Shown: in pieces, positions 1 to 64,000 of the stretch | Layout: every line of letters starts with the position of its first letter | How positions within the stretch are numbered: position 1 is the stretch's first letter | DNA from: Desulfurivibrionaceae bacterium | GTDB lineage: Bacteria; Desulfobacterota; Desulfobulbia; Desulfobulbales; SURF-16 | Length of the DNA: 64,000 bases | Direction of reading: 5' to 3' | Assembly (NCBI GenBank): GCA_046537975.1 | Contig: JBKHJR010000003.1 | Span: 6,677 to 70,676, forward strand | The notes under the pieces: model-generated | What the model was told of the DNA's origin: nothing | The model's database searches: none | What the model saw: the letters and a program-made list of their open reading frames with translations, nothing else | Program-made: the position numbers and the translations under genes

Positions 1-275
1 GTTCCGGTCATTTTCTGAATCTCTTTCTCTACTTTTTTGCCCTTGTCAAACATAAACACCGAATCAAGGAAGGTAATAACAGTAGGGATATGAAACTTCT
101 TGGTCTGATCTATGATGTCCCTTTCCGTGACTACCCCTATCAGGCAGTTGTCTTTATCCATCACCGGAACCCCGTTTATCCGGTTTTCAAATAAAACTTC
201 AGCTAATTTTTTGACAGACATGTCATCCTTAACAGAGATAACATCCGTGGTCATAACATCTCTCACCTTCAGCAT
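1..275 (-). CDS. CBS-domain protein, 5' part only (gene continues past the window start)
   Basis: Hand translation of minus strand from ATG at 275: MLKVRDVMTTDVISVKDDMSVKKLAEVLFENRINGVPVMDKDNCLIGVVTERDII..., a typical CBS module. AGGAGG RBS lies 5 nt upstream. Absent from the ORF track because it is truncated by the window edge. Confidence 0.6.
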   Translation of the reverse strand, partial: MLKVRDVMTTDVISVKDDMSVKKLAEVLFENRINGVPVMDKDNCLIGVVTERDIIDQTKKFHIPTVITFLDSVFMFDKGKKVEKEIQKMTG

Positions 276-339
276 ATATCCTCCTATTGGGAATTATGTA
301 TTTTGGTTAATTTCTTTATGTTAATCTAAAAAATATTAA

Positions 340-1908
340 TTAAAAAGTTTTATCCTCTCTGATCTTTTCCAGAGCCAGGGGTAGAAAATCAGCAACCTCG
401 GTAGCCAGAAAACCCCGACTACAGTTCTCAGCCAGCATATCACCGGCCAGGCCGTGGGAGAAAACACCGAGACAGGCGGCCCGCCATGGAAAAAGCCCCT
501 GAGCAAGGAAGCCTCCGATGATGCCGGAAAGCACGTCACCGGTGCCACCGGTAGCCAGGCCGGGATTACCAGTAGAATTAAGGGCAACCTGCCCATCAGG
601 TGCAGCCACCACTGTTGCAGCTCCTTTCAGAATCAAATGGACCTGATTAGACTGTGTAAATTGCCGGGCGATTTCCATCCTGTCCTCCTGCACCTCCCTG
701 GTGGTGAGACCGGCAAGCCTGGCCATTTCTCCGGGATGAGGGGTGAGGATCCTGGGAAATCCCGATTCGTTTTTCAGGGTCATTCCGGACCGGCTGAGAC
801 AGTTCAAACCGTCTGCATCTATCACCAAGGGACACTCAGCCTCGTTATACATTTTACACACCAGGTCGACGGTCCCGGACTCCTGGCCGATACCGGGACC
901 TATGACAACAGCATCTCTGTCCGCCATAGCTTCTTCAACTGCTGAATAATCATCAATCCCGGGGGCTCCATTCTCCAAGCCGTCTACAGGGAGAGACATG
1001 GACTCCAGAAGAGCGGACTCATATATCGTGTTCAACACCGCGCCCCCGCAGAGGCTCACCAGTCCGGCTCCGCTTCTCAGCGCCCCTCTGGCAGTTAAAA
1101 TGGCAGCCCCTGTTTTACCGGTGGAGCCGGCGACAACAAGGAGATGACCATAGCTACCCTTATGTCCCCAGGGATAACGGTCAGGGCACATCCCCCGGAT
1201 AGCAGGCGGATCGAGCAACTCACAGAAAAGCGGACTTTCTTTTACCACTTCCGGAGGGATACCTATATCCACGACTTCCAGCCTGCCGGTGTAGCTGCGG
1301 CCAGGATAACTGAACTGCCCGGGTTTGGCCATTCCATAAGTGGCGGTTAAATCAGCCTCAACACAAGATCCCAGCACAGTCCCCTTATCACTGTCCAGGC
1401 CGGAAGGCATGTCCACAGAAACTACAGGTAAAGGGATACGGTTAATAAGTTCTATTACCTCGGCAAAATGACCCTCCACTTCCCTCTTCAGACCGGTGCC
1501 GAACAAGGCGTCAATCAGCAGATGAGCTCCGCTGATATCCTCATCAGCCACCTCCTGGCCGGAAGAAGCAGTCCTGACCTTAATGGCAAGCTTCTTGACT
1601 ATATTAAGATTGATCAGGGCATCACCCTTGATCTTTTCTTCAGGGGCCAGGAGATAGACCACGATTTCAGCCCCCTGTTGATAAAGATGGCGACCTATTA
1701 CCAGACCGTCACCGCCGTTATTGCCGGGACCGGCGAAAATAACCACTTTTTTGCCCTCTGATATACCATAATGCTTTCTTATCAGGTCTGCAGTACAACG
1801 CCCGGCATTCTCCATCAAAACAACACCGGGAATACCGCAATAATTGATGGCGGTCGAATCAAGGGACTGCATCTGTTCAGCCTTAACTAATCGCATAATT
1901 ACCTCCAA
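340..1908 (-). CDS. nnr: bifunctional NAD(P)H-hydrate repair enzyme (epimerase / ADP-dependent dehydratase), YjeF family
   Basis: 522-aa ORF. N-terminal YjeF_N half (VVIFAGPGNNGGDGLV) and C-terminal carbohydrate-kinase-like half (GTGDVLSGIIGGFLAQG). The likely true start is MRLVK at 1896. Confidence 0.9.
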   Translation of the reverse strand: MEVIMRLVKAEQMQSLDSTAINYCGIPGVVLMENAGRCTADLIRKHYGISEGKKVVIFAGPGNNGGDGLVIGRHLYQQGAEIVVYLLAPEEKIKGDALINLNIVKKLAIKVRTASSGQEVADEDISGAHLLIDALFGTGLKREVEGHFAEVIELINRIPLPVVSVDMPSGLDSDKGTVLGSCVEADLTATYGMAKPGQFSYPGRSYTGRLEVVDIGIPPEVVKESPLFCELLDPPAIRGMCPDRYPWGHKGSYGHLLVVAGSTGKTGAAILTARGALRSGAGLVSLCGGAVLNTIYESALLESMSLPVDGLENGAPGIDDYSAVEEAMADRDAVVIGPGIGQESGTVDLVCKMYNEAECPLVIDADGLNCLSRSGMTLKNESGFPRILTPHPGEMARLAGLTTREVQEDRMEIARQFTQSNQVHLILKGAATVVAAPDGQVALNSTGNPGLATGGTGDVLSGIIGGFLAQGLFPWRAACLGVFSHGLAGDMLAENCSRGFLATEVADFLPLALEKIREDKTF

Positions 1909-1980
1909 TACATGTTCTCCACTTTCTTCTTCATTCTAATGCAATGGCAGAGAACAGCAAACAGAAAAAAATCGGGACGT

Positions 1981-2026
1981 TGATCAACAAATGAACTTGA
2001 CTTTATAATGATATTCTGAATAGTAT
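1981..2026 (+). promoter_or_regulatory. candidate sigma70-type promoter upstream of the EF-G paralog
   Basis: TTGACT (1997-2002), 18-nt spacer, TAGTAT (2021-2026). An alternative perfect TATAAT at 2004-2009 has a poor -35. Sequence pattern only. Confidence 0.3.
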
Positions 2027-2144
2027 GATTTACCGTTTAAGTTTCGAATTACAAATTAGAAATCAGGTATCGGGTGTGCTGGGATGACTATAATTGATAA
2101 TTCGTGCTTCCTGATTTTTAATTAAAAGTAAGGGAGGGGAGTCA

Positions 2145-4220
2145 ATGCAGGATATTGAACTGGTTCGCAACATCGCTTTTTTAGGACACGGCAAAAGTGG
2201 CAAAACATCCCTGGCCGAGGCCATTCTGCATACCTCAGGCAAAACCAAAAAGCTGGGCAGAGTTGATGAAGGAACATCCGTGCTTGATTTTGAACCGGAA
2301 GAAATTGAAAAAAATCACACAATCAACAATGCATTTCACAACTATACCTGGAAAAAGCACCGGGTTTTCCTGATAGACACTCCGGGTGATGACAATTTCA
2401 TCAATGAGACAAAGTTTGCCAGCCGAGTGGCTGACAATGCCGTCTTTGTCGTAGGTGCGGTGCTGGGGGTAAAATATCAGACCCAGAAAATAGCCGGATA
2501 TATCAAGGATAACGGCCTGCCCACCATACTCTGTATCAACAAGATGGACCGGGAAAGGGCCAATTTTGAAAAGACAATTTCCGAGATCAAAGAACAGCTT
2601 CCCATTGAACCGGCGGTCTGCTACTTACCCATAGGAAGCGAGGATAATTTTAAGGGAATAATCGATGTTATCAACAACAAGGCCTATTTCTTCGATGTCG
2701 AGGGAAGCTGCAAGACCGGAGATATCCCGGAAGACATGATGGAAGCAGTGACCAGTGCTCAAGAAGAATTAATGGAACAGGTAGCGGAGACAGATGATGA
2801 ACTCATCGAAAAATTCCTGGAAGATGGCAAACTTAACGACTCCGATCTATTGCAGGGTCTGGCCAAAGCAGTACGTGAAAGCAATCTGTCTCCGGCAGTT
2901 CCCTGCTCTGCTGCAGAAAATTGCGGCTCAGAACTTATCCTGAACGCCATTAACGACTTTTTCCCTTCCCCGGACCAGAGACCCGCCCAGGTAGGGACAG
3001 ACCCCAAAACAGAAGATCTGGTCGAAATCGCGCCCTCCACGGACAGCCCCTTTTCCGCCCTGGTATTCAAGACCACCGAAGATCCCTTTTCCGGTAAGCT
3101 TTCCATCTTCCGCACTTTTTCCGGGGTCATGAGAGGAGATTCACTTTACAACGCCAGTAAGGATAAAACTGAAAAGTGCAGCCAGTTATATATTATGGAA
3201 GGAAAAGAGCTGATCCCGGTGGAAAGCGCCTCGCCTGGAATGATAACCGCTGCAGCCAAACTCAAGGAGACAGCCACCGGCGACACCCTGGCAACGGAAA
3301 AAACACCCGTGGTTTATGAAGGTCTCGATCCCATCCAGCCTACCATGTCCTATTCAGTAAGAGCCGCCAGCCGGGATGAAGAAGACAAGCTTTTCACCTC
3401 CCTGTCCAAAATACTGGCTGAAGATCCCACCCTTAAAGTGGAACGCCAGGAGCAGACCAGGGAAACAGTCCTTTCCGGAGTGGGGCAGCGGCATCTCCAG
3501 ATAATCTGCGACAGGATTAAACGCAAATATAAAGTAGATCTGCATTTAAGTACTCCAAAGGTCCCTTATAAGGAGACAATCAAGGGGACTGCCAGAGTCC
3601 AGGGCAAACACAAGAAACAGTCCGGGGGTCGGGGGCAGTTTGCCGACTCCTGGATAGAAATGGAGCCTCTGCCTCGGGGCGGCGGGTTTGAATTTGAAGA
3701 TCACATCGTGGGTGGAGTCATTCCCAAGCAGTACATTCCAGCCGTGGAACAGGGTATTATCAATGCTGCAAAAGAAGGGGTTCTGGCGGGCTACCCTACT
3801 GTTGATCTGAAAGTTAAGCTGGTGGACGGCTCCTTCCACCCGGTTGATTCTTCGGAAATGGCCTTCCAGATTTCCGGCTCTATAGCTTTTAAAGAAGGAG
3901 CCAAACAGGCCCGCCCTACCCTGCTTGAACCTATTAACAACGTAACCATTTTTGCCCCCAAGGACTGTGTAGGTGATATTGTCGGTGACTTAAACAGCCG
4001 TCGTGGCAAAGTGTTGGGCATGGATTCAGAGAAAAACTCAGAGATTATAAAGGCCCAGGTGCCAATGGCAGAGATTCTGGAATACACCCCGGATCTCACC
4101 TCGATTACTGCGGGCCGGGGATACTTTACCACTGAATTCTCCCATTACGAAGAGGTACCTGCTCATATAATGGAGAAGATCACAACGGAAGGAAAAAATA
4201 AGGAAACAGGACAAAAATGA
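2145..4220 (+). CDS. fusA: elongation factor G paralog (EF-G2-like translational GTPase)
   Basis: 691 aa with a GGGAGGGGAG RBS. G1 GHGKSGKTS, G3 DTPGDDNF, G4 NKMD, and EF-G domains II-V are recognisable. Not next to rpsL/rpsG/tuf, so a second-copy EF-G rather than the str-operon gene. Confidence 0.88.
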   Translation: MQDIELVRNIAFLGHGKSGKTSLAEAILHTSGKTKKLGRVDEGTSVLDFEPEEIEKNHTINNAFHNYTWKKHRVFLIDTPGDDNFINETKFASRVADNAVFVVGAVLGVKYQTQKIAGYIKDNGLPTILCINKMDRERANFEKTISEIKEQLPIEPAVCYLPIGSEDNFKGIIDVINNKAYFFDVEGSCKTGDIPEDMMEAVTSAQEELMEQVAETDDELIEKFLEDGKLNDSDLLQGLAKAVRESNLSPAVPCSAAENCGSELILNAINDFFPSPDQRPAQVGTDPKTEDLVEIAPSTDSPFSALVFKTTEDPFSGKLSIFRTFSGVMRGDSLYNASKDKTEKCSQLYIMEGKELIPVESASPGMITAAAKLKETATGDTLATEKTPVVYEGLDPIQPTMSYSVRAASRDEEDKLFTSLSKILAEDPTLKVERQEQTRETVLSGVGQRHLQIICDRIKRKYKVDLHLSTPKVPYKETIKGTARVQGKHKKQSGGRGQFADSWIEMEPLPRGGGFEFEDHIVGGVIPKQYIPAVEQGIINAAKEGVLAGYPTVDLKVKLVDGSFHPVDSSEMAFQISGSIAFKEGAKQARPTLLEPINNVTIFAPKDCVGDIVGDLNSRRGKVLGMDSEKNSEIIKAQVPMAEILEYTPDLTSITAGRGYFTTEFSHYEEVPAHIMEKITTEGKNKETGQK

Positions 4221-4747
4221 AGCAATCATACCGCTGCGCCGTCCTGACCATAAGTGACAAAGGGGCCGCCGGACAAAGGGTGGATAGCAGTGGTCCCGGG
4301 CTGACGGAAATGCTGAAGAGACAGGAATCCTTTCAGGTGGTTGATTCTTCTGTAGTGGCCGACGATAAAGAAGAAATCAAGGATGTTCTCTGTAAGTGGG
4401 CTGATAAGGAGCGGATCGATCTCATCCTCAGCACAGGGGGAACCGGAGTCAGCCCCAGGGACGTGACCCCGGAGGCCACCAGGGAGATAATTGAAAAGGA
4501 AATCCCCGGCCTCGCTGAAGCCATGCGGCAGACCAGCCTCAGTAAAACCCCCTATGCCATGCTCTCCAGAGCAGTTGCCGGGATCAGAAAAACCACTCTT
4601 ATTATCAATCTGCCGGGCAGTGAAAAGGGAGCAAAAGATAATCTGGAGGCGATTTTGGCAGCTCTGCCCCACGCCGTATACAAAATAAAAGGGGGAACCA
4701 GGGACTGCGGGGACGAGAGATCAGATACCGGAGGTCAGACGGAATAA
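4217..4747 (+). CDS. mog: MogA/MoaB-family molybdenum cofactor biosynthesis protein
   Basis: 176 aa with the motif LILSTGGTGVSPRDVTPEAT typical of the MoaB/MogA fold. Start overlaps the EF-G stop (ATGA). Confidence 0.8.
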   Translation: MKQSYRCAVLTISDKGAAGQRVDSSGPGLTEMLKRQESFQVVDSSVVADDKEEIKDVLCKWADKERIDLILSTGGTGVSPRDVTPEATREIIEKEIPGLAEAMRQTSLSKTPYAMLSRAVAGIRKTTLIINLPGSEKGAKDNLEAILAALPHAVYKIKGGTRDCGDERSDTGGQTE

Positions 4748-4779
4748 ATAGTTGTTTTCTATTTTATTATTAAAGACAA

Positions 4780-5862
4780 TCAGGATATTGAAACCTGTCC
4801 TTCCTCCCCCTTGCGGGGCATAATTTCTCCTATTAAATAAGGCTGTTCTCCCAGAGCACTGAACTGCTGCATAACATCATGGACAATCTTTTTATCCACC
4901 ACGACAGCCAGACCCAGGCCACAGTTAAAGGTCCGGAACATTTCATCTTCAGGGATGTTGCCTTTTGATTGAAGAAAACCGAAGATCGGCTGGACCGGCC
5001 AGCTCCCTTTATGGAGTACGGCCTTACAGGACTTCGGAAGAATTCTCGGAATGTTGTCCACCAGGCCGCCGCCGGTAACATGGACAAAGCCGCGTATCGG
5101 AAAATGCCTGCAGATATTAAGAACAGGCTCAACGTAGATCCGGGTCGGCCGGAGCAGCTCCCGGCCTACAGTATCTTCCAGCTCTTCCGGCTGATCATCA
5201 ACCGAAAGGCCAAGCTCCTCAAAACAGATCTTGCGCACCAAGGAATAACCATTACTGTGTAGACCACTTGAGGCCAGACCTATAATCTTGTCTCCCACCT
5301 TGGTATCGGAACCGTCAATGATCTCACTCCTCTCAACTATGCCTACCACAAAACCGGCTATATCGTATTCCCCGGGGCTATAAAGACCGGGCATTTCCGC
5401 AGTTTCCCCCCCGATCAGGGAACACTGGGCTGTTTTGCAGCCCTCGGATATACCTTTAACCACTTCGGTGGCCACTTCGGTATCAAGTTCTCCCACCGAA
5501 AAATAGTCAAGAAAAAACAAAGGCCTGGCCCCGGATACCACAATGTCGTTTACACACATGGCGACCAGATCGATCCCTATAGTATCATGGCGTCCGCACA
5601 TGGAGGCTATATTAAGTTTGGTTCCCACCCCGTCAGTGGAGGAAACCAGGATCGGATCCTCATAACGGTCCTTCCCCAAAGCAAACAGGCCGCCGAATCC
5701 CCCTATATCAGTAAGGACACCCCGGCGGAATGTGGATGAAACCAGCGGCTTAATATTGCTGACAAAATCATTGGCCTTATCTAAATCAACGCCTGCTTCG
5801 GTATATCTGGAGACTTTATCGTTACTCATGAAATTATAACAGTTTTTAAGCTTGGGATTCAC
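4780..5862 (-). CDS. purM: phosphoribosylformylglycinamidine cyclo-ligase (AIR synthetase)
   Basis: 360-aa ORF with YTEAGVDLDKAN, GGFGGLF, DGVGTKL and GGETAEMPG signatures of PurM. The start is ambiguous: GTG at 5862 or ATG (MSNDKVS) at 5829. Confidence 0.93.
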   Translation of the reverse strand: MNPKLKNCYNFMSNDKVSRYTEAGVDLDKANDFVSNIKPLVSSTFRRGVLTDIGGFGGLFALGKDRYEDPILVSSTDGVGTKLNIASMCGRHDTIGIDLVAMCVNDIVVSGARPLFFLDYFSVGELDTEVATEVVKGISEGCKTAQCSLIGGETAEMPGLYSPGEYDIAGFVVGIVERSEIIDGSDTKVGDKIIGLASSGLHSNGYSLVRKICFEELGLSVDDQPEELEDTVGRELLRPTRIYVEPVLNICRHFPIRGFVHVTGGGLVDNIPRILPKSCKAVLHKGSWPVQPIFGFLQSKGNIPEDEMFRTFNCGLGLAVVVDKKIVHDVMQQFSALGEQPYLIGEIMPRKGEEGQVSIS

Positions 5863-6622
5863 CTTTTGATCCCTGTCATTAACCTGAAAACAGGGGATTG
5901 AATAAACATGGGAGGATGTTATTACCGGTGATGAAAAAAGTCAATCTCTTTCTGTTTAATTATCCTTTTTAGCGGCTCTGTTTTTAAATCAGGCCCCACT
6001 CCTGGCAATGATGACAGTTCAAAGCTATTTCAGTTCTTATTCCGGCTTCCCTGTACAATTGTGCATGGATCGTCTTGATAAATTAACAATCCCGCCTTTG
6101 TTTTCCCTTAGACTCTTCCCGGGCAGGAAGAAGAGCAAGTCCGGCAGGCCACGGCCAAACAAAGGGATATGTATTCCGGCGCTTCTGACTCCTGTAACAG
6201 GACAAATTGTTATCTACTTCACAATGTACCAGGATCCCGGCCAGGATTATAACCCGAAAATCACTTTTATTTAGTGGAGATACGGAACATAATTTTTTGC
6301 TGCTTGTCTGAAATTAAGCTTTGAGTTAAATTGGGATAAATTCTCAAATATATTTCGCCACCGGACAATCCGGAGTAGCTCCAAGTTGGTCTGGTCTGCA
6401 GAGAACAAAAAAGATAAAAATATGGACATTTAACTTAGACAATGAAGAATTCAACGCTCTTAATAATTATTATAATTACCTTCGGGGCGGCTGTTTATTT
6501 TTGGGCCGGGCATGATTATGGTTTTACCTGAAACAGTAATTATGAAGCGCCTCAGGCAGAGGTGCAGCGTCCCTTAACAGGGAACAACCAATAAAAATCA
6601 TACACTACGGAGTAATTATATA

Positions 6623-7282
6623 ATGCTATCAACCAACCAGTGTCTGAAGTACGCAGAAGAAGAACACTTCTGCCCCTATTGCAACAGCCGCTTAACCTGC
6701 TGCCAAACCCCGATAATACCAGTGGGCGACGGTCTGGGCTGGGGATCGGAAGTGATGTTTATATGTCTTAACAATGAATGCCCTCCTTACGTAAAGGGAT
6801 GGCAACATATTGAAGAACAGTACGGCCATTTTGGCTCCTATCGCCACATGCAGCTTCCCGGAGAGAAGAGGGGTGAGATGATGATGGTCGGCAGCAGTGA
6901 GGCCTTTACCGGCTGTGCCCTGGACCCTGAACAGCTGAAGGAAGAAAACCAGCGTTACCAGGAGGAGATAAAAGCAGTCGAAGCTTTAGAAACCTGTCTT
7001 GAAAAACAGGACCTGAGCCCGGTTCTCACCCTCATACTTGATGACAATGCTAATTTCTCCGGACGGGAAAGGGCCTGTGAATTACTGATCCAGCTGGATG
7101 ACTTTGCCTGTATTGACCCGATCCGCAACCATACCTTTACCAACAAGGAAATTGAAGAGAAGGCGGACAAAGCCATATTGACGATCCTGCAAAACCACTA
7201 CAAAAAAGAATGCCCCTACTGTGCGGAGATAATCAAACAGCAGGCTAAAACCTGTATGCATTGCAAGGAAAAACTGGGCTGA
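6623..7282 (+). CDS. hypothetical protein with N- and C-terminal zinc-ribbon-like Cys pairs
   Basis: 219-aa ORF. CPYCNSRLTCC near the N-terminus and CPYCAEIIKQQAKTCMHC at the C-terminus. No family recognised. Confidence 0.5.
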   Translation: MLSTNQCLKYAEEEHFCPYCNSRLTCCQTPIIPVGDGLGWGSEVMFICLNNECPPYVKGWQHIEEQYGHFGSYRHMQLPGEKRGEMMMVGSSEAFTGCALDPEQLKEENQRYQEEIKAVEALETCLEKQDLSPVLTLILDDNANFSGRERACELLIQLDDFACIDPIRNHTFTNKEIEEKADKAILTILQNHYKKECPYCAEIIKQQAKTCMHCKEKLG

Positions 7283-7360
7283 TCACAAGGTTCCTATTTT
7301 TTCTTGCCAATCCAGGCGCAATCTATTATAGATACAGAGATTGCTTGACAAGTATTCAGT

Positions 7361-7438
7361 GGTGAGCGTGGCTCAGTTGGTTAGAGCACCGGGTTGTGGC
7401 CCCGGAGGTCGTGGGTTCAAATCCCATCGCTCACCCCA
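7361..7438 (+). tRNA. tRNA-His (anticodon GTG), with extra 5' G(-1) and encoded CCA
   Basis: Cloverleaf read by eye: acceptor GTGAGCG/CGCTCAC, D-arm GCTCAGTTGGTTAGAGC, anticodon loop TTGTGGC, T-arm GTGGGTTCAAATCCCAT. The additional 5' G is characteristic of tRNA-His. Confidence 0.9.
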
Positions 7439-7446
7439 GACAAGAC

Positions 7447-7487
7447 AAGGGATTGTGGCTTACGGGCCATAATCCCTTTTTATTTTT
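7447..7487 (+). terminator. rho-independent terminator after tRNA-His
   Basis: 13-bp stem AAGGGATTGTGGC / GCCATAATCCCTT, 6-nt loop, followed by TTTTATTTTTT. Confidence 0.7.
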
Positions 7488-7537
7488 TGCCCCAGCTGCA
7501 GGGGATGGTTATCTGAAATCCCGCTTCACAAATAAAC

Positions 7538-7654
7538 AGGGGCAAGATTAAGAGAAAGTTCCGGGGAATTACTTGACATGATCTTCTTTTATCTCAGCAT
7601 ATTAAAGTATGGGTCCTTTGTTTGGTCCACTTGCCCGGATCAGGTGGTCGGAAC
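7538..7654 (+). repeat. dispersed intergenic repeat family, copy A (orientation opposite to copies B-E)
   Basis: Core ...GGGGCAAGATTAAGAGAAAGTTCCGGGGAATTACTTGACATGATCTTCTTTTATCTCAGCATATTAAAGTATGGGTCCTTTGTTTGGTCCACTTGCCCGGATCAGGTGGTC is near-identical to the reverse complement of 10921-11020, 15919-16010 and 45229-45320. Confidence 0.85.
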
Positions 7655-7778
7655 ATTGCAGTCAAAATAACATAACCCGAGACCTTCGTCTCCGGACCAA
7701 TTACTAAAAGAAATTATCTGACAACACCGCTGAATTGCCATCAACTTACCACACTTTTTAACAAGATAGGTTCAACTG

Positions 7779-9008
7779 ATGACTTCCGGTTTTCTTAAGC
7801 TTTTAAAAAATCTTTTTGTCCCCAACGGAATTTTTTTTCTCGCCATCTTTCTTGGCTTTATCTACTCTTCCCTGCCTGAAGTCCTTTGGCCCTACTCCCG
7901 ACTTTACCCATATGTTCTCTATATAACTGCTGCCGCACTTTGCTGGCGATTTCACAGGGACCGCTACATATTCGCCATAATTTGCATAGGAGTCTACGAG
8001 AGAGTCCTGTATTATCTTGTTTCCGGGAACGGGGAATCGATCAAGGCGGAAGGCCTCTCAGACCCCGGAATTATTCTTTTACTACCGATCAACCTGGTTA
8101 TTCTGGAACTGATCAAGGACCGGGGACTTCTGACCTTCTGGGGAATTCTGCGCTGGATTCTGATTGCCGGCGAATTAAGTTTCCTGGGCTTCATGTATCT
8201 GAATCCCGCAAGTCCCCTGACCCTAACAGTCCAAAACTGGTCAGCAGGTCTTACCGCTTATCCGGAAAGCTTTGCCATGGGGCTGGTACCGGTGGTATTT
8301 CTGCTGGCGCTTATAATTTTCGCCCTCCTCTTTCTATTCAGACAGTCCTCCTCGGAAAGCAGCTCTTTCTGGGCCCTTATCATGCTTTATCTGGGTATTC
8401 ATCATTTTGAAAACCCGGAAACCGCTACTTATTTCCTCTCCTGCACTTCATTGATTTTCATCAGCTCCATACTGGAAACATCCTATCGCCTCGCCTATTT
8501 TGACGAACTTACCGGCCTTCCGGGACGGCGGGCCCTGAACGATCAGCTCGTACGGCTGGGAAACAAATATACGATCGCTATGATTGACATAGACCACTTC
8601 AAGAAGTTCAATGACCGATTCGGCCATGATGTCGGGGACCAGGTACTGAAGATGGTGGCCTCAAAACTGAAGGGGGTGCCCGGGGGCGGCAGGCCTTACA
8701 GGTACGGCGGGGAAGAATTTGCCGTTATATTTTCCGGCAAATCACTGGAGCTGACCAAGCCCTGTCTCGAGTCCCTGCGCAACACCGTTGAAAATACAGA
8801 TTTTACCCTGCGGGGATTGGGCCGCTCATTAAAAAAGAAGAGCCCGCCCAGGAAAAAAAGGCGGCCCGGAAAATCAGTCAGGATAACGGTGAGCATCGGG
8901 GTCGCCGAGAAAAACAGCATGCATCCTGATGCCGGTTCTGTTATCAAGGCCGCCGACCAGGCGCTTTACCGGGCTAAAAAGTCGGGGAGAAACAGGGTCA
9001 CCGTCTAA
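7779..9008 (+). CDS. membrane-bound diguanylate cyclase (multi-TM N-terminus + GGDEF domain)
   Basis: 409 aa. About 6 hydrophobic helices, then LTGLPGRRAL, IDIDHFKKFNDRFGHDVGDQVL and an active-site YGGEEFAVIF motif. Confidence 0.88.
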   Translation: MTSGFLKLLKNLFVPNGIFFLAIFLGFIYSSLPEVLWPYSRLYPYVLYITAAALCWRFHRDRYIFAIICIGVYERVLYYLVSGNGESIKAEGLSDPGIILLLPINLVILELIKDRGLLTFWGILRWILIAGELSFLGFMYLNPASPLTLTVQNWSAGLTAYPESFAMGLVPVVFLLALIIFALLFLFRQSSSESSSFWALIMLYLGIHHFENPETATYFLSCTSLIFISSILETSYRLAYFDELTGLPGRRALNDQLVRLGNKYTIAMIDIDHFKKFNDRFGHDVGDQVLKMVASKLKGVPGGGRPYRYGGEEFAVIFSGKSLELTKPCLESLRNTVENTDFTLRGLGRSLKKKSPPRKKRRPGKSVRITVSIGVAEKNSMHPDAGSVIKAADQALYRAKKSGRNRVTV

Positions 9009-9019
9009 TTCAAACCGAT

Positions 9020-10675
9020 CTACAAAACAGGAAAGGTTTCCCTGTCTCCTCTATACTTACAGCCCAGGCTATCTCCCAAGGTCTGACAGACATGCCTGGC
9101 AAAACCCGAGCCGGCCTCGGACAACACATTATAAGCGACATCAGCTCCGGACTCTTTAAGCTCGGCGACCTGATCATCAAAAACGGCGGTTGCGGTTACC
9201 TTGCCCTCGAAACCGGCTCTTTTCAATTCCTGCAGAGCAAACATATTGGCATTATGATTGGGCATGGTGAGCATAACCAGCCTGACCTTTCCCATGGGGA
9301 CCTCGGTCCAGAAATCATAATCTGCCCCATCCCCCCAGATGACATTTCTTCCCATAATCTGATTAGCAGAGACCGTCTCCTTGTTATTATCAACTCCGAG
9401 GACATGGCCCTCATACTGCTGATCAGCGGCATCATAGGCTCCGGAACCAACTCTCCCCATTCCAAAGACAAGCACTTCCGCATCACCAAGATCAATGGGA
9501 AGATCCCCGGGATGACGGCTCATGGTTTCCAGGTGACTGAGAACCTTGGAAAAATAATTATAAAGATTATGAACCCGACTATTTACGAAGGAGCTAAGGA
9601 TAAAGGAAAAAGTTAGAGCCAGGGCCATGATAATAAGCCAGTCAGAATCAAGCATACCCCTGGCACAGGCTATGGAGGTGCAGATAAGACCGAATTCCGA
9701 ATAATTGCTTAAAACCATACTGGAAAGAAAGGATGTTCTGCCCCGTAATTTAAACCTGGTAAGAAGGACAATGAAAAAGACTGACTTGACTACCAGAAGG
9801 CCAAGAAACAGCAGGGCAATCAGGATATGAGTAATCTCCGGGATACCGGTCAGGCCAATACTGAAAAAAAAGCCTATAAGAAAAAGATCCTTGAAAGAAT
9901 AAAGAGACCTGGACAGCTCCGAGGAGCGGGGATGGTGAGAAATAAGGGCACCGATCACCAGGGCGCCGAGATCGGGCTTCAGGCCGACCAGCTCAAAACT
10001 GGTAGCTCCCAGAGCGGTCGCCACAAAAAGACCGCCCAGGGACTGGAGTTCCCCGTGCCCTAACCGGTCCAGAATATACATTAGCAGCGGCCGGATCAGA
10101 AAAAGAAAAACAGGTATCAGCAGGGCCCAGGGAGAAGGCCAGCTCCCTTTGGAGATTGTGATAAAGATAACCGCAAGGATGTCCTGCATAATAAGAATGC
10201 CGATAGCCACCCTGCCGTGAAGGGCATTCATCTCCCCTCTTGCCTCAAGCACTTTAACTGCGAAAACAGTACTGGAAAAACCGGCGGCAAAGCCTACCAA
10301 CAGGACCTCCTCCATAGGCATACCTTCAAAAAAATGAACCGCCCCCAATATTCCGAGTCCGTTTATAATTAGGGCAAAAAAACAAGTGGAGAGGGTAAGG
10401 TGGATTGTGGCTCCGGCCCAGCATACCGGATCAAGAAGGGACTTCAGGTCGAGCTTCAGGCCGATGGTGAAGAGAAGGAGCAGTACTCCTAAATCGGCAA
10501 TCACCCCAAGTGCCAGGGAACCGTTGGTAATCCCCAGATAATTAAGAAAAAATCCGGATAACAGAAAGCCTATCATGGGGGGCAGCCCTGCCTGGCGGGC
10601 ACCGAAACCGAAAATAAAAGCGGCGGTTATCCAGATCACATTGACCAGTTCCGGAGATTCAAAAAACATTTCCAT
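9020..10675 (-). CDS. CPA2-family cation:proton antiporter with C-terminal RCK/TrkA-N domain (Kef-type K+ efflux)
   Basis: 551 aa. About 12 TM helices, then a Rossmann-like VLVFGMGRVGSGAYD NAD-binding motif. Confidence 0.8.
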   Translation of the reverse strand: MEMFFESPELVNVIWITAAFIFGFGARQAGLPPMIGFLLSGFFLNYLGITNGSLALGVIADLGVLLLLFTIGLKLDLKSLLDPVCWAGATIHLTLSTCFFALIINGLGILGAVHFFEGMPMEEVLLVGFAAGFSSTVFAVKVLEARGEMNALHGRVAIGILIMQDILAVIFITISKGSWPSPWALLIPVFLFLIRPLLMYILDRLGHGELQSLGGLFVATALGATSFELVGLKPDLGALVIGALISHHPRSSELSRSLYSFKDLFLIGFFFSIGLTGIPEITHILIALLFLGLLVVKSVFFIVLLTRFKLRGRTSFLSSMVLSNYSEFGLICTSIACARGMLDSDWLIIMALALTFSFILSSFVNSRVHNLYNYFSKVLSHLETMSRHPGDLPIDLGDAEVLVFGMGRVGSGAYDAADQQYEGHVLGVDNNKETVSANQIMGRNVIWGDGADYDFWTEVPMGKVRLVMLTMPNHNANMFALQELKRAGFEGKVTATAVFDDQVAELKESGADVAYNVLSEAGSGFARHVCQTLGDSLGCKYRGDRETFPVL

Positions 10676-10920
10676 ATCATCACCTTATCGTGACTAATCG
10701 CTCCCCGCTCAAGGTCAACCAGCGGTTAAAAAACTCAATACTGGCCCAATCCTGCCAAGAATGAATAACTAAAAATATATCGACTAAAACCAAATTGAAA
10801 GTAATAATAGCGGCTTAATACCGGAAAAAGAAACAGTAAGTCTGGAAGGAAAAGAAGAAATCAAAAATTATACGGCAATGGAGCGAGTACAGTGAACCCC
10901 AAAATAATATCATAACTTCA

Positions 10921-11052
10921 GTCCACCTGATCCCGACAAGTGGACCAAACAAAGGGCCCATACTTTAACATGCTGAGATAAAAGAGAATCATGTCAATTA
11001 ATTCCCCGGAACCCTCTCTTAATCTTGTCCCTTGCCCCTTGTCCCTTGAACC
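10921..11052 (-). repeat. dispersed intergenic repeat family, copy B, with 4 CTTGNNC heptamers (11024-11051)
   Basis: GTCCACCTGATCCCGACAAGTGGACCAAACAAAGGGCCCATACTTTAACATGCTGAGATAAAAGAGAATCATGTCAATTAATTCCCCGGAAC followed by CTTGTCC CTTGCCC CTTGTCC CTTGAAC. Confidence 0.85.
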
Positions 11053-11201
11053 TCAAAATCTCCGGGGACGGGAACTCTGAATATACCTTCAGCAGCACCG
11101 GGACGCTCCACCGGTGATCAGGTAACAGCGATGAAAATATATATCATAATGGGAGCAACTGGCTTGATATCTCTTTCAGCACCCAATCCTCATTTCCTGA
11201 A

Positions 11202-12227
11202 TTACTGTAAGGCCCTGGCCTTCTGCAGCCAATCGTCCCATTTCTGCTGATTGTCCTTGATCCACTCATCCACATGGCGTTCAATGTCAGACTCGGAATC
11301 CTCACCTTTATTCATCTTGTCATTCTGATCGCTTATATCTTTTAAAGGCAGAGTGAAAAGCTGGAAAAACTTCTTTATATCCGGATGACTTTCCACAAAC
11401 TCCTTATTGGCCGCAATTCTTATATCACTTACCACAAAACCGAACTTTACAGGATCAGTCACCGCACCTTTCACTCCGGAAACCGCCATCCTGTCTTCAA
11501 ATCCTTTTTGATTTTCCGAAGGAACAATTTCCGGAACATTGATCCACATAACATCCTTTCCCGGTTTCAGTCTGGCAATGGTCCAGTTAGGCGCCCAGGT
11601 AAAAAAGAAAACCGGCTTATCATTTTTATAATCGGCAATGGCCTGGGCCATCCCTGCCGAATAAGTGGCATCTATAGGATTGATATGCTCTCTGAGGCCA
11701 TAGACGTCGAGATGATGGTTTATGGTATTTGCACATCCCCAGCCCGGTGTACAGGAGACCAGATCAGCCTTACCATCGCCGTTGGAATCAAAAGCCTCCT
11801 TTACTTCCGGTCTCTTAAAATCATTAAGCGATTTTATATCATATTTCTCCACATCCCTCTTGGAGACAAGATAACCCTGCAGGGTGCCGGACTTTAGTAT
11901 ATATCCGTAAGTATCGGCAGTCTCATAAAAATTATCGGGCAGCTGATTGTTATGGAGAGGGAACCAGCCGTTGGCCCAGTAATCCACATCTCCAAGTGCT
12001 ACGGATTGATAGAAAATGGAATTCTGCAGATCCCTGGGTTTCTTTACCTCATAACCGAGCTGAGTAAGCCCCCGCCTGACCAGGGCCTCCTGAAAATAGC
12101 CGGTATTCCAAGTGGCACGGGCCGGCTGGATAACCTCTTTTTTACCGTTATTACCACAGCCTGTAGTAATGCTGAGAGCCAGGACCGCGGCAATCAAAAA
12201 AATCCAGCAGGAATTTAATCTGATCAT
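11202..12227 (-). CDS. proX: glycine betaine/proline ABC transporter substrate-binding lipoprotein
   Basis: 341 aa. Lipobox LSITTGC and a ProX-like body. Last gene of a proV-proW-proX-ordered operon. Confidence 0.85.
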   Translation of the reverse strand: MIRLNSCWIFLIAAVLALSITTGCGNNGKKEVIQPARATWNTGYFQEALVRRGLTQLGYEVKKPRDLQNSIFYQSVALGDVDYWANGWFPLHNNQLPDNFYETADTYGYILKSGTLQGYLVSKRDVEKYDIKSLNDFKRPEVKEAFDSNGDGKADLVSCTPGWGCANTINHHLDVYGLREHINPIDATYSAGMAQAIADYKNDKPVFFFTWAPNWTIARLKPGKDVMWINVPEIVPSENQKGFEDRMAVSGVKGAVTDPVKFGFVVSDIRIAANKEFVESHPDIKKFFQLFTLPLKDISDQNDKMNKGEDSESDIERHVDEWIKDNQQKWDDWLQKARALQ

Positions 12228-12305
12228 TTTCTTCTCCTCTGTCTCTTACGTTTATGGCACTTAAACCACAGGGAAGGTATTTCAGCCTCGCCCTTACAAA
12301 ACCTT

Positions 12306-13157
12306 CTAATTCTGTTTCTTCCCAAGAGCCTGCGTAACCCGATCCAAAACCATGGCCATGAGAACAATACTGATTCCGGCAATAACCGCCAAACCTATAT
12401 CCATGTTGTTAAGTCCCCGGACTACAGGCATGCCCAGGCCGCCGGCCCCGATTAAGGCGGCGATCACCACCATGGACAGCGACATCATGATGGTCTGATT
12501 GAGGCCGGCCATAATGGTAGTTCTGGCTAAAGGGAGTTGTACTTTATAAAGTACCTGCCTTTTTGTGGCTCCGAAGGCCAAAGCCGCTTCCACCAGTTCA
12601 GGATGAACCTGCCTGATTCCCAGAGAGGTCAGACGTATTATGGGCGGCAAAGCAAAAATAATAGTAGCCAGCACCCCGGCGACCGTACCCACACTGAAAA
12701 GCATAACTACCGGAACCAAGTAGACAAAGGGCGGGGTAGTCTGCATGGCATCCAGTATCGGCCTCAGAAAAGATTCAAAGGTATCATTGCGGCCGGCAAA
12801 TATCCCCAGGGGAACACCGATGATTGTACAAAACACCACAGCACAGAGAACCATGGCAAGAGTAGTCATGGTATCTGCCCACATTCCCAGTAATCCAACC
12901 ACAATAAAAGTGATTATAGTAAACAGGCTCAGCTTATATCCGGCAGCCCGCCAGGCTATAACACCTATAATTGCAATGACGATAAGGGGGTGAAGGGAAG
13001 ACAGTCCTGAATTAAGGCCCTCCAGGGTTCTTTCAACCGGCCATTTAATGAGCTGAAAGACTTCACGGTAATTCAGCACCAGCCAGTCAACTGCCTGGTC
13101 CGCCCACTTATCAAGAGGGATTACCTTTTTGTCCAAATCCAAGATACTTAAATCCAT
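12306..13157 (-). CDS. proW: glycine betaine/proline ABC transporter permease
   Basis: 283 aa. Multi-TM BPD-type permease with an EAA-like loop (LVEAALAFGATKRQVLYKVQLPLA). Confidence 0.88.
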   Translation of the reverse strand: MDLSILDLDKKVIPLDKWADQAVDWLVLNYREVFQLIKWPVERTLEGLNSGLSSLHPLIVIAIIGVIAWRAAGYKLSLFTIITFIVVGLLGMWADTMTTLAMVLCAVVFCTIIGVPLGIFAGRNDTFESFLRPILDAMQTTPPFVYLVPVVMLFSVGTVAGVLATIIFALPPIIRLTSLGIRQVHPELVEAALAFGATKRQVLYKVQLPLARTTIMAGLNQTIMMSLSMVVIAALIGAGGLGMPVVRGLNNMDIGLAVIAGISIVLMAMVLDRVTQALGKKQN

Positions 13158-13253
13158 ACCATAGACCTCATTACTGTATTAGCCGGCAGGTTCCGGGCTT
13201 ATATCCGTCTTTCCCGTCAATCAGCCGGCCAGCCGAATTTAAACAAGAATTTT

Positions 13254-14471
13254 CTACTCCTCTCCCCTGTCCCTGTGAAGAGTGTTCAAGAAGATATCTT
13301 TAGAAACCATCCCCTTATAACGGCCCTCCTCATCCAGAACAGGCAGGGGATGGGGATTGGAAGCCACTTCCGGCAGTATCTCCTGCATGGAATCAGTCTC
13401 TTTGACCGAGACCACTCCCCGAAGAAAAGCATCTTCCATTTTTCTTTCTTCATCCGGCTTGTTATCCAACAGATTCTGCAGAGAAGAACGGGAGACGATA
13501 CCGGAGACTCTATTTTCTTGATCAAGCTTACAACCGTAGTACAACCCTTGATCCTTCAGCTTCTTCAGTGCTTCTTCCACTGAAATGTCATCCTGGAGAA
13601 CCACGGCCTCGGGTTTGGCTATGTCCCTGAGCTTAAGGATATGAGTGGGATCAACTCCCCGGAAGAAGGCCCGGACATAATCATTGGCGGGTTTCTGCAA
13701 TATCTCTTCCGGAGTGCCGACCTGAACAATACCGCCGTTCTCCATTATGGCGATCCGGTCGCCGATACGCATGGCCTCATCCAAGTCATGGGAGATAAAG
13801 ATTATTGTTCTGGCGTGCTGATCCTGAATCTTGAGCAATTCATCCTGCATTTCGGTTCTGATCAGAGGATCCAGGGCGGAAAAGGCCTCATCCATGAGCA
13901 TAATCTCCGGATTAACCGCCAACCCCCGGGCCAGCCCCACCCGTTGCTGCTGGCCTCCGGACAACTCAGCCGGGGTTACATCACAGTAGGCAGAGAGCCC
14001 TACCTGTTCCAGAGCTTCCTCAGATCTCTTCAGCCGCTCTTTTTTGGAAAAGCCCCCTATTTCCAGACCAAAGGCAACATTTTCCAGGACACTCAGATGA
14101 GGCATCAAAGCAAAAGACTGGAAAACCATGGCCATATGCCCGCGGCGCAGTTCAACCAGCTGCTTTTCAGTCATGGCAATGACGTCCTCGCCGTTAACCA
14201 TAACACTGCCGCTGGTCGGTACAATAAGCCGGTTCAGCATCCGCACCAGAGTAGACTTCCCTGATCCGGAAAGCCCCATAACCACAAAGATCTCCCCTTC
14301 TCTTACCGAAAAAGTGGCATCCTGAACCCCGACGGTCATTCCGGTCTTTTTCTGGACCTCATCCTTAGTCCCGCCTTCCTTAAGCAGATCCAATCCTTTT
14401 TCCGGTTCAGGCCCGAATATTTTATAGAGTCCCTCCACGTAAATTTTATCAGATATATCAGATTGATCCAT
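13254..14471 (-). CDS. proV: glycine betaine/proline ABC transporter ATP-binding protein with C-terminal CBS pair
   Basis: Walker A GLSGSGKST, signature LSGGQQQRV, Walker B MLMDEAFSALD and a CBS-like tail. ATG at 14471 (MDQSDIS) has a GAGGAA RBS. The longer ORF-track start at 14552 is less likely. Confidence 0.88.
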   Translation of the reverse strand: MDQSDISDKIYVEGLYKIFGPEPEKGLDLLKEGGTKDEVQKKTGMTVGVQDATFSVREGEIFVVMGLSGSGKSTLVRMLNRLIVPTSGSVMVNGEDVIAMTEKQLVELRRGHMAMVFQSFALMPHLSVLENVAFGLEIGGFSKKERLKRSEEALEQVGLSAYCDVTPAELSGGQQQRVGLARGLAVNPEIMLMDEAFSALDPLIRTEMQDELLKIQDQHARTIIFISHDLDEAMRIGDRIAIMENGGIVQVGTPEEILQKPANDYVRAFFRGVDPTHILKLRDIAKPEAVVLQDDISVEEALKKLKDQGLYYGCKLDQENRVSGIVSRSSLQNLLDNKPDEERKMEDAFLRGVVSVKETDSMQEILPEVASNPHPLPVLDEEGRYKGMVSKDIFLNTLHRDRGEE

Positions 14472-14777
14472 ATTTCCTCTACCAGCTGATTTTTTGAGAG
14501 GCCGGGAGCTGTCTGATCCTGACCCGACATTTATAGGAAAATTCAGAGCCAAGGGCCACTTAAAAGCACTTCTATGTTTGTAAACCCACTTAACTTAATC
14601 TTATTTAGAAAAAAGTAAATCGTCAATCTTTTTAGAAAATTAAGGCTTAACCATAATCAATAATCACATCTGCCCCCTTGTCGCATCTGGGTTGCGCCAA
14701 ACTATACTGTAATATATTTTACTTACTGAAATTACGGCATTAATAACCACAAAAGATTAACAGACCGGTTATCCTAT

Positions 14778-14805
14778 TTGACAAAAACAAACAGCTTGAT
14801 AATAT
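14778..14805 (+). promoter_or_regulatory. near-consensus sigma70 promoter for the PfkB-kinase gene
   Basis: TTGACA (14778-14783), 16-nt spacer, TAATAT (14800-14805), about 80 nt upstream of the ATG at 14887. Confidence 0.45.
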
Positions 14806-14886
14806 CGAGGTGATCAGTGAAACCGGATCTCCCATCCTTATCATTAATCACAAACAAAAAACTTACTATCAGGAGCGCAGAATACA

Positions 14887-15816
14887 ATGAATATCTTAAT
14901 ATCAGGTTCAGTGGCCTATGACAGGATCATGGATTTTCCCGGTAAATTTGCCGATCATATCCTGCCTGACAAAATCCATATCTTGAACGTCAGCTTCCTG
15001 CTGGACAGTGTTACGGAAAAATTCGGCGGTACAGCGGGAAACATAGCCTACAGCCTGGCCCTGCTGGAAGAAAGGGCAACGATCCTCGCCACAGTAGGCA
15101 GAGATTTCGGTCCTTATGAGAACTGGATGAGCAAACACGGCATTACCCTGGACGGTATACGCAAAATTGAGGATGAACTGACTGCCTCGGCCTACATTAC
15201 CACCGACAAATCAGACAATCAGATAACCGGCTTCAATCCCGGAGCCATGAAACACCAGGCCTCTTATCAGGTTAAAGACAGGAATCCGGATGACACCATT
15301 GCCATTATTTCCCCGGGCAACATGGAGGACATGCTCAGCTACTGCCGGGCCTATAAAGAAGCGGGGATACCTTTCATCTTTGATCCAGGCCAACAGACCC
15401 CGGTTTTTTCTAAGGATCAGCTGATGGAACTCATAAGCGGCTCCAGTGTAACAATAGCCAATGACTATGAACTGCAATTAATCGAAGGAACTACCAATCT
15501 CTCCGGGGATGAATTGCTGGATTACACCGCTTCCATAATCGTCACCCTTGGGGAGCAGGGCTCAAACATATACAGAAAAAATAAGGATGCTGTAAACATC
15601 CCCTCAGTCCAGGCCAGGGAAGTAAAAGATCCCACCGGTGCCGGTGATTCTTACCGTTCCGGCCTTTTGAAGGGCCTGGTCTCCGGCAGGGAACTCCCGG
15701 ATGCCGCCCGTATGGGAGCCACATGCGCCAGTTTTGCTGTGGAGTGCTATGGAACCCAGGAGCACAGTTTCACTCCGGAGGAATTCCAGGAGCGTCACCA
15801 GGCTAATTTCGGTTAA
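14887..15816 (+). CDS. PfkB-family carbohydrate/nucleoside kinase
   Basis: 309 aa. N-terminal GGTAGNIAY and C-terminal DPTGAGDSYRSG ribokinase-family motifs. Confidence 0.8.
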   Translation: MNILISGSVAYDRIMDFPGKFADHILPDKIHILNVSFLLDSVTEKFGGTAGNIAYSLALLEERATILATVGRDFGPYENWMSKHGITLDGIRKIEDELTASAYITTDKSDNQITGFNPGAMKHQASYQVKDRNPDDTIAIISPGNMEDMLSYCRAYKEAGIPFIFDPGQQTPVFSKDQLMELISGSSVTIANDYELQLIEGTTNLSGDELLDYTASIIVTLGEQGSNIYRKNKDAVNIPSVQAREVKDPTGAGDSYRSGLLKGLVSGRELPDAARMGATCASFAVECYGTQEHSFTPEEFQERHQANFG

Positions 15817-15918
15817 TTGCTCAGGCTGACAGACGGAGGACTCAAGACCCCCTGGACCTGGAAAGGGTCCTCCTTCCTCTCGCCGCCGGCCGCGGCAGGA
15901 ATGGCCGGAATAATTTCA

Positions 15919-16080
15919 GACCACCTGAGCCCGACAAGTTGACCAAACAAAAGGGCCCATACTTTAACATGCTGAGATAAAAGAGAATCATGTTAAGCAA
16001 TTCACCGGAACTTTCTTTTCATCTTGCCCCTTGCCCCTTGCCCCTTGAACCTTGTCCCTTGTCCCTTGAGCCTTGAACCT
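15919..16080 (-). repeat. dispersed intergenic repeat family, copy C, with 8 tandem CTTGNNC heptamers (16023-16078)
   Basis: GACCACCTGAGCCCGACAAGTTGACCAAACAAAAGGGCCCATACTTTAACATGCTGAGATAAAAGAGAATCATGTTAAGCAATTCACCGGAAC, then CTTGCCC x3, CTTGAAC, CTTGTCC x2, CTTGAGC, CTTGAAC. Confidence 0.9.
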
Positions 16081-16391
16081 GTATTAACCAGTCGGCGGCG
16101 GCGTCCGGGTTTTGCCGGTATAGGCCCTTTGTTAATCGTGGTTCCGGGACTTGTGGAACTTATAGCTATAACTTCAGGCGTACCAGTGCCATACCCTCAA
16201 TTGACAATTATAATCAATTAAGATAAATCAGACACTACCTCGATATGAGTTCGGCGAACATGTAAGTTCGAAAAGAGAACCACGGCCTGGTGAACAAAAA
16301 GTGCAAAATAAAATTCAATGGCCTATCCGGAGTATCTTTAAATGTACATAATCCTTAATCAGCATTACGACCAGAACGGTCAATAAAACCA

Positions 16392-18140
16392 ATGAGACGG
16401 GAAAAGACGTTCACACACTTAAAGTGCCGGCTCTCAACCCGACGGAGAAGCTTGGCTTCATTCAACAGTAAGAAAAACATGAGAAAAAACAACCTGGCGT
16501 CGATTACTGAACACGGCTTGCAGGAAATAGTAGAAAACCTCGAGTCCAAAGACATTATCAAAGCGAAACTGGTACTGGATCATTTCCCGGATTTTCCCTA
16601 CGAGCAACAGTGTCATATAATTGAGCATCTCAAACAAACCGACAAGACTCTCGCCCTGCCCTTGTTGGTCCATGTCTTGGTAATCCATGAGAAGGCAGCC
16701 ACCGACCATCCTTCACTGCCGGAAATCATCTTTACCATGGCCCTGCAGAATCCCGGACTTGTGATTTCAGAAATAAGAAAGCCCACAACAGCCCAGAAGT
16801 ACCTGTTACAACTGGCCATTGACTTCCAGTTCAATGAAGCGGTGCCGGTCCTGATTGACATTCTCCAGGAATCAAAAGAAGAGGAAATAATTATTACAGC
16901 CATCTACGGCCTGGGGGTTCTTGCGGATCCCCTTGCGGTGGATCCGGTTTCGGAATTCCTCTACGCCTCAGATGAGTACTCTGATCTGCAGGTAGAAGCA
17001 ATCAAGGCCCTGGGCCAGATTGCCACCCCCACCGCCCTGCAGAGGCTTGAGGAATCAATGGGCAGAGGTGCGGATAGAGACAAAGAGATTATTGAGGTAT
17101 TTGCCGGCCTCCAGGATGAAGAATCTTTAAAGAAGCTTAACACCTGCCTACAGTCAAGTAACGCCCATATCCGCAATCATGCCAAGGTCAAATTAACAGA
17201 ACTGGGACCCAAGGCTATACCCATTCTGATCGCCAACCTGTCTAATCCTGATCCCGATCTCCAGATCCACTCTTTAAATATTCTCCAAGAAACCGATGAT
17301 CAGAGTGTAACTAAGGCTGTCCGGAAACTGCTGCACAGCCATCCCCGCGACAGTAATGTCCGGTTTGCCGCTTATGAAGCGCTGTCTTCACTACCGGTCC
17401 GCAAAGGCGACTATCTTCTGGCCTCCGGTCTCACCGATCCGGAAGATAATGTCCGACTCGCTGCGGCCAGAGCCATAAACCACAATCTTGACGAACTGCT
17501 CATAAGCGGTTTAAAGAATATGATCCAGGTTGCCGATCAGGAGTCCAGGAAGATGGTCAGAGCCATAATCGATGCCCAGGCTGAGGATTTATTTATGGCC
17601 CTGGTAGAGGAAACAGCTTTTCAGGAACAGGCGGTCTCTTACCTGGCAGGGGCTCACCCGGAACTGCGCACCTGGTTCGTGAATTACCTCATCCGCTCTC
17701 GAAAAACAGGCCTGGCCAATCTGATTATCCGCCAGAACAAAACAGAGGAGAAAAAATACACAGGTAAAGTCTGTGCAGTAGATGACTCCAGGATGATCTT
17801 AAACGTCTACCGCAGCATTTTAACTGAACTGGGCTACGAGCCCCTTCTTTTTCAGTATCCGGCTGAAGCTGTTGACTGGCTGGTCTCCAATAAACCGGAC
17901 TTTGTCTGTACGGATCTCAATATGCCCGGAATAAACGGACTCGAACTGATCAAAAAGGTTCGGGAAAAATACAGTAAAGAAGAACTGCCTATTGTGATGG
18001 TCACCACCCAGAATGAAGTTCAGGATAACAATTCAGCAAAAGAAGCAGGGGTTAATGACATAATTTATAAACCCTTTGATGCTGAAAGCCTCGGCCGGGT
18101 TCTGTATAAGGTAAAGAGCGGCGGGAGAAGAATTTTGTAA
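16392..18140 (+). CDS. HEAT-repeat protein with C-terminal CheY-like receiver domain
   Basis: 582 aa. Repeated helical HEAT/PBS-lyase-like units (e.g. DPDLQIHSLNIL, NVRFAAYEAL, NVRLAAARAI). C-terminal REC: VCAVDDS...FVCTDLNMPGINGLEL...VMVTTQ...YKPF. The start may be the internal ATG at 16479. Confidence 0.75.
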   Translation: MRREKTFTHLKCRLSTRRRSLASFNSKKNMRKNNLASITEHGLQEIVENLESKDIIKAKLVLDHFPDFPYEQQCHIIEHLKQTDKTLALPLLVHVLVIHEKAATDHPSLPEIIFTMALQNPGLVISEIRKPTTAQKYLLQLAIDFQFNEAVPVLIDILQESKEEEIIITAIYGLGVLADPLAVDPVSEFLYASDEYSDLQVEAIKALGQIATPTALQRLEESMGRGADRDKEIIEVFAGLQDEESLKKLNTCLQSSNAHIRNHAKVKLTELGPKAIPILIANLSNPDPDLQIHSLNILQETDDQSVTKAVRKLLHSHPRDSNVRFAAYEALSSLPVRKGDYLLASGLTDPEDNVRLAAARAINHNLDELLISGLKNMIQVADQESRKMVRAIIDAQAEDLFMALVEETAFQEQAVSYLAGAHPELRTWFVNYLIRSRKTGLANLIIRQNKTEEKKYTGKVCAVDDSRMILNVYRSILTELGYEPLLFQYPAEAVDWLVSNKPDFVCTDLNMPGINGLELIKKVREKYSKEELPIVMVTTQNEVQDNNSAKEAGVNDIIYKPFDAESLGRVLYKVKSGGRRIL

Positions 18141-18275
18141 ATAACATTGAAGTTTTATCTGCAAACTGTAAGTTTACATCTTTGACAAAGCTGCTGTAAG
18201 TAGGCAACTTGACTATTTTATATCCCGGAATTAGCCATTGACAGGACTGCCGTAAATTAACCGGAGAGAACAACA

Positions 18276-21200
18276 ATGGATGATGAAACCCTGCAAATAT
18301 ACGTGGAAGAATCCAAAGAGCATCTGGAAACCATAGAGGCCGATCTGCTGGAGATTGAACGCGGCGGTACTGATATTGATGAAGATCTGGTAAACAAGGT
18401 ATTCAGAGCTGCTCACTCCATTAAAGGCGGCGGCGGATTTCTGGGGCTTGACAACATCAAGGAACTGGCCCATAAGATTGAAAATATCCTGGATCTGATC
18501 CGCAGTTATCAGATGACTCCAACTCCGGAGGTGGTCAACACCCTGCTCACCTCTTTCGACCGGCTCGGTGAACTCCTGGATAATGTTGCCGGCAGCAACG
18601 AGGAAAACATAGAGGCAAACCTCGCCGAACTTAAAGCCCTGACCAGCGGAGAACAAGGAGATAAGGCCGTAGTTGCGGAACAAGAAGGTGAAGTAAAACC
18701 CGCCATTGAGGAGGAAGACAGCTCGGCCGGCCCCTGTTTTACAGTCAGTGAAGATGACATAAGCCAGGCCAGAGCAGGTGGCAAGGAACTTTATATCCTG
18801 GAATATGATCTCAAGGATGATGTCCATCTTCAAAACAAAACGGTACGGGACATCCTCGCCAATCTGGAAGAAGCCGGAGAGGTAATCCGGGTTCAGCCCT
18901 CTCCGGAAGAAATAGGGGATCAGGTAGAACTTGACCCTGAAAGCAAAACTCCCATGTATGTGCTCTTTGCCTCTATCATCGAACCGGATCTGATCGGCTC
19001 TTTGCTGGAGATTTCCGACGACCGGATAACCGTCATTGAACAGGATAAGGAACAAGAGTATCCCGCCCTTAACTTCTCCGCTGAAGCAACCGGATCTGCA
19101 GAACCGGCGCAGGAAGAAGCCCCGTCTTCTGAAAGCAAAGAAGAAAAAAACGCCGACCGGGAGGCTGAAGGTATGGTTCCGGTCCCGGCGGCCAAAGAAG
19201 GAAAAAACAAAAAGGAAGAATCAAAAAAATCTTCGGGAGCCGGCCACGCTGAATCTCTCAGGGTACCGGTCTCGGTACTTGACCAATTAATGAACCGGGC
19301 CGGAGAACTGGTCCTGTCCAGAAACGCCCTGCTTCAGGCCATAAGTACCGGCGGAACGAAAGAGGTAAGCGCCGCCGCCCAACGAGTGGACATGGTTACC
19401 TCTGAACTCCAGGAAGCCATTATGCTCACCCGGATGCAGCCGGTTGCCAATATCTTCAACAAGTACACCAGAGTGGTAAGGGATATGGCCCGGGATCTGG
19501 AAAAAGAGATAGAGATCACCCTGGAAGGGAAAGACGTGGAGCTGGATAAGACCATTATAGAGGGGCTGGGCGATCCCCTGACTCATCTGGTCAGAAACTC
19601 CTGCGATCATGGGATTGAATCCCCCGCTGACAGGAAGAGGAAAGGAAAGCCCGAATGCGGCCAGATCTATCTTCGAGCCTTTCATGAATCCGGCCAGGTC
19701 CTCATAGAGATCGAGGACGACGGCAAGGGGCTTGACCCGGAAAAGCTGGAAGCCAAGGCAATAGAAAAAGGTCTGGTCACTGCAGAACAGGCAGCCGGCA
19801 TGTCCGCCAAAGAAAAGGCCAACCTGATCATGAAGGCTGGTTTTTCTACATCCGAAGAAATAAGTGATGTTTCCGGCCGGGGTGTGGGCATGGATGTAGT
19901 AAAAAGCAACCTGGATAAGATGGGGGGCCAGGTCGAGCTGATTTCCGAGGTCGATAAAGGGACCACGGTTCGCATAAAACTTCCCCTCACCCTGGCCATT
20001 ATTCCCAGCATTCTGGTTTCAAGTGGCGAAGAACGTTTTGCCCTCCCCCAGGTCAATGTAGCGGAACTCCTGCGTATCCCTGCCGCCGAGGTCAGGGACC
20101 AGGTTGAAAAGGTGGGCAGTGCCGATATCCTCTATCTAAGAGGAGAACTGATTCCTCTCCTCCAGCTGGGCAACATCATGAACCTCCGCGCCACCTACTA
20201 TGACCCCAACATCGGGGAATTCAGGCCGGACAGACGGAGCGGTCTGGCTGATCACCGCCTCCTGTCTTCTGAACAACAGGAAGATAAGGCCGGATCCCGG
20301 AGCGGAGAAGAAAGTACACCAGAGGAAAGGAGAAAGAGTGCCAAATCAGATATAAATATCGTGGTTCTTCAGGCAGGGACTTTTCGCTACGGACTGGTGG
20401 TTGACGCGGTTCATGATACCGTGGAAATCGTGGTTAAACCCTTGGGACGTCATCTAAAGAATTCCGAGGTCTATGCCGGTGCCACTATAATGGGAGACGG
20501 TCATGTCGCCCTTATCCTGGACGCCGCCGGCCTGGCCAGAGTCGCAGAGCTGAGAGCGGTGGCGGAAGAGGCCAAATCCAAGAAAACCAGAGAGCAGGAG
20601 GAAACCGGAGAAGGTATGACCCGCCAGACCCTGCTGACCTTTCATAACGGCCCGGACGAATACTGTGCCGTGCCCCTCCATCTGGTTCTCAGAGTGGAAC
20701 AGGTCAAGGCCGATGAAATTGAGTTCCGGGGGGGCAAAAAGGTTATCCGTTATCGGGACGGCTCTCTTCCGGTATATGCCCTGGAGGAGGCTGCCAACGT
20801 TGACAGTCTGGAGGAAAGAGAAGAAATAGCCGTTATCCTTTTCCGGGTCGCCGGCCGGGAAATAGGTATTCTGGCCATACCGCCGCTGGAGATAATAGAA
20901 GAAAACATAATGTTGGACGAAGTAACCCTCAAACAAACCGGGATCAGCGGCTCCGCCGTCATCAGGGACCACACCACACTTATGGTGGATATCTTCAGAT
21001 TGATGGAAGCCTTAAATCCCGAATGGTTCAGCGACCGGCAATCCAAGAGCGACCGACAATTAAAAAATGCTGAGACCGGTTCGGAGGAAGAACAGACCCC
21101 GGGTTCACCACCAGGCAGAAAAATCCTTCTGGCTGAGGATTCCAGCTTTTTCCGGGCCCAGGTCAAGAGCTTCATTGTCTCGGAAGGCTATGAAATAATC

Positions 21201-21482
21201 GAGGCCCCGGACGGTCTGGAAGCCTGGAACTATCTGGAGGAAAACCCCGGGGAAATCGCTCTGGTCGTAACCGATATCGAGATGCCCAACCTGAACGGTT
21301 TTGAACTGACCCGTAATATAAAAAGCGATGAACGCTTCAGCCGGCTGCCGGTCATTGCCCTTACCTCTCTTGCCGGAGAGGAGGACGTGGCCAAGGGTCG
21401 GGAAGTAGGGATTGATGACTATCAGGTGAAACTGGATAAAGAGCAGCTTCTTCAGAAGATTTATGAATATCTCAACAAGTAG
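18276..21482 (+). CDS. cheA: hybrid chemotaxis histidine kinase CheA with C-terminal receiver domain
   Basis: 1068 aa. Hpt (FRAAHSIKGGGGFLG), dimerisation/HATPase (HLVRNSCDHGIE, DDGKGLD, GRGVGMDVV), CheW-like domains and REC (ILLAEDS...VVTDIEMPNLNGFEL). Confidence 0.92.
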   Translation: MDDETLQIYVEESKEHLETIEADLLEIERGGTDIDEDLVNKVFRAAHSIKGGGGFLGLDNIKELAHKIENILDLIRSYQMTPTPEVVNTLLTSFDRLGELLDNVAGSNEENIEANLAELKALTSGEQGDKAVVAEQEGEVKPAIEEEDSSAGPCFTVSEDDISQARAGGKELYILEYDLKDDVHLQNKTVRDILANLEEAGEVIRVQPSPEEIGDQVELDPESKTPMYVLFASIIEPDLIGSLLEISDDRITVIEQDKEQEYPALNFSAEATGSAEPAQEEAPSSESKEEKNADREAEGMVPVPAAKEGKNKKEESKKSSGAGHAESLRVPVSVLDQLMNRAGELVLSRNALLQAISTGGTKEVSAAAQRVDMVTSELQEAIMLTRMQPVANIFNKYTRVVRDMARDLEKEIEITLEGKDVELDKTIIEGLGDPLTHLVRNSCDHGIESPADRKRKGKPECGQIYLRAFHESGQVLIEIEDDGKGLDPEKLEAKAIEKGLVTAEQAAGMSAKEKANLIMKAGFSTSEEISDVSGRGVGMDVVKSNLDKMGGQVELISEVDKGTTVRIKLPLTLAIIPSILVSSGEERFALPQVNVAELLRIPAAEVRDQVEKVGSADILYLRGELIPLLQLGNIMNLRATYYDPNIGEFRPDRRSGLADHRLLSSEQQEDKAGSRSGEESTPEERRKSAKSDINIVVLQAGTFRYGLVVDAVHDTVEIVVKPLGRHLKNSEVYAGATIMGDGHVALILDAAGLARVAELRAVAEEAKSKKTREQEETGEGMTRQTLLTFHNGPDEYCAVPLHLVLRVEQVKADEIEFRGGKKVIRYRDGSLPVYALEEAANVDSLEEREEIAVILFRVAGREIGILAIPPLEIIEENIMLDEVTLKQTGISGSAVIRDHTTLMVDIFRLMEALNPEWFSDRQSKSDRQLKNAETGSEEEQTPGSPPGRKILLAEDSSFFRAQVKSFIVSEGYEIIEAPDGLEAWNYLEENPGEIALVVTDIEMPNLNGFELTRNIKSDERFSRLPVIALTSLAGEEDVAKGREVGIDDYQVKLDKEQLLQKIYEYLNK

Positions 21483-21534
21483 CTCGAAATCCATCCAAAT
21501 CTGCCATTAACCAGAAACGAATACAAGGAACTAC

Positions 21535-23541
21535 ATGAGACTAAATCTATTCCAGAAACTGACAATTGTTTTTCTCGATTTTCTTTCTATCCCGGTGGTA
21601 ATGCTTATAGCCCTCCTGGTTGTTACTGGTATGCAGGAAGACAAAAACCTGGCAATCAACCTGACTGACCGCCAAAGCATGCTGACTCAGAAGCTGACCA
21701 AGGAGGCCATGACTTATCTCCACCAGAAAGAGAACGGTTCGAAAGCAGCTGCCGCCGAGACTGCTGAAGATATGAAAACGACGATGAAAGTCTTCGATGC
21801 CACTCTCGGCGCCCTGCTTAATTCCGGCAAAGCACCCCTGACATTAGATCCTTCCGGCAGACAGGCGGTACTCCCCGGGGCCGAAGGCAAAGCGGAAGAG
21901 CAGCTAAACAAGACCGTAAGCCTCTGGGAACCTTTTAAAAAAAACATAGAGGATATTATAAACGGCAGATCAGCTGAAAAACCCGTAGACTACATCCTGA
22001 AAAACAATCCAGCCCTTTTTTCCAGCACGAACAAGGCAGTGGGATTTTTCCAGCAGCAATACAAAAAAATAACCAGTATCCTTCTTATCATAGAAGTGAT
22101 CTGTTTAGTCTGGGCCCTGGTGGTATTTGCCGCCTTCACCTACCTAATCAGAACCAAGATCACCTCACCTTTTCAGAAAATAGTCTCTTTCAGCGGTGCC
22201 CTGGCCCGGGGCAATCTGAGAGAATCTCTGGATATAAAACAGCAAGACGAGATCGGCGAAGTGGCTGGCTCCCTTAACAGCATGGCTGAAAATCTCAAAC
22301 AGACCTTCAAGGATATCAACAAAAATATGAATCTCCTGGTCGAGGCTAACTCTGAGAGCAATGACCGGCTGTTTGAAGTCAATGAAAGCACCGAGGACAC
22401 AGCTAACCGGGCCGCCGCTGTGGCCTCGGCTGCCGAGCAGATGAGTAACAATATGGATTCAGTGGCTGCAGCCATGGAAGAGACCACTTCCAATGTAAAT
22501 ACCGTGGCCTCGGCAGCTGAAGAGATGAGCACCAATATTTCCGAGATCTCCCAGAATGCCGAAGGAGCCAGCCACAATACCCATGAGGCAGTGGAAAAAG
22601 CCCGCGAGGCCAGTGAAACCATCAACCAGCTCGGTACCGCAGCCGCGGAAATCGGCACGGTAACCGAGACTATTACTGCTATTTCTGACAAGACCAACCT
22701 CCTGGCCTTAAACGCCACCATCGAGGCGGCCCGGGCAGGTGAGGCCGGCAAGGGCTTTGCGGTGGTTGCCAATGAAATAAAGGACCTGGCCCAGCAGACC
22801 GCCGAGGCCACCGACGATATCTCTCAAAAGCTCAAGGCCATCCAGAGCTCCACTAATTCTTCGGTCCAGGGTATTGAAGAGATCTCCTCTTCCATCCAGG
22901 AGGTGGACGATACGGTGAGCTCCATCTCCTACGCCATGGAAGAGCAAAACAAGGCCACCATTGAGATTACCAAAAACATCAACCAGGCCTCCAGCGGCCT
23001 GAACGAAGTAACGGAAAATATCTCCCAGGCTTCCCAGGCCTCCCGCCAAGTAGCCCAGGATATCAGCGGCATCAACGAGGCAGCCGGCTCCATCCAGGAT
23101 GCCAACAAGGAGCTTTCCCGGAAATCAGGCAATCTAACTGAAGTGGCAACTACTGTAACGGAAAAGATCTCCCTATTTACATATCGAAGGCTTCCCTTTT
23201 CTGCCGCCGCTGTCAAGACAGCCCATATCAAATGGAAAAAGAGGCTGGCAGATATGCTGGCCGGCCTGGAGGAAATGGACACTCACAAGCTTCCGGATCA
23301 TAACAACTGCGGTTTCGGCAAGTGGTATAACTCTGAGGGCAGGAAAAACTTCTCCCATCTCTCCGCTTTCAAGGAGATCGAGGCTCCCCATCAGAAAATC
23401 CATGAAACCGGTCTCAAGATCGCCAGGCTATACAGTCAGAATAAAAAAACCGAGGCCAATCAGATGTACATCGACGAGATGGAAAAAGCAGGCAGTCTTG
23501 TCTTTGAAAAGCTTGACCAGCTGGAGAGAGAATGTGAATAA
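21535..23541 (+). CDS. methyl-accepting chemotaxis protein with PilJ-type N-terminal sensor and C-terminal CZB zinc-binding domain
   Basis: 668 aa. N-terminal [16 protein letters not shown] (PilJ/NarX-like P-box), HAMP, MCP signalling hairpin ([31 protein letters not shown]). The C-terminus has HIKW...CGFGKWY...HQKIH. Confidence 0.88.
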
Positions 23542-23600
23542 TAGAGTAAGGAGTTCTGACCGCCGGATCCTGAACTATAAACCCCGAACCCTAAAAAGCC

Positions 23601-24062
23601 ATGGATAAAGATCAGATTACAGATACCCCGGAAAAAGAGGAGTACCTGCAGTTCACCTCATTTTACCTGCACGACACCCTGTGCGGAATTGATATCTCCC
23701 AGGTTCAGGAGATCAACGCCGACCTGGACATAACCAGGGTCCCCCTGGCTCCGGAATACGTAATGGGAATAAAAAACCTCCGGGGCCAGATTGTCACGGT
23801 AATCAACCAGAGTCTGAAAATCGGTTATGCCCCTTCCGAAATAGGTAAAAACAGCAGAATTATAATTGTCAATTCAGATGAAGAATATGTGGGTCTGCTG
23901 GCTGACAGGCTAAACGATGTAATAACCGCCCCCAGAAGTGACATTTCAGCCCCACCCTCCAACATTAAAGGGGCCCAGGGTAATTTTTTTTCCGGTATCC
24001 TCAAAAGCAAAGGCAGGGAGTTGATGGCCATCCTCAACCTTAACGAAGTACTGGCAATTTAG
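23601..24062 (+). CDS. cheW: chemotaxis coupling protein CheW
   Basis: 153 aa, typical CheW-like fold sequence (GIKNLRGQIVTVI...VGLLADRLNDV). Confidence 0.88.
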   Translation: MDKDQITDTPEKEEYLQFTSFYLHDTLCGIDISQVQEINADLDITRVPLAPEYVMGIKNLRGQIVTVINQSLKIGYAPSEIGKNSRIIIVNSDEEYVGLLADRLNDVITAPRSDISAPPSNIKGAQGNFFSGILKSKGRELMAILNLNEVLAI

Positions 24063-24099
24063 AAATTGCTACACCCTGAATCTTAGACCTCTTAATTTC

Positions 24100-25179
24100 A
24101 TGTCCATAAAAGTTATGGTGGTGGATGACACCATCTTTTACAGAAAGATAGTCGGCGATCTCCTGGCGGAAATAGACGGTGTCGAGATGGTGGGTACCGC
24201 CAACAACGGCAAAATCGCCCTTAACAAAATCCGCAGCCTGAAACCGGATCTCCTGACCCTTGATGTAGAAATGCCCATCATGTCTGGTCTGGAACTCATG
24301 GAAGAGATCAACAGACAGGATCTGGACGTGGGCTGCATTATGCTGAGCGCTAAGACCCAGAAGGGCAGCGAAGCCACCATGCGGGCCCTGGAGCTGGGCG
24401 CCTTTGATTTCATCTCCAAACCTGACAACGATTCGGCTGAAGAAAACATCAAGGCCATTAAAACTGAACTGGACAAACTTATAAAAGGCTTTATCCGCCA
24501 CCGCCGGCTCAGGGGTGAGCCTGGAGAAAAGCCCGCCGTACCTAAAAAGCCGGCTGTTACCCCCCGACCGGCAAAACCACTAAAACGTACGGAAAAATCA
24601 CTGGTGGTAGCCCTTGGCATATCCACCGGAGGGCCCAACTCCCTTCTTCAGGTGCTGCCCGAACTCCCCGGCGATATAGGAGTTCCCATTCTTCTGGTCC
24701 AGCATATGCCTCCGATCTTCACCGCCTCTCTTGCCCAGAGCCTGGATCGCAAATGCGCTCTGAAAGTAAAAGAAGCAGAAGACCAGGAAAAGGTTGAAGC
24801 CAATACAGTATATATCGCCCCCGGAGGCAAACAGATGAAAGTTGCGTCAGGGGCCGGCGGCCTGCACAGGATGATCAGGATCACTGACGACCCTCCGGAA
24901 AATAATTGCAGACCCTCAGTAGACTATCTCTTCCGCTCCGTGGCCCGGGAATACGGCTCCAAGGCCACCTGCGTGATTATGACCGGAATGGGGTCGGACG
25001 GCAAGCAGGGTATGTCCGTGGTCAAGGCTGCCGGTTCCGTAGGGATAGCCCAGGATGAGACTTCTTCCGTTGTTTATGGTATGCCCAAGGCTGTAGTTGA
25101 CGCCGGCCTGGTTGATATCGTGGCCTCCCTTGACTCTATGTCCCAGGAAATTAGCAAGACACTGCAATGGCACGAATAA
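24100..25179 (+). CDS. cheB: protein-glutamate methylesterase/glutaminase CheB (REC + methylesterase)
   Basis: 359 aa. REC (VMVVDD...LTLDVEMPIMSGLE) and catalytic domain (GISTGGPNSL, VQHMPPIFT, MTGMGSDG). Confidence 0.92.
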   Translation: MSIKVMVVDDTIFYRKIVGDLLAEIDGVEMVGTANNGKIALNKIRSLKPDLLTLDVEMPIMSGLELMEEINRQDLDVGCIMLSAKTQKGSEATMRALELGAFDFISKPDNDSAEENIKAIKTELDKLIKGFIRHRRLRGEPGEKPAVPKKPAVTPRPAKPLKRTEKSLVVALGISTGGPNSLLQVLPELPGDIGVPILLVQHMPPIFTASLAQSLDRKCALKVKEAEDQEKVEANTVYIAPGGKQMKVASGAGGLHRMIRITDDPPENNCRPSVDYLFRSVAREYGSKATCVIMTGMGSDGKQGMSVVKAAGSVGIAQDETSSVVYGMPKAVVDAGLVDIVASLDSMSQEISKTLQWHE

Positions 25180-26450
25180 CCCCTGATGAAATAAGCCTTT
25201 TCGCCGACTATATCTTTGATATATCCGGAATACACATAGGCAAGGACAAAGGCTATCTTCTGGAGACCAGGCTGGGGCCTCTCCTGGACCTGACCGGCTC
25301 CAGGAGCTTTACCGAACTTTACTATAAGACCAAAAACCAGCCCAGCGGTGATCTGGAAAAAACCCTGATAGATGCCATCTCCACCAACGAGACCTTTTTC
25401 TTCCGGGATAACACTCCATTTGAATTAATGAAAAACAAGATTATTCCGGACCTGATCGACCGGCGCTCCAGGCAGTTCCCCAACGGCCCAATCCCCTTGC
25501 GGATCTGGAGTGCGGCTTGCTCAACCGGCCAGGAGGTATACTCTATTGCCATAACCCTGCTGGAGATGCTTACCAATCTGAACCGCTACGACATCTCCAT
25601 TCTGGGAACCGACATCTCCAACAAGGCCTTGGCCCAGGCGAGCTACGGCCAGTATAATCCTTTCGAAGTGGGACGGGGCATGCCGGAAAATTTATTGAAA
25701 AAATATTTTCACAAAACCGGCTCCAGCTATCGTATAAACGATAATGTGCGGGTGCTCGCCAAATTTAAACAACTCAACCTGATGGAGGATTTCGGCCACA
25801 TAGGCAGATTTGACGTTATATTCTGCCGCAATGTTGCCATTTATTTCAACCAGGCCAATAAAATCGGGCTCTTCAAAAAGCTGGCCCACAACCTGGCTCC
25901 GGACGGAGCCCTGATTGTGGGTGGTTCTGAGACACTGCGCGGTTACAGCCATGATTTCGAGGACAAACAGTATCTAAAAGGGATCTTCTACCAGCTCAAG
26001 GGAGAGGAAAAGGAACAAGCAGCCCGGGACATAAAGGAACCAAGTACCCGGGCCGCAAAATCCGGAAGTCCGGTTCACCCCTCTGCCGAACCCAAGAAGA
26101 AAAAAACTGCTCCCAAGGCCCGGCCTCAGGCCCGGAAAAAAACGGCGAAAACAAAGACGGATTCTGCCGCCGCCGAAAAACAGCCGGAATCACCTCCAAA
26201 CCGGAAGGTCAAGCCGGACCGGCCTACTCCGGTCCAAGAAAAAACAGAGAAGCCGGAGAGTATCAAGAGGTCCAAAATGCTCTCTGACTCCATCAAAAAT
26301 GGCCGTAATTCAGGGAAAAAGCCCTCTCTTCTGGCCACCAGAGTTATGAAAAAAAGTTCCGGAAACTCTCTGCTGGCTGAAGGAAAAAACAAAAAACAGG
26401 GTAAGAAAGGATCCCTGCTGGACAAAATCAATTTCAGGAAAAAGAAATAA
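25167..26450 (+). CDS. cheR: chemotaxis protein methyltransferase CheR with ~150-aa Lys/Pro-rich C-terminal tail
   Basis: 427 aa. CheR N-domain (TNETFFFRD) and SAM-binding domain (RIWSAACSTGQEVYSIA, FCRNVAIYF). A low-complexity basic tail starts at about residue 275. Confidence 0.9.
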   Translation: MARITPDEISLFADYIFDISGIHIGKDKGYLLETRLGPLLDLTGSRSFTELYYKTKNQPSGDLEKTLIDAISTNETFFFRDNTPFELMKNKIIPDLIDRRSRQFPNGPIPLRIWSAACSTGQEVYSIAITLLEMLTNLNRYDISILGTDISNKALAQASYGQYNPFEVGRGMPENLLKKYFHKTGSSYRINDNVRVLAKFKQLNLMEDFGHIGRFDVIFCRNVAIYFNQANKIGLFKKLAHNLAPDGALIVGGSETLRGYSHDFEDKQYLKGIFYQLKGEEKEQAARDIKEPSTRAAKSGSPVHPSAEPKKKKTAPKARPQARKKTAKTKTDSAAAEKQPESPPNRKVKPDRPTPVQEKTEKPESIKRSKMLSDSIKNGRNSGKKPSLLATRVMKKSSGNSLLAEGKNKKQGKKGSLLDKINFRKKK

Positions 26451-26474
26451 AGTCAGCCCCTACTGCCAAATATT

Positions 26475-27239
26475 ATGAAATATCATCAACCAAGCACCAT
26501 GGCCCGTCTTTTTCTGATCCTGACTGTCAGCCTGGCTATTTCCGGCTGTAGCGCCCCCGGACTGGATCTCTCCCTGAAAGACTCTTCTTTCACCGGGGAA
26601 AAAGCTCCGGCCCAAGAGGCCATGGCCGTTTCTATCGGGGTTGAAACTTTTATCGACCTGCGCCCCCAGATCCGGGGCAGTGATAATCAGAAGTGGCTCG
26701 GTTATATTCCGGGAGTTCTCTGGGTTGATATCGCCTCCGAGATTCCGGAAATCTACACCGCCTATTCACCCTATAACTCAAGACCGATGAAGGACACCAT
26801 CACCGAGGCTGTCACCGCCGGCCTCAGAGAAGCCGGTGCATTCGGTCAGGTCAGTTATCTGCCCCGGGATCCCTATAAGGAACCGGATTACCATCTGGAA
26901 GGAATTCTGCAGAAATCCTATGTAAAAGAAAGGGGCTACTACTACGGTTCCTCAATCTATGCCTGGCTGCTGAGGATACTGGGGCTGCCCTACGTTTCTT
27001 ATGAGGTGGTCCTGGAAACCGACCTGCGCCTGCGGGACATGGCTACCCGGGACATCATCTGGCAGGGAAAAATCAAAGGCCGGAGGACAGACAGGTATAA
27101 CAATGTCTATCAAATAACTCAGGGCAGAAACGGCAAACATCTCATCGCCTATAACTTCACCCTTATACTCCAGGACCAGCTGCCCGGCCTTATTAAGGAC
27201 ATGGTTAGGGCTCTTGAAAAGTCCAGAAATAAGAAGTAA
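26475..27239 (+). CDS. hypothetical lipoprotein
   Basis: 254 aa. Signal peptide plus lipobox (LAISGCS). No family recognised. Confidence 0.55.
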   Translation: MKYHQPSTMARLFLILTVSLAISGCSAPGLDLSLKDSSFTGEKAPAQEAMAVSIGVETFIDLRPQIRGSDNQKWLGYIPGVLWVDIASEIPEIYTAYSPYNSRPMKDTITEAVTAGLREAGAFGQVSYLPRDPYKEPDYHLEGILQKSYVKERGYYYGSSIYAWLLRILGLPYVSYEVVLETDLRLRDMATRDIIWQGKIKGRRTDRYNNVYQITQGRNGKHLIAYNFTLILQDQLPGLIKDMVRALEKSRNKK

Positions 27240-27248
27240 AAAAAGGAA

Positions 27249-27794
27249 ATGCACCCTGGATACAAATACCTGACACAGGATCAGCCTTCTCCTGAAATCA
27301 TGGCTATACTGGGCAAAATGCCAGACCGGTGGGGGCGTATGGATCAGATCAGCCGGCTTGTACTGGTGGAAGTGGGCCGGACCCTGAAAGAATACGGCCT
27401 GCTGGACAGTAATAGCAGATCCCTGCCCCCCTCCCAAACAGTGGGCCTGGTGGCAGGGACCCGTCGGGGATCCCTCACTACAGACCTTGCCTACTGCGCT
27501 TCCCTGCAAAAAGGGATAAATCATGCCAGCCCCGCCCTCTTCAGCTACACCCTGGCCAATATCTCCCTGGCCGAAGCCGCGGTCCATTACAGTCTGACCG
27601 GCCCGGTTTACGCCCTTTTCAGCAAACAGCCGTACGAAGACGCCCTGCAGGAAGCAAAGCGCTGGCTCAATACCGTTAATTATCCTTTGCAGATAGTTGC
27701 CGGTCAAGTGGATGTTTTCCCGGACATAACATCCCCGCTTTTATCTCATAAGATGGAAGAATACCAAACAGGGGCCAGATTTGTAGTGCTATAA
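27249..27794 (+). CDS. truncated ketosynthase-like protein (KS N-terminal half only; Gln at the active-site Cys position)
   Basis: 181 aa. Aligns by eye with ORF 34521-35273 and with the KS active-site region: GPVYALFSKQ versus GPAAVITNAC (KS 33283) and GPAYTLTNYC (34521). No His-His half. Confidence 0.6.
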   Translation: MHPGYKYLTQDQPSPEIMAILGKMPDRWGRMDQISRLVLVEVGRTLKEYGLLDSNSRSLPPSQTVGLVAGTRRGSLTTDLAYCASLQKGINHASPALFSYTLANISLAEAAVHYSLTGPVYALFSKQPYEDALQEAKRWLNTVNYPLQIVAGQVDVFPDITSPLLSHKMEEYQTGARFVVL

Positions 27795-27877
27795 ATTTTC
27801 AGCGGTTGCCCCCACCTTCCGGAAAGATATTGCATTTCTGATCTGAGGGTATAATATTTCCGGTATAATTCAGGATC

Positions 27878-27925
27878 CCGGAATTTCAGACTACCCGATC
27901 CCGACAAGTTGACTAAAAAAGGGTC
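27878..27925 (-). repeat. dispersed intergenic repeat family, truncated copy D
   Basis: CCGGAATTTCAGACTACCCGATCCCGACAAGTTGACTAAAAAAGGG matches the left end of copy C (CCGGAATAATTTCAGACCACCTGAGCCCGACAAGTTGACCAAACAAAAGGG). The rest has diverged. Confidence 0.6.
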
Positions 27926-27994
27926 AACGATCCTCTCATTTTGTGAAGAAATGAACTCCACTAACAAAGTCTAACATTCAAATTTTTAAAATTT

Positions 27995-29281
27995 ATGCCC
28001 CATATAACCATAATTTATCCGGAATGGACCAAGATACCGGAACAGACCGAATTCCATCTCCCCCCTCACGCTCCGGTATGTCTGGCCGCCGAGATCCCGG
28101 AAGACTATGAGGTCTCTTTCATCGATGAAAACATGGACCCTGTCGACCCGGACAACCGGACCGATCTGATCCTGCTCTCCATGATGCTAACCTGCCAGAT
28201 CCCCAGGGGGCTGGAAATTGCCGCTGCTTACCGGAATAGAGGGATCAAGGTGATCGCCGGGGGAATTGCCACCATGCTTCATGCCGAAGAGGTGGCTGAA
28301 CATGTGGACTCTGTCTTTCTGGGCGAGGTGGAAGGCGGCCGTCTGACCAGGGTTCTGGAACACTGGCGGGAAAACAACCTGAAGCCGCTCTATAACTACT
28401 TCCGGGATTTTCCGGAAACAGAGGAGATTGGTCCGGCCCGCCGCGACATTCTCAACTACGATCACTACGTCTACCGGGGGATGCCCATGGTTGATCTGGT
28501 CCATGCCTCCCGGGGCTGCAAGTTCAACTGTTTTCCCTGCGCCACCGCCTATCTGGGAGGGCGCACCTTCAGACCCCGGCCCATGGCCAGGGTTGCCGAA
28601 GAACTGGAAGGAATTGACAATAATCGCCTGTTCCTGGTGGACAACTCCCTGGCCCAGGATCGGGACTGGGTACTGGAACTGTTTTCCGTCCTGGAGTCAT
28701 TAGGGAAAAAATGGATCAGTCACCCGATTCTGGACGAAGAAAAAGTAATTGCCCGGGCAGCCAAGGCAGGATGCTGGTTTGTTTATCAGGCTGTTTTTGA
28801 CACCTCGGAGGTGATACGCAACCGGGTAAAAAGGCTCAAAGATCATGGTATAGGAGTGGAAGCCGCAGTTCTCCTGGGACCTGACAATCAGGACGCCGAC
28901 TACATAAAAAGACTTATCGATTTTCTCCTGGAAATTGATGTGGACATGGCGGAATTCTCCATACTGACTCCCTTCCCTCACACCCCGATGACAAAACAGT
29001 TCAAAAAGGAAGGCCGAATACTGCATAACGACTGGCGAAAATATACCACCAGTGAGGTCTGCTTTCAGCCTAAACACATGACTCCGGATGAACTTCAGGA
29101 GATGTATCATTATGCCTGGCAGGCCTTTTATCAGGAAAAAAGTCAATCCCTGCGCATGGCCCGGCTCTTCCATAAGGTGGTAAAAAAAGAAATAGCAGAC
29201 AACAGCTGGCGCTCTCCCATCGACCTTTCCCAGAAACGCCGGAAATGGCAAGAAACCAGGGGAACCGGCAATGGGGATTAA
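27995..29281 (+). CDS. B12-binding-domain radical SAM enzyme (class B) #1
   Basis: 428 aa. N-terminal Rossmann-like B12-type domain (DLILLSMM...KVIAGGI...FLGEVEG) and a CxxxCxxC motif (RGCKFNCFPC). Confidence 0.85.
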   Translation: MPHITIIYPEWTKIPEQTEFHLPPHAPVCLAAEIPEDYEVSFIDENMDPVDPDNRTDLILLSMMLTCQIPRGLEIAAAYRNRGIKVIAGGIATMLHAEEVAEHVDSVFLGEVEGGRLTRVLEHWRENNLKPLYNYFRDFPETEEIGPARRDILNYDHYVYRGMPMVDLVHASRGCKFNCFPCATAYLGGRTFRPRPMARVAEELEGIDNNRLFLVDNSLAQDRDWVLELFSVLESLGKKWISHPILDEEKVIARAAKAGCWFVYQAVFDTSEVIRNRVKRLKDHGIGVEAAVLLGPDNQDADYIKRLIDFLLEIDVDMAEFSILTPFPHTPMTKQFKKEGRILHNDWRKYTTSEVCFQPKHMTPDELQEMYHYAWQAFYQEKSQSLRMARLFHKVVKKEIADNSWRSPIDLSQKRRKWQETRGTGNGD

Positions 29282-30605
29282 CTGCCTGCTTATCTCAACA
29301 AACCAGGTGGAAGAACCCTACCCTGTCTATCCCCTGGGAGTTGCCCATCTGATGGGAGCTTTGGAGGCCGGTGGTCACAGCAGTAAACATTTTGACCTTC
29401 TGGCCGGGGGAGGCACCGAAGCCCTTGCCGGTTTTCTGCAGGACTCCTCTTTTGACCTCATCTGCCTCTCTATCCGTAATATAGACACCATGGACTGTAA
29501 CTGTCCCCACCATCTTCTGGGAGACACTCAAAAAACCATGGCGATTATCAGGAGGTCATCGGGTGCCCCGGTGGTGGTGGGAGGGCCTGCCTTCTCCATC
29601 ATGCCGGAAGAAATAATGGAATTAATCCAGGCAGACTACGGGGTGGTTGGCGAAGGGGAAAGCGCCCTTGTCCGGCTGGCCGACAGCATGGAGAGGGGGA
29701 CGGCCATTGCAAAAGGGATCATCCATCCCCGCCCCCGAAAATACCCCTGGAGACAGACCGCCTATCAAAAGGAAAACATGGCTTACTACCTCCGGAATGG
29801 CGGGATGCTGAACATTCAGACCAAGAGGGGCTGCCCCTACCGGTGCGCCTACTGTTCCTATCCCAATCTGGAAGGAAGGCATTACCGCTTCCGGGACCCG
29901 GAAGAGGTGGCGGACGAAGTACGAAGGTTGAACCTGGAGCTGGGGGCGGACTATATCTTTTTTTCCGACTCCACCTTTAATGACAATCAGGACCACTTTC
30001 TCCAAGTCGCTGAGGCCCTGATCAAAAATGACAACCATGTCCCCTGGTGCGCCTTTTTCCGGCCCCGGAACCTCTCAGCCGGGGCCTTGGCCCTGATGAA
30101 AAAAGCAGGGCTGGCCGCCATGGAGATGGGGACCGACGCCGCCTGCGACCGCACCCTGGAGGGCCTGGGTAAAGGCTTCACGTTCGGCGAGGTGATCGAT
30201 AATCACGAATTAACAGTGGCCCAGAACATCCCATGCGCCCATTTCATTATTTTCGGCGGCCCCGGGGAAGACCGGGACACCATTAAAGAAGGGCTGGCCA
30301 ATCTCGACCGCCTGCGCAACACCGTGGTCTTTGCCGGAGCCGGAATCAGAATACTTCCCGGTACTGAAATATATAAGAAAGCTCTGGCCGAGGGACTTGT
30401 TGGTCAAAATCAGTCCCTGCTGGATCCGCTCTTTTATTTCTCTCCCGGGATCAGCCGCGAGGAAGTGGATCAGGAACTGAAAAACGCCTGGCAAAAGAGA
30501 TTTGACCGGGTATACCCCTTTATGGGAATGCAGCAAAGGATCAACCACCTGCACAAAAAAGGCTATAAAGGCCCGGTCTGGGATAATCTGCTGGTAAGAA
30601 GATAA
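29271..30605 (+). CDS. B12-binding-domain radical SAM enzyme (class B) #2
   Basis: 444 aa. B12-type domain (DLICLSIRNIDT...VVVGGPAFS...VVGEGE) and CxxxCxxC (RGCPYRCAYC). Overlaps the previous gene by 11 nt. Confidence 0.85.
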   Translation: MGINCLLISTNQVEEPYPVYPLGVAHLMGALEAGGHSSKHFDLLAGGGTEALAGFLQDSSFDLICLSIRNIDTMDCNCPHHLLGDTQKTMAIIRRSSGAPVVVGGPAFSIMPEEIMELIQADYGVVGEGESALVRLADSMERGTAIAKGIIHPRPRKYPWRQTAYQKENMAYYLRNGGMLNIQTKRGCPYRCAYCSYPNLEGRHYRFRDPEEVADEVRRLNLELGADYIFFSDSTFNDNQDHFLQVAEALIKNDNHVPWCAFFRPRNLSAGALALMKKAGLAAMEMGTDAACDRTLEGLGKGFTFGEVIDNHELTVAQNIPCAHFIIFGGPGEDRDTIKEGLANLDRLRNTVVFAGAGIRILPGTEIYKKALAEGLVGQNQSLLDPLFYFSPGISREEVDQELKNAWQKRFDRVYPFMGMQQRINHLHKKGYKGPVWDNLLVRR

Positions 30606-30658
30606 TTCAAGATTTACTCCTGACCGGAAATTGTTTTTCCGGATCGGCAAGAACATCC

Positions 30659-31885
30659 ATGAAATATCAAAGAAACTGTGCTCCGCCATACGCTTCCCAC
30701 CGGACTTCACCGCTGAACCCCCTGATAGTTATCCCGGTATATAACCATGCCGCCACCCTGCCGGAAGTGGTCAACAGGTCCCTGGAGACCGGTTTCCCGG
30801 TTCTGGTGGTAGATGACGGCAGTACCGATCAGGGGACGGAACAACTCCGGAATCCGGGCTGCCGGATCTTAAAACTCGGCATCAACCGGGGCAAGGGGGC
30901 GGCCATCCTCGCCGGGGCCCGAAAGGCCTCGGAACAGGGTCATGATGCTGTAATTACCGTGGATGCCGACGGCCAGCATGACCCGGCTGAAACCTGCCTT
31001 CTGGTCCGGGAGGCGGAAAAGAACTGGCCTCTCATGGTCATCGGCTGCCGGGATATGTCCGGAGAAACAGTACCCCGCTCCAGCAGGTTCGGCCGGCTTT
31101 TCTCCAACTTCTGGGTGAGGCTGGAATGCGGCCGCGATCTTCCTGATACCCAGAGCGGCTTCCGCCTTTATCCTGTCCCGGAAATACTGGACTTAAATAT
31201 TGCCGGAAGCCGCTACGATTTCGAAGTAGAGGTTTTGACCAGGGCGGCCTGGGCCGGCCTTCCTATTAAATCCGTGCCGATTTCAGTCCATTACCCGGAG
31301 ATTGGAACCAGGATCTCCCATTTCAATCAGGTAAAGGATAATCTGCGCCTGACTTTCCTGCACAGCCGCCTGATCTGCCGGGCCCTGCTTCCCTGGCCCC
31401 ATAAAAAAATCATCGCTGAAAATCCGGCCGCCATTCAGGAACCGGAAAAACAGTCAATTTTTCATCCGGTAAAGCTCCTGAAAAGACTGTGCCTGGAACA
31501 CACCACCAGCCTTCAGCTGGCGGTGGCGGTCTGGGTGGGTATTTTTCTGGGGGCCCTGCCCCTGATAGCTGTTCATACAGTGGTAATTATCTATGTCTGC
31601 CACCGGCTCCACTTAAATAAACCGGCGGCGGTTGCTGCCAGCCAGATCTGCGCCCCGCCGCTACTGCCGGTAATATGTATCGAGACCGGCTATTTTTTGA
31701 GAAACGGGACCTGGCTGACCGAGGTTTCCTATGATATTCTTGTCCTGCAGATTCACCAGAGACTGTGGGAATGGCTGCTGGGCTCTCTTATCGTAGGACC
31801 GCTGCTGGGCCTGGTTGTCGCTTTTTCCGCCTATTTGGTTATCAGGTATCTACGCACTCTGGGCAAATCTTGTGTGAGAAAATGA
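30659..31885 (+). CDS. family-2 glycosyltransferase fused to a C-terminal membrane (DUF2062-like) domain
   Basis: 408 aa. GT2 motifs (VIPVYNH, VLVVDDGSTD, VDADGQHD), then 3-4 TM helices. Confidence 0.8.
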   Translation: MKYQRNCAPPYASHRTSPLNPLIVIPVYNHAATLPEVVNRSLETGFPVLVVDDGSTDQGTEQLRNPGCRILKLGINRGKGAAILAGARKASEQGHDAVITVDADGQHDPAETCLLVREAEKNWPLMVIGCRDMSGETVPRSSRFGRLFSNFWVRLECGRDLPDTQSGFRLYPVPEILDLNIAGSRYDFEVEVLTRAAWAGLPIKSVPISVHYPEIGTRISHFNQVKDNLRLTFLHSRLICRALLPWPHKKIIAENPAAIQEPEKQSIFHPVKLLKRLCLEHTTSLQLAVAVWVGIFLGALPLIAVHTVVIIYVCHRLHLNKPAAVAASQICAPPLLPVICIETGYFLRNGTWLTEVSYDILVLQIHQRLWEWLLGSLIVGPLLGLVVAFSAYLVIRYLRTLGKSCVRK

Positions 31886-32775
31886 TTGGTGGCATCCGAT
31901 TGGCCCAACGATTAGAGGCCCTGGGGCACTACATCTTTTATACGGTGATTATCCTGAGCGGCCAGCCCGGCGCCTATATTCTGCTGGCCCTGGTGATCTT
32001 TTCCTACACCCTGTTCAGCAGAAATATTCACAGAAAAACAGATTATTACCTGAGCCGCCGTTTTCCGGATAAATCCTGGGTCCGGCGCCGGCTGGACACT
32101 TTCAGGCTGGTCTACTCTTTTGGAAAGGTGCTGGTGGACAGGGCCTGGCTGGGTTTAAGGAAAAAAGCGGCCTTGGAAGGGAATTTCCCCGATCAATCCC
32201 TGCTTCTCCGGACCATAGAGGAAGGAAAGGGGGTTATCCTGCTTACCGCCCATGTAGGCAACTGGCAGACTGCTCTGGCCAATCTCACTGAACTTCCGGT
32301 GGCGGTTCACTCCCTCATGGAGTATGATCAGGAGGCTGTGGCCAAGCACTATTTCGATCTCAAGGACGGGCAGCGCCCCTTCCGGATCATCGCCAGTGAC
32401 GGTTTCCTGGGCGGCATGATCGAATCAACGGCAGCCCTGCAGCGCGGCGAAATCGTAACCATCATGGGAGACCGCTATGCCGGCGGGCCGGAGGTGGAAG
32501 TCGATTTTCTGGGCAGCCCGGTAAGGCTCCCGGCCACCCCTTATCAACTGGCGGCCTCGACCTCTGCGCCGATCGTGGTTCTCTTTGCCGCCAAAGAGGG
32601 GCAAAAAAAGTACTCCCTGAAAATCTGGGATATTTTCAGACCGGAGGCTGTAAACCGGCAAAACCGAGAGCGGGAGATCACCAAATGGGGACAGCGCTTT
32701 GCCTCTTCCCTGGAAAATTATCTGGCCCAACACCCTTACCAGTGGTACAATTTCTCCGATTTCTGGAAACAGTAA
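31882..32775 (+). CDS. LpxL/HtrB-type (lipid A biosynthesis-like) lysophospholipid acyltransferase
   Basis: ATG at 31882 overlaps the GT2 stop (ATGA). N-terminal TM helix and an HVGNWQ motif resembling the HxGNWE of LpxL-family acyltransferases. The ORF-track start at 31765 lies inside the GT2 gene. Confidence 0.75.
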   Translation: MIGGIRLAQRLEALGHYIFYTVIILSGQPGAYILLALVIFSYTLFSRNIHRKTDYYLSRRFPDKSWVRRRLDTFRLVYSFGKVLVDRAWLGLRKKAALEGNFPDQSLLLRTIEEGKGVILLTAHVGNWQTALANLTELPVAVHSLMEYDQEAVAKHYFDLKDGQRPFRIIASDGFLGGMIESTAALQRGEIVTIMGDRYAGGPEVEVDFLGSPVRLPATPYQLAASTSAPIVVLFAAKEGQKKYSLKIWDIFRPEAVNRQNREREITKWGQRFASSLENYLAQHPYQWYNFSDFWKQ

Positions 32776-32850
32776 GAAAAGGGCCATATCAAGACCTAAG
32801 ACCCTGCACCTGGAACTTAACCCCTCTCAATCAAGAGATCTAAGCTAATT

Positions 32851-33111
32851 ATGGATGACTTAAAAAGACAATTAAAAGGAATTATTGTAAAAGACCTCAA
32901 ATTAACCGGCATAACTCCTGAAGAGATAAAGGATGATGACTCTTTATTCGAAGAAGGACTCGGGCTCGACTCCCTTGATGCCGTGGAACTGGTGGTTCTT
33001 ATCCAGAAAAATTTCGGAGTGCAGATCGAGGACATGGATGAGGGGAATCAGGCCTTTGCCTCCATAAATTCCCTGGCCCGGTTCATTCAGGATAGACAGA
33101 AACAGGAATAA
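32851..33111 (+). CDS. acyl carrier protein #1
   Basis: 86 aa, phosphopantetheine site GLDSLDAVELV. Confidence 0.88.
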   Translation: MDDLKRQLKGIIVKDLKLTGITPEEIKDDDSLFEEGLGLDSLDAVELVVLIQKNFGVQIEDMDEGNQAFASINSLARFIQDRQKQE

Positions 33112-33282
33112 CTACAGCCGGTTTCTGCCTGATTAGCTGGTAAAATCTCTCTTCCGCGCACAGGGAACAGAAAGGACAGGGTTTTCCCTGAATGACAAAA
33201 CCAATTTTTGGCGCCCTATTCTTTGCAAGCAATTATAACTTATTACGAAAACAGCAAGACTTGTTGAAAGAAAATATTCTGA

Positions 33283-34524
33283 ATGAATAAAAAGCTGCAC
33301 AACAGAGTCGCCGTCTCCGGGACAGGCTGTATATCCGGGGCAGGGCGAGATGTCAGGGCCCACTGGGACAGTCTCTGTAACAGAAGGATAAATTGCGGCC
33401 CTGTTCCGGAATGGCTGTTTGCAACCGACCTTCCCTACCCGGTTTTTACGGCTCCGGCGGAATGCAGTCATCCTGAACAGGACCTTTATTTCCCTTATCT
33501 TCCCCCCCGCCCGGAAAACGAGATCAACCGGACAATACTTCTGGTGATTAACGCGGCTGTACAGGCCCTGCTGCAAACCGGTTTGTCTTTAGAGGAATTA
33601 AAGATGAAAAATGTAGGCATGGTGTTCGGCACCACCGTGGGCTGCACTTTTAATAACGAAGATTACTACTCCGCCTGGCGCCGGGGGGAAAAACCCGATC
33701 CGGAGCCGGTAAATCGCTATCTCGCCGGCAACCTGGCCTCTGCCCTCCAGTCTTTTTCCGGAATCAAGGGGCCGGCAGCGGTGATCACCAATGCCTGCGC
33801 CTCAGGAACTGATGCCATCGGCCTGGCCCGCAACTGGATCCTTTCCGGCCTTTGCGATCTGGTTATTGCCGGAGGGGGGGATGAACTCTCCAGAATTGCC
33901 TACAACGGTTTCACCAGCCTGCAGCTGACTTCAAAATCTCCCTGCCGCCCTTTTGACCGGGACCGGGACGGATTGAATCTGGGGGAAGGGGCGGCGGTCC
34001 TGATCCTGGAACCGGAAAGCAGGTGCCGTGAGCGGGGGAGTTCTACCCTGGGCTGGCTTCGGGGTTACGGTGCGGCAAATGATGCCTATCATCCCACTGC
34101 CCCCCATCCACAGGGCCGTGGCCTGAAAGCGTCTTTGGATATGGCCCTGGAGCAGATTGAGGGAGAGCGAAAAATCTCCTATCTAAACAGCCATGGAACA
34201 GGGACTCCGAGCAATGACCCGGCTGAGATGAAGGGCCTGCAATCTTCTTCTGCATACATAGAGAATGCGGCAATCGTTTCAAGCAAGGGTCTCACCGGTC
34301 ACACCCTGGGGGCGGCCGGGGCCTTGGAGGCAATTTTCACCCTGCTCTCCCTGAATGAAGGTTTTACCCCCGGTTCAGCCGGCTGCAGTCATCCCGACCC
34401 GGAACTTGCCCTATCTCCCCTGACCCGGGGAGAAAACCGGGAACTGGCCGGCAGCCTGGGACTGAGTACCTCGCTGGCCTTTGGCGGCGGCAATAGTGCC
34501 CTGATACTGGAGAGAGCCAAATGA
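33283..34524 (+). CDS. beta-ketoacyl-ACP synthase (KS I/II type) #1
   Basis: 413 aa. Active Cys ITNACASGTDA, His motifs SHGTGTPSND and GHTLGAAG. Confidence 0.9.
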   Translation: MNKKLHNRVAVSGTGCISGAGRDVRAHWDSLCNRRINCGPVPEWLFATDLPYPVFTAPAECSHPEQDLYFPYLPPRPENEINRTILLVINAAVQALLQTGLSLEELKMKNVGMVFGTTVGCTFNNEDYYSAWRRGEKPDPEPVNRYLAGNLASALQSFSGIKGPAAVITNACASGTDAIGLARNWILSGLCDLVIAGGGDELSRIAYNGFTSLQLTSKSPCRPFDRDRDGLNLGEGAAVLILEPESRCRERGSSTLGWLRGYGAANDAYHPTAPHPQGRGLKASLDMALEQIEGERKISYLNSHGTGTPSNDPAEMKGLQSSSAYIENAAIVSSKGLTGHTLGAAGALEAIFTLLSLNEGFTPGSAGCSHPDPELALSPLTRGENRELAGSLGLSTSLAFGGGNSALILERAK

Positions 34525-35273
34525 GCAGGATCCAGATATCCTCCATAGCTCTAAACGAAAATCAAAACCCGCAGACTTCATTTGCCCGGGAACTGAGGCG
34601 GGCTGACGGTTTCACAAGCCTGGCCGTTACAGTCGCCGAACAGGCTCTTGCCGGACTCAACCCCCATGATGACAGGGGGGAGACCGGGATATTTATCGGC
34701 ACAGCTTTCGGTCCCCTGGCTACCAATTTTGCCGCCCTTGATACCCTGCTCGATGACGGGGAAGGGCAGATGTCCCCTACCCTGTTTTCCCATTCGGTTT
34801 TCAATACCGCCGCCGGTTATATAAGCCGGCTCTTTAAACTCCGGGGACCGGCCTATACCCTGACCAACTACTGCTGGCCTTTCTTCCTGGCCCTGCGGGA
34901 AGGAAAGACCGCAGTGGAACACGGGATAATCAGGAGGGCGGTGGTACTGGAAGTGGAAATATACAGCCGGATCCTGACCGAGGCCGGACAACGGTCAAAG
35001 GGGGAAGACTTCCCCGTCCTTGTACCCGGCGCAGTCGCCTGGATACTCGAGGACGAAACTGACACCGGCAATGAGCCTGTAGGTCTTCTTGATTCCCTGG
35101 AATTCGAGGAATACGATGTCGCCCCGGAAGAATTCCTTTCCCCTCGCCCTCTGGAGCATTCATTTGCTGTCAGCCGCACCGCCCGGCAGTTAAAAAAACT
35201 CCCCGGCCAAAAAGAGTCATGGTGTGCTGAAGAGCTGTTCGGCAAGGCCCGGGTTGACCTGCAGTCTCCTTGA
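34521..35273 (+). CDS. truncated ketosynthase-like partner protein (chain-length-factor-like, N-terminal half only)
   Basis: 250 aa. ATGA overlap with the KS gene. GPAYTLTNYC aligns with the KS active site, but the His-His C-terminal half is missing. Confidence 0.7.
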   Translation: MSRIQISSIALNENQNPQTSFARELRRADGFTSLAVTVAEQALAGLNPHDDRGETGIFIGTAFGPLATNFAALDTLLDDGEGQMSPTLFSHSVFNTAAGYISRLFKLRGPAYTLTNYCWPFFLALREGKTAVEHGIIRRAVVLEVEIYSRILTEAGQRSKGEDFPVLVPGAVAWILEDETDTGNEPVGLLDSLEFEEYDVAPEEFLSPRPLEHSFAVSRTARQLKKLPGQKESWCAEELFGKARVDLQSP

Positions 35274-35536
35274 CCGGAGACAACCGGAAGTGGAAAGTCG
35301 GAAGTAGAAAATTGCAATGCCGTCATTATTATGGTATTTCTGCAAGATTAGATTTTCTTATACCTTGAACCGGGAATACCCTGTGATCCCGGGATATCAA
35401 TCGTCCCTGAAGGTGTATCATGGTAAAGTTCGTGACGAAAACAGTCTATTATGAAAACAAAATAAGGAATCTTCAGGATCGAACAGATGAACTCTCTGAT
35501 TGAATGCCACCAATCAAATAATAATACGGTGAAGAC

Positions 35537-36772
35537 GTGCCGACAAAAAGGGTAGTTATTACCGGACGGGGAGCGGTATCTCCTTATGGTCTGGGAGTTA
35601 AGCTCCTTACAGAAAAGGTCTGGCAGAACTGTTCAGGGATACGGCTGATGCCGGAATGGCAGGAGATAAAAGGCCTTGAATCCCATCTTGCCGCTCCGGT
35701 TCCCGCCATTGATAGCTCCCAACATCTGCCCCGCTCCCTGCGTCGTACCATGGGTGATATGGCTCTGTACGCTGTGCTGGCCTCCCGGGAAGCTGCGGGG
35801 GAAGCCGGGCTTGAGGAAGAAACCCTGACAGGCGGCAGCACCGGAGTTGCCATCGGTTCCACCACCGGTTCTCCCAGTGTCTTAGAAGAATTTTATCAAA
35901 ACTACATCCCGGGAAAAAGTATCGAAGAGGTCAGATCCGGGATGTTTTTCAAAATAATGGGACACAGCTGTGCAGCCAATGTATGCCTGGCTCTGGGGAT
36001 CAAAGGGGAACAATGGTCACCTGCGAGTGCCTGCACCTCTGCAGCCCAGGCTATCGGTATGGGTTATCTGCTGATCAAAAGCGGCCGCCAGGAAATAATG
36101 CTCTGCGGCGGTGCTGATGAGGCCCATCCCACCGTCACCATGATCTTCGATGTAGTCAAGGCAGCCTCCAGATATGCCGGGGACCCCATTCTGGCTCCCA
36201 GACCTTTTGACAGCCGGAGGGACGGCGTGGTCTGCGGCGGCGGCAGCGGTATCCTGGTTCTGGAAAGCCTGGAATCAGCCCAAAAACGGGGGGCTGACAT
36301 TCTCGGCGAGATAAAAGGCTTCGGCCTGGTCAATGACAGTCAGCACATTGCCAATCCCAGCAGGGAGTCCATAGCAAGGGCTATGAACGGAGCAATGACT
36401 GAGGCCGGCATCAATTACCGGGAAATAGATTATGTCAATGCCCATGCCACCGGAACCGTACTGGGCGATATCGCTGAAGGGACAGCCATCCGGGAAAATC
36501 TCAAAGAAACCACCCCGGCAAGTTCATTTAAAGGCCATCTGGGCCATACCCTGGGAGCAGCCGGTTCCCTTGAGGCTATAATTCTTCTGGAGATGCTGGC
36601 CCGGCAGGAAATCGTCCCCACTCTTCACCTCGAAGAGGCCGACCCTGAACTAAAAGGCATGGATCTGGTCCGGGAAATCCGGCCCCAGCGGATGAATTGT
36701 GTCCTTAAAAACAATTTTGCCCTTGGCGGAGTGAACACCGCTCTGCTCTTGAAACAGTGGACAGGTAGATAA
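35537..36772 (+). CDS. beta-ketoacyl-ACP synthase II-like (FabF-like) #2
   Basis: 411 aa with a GTG start. Active Cys SPASACTSAAQA, AHATGTVLGD and GHLGHTLGAAG. Confidence 0.9.
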   Translation: MPTKRVVITGRGAVSPYGLGVKLLTEKVWQNCSGIRLMPEWQEIKGLESHLAAPVPAIDSSQHLPRSLRRTMGDMALYAVLASREAAGEAGLEEETLTGGSTGVAIGSTTGSPSVLEEFYQNYIPGKSIEEVRSGMFFKIMGHSCAANVCLALGIKGEQWSPASACTSAAQAIGMGYLLIKSGRQEIMLCGGADEAHPTVTMIFDVVKAASRYAGDPILAPRPFDSRRDGVVCGGGSGILVLESLESAQKRGADILGEIKGFGLVNDSQHIANPSRESIARAMNGAMTEAGINYREIDYVNAHATGTVLGDIAEGTAIRENLKETTPASSFKGHLGHTLGAAGSLEAIILLEMLARQEIVPTLHLEEADPELKGMDLVREIRPQRMNCVLKNNFALGGVNTALLLKQWTGR

Positions 36773-37056
36773 TGACGGAAGAAGAGATCAAAAAAAGGGT
36801 TAGAAAAGTCCTTGCCCATGAATTTGAACTTGAAGAGGCGGAGCTTAAACCCGAGGTCAGCCTGTATGAAGATCTGGAACTGGACAGTCTTGACGCCGTG
36901 GATATGGTAGTGGCCCTGGAAAAAGCCTTTGCCATGAAAATGACCGATCAGGAAGCCCTGCGTGAAGTGGCAACTATTCAGGATCTTTTTGATTTCTTGA
37001 TTGAGATGGCCCATGAAACCAACAATGAAATTAGGGAAGACTCTGGTACGGGATAA
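36772..37056 (+). CDS. acyl carrier protein #2
   Basis: 94 aa, LELDSLDAVDMVV. The start overlaps the KS stop by 1 nt (TAATG). Confidence 0.88.
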   Translation: MTEEEIKKRVRKVLAHEFELEEAELKPEVSLYEDLELDSLDAVDMVVALEKAFAMKMTDQEALREVATIQDLFDFLIEMAHETNNEIREDSGTG

Positions 37057-37816
37057 CGATATCCTACAATATATTAAAGACGGTTTTAGAAAACTCTTTT
37101 TCAATATTTACTTCTGGCCTCTCTTTGTCCTGATTACCCTGATCAGCTTTTTCTGCATTCCCCTGATAACAGCCGCCAACTTTTTCTTTCATTTTTGGGC
37201 GCAGGACAAAGCCTTTCGGAACGGGATCAGGATCTACGGCCAGGTAATAATAAAAATTGCCTCCGTCATGGCCCCGGTAGAGGTCGAAGACAGATCAGGG
37301 GGATTATCCCTGCCCGCTATATTTGTTGCTAATCACAACTCCTCTGCCGATCCTTTTCTTTTCGGGGCCCTGCCTTTTGAAAACAGTTTCGTCACCAGCT
37401 GGCCCTTCAGGATTCCGTTTTACCGCTGGGCGATGAAACAGGCCGGTTATATTGATGCCAATAAAGGCTGGGAAAACCTGGTGCGCGAGGGGTGCAGACT
37501 CTTTAACCGGGGAAGTTCCCTGATTATCTGGCCGGAAGGACATCGCAGTCCGGAAGCGGAATTGCAGAGATTCCGCAGCGGAGCTTTCAGACTGGCGCTG
37601 GAAACTGGCCGTCCCATTGTCCCGGTCTGTATCCTGGGTTCGGGCGATTTGCTTCCTCCGGGCAGAAGACTGCTGAATCCGGTGCCGGTAAAACTTATCA
37701 TTTATCCGGAAATTCCCCCGGAGAGATATGCCAACGCTTCCCAAGCCCACAAGATGTTGGGTGAAGAAGTCAGAGATATTATTCAAAAAGAAATAAGGGG
37801 TGCCGGTGAACTTTGA
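37001..37816 (+). CDS. PlsC-family 1-acyl-sn-glycerol-3-phosphate-type acyltransferase
   Basis: 271 aa. N-terminal TM helices, an HX4D motif (NHNSSADP) and a PEGHRS motif. The true start may be ATG at 37013 or 37025. Every option overlaps the ACP 3' end. Confidence 0.8.
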   Translation: MRWPMKPTMKLGKTLVRDNDILQYIKDGFRKLFFNIYFWPLFVLITLISFFCIPLITAANFFFHFWAQDKAFRNGIRIYGQVIIKIASVMAPVEVEDRSGGLSLPAIFVANHNSSADPFLFGALPFENSFVTSWPFRIPFYRWAMKQAGYIDANKGWENLVREGCRLFNRGSSLIIWPEGHRSPEAELQRFRSGAFRLALETGRPIVPVCILGSGDLLPPGRRLLNPVPVKLIIYPEIPPERYANASQAHKMLGEEVRDIIQKEIRGAGEL

Positions 37817-37866
37817 CAATATCTTCGGATTGGTAATTTCCAATTATTTTAAACTGCACCGACTCT

Positions 37867-39162
37867 ATGGACTACTCACTCAATAAGGCCCTGAAATGGC
37901 GGCAAAGCGATCCCGATGAGATCAGGCACCATCAGGACCAGCTCTTACAAGATCATTTCCGGCAGGCCTCCGGGAGTACTTACTATCAGGAATTGTTCAG
38001 GAAGCTGACTCTGGATCCGGCTGAGATCACCCTGTCTGATCTGGATCAGGTCCCCCTTACTTCCAGACAGGACCTGGAGGAAAACCCCGGAGCTTTTACC
38101 GCGGTTTCAGAAGAGGCACAGGTGGATATGGCCCTGACCTCCGGGACCACCGGCAGCCCCGTCCCCGTGCCCTATACCGCCTCGGACCTGACCAGACTCG
38201 CCTTCAACGAAGAACTCTGTTTCCGGGGAGCGGGTCTCAAGGCAAGTGACCGGATTCTGCTCTGTGTCACCCTGGACAAGAATTTTATCGCCGGCCTGGC
38301 CTATTACAGCGGCGCAGTCCGCCTGGGGGCCTCGGTCATCCGCAGCGGCCCGGGACAGCCGGCCAGGCAATGGGAGATCATAAGACAACTCCGCCCTAAC
38401 GTAATAGTAGGAGTTCCATCCTTTCTGCTGAATCTGGCCCAATGGGGAGGAAAGGAAGGCCTGAAACCCGAGCAGGCCGGCATAAAATCCCTGATCACCA
38501 TCGGAGAACCCATCAGACAGCCTGATTACAGCTTTACCCCCCTGGGCCGGCAGCTTTCCGATATCTGGCAGGCCCGGCTTTTTTCATCCTACGGAGCAAC
38601 GGAACTGGAAACCGCCTGCTGTGAATGCCCGGCCGGCAAAGGCGGCCATATTCATCCCGAATTGATGATCGCCGAAATAATAGATGACCAAGGCAATAAA
38701 CTGCCGGCAGGTGAACCGGGAGAACTGGTTATAACCACCCTGGGAGTTGAAGGTTTTCCCTTGATCAGATTCAAAACAGGTGATATAGCAACCATCGAGG
38801 ATGCTCCCTGTGAGTGCGGCTGGAGAACATCCAGGCTGGGGCCTCTTCAGGGACGTCTGGCCCAGCGCCTGAAATACAAGGGAACCACCCTGTACCCGGA
38901 AATGATTTACTACCTTCTTCAGGATATCGAAGGAATAAAGGCCTACTACCTGGAAGTCCGGTCCTCTTATGATCTCTCCGATGACATCACCGTGACAGTA
39001 GGAGGAGATGATCCCTCCCTGTCGGCGGACAGAATTGCAGATCTTCTCCAGGCCGGTCTCCGGGTCCGGCCGCCGGTGAAAATAAAGGAAACCGAAGAGG
39101 TTCTGGCCATGATGAATCAGGGAAGCGGCAGCAAGACAAAACGTTTTTTTGATTACAGGTGA
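37867..39162 (+). CDS. PaaK / coenzyme F390 synthetase-like adenylate-forming enzyme
   Basis: 431 aa. AMP-binding motif TSGTTGSPVPVPYT and YGATE. Confidence 0.8.
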   Translation: MDYSLNKALKWRQSDPDEIRHHQDQLLQDHFRQASGSTYYQELFRKLTLDPAEITLSDLDQVPLTSRQDLEENPGAFTAVSEEAQVDMALTSGTTGSPVPVPYTASDLTRLAFNEELCFRGAGLKASDRILLCVTLDKNFIAGLAYYSGAVRLGASVIRSGPGQPARQWEIIRQLRPNVIVGVPSFLLNLAQWGGKEGLKPEQAGIKSLITIGEPIRQPDYSFTPLGRQLSDIWQARLFSSYGATELETACCECPAGKGGHIHPELMIAEIIDDQGNKLPAGEPGELVITTLGVEGFPLIRFKTGDIATIEDAPCECGWRTSRLGPLQGRLAQRLKYKGTTLYPEMIYYLLQDIEGIKAYYLEVRSSYDLSDDITVTVGGDDPSLSADRIADLLQAGLRVRPPVKIKETEEVLAMMNQGSGSKTKRFFDYR

Positions 39163-39268
39163 CATACCCACCTGGTTTCAGGTGTTATAGATAAAGTGAT
39201 CGGCACTTATCCATTCAAGCCAATTAAGTTGTGTCCGGTTTTGCCGGGCGAATCCATAAGGTTTTAAG

Positions 39269-40324
39269 ATGAAATGTTTTGGTGAACACTGGGGACTGGA
39301 ATTCAGTCCGGAAGAAATTGCCGCAGCCAGGGCGGAAAACGGTCTGTTATCCATGGAACTGGAGCTCTCCAGGGCCTGCAACCTGCGCTGCATTTACTGC
39401 TACGCCTCTTCCGGACTCCCCCTGGACCAGGAACTGAGCCTGGAAGAGATATACAATGTCGTGGACCAGGCGGTTGACCTCGGGGCCCAAAAAATCATTA
39501 TCCTGGGAGGCGGTGAACCCCTGCTTTACAGCGACCTGTTTGCGGTAATTGATTACCTTAAAAGCAAAGAGGTGACTGTCGACCTCTTCACCAACGGCAC
39601 ACTGATAACCGAAAAGACCGCGACCATGCTTTTTGAGCGCGGGGTCTCGGTGGTGGTCAAGTTGAACAGCCTGAATCCGGAGATCCAGGACCACCTGGCC
39701 GGTAAACCGGGAACCTCTGAAGAAATCATGACCGGTCTGAATCTCCTCCGGGAGGCCGGTTATCCTGATGCCCAACATCCCCTGGGCATTGAGACCGTAA
39801 TCTGCCGGCAGAACTACGACGAACTGCCGGACCTCTGGGCCTGGGCCCGCCGCCGGGGGATTATCCCCTATATGGAGATGATGACCATGCAGGGCAGAGC
39901 CACTAAGCACCCTGAACTGGAAGTCGAATCCGGAAAAGTCAGAGAGATGTTTGAACGCTTGTCCGAACTGGACCGGAAGGAATTTGACCACCACTGGTCC
40001 CCCCACCCCCCTCTGGCTGGTTCCCAGTGCGCCCGCCACGAGTACTCCTGCACAGTTACTGCCAACGGAGAAATATATCCCTGTCCGGGTGTAAGTGTGG
40101 CCGCGGGAAATATAAGGCAGTCCAGGCTGGCCGACATCCTGAAAAACGGAACACCTTTTATCCACTTAAGAGACATACGCCGAAATATCAAAGGGCGTTG
40201 CGCCAGATGCAGTTTAAGCCGGGTCTGTTACGGCTGCCGGGGCCATGCCTATCAGGTTACCGGAGATTACCTGGCGGAAGACCCCTTATGCTGGTTTTCC
40301 GAAGAAGAGTTGACCGGAAAATGA
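39269..40324 (+). CDS. radical SAM enzyme with C-terminal SPASM domain
   Basis: 351 aa. CxxxCxxC (RACNLRCIYC). SPASM pattern CTVTANGEIYPC (CX5GX4C), then CARCSLSRVCYGC and a final Cys (PLCW). Confidence 0.85.
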   Translation: MKCFGEHWGLEFSPEEIAAARAENGLLSMELELSRACNLRCIYCYASSGLPLDQELSLEEIYNVVDQAVDLGAQKIIILGGGEPLLYSDLFAVIDYLKSKEVTVDLFTNGTLITEKTATMLFERGVSVVVKLNSLNPEIQDHLAGKPGTSEEIMTGLNLLREAGYPDAQHPLGIETVICRQNYDELPDLWAWARRRGIIPYMEMMTMQGRATKHPELEVESGKVREMFERLSELDRKEFDHHWSPHPPLAGSQCARHEYSCTVTANGEIYPCPGVSVAAGNIRQSRLADILKNGTPFIHLRDIRRNIKGRCARCSLSRVCYGCRGHAYQVTGDYLAEDPLCWFSEEELTGK

Positions 40325-41616
40325 AGGTGCTGCTGATAAATCCGCCCAACTGCGGCCGGAGTATACCGGAAGAAAAATACGGCATCGACTCCCTGAAACA
40401 GATCTTCCGGGGCGAACCCCTGGCCCTGGAAGAACTGGCCGGCAACCTTCCGGCTCACGAGGTCAAAATTGTTGATCTCAAGGCGGACTCCCGGGACCTG
40501 TCGGAGGTTCTGGACTCTTTCCCCCCGGATATAGCCGGAATTACCGGGGTGACCTGCGAAGCCAACACCATGCTTAAGCTGGCCGGACAGGTGAAGGAGA
40601 CCTGCGGTTCAGTCGTGGTGGTGGGAGGAATCCACGCCAGCTGCGACCCCTGTTTTTTTAACCGGCCCCCGGTGGACTACATCGTCACCGGCCTGGGTAA
40701 AAAGACCTTTGCCGAACTGGCTGCCGCCTTAAAAGAGGGAAGGACAACCACCAATATCCCCGGAGTCGCCGCAGTTACCCCGGGCCGGGAACCGTACTTC
40801 CCGCCCCACCCTTGCAGCCCGGCGGACCTAAGGGATGACCGGCCCCCGGCCTATGACCTGGTCAAGGATTACCGGCAACACTACTATCTGCCCAAACTGG
40901 CTATGAATATGGGTTTCGTGAGCACGGCCTTCGGCTGTCCCTTCAACTGCTCCTTCTGCTGCCTGGGAGCCCAGACCGGGGGCAGATACCTGACCAGATC
41001 CGGGGAGGCGGTTGTCCGGGACATAGAGCTATTGGAGGATATTCCGGTCATAAGGCTCCTGGATGCCAACACCTTTGCCGATCCGGAGCACAGCCTCAAC
41101 CTGTGCACAGCCCTGCAGGAAGCAGGAATAAAAAGACAGTATCTGGCAGACGCCCGCTCCGATTCGGTGGTCAACAACCCGGATCTTTTCCGGCAATGGC
41201 ATGAAGCAGGCCTGCGGGCGGTAATCATCGGCTTTGAGGAAATCGACGATCTGCGCCTTAAGGCCATGAACAAGGCCAATAAGACGGCGGTCAACAACCA
41301 GGCTATTGACATCCTCCACCATACAGGGCTTACTATTGTCGGCGACTTTATTATTTCCCCGGAATACCGGGATGAAGATTTTGACCGTCTTCAAGAATAT
41401 ATAGAAACCAAAAAAATCGACCTGCCCATGGTGACGGTCATGACCCCCCTGCCCGGCACCAGACTTTATCAGGAAGAAAAAGACAGGATCAGCAACCACG
41501 ATCTGGACTACTACACCCTGACCAATGCCGTGCTCCCCACCGGGATGCCGGAAAAAAGGTTCTACCGGAGGTATGCCGATCTGCTCAGGGAAACCCATGC
41601 CGCAGCCCGGGTGTAA
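40321..41616 (+). CDS. B12-binding-domain radical SAM enzyme (class B) #3
   Basis: ATG at 40321 (MKVLLINPP) overlaps the SPASM gene stop (ATGA). B12-type domain (DIAGITGVT...VVVVGGIH) and CxxxCxxC (FGCPFNCSFC). The ORF-track start at 40027 lies inside the previous gene. Confidence 0.85.
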   Translation: MKVLLINPPNCGRSIPEEKYGIDSLKQIFRGEPLALEELAGNLPAHEVKIVDLKADSRDLSEVLDSFPPDIAGITGVTCEANTMLKLAGQVKETCGSVVVVGGIHASCDPCFFNRPPVDYIVTGLGKKTFAELAAALKEGRTTTNIPGVAAVTPGREPYFPPHPCSPADLRDDRPPAYDLVKDYRQHYYLPKLAMNMGFVSTAFGCPFNCSFCCLGAQTGGRYLTRSGEAVVRDIELLEDIPVIRLLDANTFADPEHSLNLCTALQEAGIKRQYLADARSDSVVNNPDLFRQWHEAGLRAVIIGFEEIDDLRLKAMNKANKTAVNNQAIDILHHTGLTIVGDFIISPEYRDEDFDRLQEYIETKKIDLPMVTVMTPLPGTRLYQEEKDRISNHDLDYYTLTNAVLPTGMPEKRFYRRYADLLRETHAAARV

Positions 41617-41644
41617 AGACAAACAAGAACTATTCAGCACCACG

Positions 41645-42799
41645 ATGAACAATGTCTATATAACAGATATCGCCGCCTTCCTGCCCAATAAGCCGGTAAA
41701 TAATGACGACATCGAAAAACTCCTGGGCTTAGGCAACTCCCTGCCCTCCCGGACCAAAAAGATAATCCTTAAAAATAACGGCATAGAAACCAGGCATTAT
41801 GCCATTGATCCGGAAACCAGGGAACTAACCCACACCAACGCCCAACTCGCCGCGGAAGCGGTAGCCAAGCTCAAGCCCTATGCCAATTTCAGCCCGGAGG
41901 ATATCTCCTGCCTGTGCTGCGGCTCTTCCACTCCGGATCAGTTCATGCCCGGTCATGCCTCCATGGTCCATGGCGAATTAAAGGGTTCAAGCTGTGAAAT
42001 CGTCAGCACCGCAGGTGTCTGCCTCTCCGGAATAACCGCCCTCAAGTACGCCTATCTGAACGTGGGAGCCGGACTCACTCCCAATGCCGTGGCCACAGGC
42101 TCGGAACTGGCATCTTCTTATCTCCGGGCCGAATTCCTGGAAAAGGGACCGGACCGGGAAAAAATAGACAAACTGGAGCAAAAGCCGGCCTTGAGTTTTG
42201 AGGCCGACTTCCTGCGCTGGATGCTCTCGGACGGAGCAGGAGCCGCTTTCCTTGGTACAGAACCCCGACCGGACGGGAAAAGCCTCAGAATAGACTGGAT
42301 CGACATTGTCTCCCATGCCCACCGCTATGAACCCTGTATGTATGCCGGAGCCAACAAAGACAAAAACGGCGAGCTCAGAGGCTGGCGGGAGTGCGACTCC
42401 CTCCCCGAAGCCCTGAACCGGGAATTCTTCCCCATAAAACAGGATGCCAGGCTCTTAAACCGCCGGATTCTGACCGCAGTGGTGGATGAAAGCCTGCCCG
42501 GAATAATCAAGGCCCGCAACCTGGAGCCGGACAATATATCCTGGTTCCTGCCCCACTACTCCTCGGAATACTTCCGCATTCCGGTCTTTAATCACCTGAC
42601 GGAAATAGGTTTCACCATTCCCTTGGAGCGCTGGTTTACCAATCTGGCCACCAAAGGCAATACCGGCTCCGCCTCCATCTACATAATCATGGAAGAGCTC
42701 ATGAAAACAGGCCGCCTCAGCCGGGGAGAAACCCTCCTCTGTTTCATTCCGGAAAGCGGCAGGTTCTCCACAGCCTATATGCACCTTACGGTGGTTTAA
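41645..42799 (+). CDS. KAS III-like (FabH/DarB-like) condensing enzyme
   Basis: 384 aa from MNNVYITD. Cys in STAGVCLSG, His in LPHYSS, Asn in GNTGSASI (C-H-N triad). Longer than canonical FabH. Confidence 0.8.
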   Translation: MNNVYITDIAAFLPNKPVNNDDIEKLLGLGNSLPSRTKKIILKNNGIETRHYAIDPETRELTHTNAQLAAEAVAKLKPYANFSPEDISCLCCGSSTPDQFMPGHASMVHGELKGSSCEIVSTAGVCLSGITALKYAYLNVGAGLTPNAVATGSELASSYLRAEFLEKGPDREKIDKLEQKPALSFEADFLRWMLSDGAGAAFLGTEPRPDGKSLRIDWIDIVSHAHRYEPCMYAGANKDKNGELRGWRECDSLPEALNREFFPIKQDARLLNRRILTAVVDESLPGIIKARNLEPDNISWFLPHYSSEYFRIPVFNHLTEIGFTIPLERWFTNLATKGNTGSASIYIIMEELMKTGRLSRGETLLCFIPESGRFSTAYMHLTVV

Positions 42800-43178
42800 G
42801 GCCCTGTAAAAGCCGGATAATGGCAGGGCTGATATCACAAAAAAGGCCAGATGTATTCTAAACATCAATAATTATCGCCGGAAAGACCCTGATATTAAAA
42901 AGTTATCCTGAACAAGGGGAATGGGAAAAGAATTATATTTTTTATAGTCAAAAATTTGTGCTATACTGGAAGGTATATTTTTTGCACCGTTTTCAAATGA
43001 AGATGGGGAAGTAATCTCTTCAGGATGAACTTTGTTCGCCTCTTTCTTATACCAAGACAGACTCTATCAGATCTTTTTTGGGTGCAAAATTTCGAATCAG
43101 GTCGGGATCTGATGTAAACTTATTTGAGGACCGTAAAGAAAAATAATTTCATTTCCAGGCAAAAGTGAGGCTGGATTC

Positions 43179-44558
43179 ATGAAAAGATTCTTGAAATTGA
43201 CCCTGGAAGAGAAAATGGTCCTGGGGAATCTGCCGATTATTCTGGTGATTGTCTTAATCGCGGCCGTTTCCTTACAAGGGATCCAGGAACTCGACAAAAT
43301 TAACAAAGATATACTCGAAAACGATACTGTCCTGCAGCAGGTCACCGACAGGATGGCTGACAACCTCCTGGCCCAGGAGGCTTATGGCCGCCGCTCTCTC
43401 ATTCTGCAGAGCCGGGAGATGCGGGAGATGTTTCATCAGAGGGGAGAAGATTTCAAGGCCCTTGTCAAGCGGCTCCATGATCTGCCGGACAAACAGAATA
43501 TACCTGTTGCCCAGCTTGCCTCTCTGCATGACGAATTCCAGGCACTCTACAAGAATAAATTTTCCAGAGAAGAACCGCTTTCCCCCGGCCAGGCCGAAGA
43601 AGTCGATCAGGTCATGACCGAAAAGCTCGACAGCATCCTGGCTCTTATCCGGAAAATGGAGACTAAGGCGACAGAAAACAAGAGTGACAAGATGCTCTTG
43701 TTCGGAAATACCAGTCTCAGAATCTTCCGTACCACTATCCTTCTCTCCGGGCTCGGCCTGCTTATCGGCCTGGCTGCCATCGTCACCATAACCAGGAGCG
43801 CCAGCCGCTCAATCCGCCAATTAAAGCAGGCCACCGAGGAAATATCCCAGGGCAGATTCACTCATTTGACGGAAATTTCTTCAGATGATGAACTGGGTAA
43901 GCTGGCCAAGTCCTTCAACACCATGGCGGGACGGCTGGGGCGCCTGGAAGAAATGTATATAGATTCCAATCCGTTGACCAGATTACCCGGTGGGGTGACT
44001 ATCGAAAATGTTCTGCAAAATAAACTGGAATCGGGTAAATATCTTGCCTTTTGCATGTTGGATCTGGACAACTTCAAATCCTATAATGACAGCTACGGCT
44101 ATGCCAAAGGAAACGAAATTATCAGGGCTACTGCCAATATTATCGTTGCGGCAGTGGATAGGCACGGGTCCAAAGATAATTTTGTCGGTCATATCGGCGG
44201 AGACGACTTTGCCATTATAGTCAAGCTTTCACAGTATAAATCCATCTGTGAAGCCATCATCCGGGACTTCAACCAGATGGTTCCGACCTTTTACAGCACC
44301 CGGGACAGGAGAAAAGGATACATCATCGGCCATACCCGGCAGGGCGTGGAAGTACACATTCCATTGATGTCCATTTCCATTGCCGTGGTTACCAATGAGT
44401 ATAAAAAAGACATGAGTCATATTGAAGTATCGGAAATTGCAGCGGAACTTAAAGAACACGCCAAATCTCAACCAGGCAGCGTCTATTTGAAGAACCAGAG
44501 GGGTGAGGTAACCGGGGATACCGACAACCACCTTTTTACTCCCCGGGTAGTTAAGTAG
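43179..44558 (+). CDS. membrane HAMP-domain protein with variant GGDEF-like domain (GGDDF)
   Basis: 459 aa. One N-terminal TM helix, a periplasmic/coiled region, a second TM helix and HAMP (SDDELGKLAKSFNTMAGRL). The GGDEF-like domain has LTRLPGG, LDLDNFKSYNDSYGYAKGNEII and HIGGDDFAII. Confidence 0.75.
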   Translation: MKRFLKLTLEEKMVLGNLPIILVIVLIAAVSLQGIQELDKINKDILENDTVLQQVTDRMADNLLAQEAYGRRSLILQSREMREMFHQRGEDFKALVKRLHDLPDKQNIPVAQLASLHDEFQALYKNKFSREEPLSPGQAEEVDQVMTEKLDSILALIRKMETKATENKSDKMLLFGNTSLRIFRTTILLSGLGLLIGLAAIVTITRSASRSIRQLKQATEEISQGRFTHLTEISSDDELGKLAKSFNTMAGRLGRLEEMYIDSNPLTRLPGGVTIENVLQNKLESGKYLAFCMLDLDNFKSYNDSYGYAKGNEIIRATANIIVAAVDRHGSKDNFVGHIGGDDFAIIVKLSQYKSICEAIIRDFNQMVPTFYSTRDRRKGYIIGHTRQGVEVHIPLMSISIAVVTNEYKKDMSHIEVSEIAAELKEHAKSQPGSVYLKNQRGEVTGDTDNHLFTPRVVK

Positions 44559-44589
44559 TCTACTCTACTCAAGAAAACATTTACCCAAA

Positions 44590-45183
44590 ATGCGTCTTTC
44601 CCTCAGAGAAATATTTCTTCTGGCCTGTATTGTTTTTTCCACTTTCGGGTGTGCGCAGCAACATCTCTTCTGTGATATTCCGGAACATTATCTGGCAATG
44701 CCGGCTGATCAGATCAAGGAGGAAATTTCCCTTCTGGAAAAAAGAATTGCCGCAGGTCCGGGCAGTAGCACCCAGGAGAAGTTACTCCCTGAAGATTATT
44801 ACAACCTGGCCCTTCTCTACTCTCATCATAACAACGCCTCCCCTGATTACAGCAAGGCACTCAAGGCCCTTGACCGCTACACCCGGAATATACCGCCGCA
44901 CAGGAAAGAGTATGACGTTATCTATCTGGAGAATCTCCTGAAGGATCTGGAAGGCTTAGTCCAGATCAAAAAAGGATACGTCCAGCTTCAAGGGGAACAC
45001 ATCGAACTTGAAGAAAATTATGCCGAGCTGCGCCGGCTGTTGGATGAACTGATTCAAGAGTATGATAACCTGATGCAGGAGCATGGCAACCTGATTCAGG
45101 AGCACCGGGACACCAAAGAAACCCTCGAGCAGCTCAAGAGGCTCGATATATGGCTGGAACAGAAAAAGCGGGAAATCAAGTAG
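44590..45183 (+). CDS. hypothetical lipoprotein with C-terminal coiled-coil repeats
   Basis: 197 aa. Lipobox FSTFGC. C-terminal repeats LIQEYDNLMQEHGNLIQEH. Confidence 0.55.
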   Translation: MRLSLREIFLLACIVFSTFGCAQQHLFCDIPEHYLAMPADQIKEEISLLEKRIAAGPGSSTQEKLLPEDYYNLALLYSHHNNASPDYSKALKALDRYTRNIPPHRKEYDVIYLENLLKDLEGLVQIKKGYVQLQGEHIELEENYAELRRLLDELIQEYDNLMQEHGNLIQEHRDTKETLEQLKRLDIWLEQKKREIK

Positions 45184-45228
45184 TAGACGTGGTCATCCCG
45201 CAATCAGAGATGGTATCTCCTAAATTGA

Positions 45229-45472
45229 GACCACCTGATCCCGACAAGCCGGCTAAACAAAGGGCCCATATTTTCAGATACTGAGATAAAAGAGAATCAT
45301 GTCCAATAATTCACCGGAACTTTAAGTTTCAATCTTCGGTACAGGATTCCGGCATGATACTATCACCGTGGAAGTCATATCTCTCTCGGGGACGCGGAGC
45401 AAAGTTTTTGACTTTTTAACCTTGCCCCTTGTCTCTTGGACCTGATTTTCCCCTTGCCCCTGTCTCCTTGAC
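45229..45472 (-). repeat. dispersed intergenic repeat family, copy E (core 45229-45320, ~95-bp insertion, degenerate heptamer tract 45419-45472)
   Basis: GACCACCTGATCCCGACAAGCCGGCTAAACAAAGGGCCCATATTTTCAGATACTGAGATAAAAGAGAATCATGTCCAATAATTCACCGGAAC. Later CCTTGCCCCTTGTCTCTTGG...CCCCTTGCCCCTGTCTCCTTGACC. Confidence 0.8.
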
Positions 45473-45506
45473 CATGGACTTATTCTTTCAGGGCAATCGA
45501 TCTTTA

Positions 45507-45743
45507 TTATTGCTGCATCTCCTCTCCGGCGTCCTCAATACTTTCACCGGTTTTGTCAATGGTTTCATCCACTTCCTCACCGGTGTCCTCCATCATTTCC
45601 CGGGTCTTATCCTGGGTCTTTTCGATTGATTCATCAACTTTTTCCCCGGTTTTTTCCGCAGGTCCCTCCTGGTCGCAGGCAGTAAAGCAGGCAATAAGTA
45701 ATAATCCGCCCAACAACGAAATGACTTTTTTCCATGTCTTCAT
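45507..45743 (-). CDS. small acidic repeat lipoprotein
   Basis: ATG at 45743 (MKTWKKVISLLGGLLLIACFTAC) with a GAGGAA RBS. The mature part consists of acidic repeats (GEKVDESIEKT, GEEVDETIDKT, GESIEDAGEE). Confidence 0.6.
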   Translation of the reverse strand: MKTWKKVISLLGGLLLIACFTACDQEGPAEKTGEKVDESIEKTQDKTREMMEDTGEEVDETIDKTGESIEDAGEEMQQ

Positions 45744-45839
45744 GATCCGGTTCCTCTTTTTTTTATTTTCTATCAATTTGGTGGTTATATAAATTATTAT
45801 ACAACAAAAGTTACGGCAGTAAAATCAATAACGGGATAT

Positions 45840-46097
45840 CTAACCTGAAGCCCTAATAAACTCAGCCAGGCTGGAAAGGCTGGCCAGAACCTGGCGGCTG
45901 TTTTCCTCTGAGCCTATGTGGACATTGTACATTTTCTGAACCGCCACCACAATTTCCACGGCATCCAGGGAATCTATTCCCAGGGGGGATTCGGGTCCGA
46001 TCAGGGGGGCATCCAGGTCATAATCTTCCGGAACCTCCCCCGGCAGGTTGCAGATTTCATATATCATCTCCAGGAGTACCCTCTCCAGTTTTTCCAT
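45840..46097 (-). CDS. acyl carrier protein #3
   Basis: 85 aa, LGIDSLDAVEIVV phosphopantetheine site. Confidence 0.85.
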   Translation of the reverse strand: MEKLERVLLEMIYEICNLPGEVPEDYDLDAPLIGPESPLGIDSLDAVEIVVAVQKMYNVHIGSEENSRQVLASLSSLAEFIRASG

Positions 46098-46176
46098 GCT
46101 TCAGACCTCAACGGACTTTGATTTTCGCCGCCCCGTTATCGGGGCTTAAACAACCAATTTTAAGAACTTATCCCTC

Positions 46177-47481
46177 TTATCTGCGGGCAAACAGGGCGGA
46201 CAGGGCCAGCAGCAGGGTAACGGCAAAAAAAGAGAAAAGCAGAGCCAGTTCCCGGCCAATAGAGACCAGACCGGTCTGCCGGACCAATATATCGTGAAAA
46301 GCGGCCAGGCTCCAGCCCAAGGGTGAGATTACACTGATATCCTGCATGAAATCAGGCATGGCGTAAACCGGAACCATGACTCCTCCTATTGCCGCAGCCA
46401 GGACCACGGCGATGGCTCCCAGCATGGAGGCCTGTTCAAAACTGCGGCAGACCGCACCCAGCAGGATCCCGAAGCCTATGGCTGCCAGGGAGCTGCCCAG
46501 GACAATGAGAATAACGGCAAGGGCCTGTCCCGGCTCAATTATAAAAGGGGTGGTTCCCAGCCAGGGCAGCAGAAAACGGCCCAGAATAACGATCAGACCG
46601 AACTGGCAGAAACAGATGATCAGGTAAGCAAACACCTTACCGCCCATAAAGGTAAAAGGGGAAACAGGCAGACTCAAAAGCCTGATCCAGACCCCTGAAC
46701 CCCTTTCCCTCAGCAGGGAACCGGCCAGAGGCACCACCACAAAAAACATACCGAATAGAGCCCAGGCCGGAACATTCTGCTGGACTGCATCGGGGATCTG
46801 CAGGACCCCCCGGCCTGAGGCGGCCCTGCCCTCCAGTCTGATCAGGGGCTCGGCCCCCCAGTCCGGTTCAGCGGAGGTCATTTCCTTCATGGTGTCGGGG
46901 ACGGGATAACCGGCCTCCTGAAAACCGGCCTGCAGTGCAGCGGAAAAGGCCTTTATCTTTTCCTCCACTTCGTACTCCAACAAGACAAGGCGGAAGACAG
47001 TCAGCATGTTCCGGCGAAAGCCCGGAGAAACCGTGGGATCAAAATAGACCGGAAGCTCCGGCAGAGCGGCGGTCTCAATTCTACCCCCTTTATTCATTAC
47101 GCTCTGGACCTGTCTCTTCGCTTGCCGGCTCACGGTCCGGCTTGTTCCCTCTGGTATCAAAAGACAGAGCTGATAACGGCCTTCAGCCACCATCTTTAAG
47201 GCCTTCTTTTTTTCCAGGTCCTGGTTATCCGAACCGCTGATCATCCGGACCCGGCTGTTTTCCTCCAGACGATTTTTAAGCCGTTCCCCCAGTCCCCGGC
47301 GCTCCTGATCAACAAGAAGGACCGAAGTGCTGCTCTCTCCCATTATCTTCAGGACATTCTGCTGAACCAGGGTAATCACCACCACCAGGACCGCGGGCAT
47401 CAGAAAAAGAACCAGCAGCCCGGCCCGGTCCCGCCGGAGCAGAAGGATTTCCTTCCAGATTGTTGTCCCTAACCTAATCAT
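46177..47481 (-). CDS. ABC-2-type transporter permease
   Basis: About 434 aa from MIRLGTTIWKE. N-terminal TM helix, a large extracytoplasmic loop and 5 C-terminal TM helices, as in the ABC-2 family. The start overlaps the ATPase stop by 8 nt. Confidence 0.8.
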   Translation of the reverse strand: MIRLGTTIWKEILLLRRDRAGLLVLFLMPAVLVVVITLVQQNVLKIMGESSTSVLLVDQERRGLGERLKNRLEENSRVRMISGSDNQDLEKKKALKMVAEGRYQLCLLIPEGTSRTVSRQAKRQVQSVMNKGGRIETAALPELPVYFDPTVSPGFRRNMLTVFRLVLLEYEVEEKIKAFSAALQAGFQEAGYPVPDTMKEMTSAEPDWGAEPLIRLEGRAASGRGVLQIPDAVQQNVPAWALFGMFFVVVPLAGSLLRERGSGVWIRLLSLPVSPFTFMGGKVFAYLIICFCQFGLIVILGRFLLPWLGTTPFIIEPGQALAVILIVLGSSLAAIGFGILLGAVCRSFEQASMLGAIAVVLAAAIGGVMVPVYAMPDFMQDISVISPLGWSLAAFHDILVRQTGLVSIGRELALLFSFFAVTLLLALSALFARR

Positions 47482-48229
47482 CGCGGAGTTTCCTGCCGGT
47501 AAAATGGAAAAAAAGTTCACTCAGATCGGCACAGCCGGCCTGCTTTTCCAGTTCAGCCGGAGGGCCGGTGGCTATTATCCTGCCCTGGTCGATAACCGCT
47601 ACCCGGTCACAGTTCTGTTCCGCCTCTTCCATGTAATGGGTGGTATAGATCAGGGTGGTCCCGGTCCGGCGCAGATCCACCAGACGGTCCAGGATCAGCT
47701 GCCTGGACTGGGCGTCGATCCCCACCGTGGGTTCATCCAGGATAAGGAGGCGGGGGCTGTGCAGGAGGGCGGCGGCAAGGTTCAACCTTCTTTTCATGCC
47801 ACCGGAAAAGGAATCCACGGTACGCTCCGCCTGGCCGCTCAGACCGGTGAGCTCAAGACAATCCGCAATCCTGTTATCAAGGTTCCGGCCCTTCAGGCCC
47901 TGGAGCCTGCCGAAAAAGGTCAGGTTTTCCCTGCCGGTCATCTCGGCATAAAGGGCGATGTCCTGGGGAACCAGACCGATATCCTTCTTGAACTTTCCGG
48001 ACTTGCCGGAAAGCCGATTCCCCAGCAGGTTAACTTCTCCGCGGTCCGGCCGCAAGACCCCGGCCAGGATGGAGATCGCCGTGGTCTTGCCCGCGCCGTT
48101 GGGCCCCAGGAGGCCGAAACACTCCCCGGACCTGACGGTCAGATCAATATCGTTTAAGGCCGGCCGGCTGCTCCGGGGATACTGTTTGCTTAAGGATCGG
48201 GCCTCAACTACGTTTTCCTTTTGCTCCAT
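47474..48229 (-). CDS. ABC transporter ATP-binding protein (ABC-2 exporter partner)
   Basis: ATG at 48229 (MEQKENVVEAR). Walker A GPNGAGKTT, signature FSGGMKRRL, Walker B LLILDEPT. The upstream extension to 48373 overlaps the preceding gene. Confidence 0.88.
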   Translation of the reverse strand: MEQKENVVEARSLSKQYPRSSRPALNDIDLTVRSGECFGLLGPNGAGKTTAISILAGVLRPDRGEVNLLGNRLSGKSGKFKKDIGLVPQDIALYAEMTGRENLTFFGRLQGLKGRNLDNRIADCLELTGLSGQAERTVDSFSGGMKRRLNLAAALLHSPRLLILDEPTVGIDAQSRQLILDRLVDLRRTGTTLIYTTHYMEEAEQNCDRVAVIDQGRIIATGPPAELEKQAGCADLSELFFHFTGRKLRDD

Positions 48230-48245
48230 GGATGCCGACTCCGCT

Positions 48246-49265
48246 CTAACCGGTAAAGGAAAGAAGTTCCTGATAGACCCCGGCTTCCCGGCGGGCGCAG
48301 TCTTCCAGGATGTCGGCCATCCTGTCATAGCTGTCTTCCTCCCCTGCCCTGCCCTTGCAGATACGGGCGGCAATCACGGCGAATTCCCGCCAGCGGTCTC
48401 CCGCTTCAGTCAGCCGGCGGGAGCATTGGAGCAGTTTATCATCGGAGTAGATCTCCGCCGCCTCCTGCAAAAAAGCGGCATAAATGAAACGAAAACCCCC
48501 GCCTCCGGTGCCGATCTCCTCCTGCATCCTGACCACCTGCCCCAGGATAAGGGCTGCTTTTTCCCGGCCCGAACGCCGGGGCCATTTTCTCATCCTGGAG
48601 GCCAGGAACCTGATACCCCTCACCCCTATCAAAGGAACAGGGGCCTTCACCATCATTTTGCAGACATGCCTGATCCCGTCCGCCACACCCCTGCTGTATT
48701 CGGCACAGGAAGGTACCCGGTCCGGGAAATACATCCTCCCTTTGGGGGCCAGAGGCCCTTTGGCAAAACGGGCCCTTGCCAGATCCTCTGCGGAGCAGAC
48801 CACCGGGGATGGAAAAACCGGGTCGCTTATGAGATAGTCGCTGCCCCGCCTGCCATACACCACCAGATTGTGGGCATTGAAGTGAAACCGGAAAGAACGG
48901 GGAAAATAGGGGAGCCAGAACACCCCGGTCTGCAGGCCCACCGGTATGTTGGCGGCAAGGGCCCGGTCCAGGGCGGCCATTGCTTTTCCGGGACTGGAAA
49001 ACTTCTCTTCTCTGACCCTGAATCCCACATTGCGGGCAACTCTCTTCAGGATGCTGCCGGCGGCACTGCGATAGGTAATAAGAGGTAGTCCGTTTATATA
49101 AATAAAGGGGAAGTAGCCGAAAAAAAGCCCTCCCCCCATACCGAAGACCATGGCCTCGGAAACGGGAAGTCCCTGATGCTGCATCAGGTTGGCGACCACC
49201 CCGCTCTCGCAGTGGGCGGTCTGCCGGTGATGAAAATCTATGGTTATGTCACCATCCTCACTCAA
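48246..49265 (-). CDS. BtrH_N/DUF4872-like papain-fold protein (putative ACP-dependent acyl transferase)
   Basis: 339 aa. N-terminus HHRQTAHCESGVVANLMQHQGLPVSEAMVFGMGGGLFFGY matches my recollection of the butirosin BtrH N-terminal domain with its catalytic Cys. Confidence 0.6.
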   Translation of the reverse strand: MSEDGDITIDFHHRQTAHCESGVVANLMQHQGLPVSEAMVFGMGGGLFFGYFPFIYINGLPLITYRSAAGSILKRVARNVGFRVREEKFSSPGKAMAALDRALAANIPVGLQTGVFWLPYFPRSFRFHFNAHNLVVYGRRGSDYLISDPVFPSPVVCSAEDLARARFAKGPLAPKGRMYFPDRVPSCAEYSRGVADGIRHVCKMMVKAPVPLIGVRGIRFLASRMRKWPRRSGREKAALILGQVVRMQEEIGTGGGGFRFIYAAFLQEAAEIYSDDKLLQCSRRLTEAGDRWREFAVIAARICKGRAGEEDSYDRMADILEDCARREAGVYQELLSFTG

Positions 49266-49678
49266 TTATCATATACCCCTTTGAGCAGTTCCCAGTTGGC
49301 CAGTTGCTCCGTTGTGACGGAAAAAACAGCGGCATAGCGCTTAAGAATCCCGGGTTTAAGCCTATTGAAAAAAGCCGGCCGCAGATGAAGCTTTACCCGC
49401 CAGCGGGAAAGACCGCAATAACGGGCCAGCAGGGTTGTATCCATCTGATTGACCGCCATGTAATAAAGCAGGGGGCTGGCCCGGCCCTTTTCCACTTTCT
49501 CCCGGGCCCGGGCACTCTCCTTCTCAATAGCCTCCCAGGCCTGGCGGTTCACCACATTCACCGCCTCCCAGCCTTTACTGGGTGTTAATTCATAAGAACC
49601 GTTATCATTGACCGCATAACGTATTTCACTAACCCCTTCGGTAATGCCGGTTTCCTGGGGGACTTCCTCTTTTTTCAT
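49262..49678 (-). CDS. hypothetical protein
   Basis: 138-aa ORF, coupled to its neighbours (4-nt overlap downstream, 2-nt gap upstream). No family recognised. Confidence 0.5.
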   Translation of the reverse strand: MKKEEVPQETGITEGVSEIRYAVNDNGSYELTPSKGWEAVNVVNRQAWEAIEKESARAREKVEKGRASPLLYYMAVNQMDTTLLARYCGLSRWRVKLHLRPAFFNRLKPGILKRYAAVFSVTTEQLANWELLKGVYDN

Positions 49679-49680
49679 TA

Positions 49681-50271
49681 TCAGTCCCGGATTTCCCTCA
49701 CCTTGTCATCATCATTGAAGCGGACTTCAATGGTATCAAACCGGTTCTTCCAGAATTTCCAGACGTCGGAGTCAAGGGAACTGGTTCCGGTTTCCGGCGG
49801 GTGTCCCCAGCTGACCAGGACCGCTTCCCTGGACATGCCCAATACCACGTCCCCTGTTTTGATGGCCTCTTTCTCTTTACCGGTCATGCCTTGGGTCATC
49901 TCCTCAAAACTCCGGGAAGTGAGAAGCCGGTCCATGTAATCCTGGGCGCTTATCCCGGGATGATGCTTGGGATTAAAATAGGCATAGTACGTCTGGTTAT
50001 CCTCCACTCCGGTAAAGGACACCACCGGATAACCGCTTTTCTTGCCCAGCTTGATATTCTTGACCCTGGTCCCCGCCGGGATAAGACGCCCCACCTGGTA
50101 ACCGGTGGACCAGATCTCCCCGTTCTCTATCCAGACATTATGGGCCAGATATTTCCGGGTGTCGGCGGACAGTTCCTTGGTCCACTTCGCCTTTCCGCAC
50201 CCCTGATTGCCCAGGATTAACAGAAATGCTGCGGCCACCAGAATGAGATTTGCTAAAAGTTTACTTTTCAT
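49681..50271 (-). CDS. hypothetical lipoprotein (C-terminal SmpA/OmlA-like segment)
   Basis: 196 aa. Lipobox LGNQGC. C-terminal GDVVLGMSREAVLVSWGHP resembles BamE/SmpA-type lipoproteins. Confidence 0.55.
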   Translation of the reverse strand: MKSKLLANLILVAAAFLLILGNQGCGKAKWTKELSADTRKYLAHNVWIENGEIWSTGYQVGRLIPAGTRVKNIKLGKKSGYPVVSFTGVEDNQTYYAYFNPKHHPGISAQDYMDRLLTSRSFEEMTQGMTGKEKEAIKTGDVVLGMSREAVLVSWGHPPETGTSSLDSDVWKFWKNRFDTIEVRFNDDDKVREIRD

Positions 50272-50355
50272 AATTACCTCCTCAACTGTTTTTGTTCAGA
50301 GTCATATCTCTCATACAGTTTATAGTTCAAGGAGTACAATTTCCAGTCCAAATAC

Positions 50356-51843
50356 TCAGGGCTTATCTCTGCCGGGCTCACTATTAAGCTCCGGGGCCCG
50401 GGAGCCCAGTCTCCTGTTGCTCCTGGCAAATTTCAGGAAATCCAGGCCGTTTTTCAGAAACCGCCGCCAGCTGTCCGGGGAGTGATAAAGCATGGCCGCA
50501 TACCCCAGGAGAACCCGGGGCCTCTTGAAGTGCTTTCTGTAAAAATCAATGAACAGTTCATCCAGACGCTCGCGGCTCAAGCCTTCAGGAATAAAGAGAA
50601 AACTCATACAGTCCATGCCCTGCCAGTCTTCGGTAAACTCCCCCAGTTCATGGATCTTATTATACAAGGGGGAGCCGGGAAAAGGAGTGAACTTGGCCAG
50701 GTTAAAATCATCGATGGGCAGGGAAAAGACATAATCCATGCTCTTTTTTATGCTCTCCTCGGTTTCCCCGGGCAGTCCCATCATCAAAAGTCCTTTGGTG
50801 CGGATACCGTGTTTCTTGATGAGCCGGATCTTTTCGGCCAGCATTCCCAGGTCGGCATTCTGCCGGTGCCTGGCCAGGAGATTCTCATCTCCGGTTTCAA
50901 TCCCCAGACTGATCATCCAGCAGCCCCCCTTCTTCATCAGGGCCAGCAGCTCAGAATCGATGTGTTCCGCCCTGACCGCGCAGTTAAAGGTCATGCCCAG
51001 GGGGTGCTCGATCAACTTGGTCATGAGCTCTTCCACCCGTTCCCGTTTGAAAGTGAACTGGTCATCGTAGAAGTTGATATGTTTGATATTGAAGCGCTGC
51101 TTCAGATGCAGCATGTGTTGATAAAGATATTCGGCGGAGTTGTAGCGGAAAGTGCGGCGGAAAACCGAACGGTCGCAGTAGCTGCAGGCATAAGGACAGC
51201 CCCGGCTGGAGGTACAGCTGGTGTTGGGGGTCCGGGGGTAGTTGAAGATGGGCAGGGTGTAGGTCTCCGGATAACCGGCCAGCTTCTCATAGGCCGGAAA
51301 GGGCAAAGAGTCCAGATCCAGCTGGGGCTCCCGGTAGCCGCTAAAGAATGGTTCCCCCTCCCTGCGGAAGATGATCCCCGGGATCTTTTCCAATTCTCCG
51401 CCCTCGCTTCTTATGAGTTCCCTGAGGGTCTCCTCCCCCTCACCGGCAACGATAACATCCACCTCCGGATAGTCGGTCAGAAGCTGCTCCCTGAGAGCGG
51501 AGACATGGGGTCCCCCGAAAACCGTCTTGATTCCGGGCATTATTCCGCGGGCCATTGCCGCCAGCCTGACCCCGTCCAGGAAACTGGAGGTGGTGCAGCT
51601 GAAACCGATAAAGGCGGGCTTATGGGAGACAAGGTACTCCCTGATAAGCCTGTCGCTCTCCGGCCTGGCATAACAGTCGATTATATCAGCCCTGATTCCT
51701 TCCTGTTCCAGGTAAGAGGCAATGCCGGCCAGCCCCAGAGGAGGCATGATATTTGCCATCCGGGAAATATCATGCCCGGCGGCTGCAGCCTGATAACCCA
51801 GGGGGTGGACCAGCAGTATCCGGCGGTAATCCAGTTTATTCAT
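50356..51843 (-). CDS. B12-binding-domain radical SAM enzyme (class B) #4
   Basis: 495 aa. B12-type domain (FIGFSCTTSS...TVFGGPHVS) and CxxxCxxC (RGCPYACSYC). Confidence 0.85.
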   Translation of the reverse strand: MNKLDYRRILLVHPLGYQAAAAGHDISRMANIMPPLGLAGIASYLEQEGIRADIIDCYARPESDRLIREYLVSHKPAFIGFSCTTSSFLDGVRLAAMARGIMPGIKTVFGGPHVSALREQLLTDYPEVDVIVAGEGEETLRELIRSEGGELEKIPGIIFRREGEPFFSGYREPQLDLDSLPFPAYEKLAGYPETYTLPIFNYPRTPNTSCTSSRGCPYACSYCDRSVFRRTFRYNSAEYLYQHMLHLKQRFNIKHINFYDDQFTFKRERVEELMTKLIEHPLGMTFNCAVRAEHIDSELLALMKKGGCWMISLGIETGDENLLARHRQNADLGMLAEKIRLIKKHGIRTKGLLMMGLPGETEESIKKSMDYVFSLPIDDFNLAKFTPFPGSPLYNKIHELGEFTEDWQGMDCMSFLFIPEGLSRERLDELFIDFYRKHFKRPRVLLGYAAMLYHSPDSWRRFLKNGLDFLKFARSNRRLGSRAPELNSEPGRDKP

Positions 51844-51899
51844 GTCCGATTATACTCTTCCTGTCTTTTTATAAGTTTTTTTATCCCCGAAACCTGCGG

Positions 51900-52985
51900 C
51901 TATCCATCTGTCCCGGCCTCGATTAACAGGGCTGCATTTATACCGCCAAAACCGGAGTTGCAGGTCAGGATAGAAGGATATTGAAGGGCCTGTTCCCTTA
52001 CTCCGGAAACCGGCCAATGCTCTTTTTCCGGAACAGCCAGTCCCGCAGTGGGCGGAATCTTTCCCTCCCGGAGGGCCTTAACCGCCAGAGCTGCTTCAAT
52101 AACCCCGGCCGCTCCCAGGGTGTGGCCGATACTTCCCTTGACTGAATGAATCGGGACTCCTCCCTCAAACAGGCTATCCATAGCCACCATTTCCATGGCA
52201 TCATTATAAACCGTCCCGGTACCATGGGCATTGACCGCCCCCACTTTTCGGCTGCCATACTCAATTGCCTGCTCGACGGAACTAATCAGGCCCCCGGCCT
52301 CCCGGCAGGGAGCGGTAATATGCCGGGCATCGCAGGCAGCCCCCCAGCCCTGCAACAGAGGGGAGGAGCTATCCCCTGCAGTCAGGAGAAGATAACCGGC
52401 CCCTTCCCCCAGGGACAAACCGTCCCGATCCCGGTCAAAAGGCCGGGCCCCCTCCCGGGACAGGGCATGCAGCCTGGAAAAACCGGCCTGAACAAATCTG
52501 CCTGCCAGATCAAGGCCCACCACCAAAACAGACTGGGCCTCCCCGCTTTTGATCTGCTGGGCCGCGTTTATAACAGCCAGGGTCCCTGAGGCGCAGGCGG
52601 CACTGACCGTGAGCGGCCGGCCCACGGTACCCGCCTTCCCGGCGATGATCCCGCCCAGATCCCAGGGCTGGCCCTCCCAATGGTCCGGTTCCGGAGCAAG
52701 GAGCTCATCAGAGGCACCTTTGGTGGTGGCTGCAACCAGACCGGTATTTTCAGGGAGAACGGGCAGATCAGCCATAAGCCGGTTCAACAGGTGGTCCAAC
52801 CTCTCCCCGCTACCCGGACTCCCCTCCAGATCAGGGATCAAGGCAGCCGGCCAACGGGCCAGATCCTCATCCAGACCCTTCCGGGTAATGGCGGATCGCC
52901 CCTGCCTAAGTCCCTGCCAGGTGCTTTCCAGATCCCCCAGCGCCGTCACCACACCGGCAGCCTCAATCGTTATCTTACCAGTCAT
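51900..52985 (-). CDS. beta-ketoacyl-ACP synthase #3 (short, 361 aa)
   Basis: Active Cys VSAACASGTLA, AHGTGTVYND and GSIGHTLGAAG. First gene of the minus-strand arm. Confidence 0.88.
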   Translation of the reverse strand: MTGKITIEAAGVVTALGDLESTWQGLRQGRSAITRKGLDEDLARWPAALIPDLEGSPGSGERLDHLLNRLMADLPVLPENTGLVAATTKGASDELLAPEPDHWEGQPWDLGGIIAGKAGTVGRPLTVSAACASGTLAVINAAQQIKSGEAQSVLVVGLDLAGRFVQAGFSRLHALSREGARPFDRDRDGLSLGEGAGYLLLTAGDSSSPLLQGWGAACDARHITAPCREAGGLISSVEQAIEYGSRKVGAVNAHGTGTVYNDAMEMVAMDSLFEGGVPIHSVKGSIGHTLGAAGVIEAALAVKALREGKIPPTAGLAVPEKEHWPVSGVREQALQYPSILTCNSGFGGINAALLIEAGTDG

Positions 52986-53042
52986 CCCCCAGCTCCCTGC
53001 ATCGAATTACCATTAATTCCGAGCACCGCCATTCATACCTGC

Positions 53043-53091
53043 TCAATTAATCTCCAAGAACATCTTTGTCAATTAATGTTGCAATTAATGT
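53043..53091. promoter_or_regulatory. three CAATTAAT(G/C)T repeats in the divergent KS / gap intergenic region (candidate operator)
   Basis: TCAATTAATCT (53043), TCAATTAATGT (53069), GCAATTAATGT (53081), located 60-105 bp upstream of the minus-strand KS start. Confidence 0.35.
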
Positions 53092-53323
53092 CAGTTTTTC
53101 TTGCTTACCACCTCAGCATTCATTAAATTCACTTCTCAATCTTATCTTGACAGGGTCAGTTAAATTGCTCAAAAATAATATCAAAGATCAATTTTAGGGA
53201 TCTGTCGCTATTCAAAATTCTCGATCAGATATATTTGCGCAAAAACTCGGACAAATGGTTGGATATCCGGCGTGAGCCGGCTTAGGGATACCACCAGTAA
53301 TTAAATGGAGGAGCAGGACAGTC

Positions 53324-54538
53324 ATGAAATTAGGGATTAACGGACTGGGAAGAATCGGCAAACTCTCTCTCTGGCACCACGTGGCCAGGAAATATTTTTC
53401 CGAAATCATAGTCAATACCGGACGGGAAGTGGGACAGAGCCTGGAAGACATCGCCTCTGTTATAGAAAAAGACAGTACCTACGGCAAACTGGGCAACTAT
53501 TTATACGGTTACAAGGGAGGCCGGATGGTGGAAAATCTGGACGAATCCTCCGGCTCCATGACCGTCGACGGTCTGCCGGTAAAGATTCTCCGGGAGGCAA
53601 GAAATCCCAAGGATATTAAGTGGCAGGAAAACGGGGTAAAGCTGGTTCTGGAAACCACCGGGGTTTTTAATGACCCCACTGCCGACAGTGAAATCAAAGG
53701 AGGGGCCTTAAGGGGACATCTTAATGCCGGCGCGGAAAAGGCCATTCTCTCCGCACCCTTCAAGATCAAGGAAAAGGGAAGTTCCATGCCCGACGATGCC
53801 GTAACTACCGTAATGGGCATCAACGAGGAAGACTACATCCCAACCCAGCACCATCTTGTCTCGGCAGCTTCATGCACCACTACCTGTCTGGCCTTTATGA
53901 TCAAACCCCTTCTCGATCAGATCGGGGTGGAAAATTTTCTGAGTGCTTCAATGGTCACTGTTCATGCCGCTACCGGAAGCCAGAAAGTGATTGATGCAGT
54001 ACCCAAAAGAGGCGCTACCGACCTGAGGAAAAACCGCAGTATCCTTAACAACATAATTTTGACCACCACCGGGGCCGCCAAAGCCCTCCGCCTGGTTATC
54101 CCGGAGATGAAGAACGTGGGTTTCATGGCGGAATCCGTGCGTATCCCCACCTCCACCGGCTCTCTGATTATTCTGGTTCTCGACCTGCACGACGATACAG
54201 ACGACCCGATCAGAAGAGATAGAATCAACGAAATCTACCGCAATTTCGACGAACACTCTCCCTATCTGGAATACACGGATAAACAGAACGTCTCTTCCGA
54301 CATCATAGGGACACCTTCTGCAGCCACAGTTATAGAGGGAAGCGAGACCCACACCAGGACCGCTTCCATCTCCCTTAATCTCAATAAAATCCAGAAATGC
54401 GCCCCTACCGGGGAGGATCAGATTCTGGAAGTACCGGTAACCCAGGCTGTTATATATGGCTGGTACGACAACGAACTGGGCAGTTATACCAATATGCTGG
54501 GAGACCGGACCGTGTCCATAGCTGAACAGATGATTTAA
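53324..54538 (+). CDS. gap: glyceraldehyde-3-phosphate dehydrogenase (atypically long, 404 aa)
   Basis: N-terminal LGINGLGRIGK and an active site SAASCTTTCLA (canonical SCTTNC). Heads a gap-pgk-tpiA operon. Confidence 0.85.
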   Translation: MKLGINGLGRIGKLSLWHHVARKYFSEIIVNTGREVGQSLEDIASVIEKDSTYGKLGNYLYGYKGGRMVENLDESSGSMTVDGLPVKILREARNPKDIKWQENGVKLVLETTGVFNDPTADSEIKGGALRGHLNAGAEKAILSAPFKIKEKGSSMPDDAVTTVMGINEEDYIPTQHHLVSAASCTTTCLAFMIKPLLDQIGVENFLSASMVTVHAATGSQKVIDAVPKRGATDLRKNRSILNNIILTTTGAAKALRLVIPEMKNVGFMAESVRIPTSTGSLIILVLDLHDDTDDPIRRDRINEIYRNFDEHSPYLEYTDKQNVSSDIIGTPSAATVIEGSETHTRTASISLNLNKIQKCAPTGEDQILEVPVTQAVIYGWYDNELGSYTNMLGDRTVSIAEQMI

Positions 54539-54563
54539 AGTTTTAAGTTAAGGTGAGAAAAAA

Positions 54564-55739
54564 ATGAAGAACATCAGGGATCTTGACATTAAAGGCAAAA
54601 GACTCCTCATCCGGGTCGATTTCAATGTTCCCTTAGACCAGGTCGGCAAGGTAGCTGATGACACCAGGATCCGGGAAGCCCTGCCCACCATCAGGCATGC
54701 CCTCCGGGAAGGGGCCAAAGTAATCATCTGTTCCCATCTTGGCCGCCCCAAGGGCGAACGGAAACCGGAGTTTTCCATGTCTCCGGCAGCTCAGAGGCTG
54801 TCCCAACTCCTGGACAGGGAGGTCAAACTGGCCCCCGACTGCCTCGGGGAAGAGGTGGAAAAGATGGTCTCGGCCCTGGAGGACGGCGGAATAATCCTTC
54901 TGGAAAACCTGCGCTTTTACAAGGAAGAGACCGGCAATGATCCGGAATTTGCCAAGTCCCTGGCCGGACTGACCGATATCTACATAAACGATGCCTTTGC
55001 AGTTTCTCACCGGGCCCATGCCTCGGTGGAAGGGATAACCCATCACGTCCGGGAAGCAGCCGCCGGCTTTCTGCTTCAGAAAGAGATGGATTTCTTCCAT
55101 CGTTCGGTCAGCAATCCGACTCGCCCCCTGACCGCGGTAATCGGCGGCGCCAAGGTTTCAGGCAAACTCGAGGCCCTGAAAAACATGCTGGGGATGGTCG
55201 ATTCCATGATCATCGGCGGAGCCATGGCCAACACCTTCCTTAAAAGCCGGGGGATCGAGGTAGGCAAGTCCCTGGTGGAGGATGATCTCCTGGACACCGC
55301 AGCCTCACTGCTTAAAGAGGCAAAAGAAAAGAAAATCAACCTTTATCTGCCGGTGGACTGTGTGGCGGCGGAACGCTTCGAAGAAGGCTGCGTAAGCAGG
55401 GTCGTTCCGGTGCAGGAAATTCCCCGGGACTGGCTGGCCCTGGATATAGGTCCCGCCACCACCACCCTGTTCTGCAGGGCCCTTGACTCAGCCAGAACCA
55501 TTATCTGGAACGGCCCCATGGGAGCTTTTGAGATGGATGCCTACTCCCGGGGCACCATGGCCCTGGCCCAGCAGACAGCAACTTCCCATGCCCTGAGCGT
55601 GGTGGGAGGCGGAGATACGGTAAGTGCCGTCTATAAGGCGGGCTGGAATGAAGAAATGTCCTACATTTCCACCGGCGGCGGCGCCTTTCTGATGCTGATG
55701 GAGGGCAAAGAGCTGCCGGGAGTGACCGCCCTGAAATAA
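54564..55739 (+). CDS. pgk: phosphoglycerate kinase
   Basis: 391 aa. RVDFNVP, SHLGRPKG and GGGDT motifs. Confidence 0.95.
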   Translation: MKNIRDLDIKGKRLLIRVDFNVPLDQVGKVADDTRIREALPTIRHALREGAKVIICSHLGRPKGERKPEFSMSPAAQRLSQLLDREVKLAPDCLGEEVEKMVSALEDGGIILLENLRFYKEETGNDPEFAKSLAGLTDIYINDAFAVSHRAHASVEGITHHVREAAAGFLLQKEMDFFHRSVSNPTRPLTAVIGGAKVSGKLEALKNMLGMVDSMIIGGAMANTFLKSRGIEVGKSLVEDDLLDTAASLLKEAKEKKINLYLPVDCVAAERFEEGCVSRVVPVQEIPRDWLALDIGPATTTLFCRALDSARTIIWNGPMGAFEMDAYSRGTMALAQQTATSHALSVVGGGDTVSAVYKAGWNEEMSYISTGGGAFLMLMEGKELPGVTALK

Positions 55740-55828
55740 AGCCAGGCCTTCGGGCTGCCGGGCTGAAACTTATACCTCCATCCTGATCCGACAATCTACA
55801 GCCATAATCCCTGAATAAGGAGACCCCC

Positions 55829-56584
55829 ATGAAGCGCAGACCACTCATTGCCGGCAACTGGAAGATGAACACCAGCCTCGAGGAGGCGGAGAAGCTGTGC
55901 AAAAGCATCGTTAAACCCGGAATCCCCGAGGACCGGGATGTCATGCTGGCCCCCCCCTTCACCCACTTAACCACGGTGGCCTTCTGTATTTCCGGATCCC
56001 CTCTTCTGTTGGCCGGGCAGAATGTCTGCTGGGAGGAAAGCGGGGCCTACACCGGAGAGATCTCTCCGCCCATGCTCAAGGAAACCGGCTGCCGGATGGC
56101 CATCGTGGGGCACTCCGAAAGGAGGCAGTTGTTTGGGGAAGACAACGCCATGATAAACAAAAGACTTAAAGGCGCCCTGGCCCATGGCCTGATTCCCATC
56201 CTCTGCGTAGGCGAGACCCTGGAGGAACGGGAAGGAGGAACCACTTTCAAGGTCCTGAAAAAACAGATCCGGGAAGGTCTCCGGGAGGCGGAACCGGCAA
56301 GCGGCGAGGAAATCGTCCTGGCCTACGAGCCGGTCTGGGCCATAGGCACGGGCAGAACGGCAACCGTGGAACAGGCCGGGGAAGTACATACTTTCATTCG
56401 CAAACTCCTGGCCGAGATATACGAGAAAAATATTGCCGACAAAATAAGAATATTGTATGGTGGTTCAGTTAAGCCTGACAACATTAACGAACTGATGTCC
56501 TTTGAAGAAATAGACGGAGCGCTGGTAGGGGGAGCATCCCTGAAAAGCGAAACATTCAACCGGATCATAAATTTTCAATACTAA
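55829..56584 (+). CDS. tpiA: triosephosphate isomerase
   Basis: 251 aa. AGNWKMN, VGHSERR, AYEPVWAIGTG and GGASL motifs. Confidence 0.95.
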   Translation: MKRRPLIAGNWKMNTSLEEAEKLCKSIVKPGIPEDRDVMLAPPFTHLTTVAFCISGSPLLLAGQNVCWEESGAYTGEISPPMLKETGCRMAIVGHSERRQLFGEDNAMINKRLKGALAHGLIPILCVGETLEEREGGTTFKVLKKQIREGLREAEPASGEEIVLAYEPVWAIGTGRTATVEQAGEVHTFIRKLLAEIYEKNIADKIRILYGGSVKPDNINELMSFEEIDGALVGGASLKSETFNRIINFQY

Positions 56585-56989
56585 ATGACAACCATACTCG
56601 TAATAATACATATTATAGTCAGCCTCTTCCTGGTGGGAATCGTTCTTCTGCAGCAGGGAAAAGGGGCCAGTGTCGGAGCCACCCTGGGCGGCGCCGGAGG
56701 CAGCCAGACCATGTTCGGCTCGGAAGGTCCCATGCCTTTGATGAACAAAATAACCACCGGTGCAGCCATAATCTTCATGGCAACTTCCATATCCCTGGCC
56801 TACATCTCCGCCCATAAAAGCGGCTCTTCCGTGATGCAGGATGTGGAAAAAGAGCAGGGGGCCGGGCCCACCATAGAGAGAGGACTGGAAACAGTCCCCG
56901 AAGAATCATCTGAATCTGCAGATCCGGCTAAGGATGAAGCCGATCAGGAAGACTCATCGTCCGTTCCGGATTTCCCCCTTGACAATTAG
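56585..56989 (+). CDS. secG: preprotein translocase subunit SecG with acidic C-terminal extension
   Basis: 134 aa. N-terminus VSLFLVGIVLLQQGKGASVGATLGGAGGSQTMFG is typical SecG. Conserved tpiA-secG-tRNA-Leu synteny. Confidence 0.88.
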   Translation: MTTILVIIHIIVSLFLVGIVLLQQGKGASVGATLGGAGGSQTMFGSEGPMPLMNKITTGAAIIFMATSISLAYISAHKSGSSVMQDVEKEQGAGPTIERGLETVPEESSESADPAKDEADQEDSSSVPDFPLDN

Positions 56990-57040
56990 CCCGGACACAG
57001 GAAAAACAGACACCGCATAAAAGATCACAAGTTCAAGGTT

Positions 57041-57125
57041 GCCGAAGTGGTGGAATTGGTAGACACGCTGTCTTGAGGGGGCAGTGGGGAAACCCGTGCC
57101 GGTTCAAATCCGGCCTTCGGCACCA
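57041..57125 (+). tRNA. tRNA-Leu (anticodon GAG), long variable arm, encoded CCA
   Basis: GCCGAAGTGGTGGAATTGGTAGACAC... with anticodon stem-loop CTGTC-TTGAGGG-GGCAG, a variable arm and T-arm CCGGTTCAAATCCGG. Confidence 0.88.
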
Positions 57126-57456
57126 AAAATACATCCGGGAACTTCCACAAAGTTCCAGCAAGCCCGCATCCGGCAACGGACAGTGGGCTTTTTCTTTTCC
57201 CCTGCCTTCCAGTAAATTCCATTGACATCCGGGTATAAAAGCGGGTATAAAATAGGGTACGTGGTTAAGGACACGAATACCCGCTAAGGATTTCAACTTC
57301 ACCATCCTTTAATTTACCTTTTTCAAGCTGTTATCCGATAATTTATTCTTCCAGGATAATGGTGAAGAACGATACATCCTCAACTCTCAAGAGGTTCATT
57401 ATCAATGAAGCGGGTATAAATAAGAGGAACCTAATACCCACTATGGAGGACATTAA

Positions 57457-58692
57457 ATGTCCAAGCTCACTGCCGCCCACATCCGCAACGCAAAAACCCA
57501 GGATAAGAACTATAAGCTTTCGGACGGTCACGGGCTATACTTCCATGTTGCCAAATCCGGCAAGAAGACCTGGAGGTATCGCTTCAAGATAAGCGGCAAG
57601 GAGTCCACTTTTAATCTTGGGGAATATCCTCAGATGTCCCTTGAGCAGGCCAGGGCCGCCCGCATGGAGGCCAGAGAACTTGTCAAACAGGGAATTAACC
57701 CTTCTCAGAAACGCAGAGAGGAAAAACAGACTCTCATTGAAGAGGAACAGGCAAACCGGGAAAACAAGAAAAACACCTTCGCCTTTATCGCCATGGAATG
57801 GATCGGCCAGCAGCAGGAACGGTGGAGCCGGGACCATGCCAACGCTGTCCTGGCCACCCTGAAAGCCGACGCCTTCCCTCTTATTGGCCACCATCCTGTT
57901 GACACCATAAGCCCACCCATGGTCCTGAATGTCCTCAGGCGCATTGAGAACAGAGGAGCCCTGGAGATCGCCTCCAAGGTGCTGCAAAGGATGAACGCTG
58001 TTTTCCGTTACTCCGTCCAGACCGGCCGGGCGACCTATAACCCGGCTGCCGACATGCGGGGAGTGCTCAAAAAGCGCAAGGTCAACCACCGGCCTGCCAT
58101 TTCCAGAGAGGATTTACCTCAGTTCCTGAAAGACCTTTCCCAGGGGGACATCCACACCACCACCAAGCTTGCCCTCCAGTTTGTTATACTGACAGCCACC
58201 AGAAGCGGAGAGGTCCGGGGAGCTACCTGGGACGAAATAAACCTGAAAGAAAAGACCTGGAAAATTCCTGCCGACCGGATGAAGATGGAAACCCCGCATA
58301 CTGTACCCTTGTCACGGCAAACCTCAGCAATTCTTGAACGAGTTGGTCGTCTTTACGGCCAAAAGGGTTACCTCTTCCCCGGTATCAGTGATCATGACAA
58401 GCCCCTGTCGGAAAATACAATGCTGTATGCCATGTACCGGATAGGTTATCACGGCAAGGGGACGGTTCACGGCTTCCGGGCCACTTTTTCCACCATTGCC
58501 AATGAGTCAGGTTTTAACAGTGACGTGATTGAAAAGGCCCTTGCCCATGAAGAGAGAAACAGGGTCCGGGCCGCCTATCACCGAAGCGAATACCTGGAGC
58601 AGCGCCGGGAACTGATGCAATGGTGGGCAGATCTGCTGGATCAGCTTGAGCATGGCGCTGAAATTGTCCCTATTAGAGAACAAATTAATTAA
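57457..58692 (+). CDS. int: P4-type tyrosine integrase (DUF4102 N-terminal arm-binding domain)
   Basis: 411 aa. N-terminus LTAAHIRNAKTQDKNYKLSDGHGLYFHVAKSGKKTWRYRF. Catalytic residues in TATRSGE, HGFRATF and AYHRSEY. Confidence 0.92.
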   Translation: MSKLTAAHIRNAKTQDKNYKLSDGHGLYFHVAKSGKKTWRYRFKISGKESTFNLGEYPQMSLEQARAARMEARELVKQGINPSQKRREEKQTLIEEEQANRENKKNTFAFIAMEWIGQQQERWSRDHANAVLATLKADAFPLIGHHPVDTISPPMVLNVLRRIENRGALEIASKVLQRMNAVFRYSVQTGRATYNPAADMRGVLKKRKVNHRPAISREDLPQFLKDLSQGDIHTTTKLALQFVILTATRSGEVRGATWDEINLKEKTWKIPADRMKMETPHTVPLSRQTSAILERVGRLYGQKGYLFPGISDHDKPLSENTMLYAMYRIGYHGKGTVHGFRATFSTIANESGFNSDVIEKALAHEERNRVRAAYHRSEYLEQRRELMQWWADLLDQLEHGAEIVPIREQIN

Positions 58693-58740
58693 ATAGAGTT
58701 CACCAAGAAGAATAGCTTTTTTGCCAATAAGGAAAATAGT

Positions 58741-59409
58741 ATGCAGGATGAATACATACCTCTTGAAGAGGCTGCAAAGATGACAGGCCGGGATGAACAG
58801 CAGTTGCTCCGAGGCGCACTGAATGACAACTATAATTTATATCAATTTCAAGATTCACTTACTCTTACCTCTTGTGGCTGGATAAAGGTCCCTTTAAAAG
58901 GAATTGCGAAGATTTATACAGGAGCTTGGGAAGCAAAAGCCCCTGTATATACAAAAGATTCAGAAGGTAACTTTGTTATGGATTATGAGTTGGTTGAATT
59001 GGAATACCCTCATATATCCGATGAATCTCCTTATAAAGAAACAGATATTACCTGGAATAGGAGATCACTGCACCTTAACCTGGAAGATATAAAAAGAATC
59101 AAGAGAGAAACTTTGATGGATGGTCTTCACTCTTCCAGATCAGAATCACAGACGGACAATACCCCGCCTGTTTCTATAAATTATGAACTTATGAAGGTCC
59201 ATGTATATGAACCAGAGGAGTTGATAATCGGTGTAGAGGCTTGGAATGCACTATATGGAGACGAGCATCCAGATGGTGTGAAAATTAGAAAACCCGACAT
59301 AAGTAAATGGTTGCATAATAACTATCCTCATTTAGGTAATGAAACTGTTAAGAGAATAGCGACTGTTGTCAATCCCTTTAAGAAGGGAGGTGCAACCCGT
59401 TCCGACTAA
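58741..59409 (+). CDS. hypothetical island protein (possible N-terminal HTH)
   Basis: 222-aa ORF in an AT-rich segment. N-terminal IPLEEAAKMTGRDEQQLL resembles an excisionase/MerR-type HTH. No family recognised. Confidence 0.5.
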   Translation: MQDEYIPLEEAAKMTGRDEQQLLRGALNDNYNLYQFQDSLTLTSCGWIKVPLKGIAKIYTGAWEAKAPVYTKDSEGNFVMDYELVELEYPHISDESPYKETDITWNRRSLHLNLEDIKRIKRETLMDGLHSSRSESQTDNTPPVSINYELMKVHVYEPEELIIGVEAWNALYGDEHPDGVKIRKPDISKWLHNNYPHLGNETVKRIATVVNPFKKGGATRSD

Positions 59410-59586
59410 TTTTTTGAAATCAAACTCACCCACCAATTAACTGATTAATATAACAATAAAAAATAACAACCACCCCACCGGTTCCAAAAACCGTTTTCTG
59501 AACCTACCTACCTATTTTTTCTAAATTTTTATTTTTATAGTCCCTCCAGATCCACGGCAAACCTTAACCGTTCATGGAGGCAATGT

Positions 59587-59808
59587 ATGACTAAGAAATA
59601 TAACAACACCGATAGCAGACTAATAAGGCTGCCTGAAGTCGAACACAAGATTGGTTACAAAAAGTCAAAAATTTACAATATGATCAAACAAGGACTCTTT
59701 CCTTCTCCCGTTGAAATAGGTCCAAGAGCCCGTGCCTGGATTGAGGCAGAGGTGGTGGAATGGATAAACACTCGCCCCCGAGCCGGGAAAGTTGAGGAAG
59801 TGAGGTAA
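59587..59808 (+). CDS. alpA: AlpA-family phage transcriptional regulator / excisionase
   Basis: 73 aa. RLIRLPEVEHKIGYKKSKIYNMIKQGLFPSPVEIGPRARAWIEAEVVEWI is a typical AlpA/Phage_AlpA HTH. Confidence 0.88.
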   Translation: MTKKYNNTDSRLIRLPEVEHKIGYKKSKIYNMIKQGLFPSPVEIGPRARAWIEAEVVEWINTRPRAGKVEEVR

Positions 59809-59854
59809 TGTTTGAGATCAACAAAGAAGGCCGCGATCCGGGCAGGGAGGGATC

Positions 59855-61624
59855 ATGGAATTGAGTAAGGAAACCCCGGCAGCGAGCGGCAAACCGGGGC
59901 AGGACAAAAATATATCTACTTATTATTTTAACCCCTTCGACCCTGCAAGTCAAGCGCAGACCATCCATTCAGCACTTGGCGGCAGGAAAAACCAGGACGG
60001 ATCTTTTCATTGTCATTGCCCGGCACATGCCGACCGGAACCCCTCCCTGCACGTCTCCATCAAAGGCGATAAGCTGCTTGTGAATTGCCTGGCAGGTTGC
60101 AACCAGGAGGCCGTTATCCGGGCCCTCAAAGACCGCAATTTGTGGCCGACAGGCGATAACCGGGCCAATAGCTCTGACTCCTCCCCTCTTCCTCCCGGAC
60201 CTCCCGGAATACCTCAAAAGTGGTACAAAGCCCAATACGTAGCACACTGGACCTACCGTGACAAACAAGGGCAAGTAATAGGGCATGTTGTCCGGTTTGA
60301 AGACCCGGACGGTAAGCAGGTCATTCCATTTTTTAAACAGGACAGCGGCGGCAAATGGAAGGCTGGAGCAGCAGAGCAGCCCAGGCCGCTTTATGGGCTT
60401 CACAAGCTGGCGGGAAGCTCAATCGACATGCCTGTGCTAATTGTTGAAGGCGAAAAGGTCGCCGATGCCGCTGCGCGGCTCCTGCCGGATTATGTATGTA
60501 TAACCTGGCCAGGCGGCTCAAAAGCAGCCAGTAAGGCTGATTGGAGCTCCCTGCAGCAAAGAGACAAAATTTATATCTGTCCCGATGCTGATGACCCCGG
60601 GCTCAAGGTAGCCCGGGAAATCTCACAACTTTGCTTTAACCAACAAAAAGAACGAAAGTACGATCTCAAGACGATAAAACCGCCCAGGGTGATAAAGCCA
60701 CCCGAAAACGTGGCGGAAGGCTGGGACCTGGCCGACGCAAAGACGGAAGGCTGGACCGGGGATCAGGTCAAGGAGTTGATCGGACAAGCCGGAGCGGGCG
60801 GGAAGGAATCATCTATCCCAGCCGGGATTACCGGGTCGGAGCTTCTGCAAAAAGAATTTCCCGAGCCACGATGGGCGGTAAAGGGAATCCTACCAGAAGG
60901 CTTAAATATCCTCGCGGGCAAACCGAAACAGGGTAAATCAATAATATCAGCCAATCTTGCTATCGCTATCACTCTTGGAGGAAAATCCCTGGGAAGTATC
61001 CCAGTTGACCAGGGAGCAGTCGTTTACCTGGCCCTGGAGGATACCCCAAGGCGTCTTAAGTCACGTATACAACAGATGATGACGTATAGCGAAGGGAGGT
61101 TGGACGGCCTCACCTTATTCACGGAATGGCCGCGTATGGGAAATGGCGGCGTATCAGCCCTGGATAATCTCATTCAAAAGACCGATAACCTCCGGCTTGT
61201 CATCATAGATACTTTGGCCCTGTTTAAGCCGGTATCCGGTAATGGTAACAGTAATTTGTACGCGGATGATTACGCGGTTGTAAGCCGGATTAAGAAACTG
61301 GCCGATAAACATGGTATCTCCATTCTATTGATACACCACCTTAGAAAAATGGCCTCTGACGACGTATTCGATACGTTCAGTGGAACCTTAGGCTTGACCG
61401 GGGCGGCAGACGGCTTGCTTGCTCTCACCAAGAAGGGAACCCATTCAGTATTGCATATCACTGGCCGAGATGTCGAACCGGCAGAGATGGCCCTTGAGTT
61501 CAATACCAAATTGTTATCCTGGCGGTTGCTGGGTGATGCCGGGGAAGTACAGACGACCAAAAATAAACAGTTGATATTCGATGCCCTCAAAGCAGCAGAA
61601 GGCCCCTCGGTCCGAAGGAAATAA
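59855..61624 (+). CDS. primase-helicase-type replication protein (Zn-finger/toprim-like N-terminus + RepA/AAA_25-like ATPase); 3' end apparently frameshifted
   Basis: 589 aa. CHCPAHADRNPSLHV zinc motif, VLIVEGEKVADAA (toprim-like), Walker A GKPKQGKS, Walker B-like LVIIDTL. The ORF ends at 61624, but a wHTH-like continuation lies in the -1 frame. Confidence 0.8.
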   Translation: MELSKETPAASGKPGQDKNISTYYFNPFDPASQAQTIHSALGGRKNQDGSFHCHCPAHADRNPSLHVSIKGDKLLVNCLAGCNQEAVIRALKDRNLWPTGDNRANSSDSSPLPPGPPGIPQKWYKAQYVAHWTYRDKQGQVIGHVVRFEDPDGKQVIPFFKQDSGGKWKAGAAEQPRPLYGLHKLAGSSIDMPVLIVEGEKVADAAARLLPDYVCITWPGGSKAASKADWSSLQQRDKIYICPDADDPGLKVAREISQLCFNQQKERKYDLKTIKPPRVIKPPENVAEGWDLADAKTEGWTGDQVKELIGQAGAGGKESSIPAGITGSELLQKEFPEPRWAVKGILPEGLNILAGKPKQGKSIISANLAIAITLGGKSLGSIPVDQGAVVYLALEDTPRRLKSRIQQMMTYSEGRLDGLTLFTEWPRMGNGGVSALDNLIQKTDNLRLVIIDTLALFKPVSGNGNSNLYADDYAVVSRIKKLADKHGISILLIHHLRKMASDDVFDTFSGTLGLTGAADGLLALTKKGTHSVLHITGRDVEPAEMALEFNTKLLSWRLLGDAGEVQTTKNKQLIFDALKAAEGPSVRRK

Positions 61625-61941
61625 CTGAGATTACAGGACTGAAAAGCGGGTACATACGAAAGACACTACCATACCTTGCCAAGGAAGGGAGTATCAGGAA
61701 GGAAGACCGGGGTAAGTATACATATAGTGGGAACAATGGGAACATTGGGTACAAAGAGAACAACGGGAACAATGGGTACAACAGCCAAGAAAAAAGAGAT
61801 TGTTCCCATAACCTGGCAGATGTTCCCTTGGATGGGTACAACCGTGAGGCCAGTCATGGCAAGGATTCAGGGGTATTTGTACCCAATGTACCCGATGTTC
61901 CCAATGAGGAAGAAGAAGAATACACGGAGATTATAATATGA
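61567..61941 (+). pseudogene. -1-frame continuation of the primase-helicase gene (wHTH-like segment + Asn/Gly-rich tail), no own start codon
   Basis: Hand translation of the frame with codon starts at 61567+3n: ...PLGPKEITEITGLKSGYIRKTLPYLAKEGSIRKEDRGKYTYSGNNGNIGYKENNGNNGYN...VPNVPDVPNEEEEEYTEIII*. That is 124 stop-free codons. Its TGA (61939-61941) overlaps the ATG of the next gene (ATGA). The junction is at a C4 run, 61603-61606. Confidence 0.55.
61729..61902. repeat. iteron-like array: six tandem 9-mers GGGWACAAN, dispersed and tandem inverted copies TGTWCCC
   Basis: GGGAACAAT GGGAACATT GGGTACAAA GAGAACAAC GGGAACAAT GGGTACAAC (61729-61782). TGTTCCC at 61801 and 61821, GGGTACA at 61834. 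TGTACCCAA TGTACCCGA TGTTCCCAA at 61878-61904. Confidence 0.8.
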
Positions 61942-62279
61942 CCCCGGCGGAAGTTATCGAAGAAGCCAAGAAGGATAAAGTTTTGATTACCTTGGCTGAT
62001 GGAGGGATAAAACTTGCCGGGCCGACAGCCAAAGTTAAACAGTGGAGTCAGGTTATTGCGGAGCATAAGGCTGAGATTGTCTCACTGTTATCTGATGAGG
62101 TGGAGGTAGTGGAACAAGTTGTGCCACGACCTGCGGAGATCCCTGGTTGGTGCAACCCGAATTGTTCCTGCTTTGAAGAAATAGTAGGAATTGGTCCCGG
62201 TTGCGTTCAGGATCATGGCGATATGGAGCAATGGCGGCGGCTGGATCTCTTGCCCAGCTGCCTGGAGGTGAAACGATGA
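61938..62279 (+). CDS. hypothetical island protein (TubC_N-like N-terminal segment, Cys-rich C-terminus)
   Basis: 113 aa. MTPAEVIEEAKKDKVLITLADGGIKLAGPTAKVKQWSQVIAEHKAEIVSLL resembles the small docking-type domain common in phage/island proteins. CNPNCSCF...GPGC cysteine cluster. Confidence 0.55.
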   Translation: MTPAEVIEEAKKDKVLITLADGGIKLAGPTAKVKQWSQVIAEHKAEIVSLLSDEVEVVEQVVPRPAEIPGWCNPNCSCFEEIVGIGPGCVQDHGDMEQWRRLDLLPSCLEVKR

Positions 62280-62470
62280 CCTTGGCCGACCTCAGAATTA
62301 CTACCAAAGATCGCCCAAAGAAAGTTTTAAAATGTTGGGATTATGTTGGGATTATGTTGGGATTTTTTTTAGTTAAAAAATTAATCAAAAAAGATTACTT
62401 TAGTCTACTTGCTACAAAGATTAAATTAGTTATATCAATAACTTACCTCCTGCAAATAGGAAAGGGGTAA
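62276..62470 (+). CDS. possible small ORF (64 aa), doubtful
   Basis: ATG at 62276 overlaps the previous stop (ATGA). Most of the ORF runs through the 11-mer repeat array and AT-rich DNA. Confidence 0.2.
   Translation: MTLADLRITTKDRPKKVLKCWDYVGIMLGFFLVKKLIKKDYFSLLATKIKLVISITYLLQIGKG
62332..62364 (+). repeat. three perfect tandem 11-mers ATGTTGGGATT, plus an inverted near-copy at 62499-62510
   Basis: ATGTTGGGATT x3 at 62332, 62343 and 62354, followed by a T8 run. AATTCCCAACAT at 62499-62510 is the reverse complement of ATGTTGGGAATT. Confidence 0.8.
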
Positions 62471-62815
62471 ACTCGCCCCTTGGTATAAAATTACTAAGAA
62501 TTCCCAACATTTCGAGTTACTCGCTGGTGAGTTTAAACGCATGTATGTCAATATGGCCATTGAGAACCGATCCAGTTCTCCACGCGCGTAGAAGGATGTC
62601 AGGCGATGTCGGATACCTTTTCTTTACCCAGCGCCTTCTTCCCATCAACAACAATAATTCCTTCCATCAAAAATGATCGTCATTAAAGCAATTTTGCTTG
62701 CATTCTCAATAAACTATGTTTCTACCAGGAGCCCCGAATTTTCGTTCAGTTTAGTGAGAAAAATTCTTGCATAGACTGTCAGATGGTGTAAGTCTTTATA
62801 TTAAAAGAGTTTATT

Positions 62816-63430
62816 ATGTCAGACACTAAAAAGATACCACGACACCCTAATTTCGAGCCCGTCTTTCGGGCAGTAAGAGCTGGACAATTACCCATTACAG
62901 CTATTTCCAGACAGCACAATGTCTCCCGTGATACCGTTCACCGCTGGATTAAAGAGTATGGACTGAAACGGGATCTCAGTGATCATGTAAAATCTGCCAT
63001 CAATGCCGAGGTTACCAACGCCATTCAGATAACCGATGGTCAACCGTCGGATCAATCTCAACAGGGCCTACAGCAACAGGAAAGATTGGCAATAAAAGAG
63101 GCTGCCGAGCTGGGGATGCAAGTTATTCTCTCCCACCGTAAGGACATAAGGAAAGCCAGGAACATGACCGAGCTACTCCTGTCCCAGCTCCATGAAGCAG
63201 CTCTTTACCGGGGCGAGATCGAAGCGGATATCGAAGAGACCGCCGATGACAAGCGCAGATACAACCGCATGATGAAGGCCGTCTCTCTTCCAGGACATTC
63301 CGGGGTGCTTCGGGATCTGTCCATGGCCCTCAAAAATCTCATACCTCTTGAAAGACAGGCGTTCGGCCTGGAAGAAACTCCGGAGCCGGATGAACCAGAT
63401 GCCATAATAATAGTAGATCAGAGTTGTTGA
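62816..63430 (+). CDS. HTH-domain island protein (small-terminase-like or regulator)
   Basis: 204 aa. N-terminal HTH (LPITAISRQHNVSRDTVHRWIKEYGLKRDL), then a coiled/acidic region. The resemblance to phage small terminase subunits is from memory only. Confidence 0.4.
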   Translation: MSDTKKIPRHPNFEPVFRAVRAGQLPITAISRQHNVSRDTVHRWIKEYGLKRDLSDHVKSAINAEVTNAIQITDGQPSDQSQQGLQQQERLAIKEAAELGMQVILSHRKDIRKARNMTELLLSQLHEAALYRGEIEADIEETADDKRRYNRMMKAVSLPGHSGVLRDLSMALKNLIPLERQAFGLEETPEPDEPDAIIIVDQSC

Positions 63431-63860
63431 TCCGATCAACGTTATGCTGAGAAACAGAACCTGCTTTACTCAACACCCTCTTGCAAGACACATTGATAGT
63501 AATTTGAAATTTATGAGAAAATAGAAGGGTAGGCAGCTTTTTAACAAATCTAAGTAGTCGATCCTGAAAAATCCAATTTTCAGTCTGTCATAACAGGTTC
63601 CCATGACGGGATAACCTGAAAGTTTTGCCGTAAAAAATTGCGTATGAGTAAAAGGGAATAAGAAAGGGTCTATCCGGATTTCCCAAAATATTAATTGATG
63701 GCACCTAAACCTGCACAGATTCCGGCAAAAATTCGTGCATTATAAAATTGCAGTCAATAGTCTATGCCATGAGGACTCCTGGCCTGCCAGCTATTTGGGA
63801 GTTTCGGATATAGCCAAACAAATTATATACTTCTACTGTGTCAAATAATTGGAGAACAAA

Positions 63861-64000
63861 ATGCCCCAGTCTGGAGGTCCGGCGGCTATAAATGGTTTCC
63901 TGTATCAGATCCTGAATCATTTAGCTTGGCTGGCCAATATTCAAGTTACTGGTTCTTTAACAGAATTAGATGATCCGGAGGATCTTTGTATTATCCTTGA
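63861..64000 (+). CDS. 5' end of an island cargo gene (DUF4297/Cap4-nuclease-like N-terminus?), truncated by the window
   Basis: GGAGA RBS at 63851, ATG at 63861. MPQSGGPAAINGFLYQILNHLAWLANIQVTGSLTELDDPEDLCIILE. The GG-x-A-x-x-GF-x-YQ start resembles the N-terminus of DUF4297-type dsDNA nuclease domains. Confidence 0.4.
   Translation, partial: MPQSGGPAAINGFLYQILNHLAWLANIQVTGSLTELDDPEDLCIIL

Follow-up and report, generated by a model that had tools for sequence, protein, structure and literature searches.

Which class of product does a gene cluster with five radical-SAM enzymes make in a sulfur-cycling anaerobe of the Desulfobulbales? The cluster lies in a window of 64,000 nucleotides, the whole stretch of DNA analysed here. 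We consider it probable (roughly 60%) that positions 26475–52985 encode a Desulfobulbales pathway for an aryl-polyene (APE)/flexirubin-type outer-membrane lipid, fused with a dialkylresorcinol (dar) module, and that the five radical-SAM enzymes tailor its product. What can be inferred is a class, a radically tailored APE/resorcinol lipid, and not a structure.

Genes were typed by Pfam and NCBIfam scans with curated model cutoffs, and the locus was compared with 80 species-level loci from Desulfobulbales, Sumerlaeota and Desulfovibrionales. A preliminary description had placed the cluster at 27249–52985. Every gene that it listed is present, intact and of the right type, but the start should be moved by one gene to the 5′ side, to include a lipoprotein of 254 aa (26475..27239, plus strand; lipobox LAISGC). 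This putative cluster-associated envelope protein had zero Pfam or NCBIfam matches, and its gene stops 10 nt upstream of the first ketosynthase (KS) fragment. It is regarded as a cluster member, because the clusters of L052 and L059 include homologues of it, placed between the SPASM gene and the KS fragment. A second lipoprotein of 196 aa (49681..50271, minus strand), also without a family match in Pfam and NCBIfam, has homologues within the cluster in L045, L046, L053, L058, L059 and L062. All 24 cluster genes are intact and full length. Reading the sequence directly verified the five gene overlaps claimed before, namely ATGA at 31882, 34521 and 40321, TAATG at 36772 and 11 nt at 29271–29281. 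The two arms are separated by a 3-kb spacer with two genes, one for a HAMP-GGDEF protein and one for a coiled-coil lipoprotein, both of which the relatives lack at this position. Matches to TIGR04072, StlD/DarB, DarH, DarG_fam, PRK09184 and PRK05350 exceeded the curated cutoffs, whereas those to the FlxY, DarB-exception and flexirubin_DarG models stayed below the equivalog cutoffs.

The plus arm contains putative machinery for building carrier-bound chains. KS1 (33283..34524, plus strand; Cys172/His304/His340) is a full, ApeO-like ketosynthase, and its gene is ATGA-coupled to that of a truncated, ApeC/CLF-like partner of 250 aa (34521..35273, plus strand; partial matches to PF00109 and PF13723), which lacks the entire C-terminal His-His half (alignment A2). 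KS2 (35537..36772, plus strand) is a full ketosynthase of PRK09116-like and ApeR-like type with a Cys-His-His triad; it scored 390.6 bits with NF006587, under the cutoff of 470. The third full ketosynthase, KS3, is short, darJ-like and AmcF-like, and is encoded in the minus arm (51900..52985, minus strand; Cys131/His254/His288), so that the Cys-His-His residues are kept in KS1, KS2 and KS3. A further KS N-terminal fragment of 181 aa (27249..27794, plus strand; partial PF00109 match) resembles a CLF-like partner subunit. It had rightly been labelled ‘KS-like(Q)’, as it carries Gln in the catalytic-Cys column (alignment A2), and it shares 33% identity with the other truncated KS. Its partner is likely KS3: the fragment adjoins KS3 orthologues in the Sumerlaeota loci L067, L068, L073 and L075, and in a flexirubin-type cluster a 194-aa gene following a KS3-like gene matches homologues of the fragment.

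DSLD is kept in all three acyl carrier proteins (ACPs). ACP1 (32851..33111, plus strand) is of the ApeE type (PRK09184; NF006617, 72 bits vs cutoff 70) and ACP2 (36772..37056, plus strand) of the ApeF type (PRK05350; NF003757, 70.2 bits vs cutoff 65). An adenylate-forming, FlxY/PaaK-like ligase (37867..39162, plus strand), presumed to activate the starter acid, matched NF053551 FlxY with 430.7 bits, under the cutoff of 520. Comparison with locus L088 gave 46% identity for ACP1 with the ACP preceding KS/CLF, 34% for KS2 with the KS followed by an ACP, 39% for the ligase with the AMP-binding protein and 32%, over the full length, for KS3 with the KS-N-like gene.

Three enzymes point to lipid anchoring. 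The GT2-DUF2062 fusion (30659..31885, plus strand; Pfam), an ApeJ-like lipid-anchor glycosyltransferase, aligns over its full length, with 33% identity, to the DUF2062 protein encoded in the Persicobacter flexirubin-type cluster; its identity to the GT2 of the Enterobacter APE cluster is 36%. ATGA-coupled to its gene is that of an LpxL/PIM-type lipid acyltransferase (31882..32775, plus strand; PF03279 and NCBIfam), with 28% identity to a flexirubin-cluster acyltransferase. The ApeD-like, PlsC-type acyltransferase (37013..37816, plus strand; PF01553) has an uncertain start in an ORF from 37001. Since ApeD and ApeJ anchor the product in the published APE-lipid pathway, the membrane-anchored (glyco)lipid suggested earlier fits well. 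Comparison with real APE and flexirubin clusters likewise upheld the suggested aryl-polyene likeness: the plus arm is homologous to them gene by gene and has the sub-orders ACP-KS-CLF and KS-ACP in common with the Persicobacter flexirubin-type and Enterobacter APE clusters.

DarB, DarG, DarH, the ABC genes, an ACP and a KS together form a dar module, which had not been recognised before. At the end of the plus arm lies a StlD/DarB-family KAS III, a head-to-head condensing ketosynthase (41645..42799, plus strand). Its score with NF005293 was 554.4 bits (cutoff 450) and with the DarB model 457.9 bits, under the cutoff of 550; it is 52% identical to DarB of the B. pseudomallei darABC operon, and its start is most likely 41645, not 41525. 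The minus arm encodes a darC-like ACP3 (45840..46097; PF00550, DSLD), a darI-like ABC-2 permease (46177..47520; Pfam/NCBIfam), a darF-like ABC ATPase (47474..48240), the BtrH-related acyltransferase DarH (48246..49265; BtrH_N and DUF4872; Azoarcus darE-like) and a DarG-family protein (49262..49678; Azoarcus darD-like), all on the minus strand. DarH reached 479.6 bits with NF053550 (cutoff 300) and the DarG-family protein 148.5 bits with NF053536 (cutoff 70). The ATPase, whose true start is probably near 48240, had no separate entry in the earlier gene list. In Azoarcus BH72, an arcuflavin-producing strain that makes an APE-DAR ester, the dar cluster is collinear with DarB plus the minus arm, and the minus arm matches its order darD-E-F-I-C-J. 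Because of the dar module, flexirubin and arcuflavin systems, rather than plain APE systems, are the closest known ones.

The CxxxCxxC motif is kept in all five radical-SAM proteins. A divergent B12-binding/radical-SAM protein (B12deg; 27995..29281, plus strand) gave weak DUF4070, B12-binding and Radical_SAM matches; nevertheless C175-x3-C179-x2-C182 is present, and with 59–74% identity across loci its gene is among the most conserved of the cluster. It overlaps by 11 nt the gene of a B12-binding radical-SAM protein (29271..30605, plus strand) that scored 578.9 bits with TIGR04072 (cutoff 360), the ‘lipid biosynthesis B12-binding/radical SAM protein’ of the “ladderane” family (model name rSAM_ladder_B12). 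Next-best families of this protein were BzaD and TsrM, the nearest solved structure was TsrM (6wte, 6e-26), and homologues at E ≤ 1e-30 formed 646 clusters at 50% identity. The AhbD/NirJ-like radical SAM/SPASM enzyme (39269..40324, plus strand; Pfam/NCBIfam) has more than 3000 homologues and 12 of 12 cluster-ligand cysteines invariant (alignment A1), and its gene comes after ligase or acyltransferase genes in 80 of 80 loci. An HpnR/BchE-like B12-binding radical-SAM protein (B12hpnR; 40321..41616, plus strand) occupies the position of DarA in canonical darAB operons. Among 21 species loci, 19 have a B12-binding radical-SAM gene directly upstream of DarB and in the same orientation, and the other two have a DarA homologue there, so that B12hpnR and DarA are mutually exclusive at this site (19 vs 2 loci). 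The fifth protein is HpnJ/BchE-like (B12hpnJ; 50356..51843, minus strand; Pfam/NCBIfam); elsewhere its orthologues adjoin KS3 and ABC genes or, as in D. alkaliphilus, head module 1. The individual roles of these enzymes are inferred from position and nearest relatives only.

In the pathway that we propose from these gene assignments, the FlxY/ApeH-like ligase would load a carboxylic acid starter, probably aromatic, on ACP1. No gene for TAL, XanB2 or another starter supply and no class-I methyltransferase was found in any related locus, and the aromatic starter is therefore an assumption. Extension of the carrier-bound chains would fall to KS1 with its truncated partner and to KS2, and a second acyl chain would probably be served by ACP2, KS2 and PlsC, like ApeF and ApeD in APE lipids. 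Since the 64-kb window has no ketoreductase (KR), dehydratase (DH) or CrtD-like oxidase, the locus alone cannot make a polyene; reduction and dehydration would have to come from genes outside it. KS3, probably with the 181-aa fragment, and ACP3 may provide beta-keto and enoyl thioesters, which DarB would condense head-to-head to a carboxy-cyclohexanedione. The B12-binding radical-SAM enzyme at the DarA position would convert the ring by aromatisation and/or C-methylation; as DarA is absent from the window, the ring may stay a cyclohexanedione. DarH, as a BtrH-type enzyme, is predicted to move an ACP-bound acyl chain to the ring, giving a flexirubin- or arcuflavin-like ester. The LpxL-type, PlsC-type and GT2-DUF2062 enzymes would anchor products to a glycerolipid or sugar, and the ABC-2 pump and the lipoproteins would carry the product to the envelope. 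C-methylation of the aryl or polyene part is the most likely task of the TIGR04072 enzyme and of its divergent partner; the characterised proteins closest to them methylate aromatic carbons. The SPASM enzyme may act at or near the starter unit.

Do the modules belong to one pathway? In all 80 species-level loci compared, radical-SAM, KS and ACP genes are found with one another, grouped into three modules whose order varies; they are therefore co-travelling and not chance neighbours. The co-conservation proposed earlier thus largely stood, yet not for the adjacency of the two arms: in the closest relative MFS, purA and tat genes follow the plus arm, and the minus arm is not beside it. Module association is modular, not absolute. 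It is possible, though doubtful, that two or three independent, often adjacent systems are present, an APE-like lipid pathway (modules 1 and 2) and, distinct from it, a DarB module comprising ACP, ABC pump and B12-binding radical-SAM enzyme, whose free dialkyl-cyclohexanedione (CHD) or resorcinol (DAR), e.g. a signal or antioxidant, would be exported alone and never joined to a polyene. Besides the separated arms of the closest relative and the 3-kb insertion in the window, a stand-alone operon of ABC ATPase, ABC-2 permease, ACP, B12-binding radical-SAM gene and DarB in Ca. Electrothrix scaldis agrees with such independence, and elsewhere pathways are known that end in free DARs and CHDs. However, the names DarH and DarG derive from systems of the flexirubin type, whose DAR is joined to the polyene as an ester; KS3 and B12hpnJ, here in the minus arm, lie inside APE-like modules in other genomes; in L031 the SPASM, B12-binding radical-SAM, DarB, DarG, DarH and ABC genes form a single co-directional run; and unlinked dar and flx genes can still give one product in known flexirubin producers.

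The cluster belongs to the “ladderane-like” family noticed in 2009. The link to ladderane-candidate clusters and their homologues in Desulfotalea-like deltaproteobacteria drawn in the preliminary description was correct: by TIGR04072 membership and a published gene list that parallels the present one, the cluster is of the family of kuste3335-3352 (Kuenenia) and its syntenic counterpart in D. psychrophila (PMC2649909). In line with that description, the literature searched gave no product assignment for the non-anammox versions. It also gave no pigment or lipid from these organisms. An anaerobic polyunsaturated fatty-acid/hydrocarbon pathway (Rattray et al. 2009) or ladderane-precursor pathway would have KS and ACP build a fatty chain and radical-SAM enzymes, in relatives also a phytoene-desaturase-like enzyme, desaturate, decarboxylate or cyclise it. 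Beyond the published synteny, the unusual polyunsaturated hydrocarbons of D. psychrophila, the AhbD/NirJ-type oxidative decarboxylases nearest to the SPASM enzyme and the CrtD-like oxidase of most relatives are in line with this. We nevertheless consider it unlikely, as the entire gene set maps to APE, flexirubin and dar clusters, a plain polyunsaturated route needs no ligase, GT2-DUF2062, truncated KS partners, DarB, DarG or DarH, and the window has no desaturase-like gene. Ladderanes were not found in D. psychrophila, and the field now ascribes them to another, anammox-specific cluster (kuste3603-3608); the present cluster most likely does not make them. Very improbable, finally, is a decaying or non-productive locus yielding nothing or shunt products only. 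Neither the window nor L001/L084, its closest relative, has KS2′, a CrtD-like oxidase, a PagL-like gene, KR or an ApeP-like DH, all carried by most other loci. The earlier statement that KR, DH and LolA/MMPL-type genes are missing applies to the locus of this lineage only, as relatives have them. Rearranged modules and the inserted GGDEF gene could also reflect such loss. Nevertheless, other parts of the genome could encode KR and DH, or FabG and FabZ could stand in for them, the genes are intact with catalytic residues kept and are tightly and translationally coupled, and 64–84% identity to a relative of the same arrangement fits purifying selection.

The two arms make up a real, coherent and conserved cluster, for which a class can be named and a product cannot. 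Its gene list was derived from an ORF listing and from Pfam/NCBIfam scans of the window. The plus-strand arm comprises an N-terminal ketosynthase (KS) fragment of 181 aa (27249-27794), a divergent B12/radical-SAM (rSAM) protein (27995-29281), a B12-rSAM protein of the NCBIfam 'ladderane' family TIGR04072 (29271-30605; 578.9 bits versus a cutoff of 360, full length), a GT2-DUF2062 protein (30659-31885), an LpxL-type acyltransferase (31882-32775), the ApeE-type acyl carrier protein ACP1 (32851-33111; NF006617, 72 bits versus 70), the full ketosynthase KS1 (33283-34524) and a truncated KS partner of 250 aa (34521-35273). These are followed on the same strand by KS2 (35537-36772), the ApeF-type ACP2 (36772-37056; NF003757, 70.2 bits versus 65), a PlsC-type acyltransferase ending at 37816, a FlxY/PaaK-like ligase (37867-39162; 431 bits, below the FlxY cutoff of 520), a SPASM rSAM protein (39269-40324), a second B12-rSAM protein, which is HpnR-like (40321-41616), and a ketosynthase of the StlD/DarB family, whose start is most likely at 41645. 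The convergent minus-strand arm contains, in order of transcription, KS3 (52985-51900), a third full B12-rSAM protein, which is HpnJ-like (51843-50356), a lipoprotein of 196 aa, a DarG-family protein (DarG_fam, 148 bits versus 70), the BtrH-related acyltransferase DarH (480 bits versus a cutoff of 300), an ABC ATPase, an ABC-2 permease and, as last gene, ACP3 (46097-45840).

The scans bore out all genes which the preliminary description had placed in the two arms, and the translational coupling it had claimed can be read in the sequence (ATGA overlaps at 31882, 34521 and 40321, a TAATG overlap at 36772 and an 11-nt overlap at 29271). Its left boundary at 27249 had to be moved to 26475, because a lipoprotein gene (26475-27239) lies only 10 nt before the first KS fragment and has homologues within the cluster in other genomes. 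Scans for promoter and terminator consensus sequences between 26000 and 53600 gave counts close to the shuffled expectation, so that the operons were not defined by this approach. An Rfam search of the window revealed two tRNAs only, and neither a cobalamin riboswitch nor any other Rfam family in the cluster.

Catalytic motifs are retained throughout. CxxxCxxC is present in all five rSAM proteins, DSLD in all three ACPs, and the Cys-His-His residues in KS1, KS2 and KS3. KS1 is coupled by an ATGA overlap to the 250-aa partner, which is devoid of the His-His half, a pairing of the ApeO:ApeC type. Loss of the catalytic Cys from this partner was considered as well and corrected: a Cys occupies that column (Gly in the D. 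alkaliphilus orthologue), and it is the whole His-His half that is absent. A second truncated KS fragment of this kind is the 181-aa protein at 27249, for which the alignment places a Gln in the catalytic-Cys column, as the earlier label 'KS-like(Q)' implied.

Direct comparison was made with two reference clusters, one of the flexirubin type on a Persicobacter plasmid and one of the aryl-polyene (APE) type on an Enterobacter plasmid. The former is a complete flexirubin-type cluster on the 157-kb plasmid pPP6 of Persicobacter psychrovividus (6844-29389 of the locus L088). It consists of genes for TAL, FabG, KS, ACP, an acyltransferase, a methyltransferase, a thioesterase, a KS-like protein, a 194-aa protein, ACP, KS, CLF, LolA, DUF2062, PlsC-MMPL, an FAD oxidoreductase and an AMP ligase. 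The resemblance to aryl-polyene-type clusters, previously noted from gene order, is now supported by direct matches to genes of both references: the GT2-DUF2062 protein (33%, full length; 36% to the Enterobacter APE GT2), the LpxL-type acyltransferase (28%), KS1 (32%) and the ligase (39%) all have counterparts there. ACP1 is 46% identical to the ACP ahead of KS/CLF and KS2 34% identical to the KS that precedes an ACP, with conserved order in both cases, and KS3 matches the KS-like gene over its full length (32%). The 194-aa protein beside the Persicobacter KS-like gene matches homologues of the KS fragment of the window, and the ketoreductase (KR) and FAD oxidase of related loci also have matches in the reference clusters.

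Flexirubin (flx and dar genes of Bacteroidota) and arcuflavin (arc and dar genes) are aryl-polyene acids esterified to a dialkylresorcinol. With these clusters the window shares the FlxY-like ligase, two sub-orders (ACP-KS-CLF and KS-ACP), a KS with a small KS-fragment partner behind it, GT2-DUF2062 and the LpxL-type and PlsC-type acyltransferases. DarB, DarG, the BtrH-type DarH, the ABC ATPase and permease, ACP and KS are likewise present, and the minus arm and darD-E-F-I-C-J of Azoarcus BH72 are collinear; according to the literature, this strain makes arcuflavin, an aryl-polyene/dialkylresorcinol ester. Relatives of the window further share a FlxB-like KR, an ApeP-like dehydratase (DH), a thioesterase, LolA-/MMPL-like genes and an FAD oxidoreductase. 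In contrast, the five radical-SAM enzymes of the window have no counterpart in flexirubin and arcuflavin clusters, while tyrosine ammonia-lyase, XanB2, a class-I SAM methyltransferase, DarA, KR and DH are not found in the window; identities between the two amount to only 26-46%, and the host is a strict anaerobe for which no pigment is reported.

In common with the APE lipid clusters of Gammaproteobacteria (apeA-S of E. coli and Xenorhabdus), the window has a KS paired with a truncated, CLF-like subunit (ApeO:ApeC), another KS (ApeR), ACPs of two types (ApeE/PRK09184 and ApeF/PRK05350) and an adenylating, starter-loading enzyme (ApeH); the ligase of the window stays below the FlxY cutoff. In the published APE-lipid pathway the second ACP bears a second acyl chain, and the PlsC-type ApeD and the GT2/acyltransferase ApeJ anchor the product. 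By analogy, the PlsC-type, LpxL-type and GT2-DUF2062 genes of the window would provide the same anchoring logic. ApeQ, ApeI, ApeP, ApeK, ApeB, ApeL and ApeM are not encoded in the window, which instead is predicted from its genes to rely on an ABC-2 pump and lipoproteins for export and which has the DarB module and the radical-SAM enzymes in addition.

The ammonia lyase, KR, DH, thioesterase and LolA/MMPL genes that the preliminary description had listed as missing are indeed absent from all 64 kb. Neither the ketoreductase/dehydratase pair (ApeQ, ApeI/ApeP), which relatives such as D. alkaliphilus possess, nor the extra KS, CrtD-like oxidase, PagL-like protein, KR and ApeP-like dehydratase carried by most relatives were found in the whole window. 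Export genes of the LolA-like and MMPL/RND kinds and a thioesterase gene (ApeK, L, M) had matches in some related loci only and none in the window, for which the domain scans also gave no starter-supplying tyrosine ammonia-lyase or XanB2-type chorismatase. TAL and a class-I methyltransferase gave no match in any of the more than 80 related loci. The absence of the extra KS, the CrtD-like oxidase, the PagL-like protein, the KR and the dehydratase could reflect a decaying locus or functions supplied in trans. Since the remaining genes are intact, tightly coupled and 64-84% identical to those of a relative sharing the arrangement, we favour supply in trans, which these sequence features would be in line with, over decay.

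The most interesting specific point of the cluster is the B12-rSAM protein in the place of DarA. The ketosynthase next to it was assigned to the StlD/DarB family by its score (NF005293, 554 bits versus 450), while its 458 bits for a narrower DarB model are below the cutoff of 550. With the plasmid copy of B. pseudomallei it shares 52% identity, and a dedicated ACP is common to the window and the canonical darABC operons (Pseudomonas, Burkholderia; StlC/StlD in Photorhabdus). Those operons have DarA, whereas the window has a B12-binding radical-SAM protein in that position. The presumed DarA of B. pseudomallei is recognised by none of the NCBIfam models, and the silence of NCBIfam on DarA is therefore uninformative; tblastn and phmmer were applied directly. 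With two DarA homologues as queries, phmmer returned nothing at E<=10 among all ORFs of the window. Among the 21 species loci with DarB, 19 have the HpnR-like B12-rSAM gene immediately upstream of darB and in the same orientation. The other two, both from Desulfurivibrio species, have a DarA homologue upstream instead and no HpnR-like rSAM gene; this homologue is 47% identical to the product of the gene upstream of darB-acpP in B. pseudomallei. According to the literature, DarA is an aromatase which converts the carboxy-cyclohexanedione formed by DarB with decarboxylation. We therefore infer that the rSAM enzyme either replaces the DarA step or modifies a non-aromatised ring, and one rSAM enzyme appears to have taken over from a flavodoxin-like aromatase. 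The SPASM enzyme was also considered as a DarA substitute and rejected, as its gene accompanies the ligase and acyltransferase genes also in genomes without DarB, e.g. in Maridesulfovibrio. In Ca. Electrothrix scaldis (CP138355.1), genes for an ABC ATPase, an ABC-2 permease, ACP, a B12-rSAM protein and DarB form a compact stand-alone operon (7585-12436 of the locus L087), apart from any APE-like genes.

Altogether the cluster encodes four B12-type rSAM enzymes and one SPASM enzyme. The nearest relatives of the TIGR04072 enzyme are BzaD and TsrM, which methylate aromatic carbons, and the nearest families of the SPASM enzyme are AhbD and NirJ; these relationships may serve as pointers to function and are not assignments. 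Sequence searches of the PDB found no relative of DarH and, for the rSAM enzymes, distant ones only. All Pfam matches of the rSAM protein at 27995-29281 are below the gathering scores, yet with 59-74% identity across orders its gene is among the most conserved of the cluster. It directly precedes or overlaps the TIGR04072 gene wherever both are present, which suggests that the two proteins form an obligate pair.

At E<=1e-30, homologues of the SPASM protein number more than 3000. Identity is 60-83% for the best of them, and those with a named source belong to Desulfobulbales/Thermodesulfobacteriota or bear just the label 'Proteobacteria'. When one genome per species was scanned, 80 loci were obtained, including Desulfurivibrionaceae, Desulfopila, Desulforhopalus, Desulfotalea, Desulfosediminicola, Sumerlaeota, Maridesulfovibrio and Pseudodesulfovibrio, with Desulfobia as the closest (81%). 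Homologues of the DarB-linked rSAM protein occur in two genomes of Candidatus Electrothrix (cable bacteria), one of which carries the stand-alone DarB module. Two loci (L037, L038) binned as 'archaeon' and 'Promethearchaeota archaeon' contain the same bacterial cluster with 64-67% identity to the SPASM gene of the window, and their archaeal labels are probably due to binning contamination.

For analysing co-conservation, every protein of the window was compared by tblastn with all loci (±10 kb), and three annotated contexts were used in addition. Three modules recur in varying order. Module M1 consists of the extra KS, a CrtD-like FAD oxidase, KS2, ACP2, PlsC, the ligase and the SPASM protein, and M2 of a small envelope protein, the KS fragment, the divergent rSAM, the TIGR04072 rSAM, GT2-DUF2062, LpxL, ACP1, KS1, the truncated partner, a FlxB-like KR and an ApeP-like dehydratase. 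M3 comprises a B12-rSAM protein and DarB, then ACP3, the ABC-2 permease and the ABC ATPase, sometimes DarH and DarG, a B12-rSAM protein, KS3 and a thioesterase. Most genomes show M1 followed by M2 and many M1 followed by M3; the order in the window is M2, M1, M3. Genes of its minus arm are found inside other modules elsewhere: KS3 adjoins the KS fragment in four Sumerlaeota loci and comes after the truncated partner in five Desulfobulbaceae loci, the HpnJ-like rSAM gene stands at the head of M1 in D. alkaliphilus and D. dismutans, and in a further locus (L031) the SPASM, rSAM, DarB, DarG, DarH and ABC genes are co-directional. The strongest argument for a single system of rSAM, KS and ACP genes is that they are reshuffled and yet not lost. 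For the most part, the two arms and their rSAM genes are co-conserved; the linkage is not absolute, as the plus arm is followed by unrelated genes in the closest relative and the DarB module stands apart in Ca. Electrothrix scaldis.

The link to ladderane-candidate clusters made in the preliminary description is supported by the membership in TIGR04072 and by the synteny between Kuenenia and D. psychrophila clusters described by Rattray 2009, according to whom D. psychrophila contains polyunsaturated hydrocarbons and no ladderanes. The list for kuste3335-3352 of Kuenenia stuttgartiensis names a glycosyltransferase, a phytoene desaturase, FabZ, FabG, two ACPs, two adjacent rSAM proteins, a phenylacetyl-CoA ligase and three FabF-like genes. 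The two adjacent rSAM genes, the phenylacetyl-CoA-ligase-like gene, the glycosyltransferase, several FabF-like genes including non-canonical ones and two ACPs are common to this cluster, its Desulfotalea psychrophila counterpart and the window, while FabG, the dehydratase and the phytoene-desaturase-like gene are shared with relatives of the window. DarB, DarG, DarH, the ABC genes and two more B12-rSAM genes are additions of the window. The Persicobacter cluster, too, includes genes for an FAD oxidoreductase and a polysaccharide deacetylase that resemble those of the Kuenenia list. TIGR04072-like proteins fall into 646 clusters at 50% identity (E<=1e-30), with Desulfomarina, Acidobacteriota/Aminicenantes and Desulfovibrio inopinatus among the named members. 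Since none of 20 clusters checked among the 150 best representatives bears an anammox name, the link to anammox bacteria, and with it the parallel to kuste3335-3352, rests on the family model and on published gene lists.

No new lipids appeared when the anammox genes were expressed heterologously, and both rSAM proteins were undetected. Expression of 'ladderane' gene clusters from Desulfobacterota and further phyla is reported for the Cariaco Basin, where no function is ascribed to them, the rSAM chemistry of ladderanes is still listed as unknown in a review of 2026, and current ladderane work centres on another, anammox-specific cluster (kuste3603-3608). The antiSMASH type 'ladderane' covers the family, and genome-mining tools flag members in many anaerobic phyla. 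We found no paper assigning a product to the non-anammox versions, as had been stated before, and none linking these clusters to aryl-polyene, flexirubin or dialkylresorcinol chemistry. Judged by their matches to the reference clusters and by the parallel to the kuste3335-3352 list, the non-anammox 'ladderane-like' clusters are, in gene content, APE/flexirubin-type clusters with radical-SAM additions. The present cluster is known in two ways, as one of the unsolved 'ladderane-like' clusters and, through homology, as a pathway of the APE/flexirubin/dar type.

A tentative reading, to which we give a probability of about 0.3, is that anaerobes make undescribed envelope lipids, namely aryl-polyene/resorcinol conjugates whose tailoring is wholly radical, that a B12-rSAM enzyme has displaced DarA, and that the TIGR04072 protein is a tailoring and not a cyclobutane-forming enzyme. 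The B12-rSAM enzyme would then act on the carboxy-cyclohexanedione by oxidative decarboxylation/aromatisation or by C-methylation of the ring, in either case a new reaction for this enzyme class. If this role of TIGR04072 holds true, kuste3335-3352 would drop off the list of ladderane candidates, leaving one cluster fewer in the ladderane problem, and the field would gain four cobalamin-dependent enzymes and one SPASM enzyme with such lipids as substrates. The family is widespread and has been without a product since it was first noticed in 2009. Because its clusters are homologous part by part to the aryl-polyene, flexirubin and dialkylresorcinol pathways, UV-visible, membrane-bound polyene/resorcinol lipids are indicated as a concrete product class to seek, and cultivable carriers exist (Desulfurivibrio, Desulfopila, Desulforhopalus, Desulfotalea).

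Both flanks are unrelated to the cluster. Upstream lies a complete chemotaxis operon (16392-26450) encoding a HEAT-repeat response regulator, a CheA-CheW-receiver fusion, a PilJ/CZB-type MCP, CheW, CheB and CheR, the CheR gene lying just 25 nt ahead of the lipoprotein gene with which the lipid cluster begins. Between the arms, a region of lower G+C content (0.46; 43179-45183) encodes a HAMP-GGDEF protein (459 aa) and a coiled-coil lipoprotein (197 aa); it looks like an insertion, since in relatives the convergent ACP gene follows within about 400 bp after DarB. Downstream, gap, pgk, tpi and secG are followed by a tRNA-Leu and integrase island. The GAPDH gene (53324-54538) is unusually long (404 aa; 334.5 versus the TIGR01534 cutoff of 367.2) and has insertions, as the alignment covers 392 residues against a model of 330 positions. 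The tRNA-Leu(GAG) gene (57041-57125), a tyrosine integrase gene (57457-58692) and several further genes, including one called as AlpA-like on the matching contig and those for a 589-aa Toprim/AAA_25 primase-helicase-like protein (59855-61624) and an HTH protein, together look like a mobile element integrated at the tRNA (57041-63430).

Follow-up and report, generated by a model that had tools for sequence, protein, structure and literature searches.

A conserved pair of radical SAM enzymes in an aryl-polyene/flexirubin-type gene cluster of a Desulfurivibrionaceae bacterium

Results

Gene content of the locus

The window, that is, the whole 64-kb stretch of DNA that was analysed, contains a gene cluster in which two overlapping genes, ORF1 and ORF2, code for radical SAM enzymes. 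The cluster genes are as follows (coordinates, strand, product).

26475-27239, +: predicted lipoprotein, 254 aa, no Pfam or NCBIfam match, N-terminal signal/lipobox-like sequence; first cluster gene after cheR
27249-27794, +: short ketosynthase-N-like, chain-length-factor-like protein (Pfam ketoacyl-synt, 24.2 bits, N-terminal part only)
27995-29281, +: ORF1 (rSAM1), 428 aa, divergent radical SAM enzyme, Rossmann-like N-terminal domain, DUF4070 C-terminal region
29271-30605, +: ORF2 (rSAM2), 444 aa, predicted class-B radical SAM enzyme, TIGR04072, TsrM/BzaD-like
30659-31885, +: glycosyltransferase family 2 fused to DUF2062 (GT2-DUF2062; Pfam)
31882-32775, +: LpxL/lysophospholipid-type acyltransferase (Pfam Lip_A_acyltrans), in 61/80 related loci; ORF opens at 31765, start likely 31882 or 31900
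32851-33111, +: acyl carrier protein 1 (ACP1; Pfam PP-binding), in 52/80 loci
33283-34524, +: ketosynthase KS1, FabF-like; closest named model of the cispentacin AmcF/PRK09185 type
34521-35273, +: chain-length-factor-like short KS, 250 aa, KS1 partner by synteny; ketoacyl-synt N-terminal part only
35537-36772, +: ketosynthase KS2 (Pfam/NCBIfam profile matches)
36772-37056, +: acyl carrier protein 2 (Pfam PP-binding)
37001-37816, +: PlsC-type acyltransferase (Pfam Acyltransferase); start probably slightly 3' of 37001
37867-39162, +: PaaK/FlxY-like aryl-acid ligase, predicted starter activation (Pfam AMP-binding; NCBIfam FlxY)
39269-40324, +: SPASM-type radical SAM enzyme, AhbD/NirJ-like (Pfam Radical_SAM and SPASM; all NCBIfam matches below cutoff)
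40321-41616, +: rSAM3, class-B radical SAM enzyme; best named match HpnR, far below cutoff; conserved DarB partner
41645-42799, +: StlD/DarB-family ketosynthase, dialkylresorcinol/cyclohexanedione-forming (PRK06816); ORF opens at 41525, start inferred
45840-46097, -: third acyl carrier protein (Pfam PP-binding, 23.7 bits), last gene of the minus-strand arm
46177-47520, -: ABC-2 permease (Pfam)
47474-48373, -: ABC transporter ATPase (Pfam ABC_tran); start probably downstream of the TTG at 48373
48246-49265, -: DarH, BtrH-related ACP-dependent acyltransferase (NCBIfam DarH, 479.6 bits, cutoff 300)
49262-49678, -: DarG-family protein (NCBIfam DarG_fam, 148.5 bits, cutoff 70)
49681-50271, -: predicted lipoprotein, 196 aa, no family match
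50356-51843, -: rSAM4, class-B radical SAM enzyme, HpnJ/BchE-like, far below cutoffs
51900-52985, -: ketosynthase KS3 (Pfam/NCBIfam), normal partner of the short KS-like protein

The initial annotation had the ORF1/ORF2 pair heading the cluster, but two conserved cluster genes come first. Orthologs of the lipoprotein at 26475-27239 sit 5' of the cassette in loci L006 and L013, and the gene for the short KS-like protein (181 aa as an ORF, 151 aa from the gene caller, gene call in L081) lies directly 5' of ORF1 orthologs in 48/80 loci, there after the KS3 ortholog, which in other loci stands just 5' of the short KS-like gene and ORF1. GT2-DUF2062 comes after ORF2 or rSAM4 orthologs in 59/80 loci. 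The third ACP groups with the ACP1 family and shares its position with L082 and L083, and weak orthologs of the lipoprotein at 49681-50271 follow the CLF gene in 14/80 loci.

ORF1 and ORF2 belong to two different radical SAM families

The ATG of ORF2 at 29271 lies 11 nt ahead of the ORF1 stop, and this overlap suggests translational coupling of both genes. The pair, its 11-nt overlap and the motifs RGCKFNCFPC (ORF1) and RGCPYRCAYC (ORF2) were all found as initially described. Their cluster cores, CKFNCFPC and CPYRCAYC, provide the CX3CX2C cysteines C175/C179/C182 of ORF1, invariant in 29 orthologs, and C188/C192/C195 of ORF2, invariant across 30 diverse homologs. With this motif and a partial TIM barrel, ORF1 and ORF2 are both assigned to the radical SAM superfamily, and the profiles of their families align with each other at 97% probability over the core. 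The two genes are a conserved pair of two different radical SAM families, neither of which has a characterised member.

ORF2 matched TIGR04072, the NCBIfam model named 'lipid biosynthesis B12-binding/radical SAM protein' against which a check had been proposed, with 578.9 bits (cutoff 360) over model positions 2-442 of 443, while ORF1 (38.7 bits), rSAM3 (45.1) and rSAM4 (96.3) fall outside this family. The next-best named NCBIfam families were BzaD (172 bits) and TsrM (131 bits), both of which methylate aromatic sp2 carbons (PMC12931638). In Pfam, B12-binding (56.8 bits, cutoff 32.1) and Radical_SAM (72.8 bits) were above threshold. The nearest solved relative is TsrM, to which the ORF2 family profile aligns over both domains (6wte; 178.6 bits, E 1.5e-51). 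Residues 5-151 of ORF2 align to TsrM 5-153, including the lower-axial Arg69 under the corrin, which is R69 in ORF2 as well and Arg in 29 of 30 diverse family members; a hydrophilic lower-face residue occurs also in OxsB, a non-methylase (PMC12931638). As originally proposed, ORF2 is classed by the homology of its Rossmann domain as a class B (cobalamin-type) radical SAM enzyme, with cofactor binding predicted. The position of E273, the Fe-S cluster Glu of TsrM, is occupied by Thr or Val and never by Glu among 30 diverse members of the ORF2 family, and E236 of TsrM aligns with the conserved Y197. Since Glu273 blocks the unique iron of the cluster in TsrM, its absence suggests that 5'-dA radical chemistry is possible in ORF2, as opposed to the polar methyl transfer of TsrM. 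Additionally, ORF2 homologs occur fused to an LpxL-type acyltransferase (P0141), to a SPASM radical SAM enzyme (P0152; this part is 51% identical to the 39269-40324 protein) and to a hotdog dehydratase-like domain, the last of which speaks for chemistry on acyl-ACP.

ORF1 is a member of another, unnamed family, conserved more strongly than that of ORF2. The sole Pfam family that it passed is DUF4070; B12-binding (21.9 bits, cutoff 32.1) and Radical_SAM (19.0 bits, cutoff 29.5) were below threshold, and precomputed PF02310 matches are present in some orthologs. Its structure model, of moderate overall confidence (pLDDT 73), has a Rossmann-like fold with high local confidence in the N-terminal domain and matches radical SAM structures, the best Foldseek match being AprD4 (E 3e-15, TM 0.69). 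AprD4 was also the only match below E 0.001 when the ORF1 profile was compared with PDB sequences (36.8 bits, about 17% identity), and this enzyme does not bind cobalamin. Furthermore, alignment with the ORF2 family fails over the first 80 residues of ORF1. The B12-type N-terminal domain that had been attributed to both ORFs therefore holds for ORF2, whereas ORF1 has a Rossmann-like fold with sub-threshold Pfam scores, and its class-B status and cobalamin binding are unproven.

Other radical SAM enzymes of the window

The two further class-B enzymes initially recognised, rSAM3 and rSAM4, were above threshold for Pfam B12-binding and Radical_SAM. To the four enzymes initially counted as class B comes a fifth radical SAM enzyme, of the SPASM type, whose stop overlaps the rSAM3 start by 4 nt. 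The four had also been called paralogs; they do share a superfamily, but with pairwise identities of only 21-25% they represent four distinct families and not recent paralogs.

The best named NCBIfam matches were HpnR for rSAM3 (183 bits) and HpnJ (187) and BchE (178) for rSAM4, against equivalog cutoffs of 650, 578 and 481, respectively. Orthology of the class-B enzymes to BchE, HpnJ, HpnR, HpnP-type or other named enzymes was discarded, since all scores were far below the curated cutoffs. Neither hopanoid nor bacteriochlorophyll genes appeared in the annotation of the 64-kb window, and these data together indicate that rSAM3 and rSAM4 are not orthologs of HpnR, HpnJ or BchE; orthology to hopanoid or bacteriochlorophyll enzymes, which the initial annotation considered would speak against its reading, was looked for and not found.

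Orthologs of rSAM3 in Desulfobulbales share 60-66% identity, and its gene was directly 5' of the DarB-like gene in the window and in all four other contexts examined (5/5). In Ca. Electrothrix the module consists of ABC, ACP, rSAM3 and DarB alone, without another candidate partner. In 24 of 72 loci, the ORF2 ortholog is directly followed by an rSAM4 ortholog (52-71% identity); in these other lineages rSAM4 is the third member of an rSAM1-rSAM2-rSAM4 triad.

The cluster is of the aryl-polyene/flexirubin type

From its gene content, the locus is classified as an aryl-polyene (APE)/flexirubin-dialkylresorcinol-type type II PKS cluster and not a generic fatty-acid locus. It encodes two KS/CLF pairs plus KS2, three ACPs, an aryl-acid ligase, GT2-DUF2062, LpxL- and PlsC-type acyltransferases, DarB, DarG, DarH and an ABC exporter. 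The core of APE/flexirubin clusters, namely a KS with a short CLF-like partner, ACPs, an aryl-acid ligase, a GT2 and lysophospholipid-type acyltransferases, is present, the CLF-like proteins (250 and 181 aa) matching the KS N-domain only. FlxY was the best match of the ligase at 430.7 bits, below its cutoff of 520. From the DarABC pathway, both DarB (554.4 bits, cutoff 450) and an ACP (45840-46097) were found, together with DarG and DarH above their cutoffs. No cluster ORF matched a DarA-named model, a result which presupposes that the libraries include one, and all cluster ORFs of at least 100 aa are otherwise assigned or code for small lipoproteins.

A second set of genes that marks APE/flexirubin clusters (ketoreductase, ApeI/ApeP dehydratases, thioesterase, LolA and a source of the aryl starter) is lacking within the 64-kb window. 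Searches of the window by tblastn with the proteins of relatives found no aromatic amino-acid lyase (tyrosine/histidine ammonia-lyase, TAL), double-hotdog dehydratase, thioesterase or phytoene-desaturase-like protein, and no ketoreductase, LolA or MMPL was present in the Pfam annotation of cluster ORFs, the exporter being of the ABC-2 type instead of MMPL. This suggests that the pathway is incomplete within these 64 kb or borrows enzymes from fatty-acid synthesis. Related loci add TAL (20/80) and a 4HBT thioesterase (44/80), and they also carry ApeI-/ApeP-like dehydratases, a ketoreductase, LolA, DUF3261 and MMPL, as well as phytoene-desaturase-like flavoproteins (16/80). An acyl-chain substrate had been put forward for the radical SAM enzymes. 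An ACP-bound aryl-polyene of a flexirubin/APE-type pathway is more likely than a plain acyl chain, given that the window encodes a FlxY-like ligase and DarB/DarG/DarH and that related loci encode TAL, ApeI/ApeP-like dehydratases, LolA and MMPL.

Distribution of the cassette

In 58 of 72 related loci, the ORF2 ortholog is directly preceded by an ORF1 ortholog (54-74% identity), and in many of them the aligned regions overlap or are a few nt apart. The closest relatives come from Desulfobulbales, and the cassette is spread over at least 10 non-anammox phyla, as judged from record titles. The same, "ladderane-like" type of cluster was described in 2009 for Kuenenia and Desulfotalea (PMC2649909). 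The arrangement is thus widespread, in place of the atypical one for fatty-acid or polyketide loci that it had first been taken for. Desulfotalea has the cluster and lacks ladderanes; polyunsaturated hydrocarbons, not aryl polyenes, were reported from its lipid analysis, and for the radical SAM enzymes common to both organisms a role in processing polyunsaturated chains was proposed (PMC2649909). Ladderane biosynthesis, defined here by a ladderane-making anammox host with amxACP, amxFabZ and a Kuste2803-type enzyme, was rejected for this locus on its distribution: the closest relatives are Desulfobulbales, the cassette occurs in many non-anammox phyla, and Desulfotalea carries it and makes no ladderanes.

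Discussion

Proposed function of the pair

Taking these data as a whole, we favour with moderate confidence the view that ORF1 and ORF2 are a tailoring pair of anaerobic 'ladderane-like' APE/flexirubin-type type II polyketide-lipid clusters. An aryl acid would be loaded onto an ACP and there grow into a polyene. In a more tentative part of this proposal, ORF2 could transfer a methyl group from methylcobalamin to an sp2 carbon, in the phenol ring or in the polyene, of the intermediate carried by the ACP, a step suggested by the nearest relatives of ORF2, no family member being characterised. The flexirubin aryl ring bears a methionine-derived methyl group (PMC3992019), and ORF2 would supply this ring methyl, which in aerobic flexirubin/APE producers is installed by class-I methyltransferases. 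In this regard, the ORFs of the 80 loci, when screened roughly for motif I of class-I methyltransferases, showed next to none. Against a simple role as methyltransferase substitute, class-I methylases and these radical SAM enzymes occur side by side in the cluster of Kuenenia (PMC4790861). Further points against the proposal are the polyunsaturated hydrocarbons reported for Desulfotalea, the APE/flexirubin genes missing from the window, the absence of Glu273 in ORF2, the hydrophilic lower-face residue of OxsB and the moderate confidence of the ORF1 model. ORF1 would be an obligate partner on the same intermediate, maybe with no need for cobalamin. Furthermore, rSAM3 could work with DarB on the resorcinol half and rSAM4 with the KS3 module, and the acyltransferases and DarH would then assemble the parts into a pigment-lipid for export.

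An unlikely alternative is that the radical SAM enzymes are O2-independent replacements for desaturation, hydroxylation or aromatisation steps of aerobes, as BchE is for AcsF, with rSAM3 taking the place of the DarA aromatase. Going by the record titles, most of the phyla and orders are groups known mainly from anoxic habitats, HpnJ and BchE are the best named matches of rSAM4, and rSAM3 precedes DarB in all five contexts, including the minimal Ca. Electrothrix module, with no DarA-named match among the cluster ORFs. In the canonical dialkylresorcinol pathway DarA is required after DarB (PMC6836626). However, an O2 requirement of DarA is an assumption, 'DarA-less' DarB homologs exist elsewhere and may form other products, there is no known O2-dependent APE step that ORF1 and ORF2 could replace, and the nearest relatives of ORF2 are methylases.

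We consider it still less probable that, as initially proposed, the class-B enzymes act repeatedly by radical chemistry on a saturated or polyunsaturated fatty-acyl chain (methyl branching, cyclisation, C-C cross-linking or ladderane-like rings), yielding an unusual membrane lipid. The 'ladderane' cluster of Kuenenia is the source from which TIGR04072 was defined, and the 2009 proposal on polyunsaturated chains, the phytoene-desaturase-like flavoproteins of related loci and the open Fe-S site of ORF2, compatible with 5'-dA radical formation, agree with this idea. It is at odds with the missing ladderanes of Desulfotalea, with the non-anammox distribution of the cassette and with its APE/flexirubin neighbours, including aryl-acid ligase and tyrosine/histidine ammonia-lyase. 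Moreover, the initial annotation took four enzymes to imply repeated chemistry on one chain, but they lie in different sub-modules and not in an iterative arrangement, with rSAM3 tied to DarB and rSAM4 to KS3.

Finally, action of ORF1/ORF2 on the polar anchor, such as an AprD4-like radical dehydration of a sugar or glycerol installed by GT2-DUF2062 and the acyltransferases, appears very improbable. In its favour, ORF1 has a diol dehydratase, AprD4, as its closest solved relative, ORF2 is followed in most loci by the genes for GT2-DUF2062 and the LpxL-type acyltransferase, and in P0141 it is fused to such an acyltransferase; but the AprD4 similarity is remote, ORF1 is linked equally tightly to the upstream KS3/short-KS pair and ORF2 is also fused to the hotdog domain.

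Comparison with known systems

The cluster resembles the APE (E. coli/Xenorhabdus ape) and flexirubin (Chitinophaga/Flavobacterium flx plus darAB) clusters in its KS/CLF-like pairs, at least two ACPs, FlxY-like ligase, GT2, lysophospholipid- and PlsC-type acyltransferases, DarB, DarG and DarH (PMC3992019). It differs from them in a ligase below the FlxY cutoff (430 vs 520), in the absence of DarA and in an ABC-2 exporter that replaces MMPL. Unlike the window cluster, described aerobic APE/flexirubin clusters have not been reported to contain radical SAM enzymes, and our literature search found no paper combining flexirubin, dialkylresorcinol and radical SAM.

Further close counterparts are the TIGR04072 (rSAM_ladder_B12) family, whose model ORF2 matches end to end, and the Kuenenia kuste3335-3352 and Desulfotalea DP185x clusters. 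By its published gene list, the Kuenenia cluster has a glycosyltransferase, two radical SAM enzymes, a phenylacetyl-CoA-type ligase, several FabF paralogs and ACPs in common with the window (PMC4790861; PMC2649909); the window adds DarB/DarG/DarH and rSAM3, whereas Kuenenia lists FabZ, FabG, phytoene desaturase and class-I methylases, which the window cluster lacks.

At the enzyme level, rSAM3 and rSAM4 have the same domain architecture as HpnR, HpnJ and BchE but are far under their equivalog cutoffs and without their pathway genes nearby. ORF1 shares with AprD4 (radical SAM 1,2-diol dehydratase, PDB 6fd2) a Rossmann-like N-terminal domain followed by a radical SAM barrel, yet the NCBIfam AprD4 model gives it 34.9 bits against a cutoff of 500, and, where ORF1 has the canonical CX3CX2C, AprD4 aligns with one extra residue between the second and third cluster cysteines. 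Lastly, ORF2 has the cobalamin and radical SAM domains and the corrin Arg of TsrM (tryptophan 2-C-methyltransferase, PDB 6wte/6wtf), although it scores far under the TsrM and BzaD cutoffs (131 vs 500 and 172 vs 450), and it has Thr/Val and Tyr in place of Glu273 and Glu236, respectively; TsrM does not cleave SAM to a radical, whereas ORF2 may.

Gene content of the cluster

The overlapping pair that the initial annotation placed at 27995-30605, at the head of a cluster of acyl carrier proteins (ACP) and ketosynthases (KS), is real: both ORFs are intact, both carry their cysteine motifs, and the ORF1 stop lies 11 nt past the ATG of ORF2. The two further enzymes it listed, rSAM3 and rSAM4, are also present as ORFs and score above threshold for both Pfam B12-binding and Radical_SAM, and the Pfam/NCBIfam scan brought the number of radical SAM enzymes to five by detecting one of the SPASM type.

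Features of the cluster and its borders (CLF, chain-length-factor-like short KS)
23601-26450, upstream of the cluster: cheW, cheB, cheR
26475-27239, plus-strand arm: lipoprotein
27249-27794, plus-strand arm: short KS-N-like protein, next before ORF1
27995-29281 (+): ORF1 (rSAM1), 428 aa, intact
29271-30605 (+): ORF2 (rSAM2), 444 aa, intact, containing KRGCPYRCAYC
Plus-strand arm, in this order after ORF2: GT2-DUF2062, LpxL-type acyltransferase, ACP1
Plus-strand arm, after ACP1: KS1 with a 250-aa CLF-like protein, KS2, ACP2, PlsC-type acyltransferase
Plus-strand arm, after the PlsC-type gene: FlxY-like aryl-acid ligase (FlxY is the best match, 430.7 bits, below the cutoff of 520)
39269-40324 (+): SPASM-type radical SAM enzyme
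40321-41616 (+): rSAM3
End of plus-strand arm, after rSAM3: StlD/DarB-family ketosynthase (DarB 554 bits, cutoff 450)
Minus-strand arm, in this order: KS3, rSAM4 (50356-51843, -), lipoprotein
Minus-strand arm: DarG (148 bits, cutoff 70) and DarH (480 bits, cutoff 300)
Minus-strand arm, after DarH: ABC ATPase, ABC-2 permease
45840-46097 (-): third ACP, under the 100-aa ORF size limit, last gene of the minus-strand arm and next to the ABC permease
Downstream of the cluster: GAPDH gene

By family assignment, these genes are components of an aryl-polyene/flexirubin pathway coupled to a module for dialkylresorcinols. In a flexirubin, an aryl-polyene acid forms an ester with a dialkylresorcinol; biosynthesis takes a tyrosine ammonia-lyase (TAL, FlxA), the ligase FlxY, DarAB and KS/KR/DH enzymes of type II, and genes for LolA, an exporter, a glycosyltransferase and an acyltransferase sit in the same cluster (PMC3992019). 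The third ACP is found at the same position in two other rSAM3 contexts, L082 and L083. Compared with the related loci L010, L031, L044 and L082, the modules of the window (26475-52985) are permuted, with KS3 and rSAM4 moved to a separate minus-strand arm together with DarG/DarH and the ABC genes.

Several other features surround these genes. The che genes directly precede the cluster, with larger ORFs also at 18276-23541, and the two arms are separated by a diguanylate cyclase-like HAMP-GGDEF protein and a putative lipoprotein of 197 aa that matches no family (43179-45183). A 376-aa ORF with no family match, antisense to DarH and the ABC genes (47958-49088, +), and a 500-aa ORF antisense to rSAM4 (50482-51984, +) are most likely spurious. 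The Rfam search of the window matched only two tRNA genes (7362-7435 and 57041-57122), with neither a cobalamin riboswitch nor another RNA close to the cluster, and promoter and terminator matches in the 200-nt gap before ORF1 were at chance level. The sequence is present in microbial-mat and hypersaline-lake metagenomes, and none of the RNA runs searched contains it.

The ORF1-ORF2 pair

ORF2 scored 56.8 bits for Pfam B12-binding and 72.8 bits for Radical_SAM, and the NCBIfam model that the initial annotation had named, TIGR04072 (lipid biosynthesis B12-binding/radical SAM protein), turned out to be the right family, matching ORF2 end to end (578.9 bits, cutoff 360). The next named families were BzaD (172 bits) and TsrM (131 bits), both treated as sp2-carbon methylases in a review (PMC12931638). 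The ORF2 family comprises 646 clusters at 50% identity (E < 1e-30), and its profile identified TsrM as the closest solved relative (178.6 bits, E 1.5e-51, both domains covered). The two enzymes were compared by reading the alignment with the residue roles given in PMC12931638 and scoring conservation over 30 diverse homologs. Arg69, which lies under the corrin in TsrM, corresponds to Arg69 of ORF2, within a conserved S-x-R-N-x-D motif (R in 29/30 homologs). In contrast, TsrM Glu273, which sits on the unique iron and blocks radical SAM cleavage (PMC12931638), is replaced by Thr235 in ORF2, a position that is Val in 24/30 homologs and Glu in none, and TsrM Glu236 is replaced by Tyr197 (Y in 29/30). 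With Arg69 kept and no Glu at the TsrM-273 position, ORF2 is predicted to pair a cobalamin pocket like that of TsrM with an Fe-S site that is left open. Furthermore, fusions of the Rosetta-stone kind suggest a functional tie of ORF2 homologs to an LpxL-type acyltransferase (N-terminal in P0141), a SPASM radical SAM enzyme (N-terminal in P0152, 51% identical to the one at 39269-40324) and a hotdog domain (C-terminal in P0168).

The class-B assignment made for both members of the pair held for ORF2, while in ORF1 the B12 domain is putative. The translated sequence of ORF1 contains ASRGCKFNCFPC, and its start is supported by the conservation of M1, Y8, P9 and W11 in an alignment of 29 orthologs. 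DUF4070 (27.1 bits) was the sole Pfam family above Pfam's own threshold; B12-binding (21.9 bits vs 32.1) and Radical_SAM (19.0 bits vs 29.5) fell below theirs, and the top NCBIfam score was 46 bits. More than 6000 database relatives exist, the nearest of which (70-81% identical) are Desulfobulbales proteins with generic names only, from Desulfurivibrio, Desulfosediminicola, Desulfopila and others. An AlphaFold2 model built with the 29 orthologs as input (mean pLDDT 73) shows a confident N-terminal alpha/beta Rossmann-like domain (residues 1-135) followed by a radical SAM barrel. Its first Foldseek match in the PDB was AprD4 (6fd2; E 3e-15, TM 0.69), with TsrM (TM 0.53-0.57), the glutamine methylase 9ccb and MiaB lower down, and the ORF1 family profile against PDB sequences likewise found AprD4 (36.8 bits), with 9ccb as the sole other match (E 0.006). 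AprD4 falls within the class-B similarity network yet binds no cobalamin (PMC12931638). Profile-profile comparison aligned ORF1 81-391 with ORF2 96-427 (97% probability), leaving unaligned the first 80 residues of ORF1, the stretch that in ORF2 holds the cobalamin lower-face motif. We conclude that ORF1 is a true radical SAM enzyme whose N-terminal domain is Rossmann-like; its B12 binding is putative, and this partner of the pair may be no cobalamin enzyme at all.

Some other identities were considered. A MiaB/RimO-type ORF1 is suggested by Foldseek matches, but the three conserved N-terminal cysteines are absent and only C29 and C67 are conserved. A pseudogene or relic reading of the pair is contradicted by the intact ORFs and the many residues invariant across orthologs, and orthology to named class-B enzymes, among them BchE, HpnJ, HpnR, PhpK and the GenK type, by scores that all lie far under the cutoffs.

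rSAM3, rSAM4 and related loci

The best named NCBIfam families were HpnR for rSAM3 (183 bits, cutoff 650) and HpnJ (187 bits, cutoff 578) and BchE (178 bits, cutoff 481) for rSAM4; these scores are far under the equivalog cutoffs, and neither is an enzyme of hopanoid or bacteriochlorophyll pathways. Any two of ORF1, ORF2, rSAM3 and rSAM4 share 21-25% identity; the four paralogs of the initial annotation belong to four separate families and are not recent paralogs.

A locus scan with an ORF2 alignment (7 sequences, one genome per species, phyla from record titles) gave 80 loci, in Thermodesulfobacteriota (Desulfobulbales, Geobacter/Desulfuromonadales and Desulfovibrionales among them), Nitrospirota, Omnitrophota, Planctomycetota, Cloacimonadota, Calditrichota, Verrucomicrobiota, Hydrogenedentes, Spirochaetota, Bacillota and some Alphaproteobacteria. 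tblastn with the window proteins revealed a conserved cassette, KS3 - short KS - rSAM1 - rSAM2 - (rSAM4) - GT2/DUF2062 - LpxL-type acyltransferase - ACP1 - KS1 - CLF. Among the 72 loci with enough flank, an ORF1 ortholog lies immediately 5' of the ORF2 ortholog in 58, in many of which the aligned regions overlap or are a few nt apart, and an rSAM4 ortholog lies immediately 3' in 24. ORF1 is the more conserved of the pair (median identity 58%, 54-74%, vs 44%, 37-60%, for ORF2). About one locus in four also has the second module, KS2-ACP2-PlsC-ligase-SPASM, no more than 10 kb away. Genes present in relatives (L010, L031, L044 and L082) and missing from the window cluster include an aromatic amino-acid lyase (566 bits; 20/80 loci), a 4HBT thioesterase (44/80), a phytoene-desaturase-like flavoprotein (16/80), weak ApeI-like and ApeP-like dehydratases, an SDR ketoreductase, LolA and MMPL; DUF3261 is a further gene of relatives that the window lacks.

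The ATG of rSAM3 and the stop of the gene before it overlap by 4 nt. Orthologs of rSAM3 (60-66% identical) occur widely in Desulfobulbales, the cable bacterium Ca. Electrothrix among them. A DarB-like KAS III gene is next 3' of rSAM3 in all four further contexts, and hence in five of five with the window.

rSAM3-DarB pairs
Window 40321-42799: end of the plus-strand arm
L082 10001-12460: within a full cluster much like that of the window
L083 10001-12436 (Ca. Electrothrix): minimal module, ABC transporter-ACP-rSAM3-DarB
L084 6001-8469: two-gene unit
L085 6001-8460: two-gene unit

In the canonical pathway the aromatase DarA is required after DarB (PMC6836626), and no DarA-like gene was recognised in the window cluster or near the rSAM3-DarB pairs. 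rSAM3, beside DarB in all five contexts, may therefore either replace DarA or decorate the ring, by methylation. In the Desulfopila-like genomes of L084 and L085, a divergent operon beside the pair (8472-13296 and 8497-13299, respectively) encodes a PEMT-like methyltransferase, an amine-oxidase/phytoene-desaturase-like flavoprotein, another class-B radical SAM enzyme (~450 aa) and a double ketosynthase (~725 aa).

Discussion

Radical SAM modifiers of acyl and polyketide lipids are almost wholly uncharacterised. The window supports four points in this regard: the 'ladderane-type' radical SAM pair belongs to an aryl-polyene/flexirubin-like pathway common in anaerobes; ORF2 resembles TsrM but differs from it informatively at the active site; ORF1 perhaps lacks cobalamin; and rSAM3 is locked to DarB in the usual place of DarA. 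We found no literature mention of TIGR04072, no literature joining aryl polyene with radical SAM and cobalamin, or radical SAM with flexirubin and dialkylresorcinol, and none tying these enzymes to aryl-polyene/flexirubin chemistry.

Our proposal builds on the family memberships, the conserved ORF1-ORF2 pair, the predicted TsrM-like pocket with its open Fe-S site and the aryl-polyene/flexirubin and dialkylresorcinol genes. The ligase would activate an aryl acid, which would be loaded on an ACP and extended by KS/CLF pairs. ORF2 could then use methylcobalamin to methylate the tethered intermediate at an sp2 carbon, an assignment that we make tentatively, and ORF1, as the partner of ORF2, would presumably act on that substrate too. 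The counterpart of rSAM4 would be the KS3 module and that of rSAM3 would be DarB, and DarH and the other acyltransferases would build the ester or lipid before export. Methylation by ORF2 agrees with its BzaD and TsrM scores, but the TsrM Glu is missing and class-I methylases adjoin these enzymes in Kuenenia too; among the 80 loci a class-I methyltransferase motif was essentially absent, in a crude regex scan that is weak evidence. Against the pathway as a whole, the window contains no ketoreductase, dehydratases or lyase.

The other reading, which we regard as rather unlikely, is that rSAM1-rSAM2(-rSAM4) performs new radical/cobalamin chemistry beyond methylation on an ACP-bound aryl-polyene or polyene, with rSAM3 as an O2-independent stand-in for DarA in resorcinol formation. 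Such chemistry might be, for example, C-C bond formation or a skeletal change akin to what anammox bacteria elaborate into ladderanes. The unit is spread over anaerobes of at least 10 phyla and anammox bacteria. No radical SAM enzyme of the 'ladderane' pathway has been characterised, and according to a 2026 review, radical SAM modification has not even been proposed for ketoacyl lipids other than ladderanes and the Jaw5 product, with no ladderane enzyme demonstrated (PMC13459092); kuste3342 and kuste3343 were not even detectable when expressed in E. coli (PMC4790861).

The arrangement, which the initial annotation had called atypical, is in fact a widespread cluster type noted before, its chemistry uncharacterised, and because thousands of similar loci exist this one is an example and not a discovery. 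'Ladderane' cluster calls in many non-anammox phyla were left unexplained by metagenome surveys (PMC9902471). The kuste3335-3352 region of Kuenenia stuttgartiensis, with a glycosyltransferase, phytoene desaturase, FabZ, FabG, ACPs, FabF paralogs, two radical SAM enzymes and a phenylacetyl-CoA ligase (PMC4790861), has the same architecture as the window cluster, and its synteny with Desulfotalea psychrophila, a member of the Desulfobulbales without ladderanes, was noted in 2009 (PMC2649909).

Follow-up and report, generated by a model that had tools for sequence, protein, structure and literature searches.

The biosynthetic cluster at positions 26475-52985 of the window (a 64,000-nucleotide stretch of a Desulfurivibrionaceae bacterium genome, JBKHJR010000003.1:6677-70676 in GCA_046537975.1, hereafter G000) possessed condensing enzymes without a reductive loop, a state explained by a lineage-specific 5-kb deletion. 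A six-gene operon, KR-DH-LolA-MMPL-X193-DH, was deleted in G000 between the ketosynthase (KS) gene KS3 and gap. The deletion is newly observed here; the cluster type was already known. The window cluster is probably a truncated example of this type, which is aryl-polyene/flexirubin-dialkylresorcinol-like, carries a TIGR04072 'ladderane-type' radical SAM enzyme and is widespread in the order. Evidence for this assignment comes from the TIGR04072 match and from matches to models of DarB, DarG, DarH and FlxY-like proteins and of ACPs and KSs of the aryl-polyene type.

When all sizeable ORFs of the cluster were scanned against Pfam and NCBIfam, three full KSs, two half-size KS partners, one DarB-type KAS III and three ACPs were recovered, confirming the full KSs, KAS III and ACPs counted in the initial annotation. 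Positions 32851-37056 span only ACP1-KS1-half-KS-KS2-ACP2, and the observation concerns the whole cluster, in which 24 genes are left, all intact.

The plus-strand arm starts with the lipoprotein lipoA (26475-27239), which has a lipobox signal peptide and a 70% identical orthologue in the same-genus comparison genome, G086. It had no Pfam or NCBIfam match, and its model resembled a CsgG/LptE/PelC-type periplasmic lipoprotein fold (E about 1e-6). It is followed by hKS_Q (27249-27794), a half-size KS homologue that matched only the N-terminal part of PF00109 and lacked the nucleophile Cys in the alignment. The radical SAM protein rSAM1 (27995-29281; weak B12-binding, Radical_SAM and DUF4070 matches; 71-81% identity to orthologues in relatives) is the partner of the TIGR04072 'lipid biosynthesis B12-binding/radical SAM protein' (29271-30605), which scored 578.9 bits, above the curated cut-off of 360. 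Profile matches identified a GT2-DUF2062 glycosyltransferase-like protein (30659-31885), an LpxL-type lipid acyltransferase (31765-32775, PF03279) and ACP1 (32851-33111, PP-binding; NF006617 72 bits, cut-off 70). Profiles and alignment identified KS1 (33283-34524), the half-size partner hKS_C (34521-35273), which overlaps KS1 by 4 bp and keeps the Cys while lacking the C-terminal half, and the PRK09116-like full ketosynthase KS2 (35537-36772). hKS_C is likely a chain-length-factor-like subunit. Downstream, on the same strand, are ACP2 (36772-37056, profile match), a PlsC-type acyltransferase (37001-37816, PF01553) and a FlxY/PaaK-like adenylating ligase for starter activation (37867-39162), which scored 430.7 bits with NF053551, below the cut-off of 520. 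Profile matches also revealed a radical SAM/SPASM enzyme (39269-40324) and an HpnR-like B12 radical SAM enzyme (40027-41616). The true start of the latter is probably downstream of 40027; its orthologues have 431-442 aa. The arm also includes the DarB/StlD-family ketosynthase (41525-42799; KAS III), which exceeded the NF005293 cut-off (554.4 bits, cut-off 450) and stayed below that of a narrower DarB model (457.9 bits, cut-off 550).

The minus-strand arm comprises ACP3 (45840-46097; PP-binding 23.7 bits, cut-off 20.8; 88% identical orthologue in G086), an ABC-2 permease and ATPase (46177-48373, profile match), DarH, a BtrH-related acyltransferase (48246-49265; NF053550 479.6 bits, cut-off 300), a DarG family protein (49262-49678; 148.5 bits, cut-off 70), the lipoprotein lipoC (49681-50271; lipobox, BamE-like neighbours), a BchE/HpnJ-like B12 radical SAM enzyme (50356-51843, profile matches) and the AmcF-like KS3 (51900-52985, profiles and alignment). 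The Cys-His-His triad was intact in all three full KSs (33283, 35537 and 51900).

None of the sizeable ORFs of 26475-52985 contained an adh_short/KR, FabA/FabZ, MaoC, 4HBT, Acyl_transf_1 or thioesterase domain. The entire assembly, searched in six frames with PF07977, TIGR01830, PF00106, PF00698, PF13279, PF03061 and PF01575, had no match on contig C80, which is 74.7 kb long and extends past the window on both sides. The reported lack of KR, DH, ER, MAT and TE in the cluster was upheld. Nor was a KR or DH hidden in the ORFs at 26475, 49262 and 49681, for which the initial annotation had proposed profile searches: they encode two periplasmic lipoproteins and DarG, whose core is confidently all-helical, HTH-like (Cro/Xre-like) and not a hot-dog fold. 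With SDR absent from C80, the dedicated FabG-like ketoreductase of aryl-polyene clusters (ApeQ/FlxB) is missing, and with FabA/FabZ, MaoC and 4HBT absent from it, so is their hot-dog dehydratase pair (ApeI/ApeP). Orthologues of their LolA-like and RND/MMPL export genes were absent from the G000 assembly. No MAT gene was found in any of the loci examined, and clusters of this type normally lack MAT and ER. That KR, DH and TE are missing reflects a lost operon, and is neither a design feature of the cluster type nor new chemistry.

The lost genes were located by comparison with G086, in which the order is ACP3-ABC-ABC-DarH-DarG-lipoC-rSAM-KS3, then the divergent operon KR-X149-LolA-MMPL-X193-DH, then gap-pgk-tpi-secG. 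In the window gap directly follows KS3, with 339 bp between them. DNA was collinear at 77-82% identity between window positions 45834-53106 and G086 contig C9 positions 5537-12974, and again between 53319-57126 and C9 18229-22328. Positions 12975-18228 of C9 had no counterpart in the window, so that about 5.25 kb is replaced by 212 bp. The junction (52986-53323) retains half of the divergent KS3/KR promoter, which still aligns with G086 to about 53106, followed by the 212 bp without counterpart; blastn-short and tblastx detected no gene remnants in it, only the conserved promoter half. The plus-strand genes gap-pgk-tpi-secG (53324-56989), recognised by profiles and collinear in G086, are conserved and bordered the lost operon on its right side.

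The operon was not found elsewhere in the G000 assembly. When the cluster KR of a relative was used as a query, the best match in G000 was the housekeeping FabG (42-45% identity), whereas the same query had 59-73% identical orthologues in G086, G085 and G063. No MMPL, LolA, X149 or X193 orthologues were present in the assembly. Several candidates for the missing genes were rejected. A FabZ-like and SDR pair on contig C45 lies among aconitase-type subunits, a KAS III, an alpha/beta hydrolase and a radical SAM-methyltransferase; its SDR is FabI-like and its hot-dog protein only 28% identical to the relatives' cluster DH. The second-best SDR (229 bits), on C31, is set among glycogen and pentose-phosphate genes, and a KS and FAD-oxidoreductase at the start of C1 had only 24-32% identity to cluster proteins.

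The 23 further TIGR04072-bearing genomes of the order that were searched, which are sulfate-reducer relatives, indicated that the deleted functions are usual. At least 22 of them retained a FabG-like KR dedicated to the cluster, in most cases alongside FabZ-like dehydratases. In 19 the KR (TIGR01830 241-272 bits) and the radical SAM gene shared a contig and lay 3-11 kb apart, and 16 of these 19 contigs also had a weak FabA/FabZ match. The other four genomes are fragmented; at least three carry a KR of the same score class on another contig, accompanied there in two genomes by a weak FabA/FabZ match, and in the fragmented G010 assembly KR status is uncertain. The block KR-X149-LolA-MMPL-X193-DH(-TE) lies between the half-KS and KS3 in G028, G015, G013, G057, G084, G063 and G065, the KR block following the counterpart of hKS_C. 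X149 and a 127-141 aa ORF were both FabZ-like, giving two FabZ-like genes in G086 and others, and a 4HBT thioesterase was often present. The window cluster was collinear gene by gene with G086, G028, G015, G013 and G057. The closest database relatives were P0005 (93% identity) and P0007 (68%). The initial annotation had noted that its interpretation would be contradicted by KR and DH genes lying in regular synteny with the cluster in other genomes. Such genes exist in the relatives, and G000 has deleted them. The absences it recorded and its proposed hand-over by transferases stand; the absence as a design of the cluster type does not.

By analogy with aryl-polyene systems, the adenylating ligase of the intact form would load a starter onto a dedicated ACP, and the KS/half-KS pair would extend it with malonyl units from the housekeeping FabD. 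Each beta-keto group would be processed by the dedicated FabG-like KR and the FabZ-like dehydratase pair. The LpxL-, PlsC- and GT2-type transferases may attach the chain to a lipid anchor, and LolA and the MMPL transporter may export it. The DarB/DarG/DarH/ABC module is predicted to add a resorcinol-type part, and the radical SAM enzymes to tailor the product. The hand-over through LpxL-, PlsC- and BtrH (DarH)-type transferases suggested earlier would agree with the proposal for aryl-polyene lipids (PMC8253772). In G000 the aryl-polyene arm is probably crippled, with processing and export no longer possible. That the remaining genes are intact could mean that the loss is recent, or that parts still serve, for example the DarB arm on ordinary fatty-acid intermediates.

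The main rival to a crippled arm is that the cluster is fully functional and borrows the housekeeping FabG (C77), FabZ (C88) and FabD (C79) for beta-keto processing, which we consider rather unlikely. These enzymes are present elsewhere in the genome, together with the FabZ-like/FabI-like pair, and a borrowed MAT is in any case usual for clusters of this type. The 24 remaining genes are intact and showed no clear rate acceleration: in a relative-rate test that compared G000 with G086 and used five outgroups, lineage-specific changes numbered 1301 versus 1538 for the cluster genes and 190 versus 305 for gap/pgk/tpi/secG. Since these counts show no clear relaxed constraint, selection may still be maintaining a functional remnant. 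However, the dedicated KR in every other TIGR04072 genome that could be called (G010 being uncertain) argues that housekeeping enzymes are insufficient, and the LolA/MMPL pair, which the same event removed, has no stand-in elsewhere in the assembly. Substitution of FabG for ApeQ failed in vitro (PMC8041823). E. coli, although it has FabG and FabZ, lost its aryl-polyene pigment on single deletion of most core and transport genes of the cluster; some pigment remained only in mutants of apeA, F, D, J and K (PMC8253772). The earlier suggestion of borrowed FAS II enzymes thus holds as a possibility, and as the normal state for the malonyl transacylase, while for KR and DH it is disfavoured by the aryl-polyene work. 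The analogy to E. coli and Acinetobacter aryl-polyene enzymes may not transfer to this cluster type. It is unlikely, in our estimation, that the 24 remaining genes still form a functioning pathway that relies on the one housekeeping FabG and FabZ, or make a different radical-SAM-tailored inner-membrane lipid; if they did, they would represent a naturally occurring, minimal 'ladderane-like' cluster.

An assembly or binning artefact, in which the organism carries the KR-DH operon and the contig is a minor deletion variant or mis-join, is very improbable. G000 is a metagenome-type assembly of 97 contigs that is 95.6% complete, and a strain variant with the block, or an unbinned contig carrying it, may exist. 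However, C80 continues across the junction without a break, 59 kb lying to one side of it and 14 kb to the other, the sequence in either direction is collinear with G086, and none of the six genes was found on any binned contig. The junction sequence is unique within the genome, so there is no repeat to cause a mis-join.

Two ideas raised in the initial annotation are highly improbable: that the pathway keeps its chain poly-beta-keto by design, like a type II PKS, or that the radical SAM enzymes take over the chemistry of KR and DH. KR and DH are absent, five radical SAM enzymes are present and the Cys-less half-KS resembles a chain-length factor, but the same radical SAM enzymes and half-KSs adjoin a KR, two FabZ-like DHs and often a 4HBT TE in relatives (all five radical SAM enzymes beside KR and DH in G028 and G015), no ORF has a cyclase/aromatase domain, and the KR/DH-less state arose simply by deletion, the junction having acquired no gene.

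The cluster, read as a truncated copy of its type, is thus no evidence for radical SAM enzymes replacing KR/DH chemistry; a dedicated KR and dehydratases are the rule in this widespread anaerobe cluster type, alongside those enzymes. G000 and G086 form a natural with/without pair that is useful for lipidomics or heterologous expression.

Among known systems, the 'ladderane-like' FAS II clusters of Desulfotalea psychrophila and Kuenenia stuttgartiensis share with the window the TIGR04072 B12 radical SAM enzyme and its partner, multiple divergent FabF paralogues and ACPs, and an occurrence in sulfate-reducer relatives (PMC2649909). The TIGR04072 gene of the window likewise has FabF-like KS paralogues and ACPs around it, in an arrangement collinear with that of relatives. 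Polyunsaturated hydrocarbons have been reported in D. psychrophila (Rattray et al. 2009, PMC2649909). Unlike these clusters, the window copy lacks the dedicated KR, dehydratases and LolA/MMPL; it also lacks a phytoene-desaturase-like oxidoreductase and a fourth KS, both found in other same-order clusters. It does not resemble an aromatic type II PKS, its KS partners being half-size (181 and 250 aa) and its ORFs without cyclase/aromatase domains.

Aryl-polyene clusters (ApeA-R; E. coli CFT073, Xenorhabdus doucetiae, Acinetobacter baumannii) share a KS with a short KS-like partner, two ACPs, an adenylating ligase, LPLAT-type and GT-type transferases and a lipoprotein (PMC8253772, PMC8041823). 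In the window KS1 and its overlapping half-KS are the predicted pair, with a second half-KS at 27249. Further likeness is seen in relatives only: KR (ApeQ-like), two hot-dog DHs (ApeI/P-like), LolA (ApeL-like), an RND/MMPL transporter (ApeM-like) and a 4HBT TE (ApeK-like). Unlike aryl-polyene clusters, the window has five radical SAM enzymes and the DarB/G/H/ABC module and no ApeB methyltransferase, and G000 has lost its equivalents of ApeQ, I, P, L and M by deletion. The dialkylresorcinol module, with DarB/StlD-family KS, DarG and DarH all above cut-offs, and the FlxY-like ligase are shared with the flexirubin/arcuflavin aryl-polyene-dialkylresorcinol hybrids (PMC3992019, PMC3949708). A DarA-type protein was not recognised by the Pfam and NCBIfam scans, whose libraries may hold no DarA model, and FlxY scored below its equivalog cut-off, as did the relatives' KR and LolA with the FlxB and LolA2 models. 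The window cluster further differs from the hybrids in its anaerobic host and its radical SAM enzymes.

The cluster comprised two gene arms, as resolved by the ORF listing and Pfam/NCBIfam scans. The plus-strand arm (26475-42799) encoded, in order, a lipoprotein, a half-KS without the Cys, rSAM1, a TIGR04072 B12-radical SAM enzyme (578.9 bits against a cut-off of 360), a GT2-DUF2062 protein, an LpxL-type acyltransferase, ACP1 (32851), KS1 (33283), a half-KS with the Cys, KS2 (35537), ACP2 (36772), a PlsC-type acyltransferase, a FlxY-like ligase, a SPASM radical SAM enzyme, an HpnR-like B12-radical SAM enzyme and a DarB-family KS. KS1 and the Cys-bearing half-KS overlapped by 4 bp. The minus-strand arm (52985-45840) encoded KS3 (51900-52985), a B12-radical SAM enzyme, a lipoprotein, DarG, the BtrH-like DarH, an ABC ATPase, an ABC permease and ACP3 (45840-46097). 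Cys-His-His was intact in all three full KSs (KS1, KS2 and KS3). A HAMP-GGDEF protein and a coiled-coil lipoprotein lay between the arms (42800-45840). The HpnR-like ORF was listed as 529 aa (40027-41616), overlapping the SPASM gene by about 300 bp, but its real start is probably near 40300, since its orthologues have only 431-442 aa.

The initial annotation had recognised no KR, DH, MAT or thioesterase in the cluster, and this was confirmed. Domain scans detected no SDR/KR, FabA/FabZ, MaoC, 4HBT, Acyl_transf_1 or thioesterase domain in any cluster ORF, and a six-frame search of the whole assembly gave no match to PF07977, TIGR01830, PF00106, PF00698, PF13279, PF03061 or PF01575 on C80, the contig holding the window. 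The three hypothetical ORFs were two lipoproteins and a DarG, none of them a KR or DH: ORF 26475 had a lipobox and a predicted model resembling CsgG/LptE/PelC-type lipoproteins, ORF 49681 had a lipobox and BamE-like neighbours, and ORF 49262 belonged to the DarG family, with a core confidently predicted as all-helical and Cro/Xre-like. The lack of MAT and ER is normal, since neither was present in any locus of this cluster type examined.

The absence of KR and DH did not extend to homologous loci. FabG and FabA models were used to search 23 other TIGR04072-carrying genomes. In 19 of them the contig with the radical SAM gene also encoded a FabG-like KR (241-272 bits) at a distance of 3-11 kb, and 16 of these 19 had a weak FabA/FabZ match on that contig as well. 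The remaining four were fragmented assemblies, at least three of which had a KR scoring in the same class on another contig (G010 was uncertain); a weak FabA/FabZ match shared the KR contig in two. Apart from the uncertain G010, a KR of this class was absent only from the genome studied here (G000). In the gene maps of 14 loci, the half-KS and KS3 flanked a conserved block. It consisted of a KR matching the FabG and FlxB models, X149 (weakly FabZ-like), a LolA2-like LolA, an MMPL/HAE3 transporter, X193 (between MMPL and DH), a FabZ-like dehydratase (DH; 127-141 aa, HFPG motif region) and, often, a 4HBT thioesterase (TE).

The difference was located by comparison with the same-genus relative G086. 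Its contig C12 was collinear with the plus arm from the CheB/CheR chemotaxis genes through DarB, and its contig C9 carried the minus arm, then the block KR-X149-LolA-MMPL-X193-DH divergent from KS3, then directly gap-pgk-tpi-secG. In the window, KS3 extended to 52985 and gap began at 53324, with nothing of the block between. DNA alignment matched window 45834-53106 to C9 5537-12974 (77-82% identity) and window 53319-57126 to C9 18229-22328 (78-81%); between them, 212 unrelated bp (53107-53318) stood in place of 5,254 bp without counterpart (C9 12975-18228). Over its first ~120 bp, the intergenic region of the window aligned with the KS3-KR intergenic region of G086, and an AT-rich repeat within this stretch was conserved. 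At the junction, whose sequence was unique within G000, the six block genes had left no remnant. The block adjoined KS3 in all outgroups; its presence is therefore ancestral and it was lost in G000. Orthologues of the block proteins were found nowhere in the G000 assembly: the best match to the cluster KR was the housekeeping FabG (42-45% identity), the same query having 59-73% identical orthologues in G086, G085 and G063, and queries with MMPL, LolA, X149 and X193 found nothing. Deletion of this KR-DH-LolA-MMPL-X-DH operon in G000 is thus very probable, and most of the small remaining doubt is that an assembly or strain artefact replaces a true deletion.

The half of the divergent KS3/KR promoter that was retained contained three exact CAATTAAT copies within 46 bp (53044-53089), and the surrounding 30 bp were 90% identical in G086. 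The whole window held 7 copies against 2.9 expected, and the repeats may form an operator bound, for instance, by the HTH-like DarG. Downstream, collinearity with G086 stopped at 57126, at a tRNA-Leu(GAG) (57041-57125) followed by a phage-type tyrosine integrase (57457-58692), so a genomic island probably starts at this point, roughly 4 kb away from the deletion junction. The arms have been rearranged within the genus, since they were convergent on one contig in G000 and on separate contigs (C12 and C9) in G086, with other genes after DarB.

Borrowing of FAS II enzymes had been proposed, and G000 possessed one true FabG (contig C77), one FabZ (C88) and one FabD (C79), as well as an SDR amid sugar-metabolism genes (C31) and a FabZ-like/FabI-like pair in an unrelated-looking context (C45). 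Rescue of the KR and DH steps by housekeeping FabG/FabZ is nevertheless unlikely. Canonical aryl-polyene work argues against it: A. baumannii FabG was unable to stand in for ApeQ in vitro (PMC8041823), and in E. coli pigment was lost on deleting most core and transport genes, some being kept only in apeA, F, D, J and K mutants (PMC8253772). Moreover, LolA and MMPL went in the same event. The C45 pair, a FabZ-like hot-dog and a FabI-like SDR, belonged to an operon-like row (L011:10518-17914): genes for aconitase-type large and small subunits preceded it, and genes for a KAS III, an alpha/beta hydrolase and a fusion protein (radical SAM-DUF3641-methyltransferase) followed. This row is unrelated to the cluster and forms an unusual second locus of fatty-acid-like type. 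A chemistry designed to leave the chain unreduced, or to use radical SAM enzymes in place of KR and DH, was also suggested initially and is highly improbable: in G028 and G015 the KR-DH block stood alongside every one of the window's five radical SAM enzymes, which therefore supplement the reductive loop rather than replace it.

Following the deletion, all 24 remaining cluster genes were full length. We counted lineage-specific amino-acid changes in G000 and G086 against five outgroups, obtaining 1301 versus 1538 in cluster genes and 190 versus 305 in gap, pgk, tpi and secG. The cluster-gene changes leaned slightly to G000, a lean that was unconvincing once reuse of the same sites was allowed for. 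Either the loss was recent or the 24-gene remnant is still of use. On balance, we suspect that the polyene-type arm is no longer functional.

The G000 cluster belongs, in truncated form, to a known type that is chemically uncharacterised. By its model hits it falls in the aryl-polyene/flexirubin-dialkylresorcinol family, extended by "ladderane-type" radical SAM enzymes. A database search with the TIGR04072 protein gave ~1,900 relatives at E <= 1e-30; those with a named source were from Thermodesulfobacteriota (Desulfurivibrionaceae, Desulfotalea, Desulforhopalus and Desulfobulbaceae). Counting G000, it was present in 30 of 61 sampled same-order genomes and 10 of 40 at family level, the closest carrier in the family being G086 (73% identity). 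The earliest description of the type concerned Desulfotalea psychrophila and Kuenenia (PMC2649909), and genome-mining surveys (PMC9902471) label such clusters "ladderane" in non-anammox phyla, including Desulfobacterota. Several relatives' loci add a CsgG-like lipoprotein, a CrtI/CrtD-like FAD oxidoreductase and a fourth KS. The latter two, absent from the G000 and G086 loci, adjoin KS2 in many same-order clusters (e.g. L031:14638-16155 in G028, and L038 in G084), and correspond to genes that Rattray et al. 2009 (PMC2649909) described as "phytoene desaturase-like".
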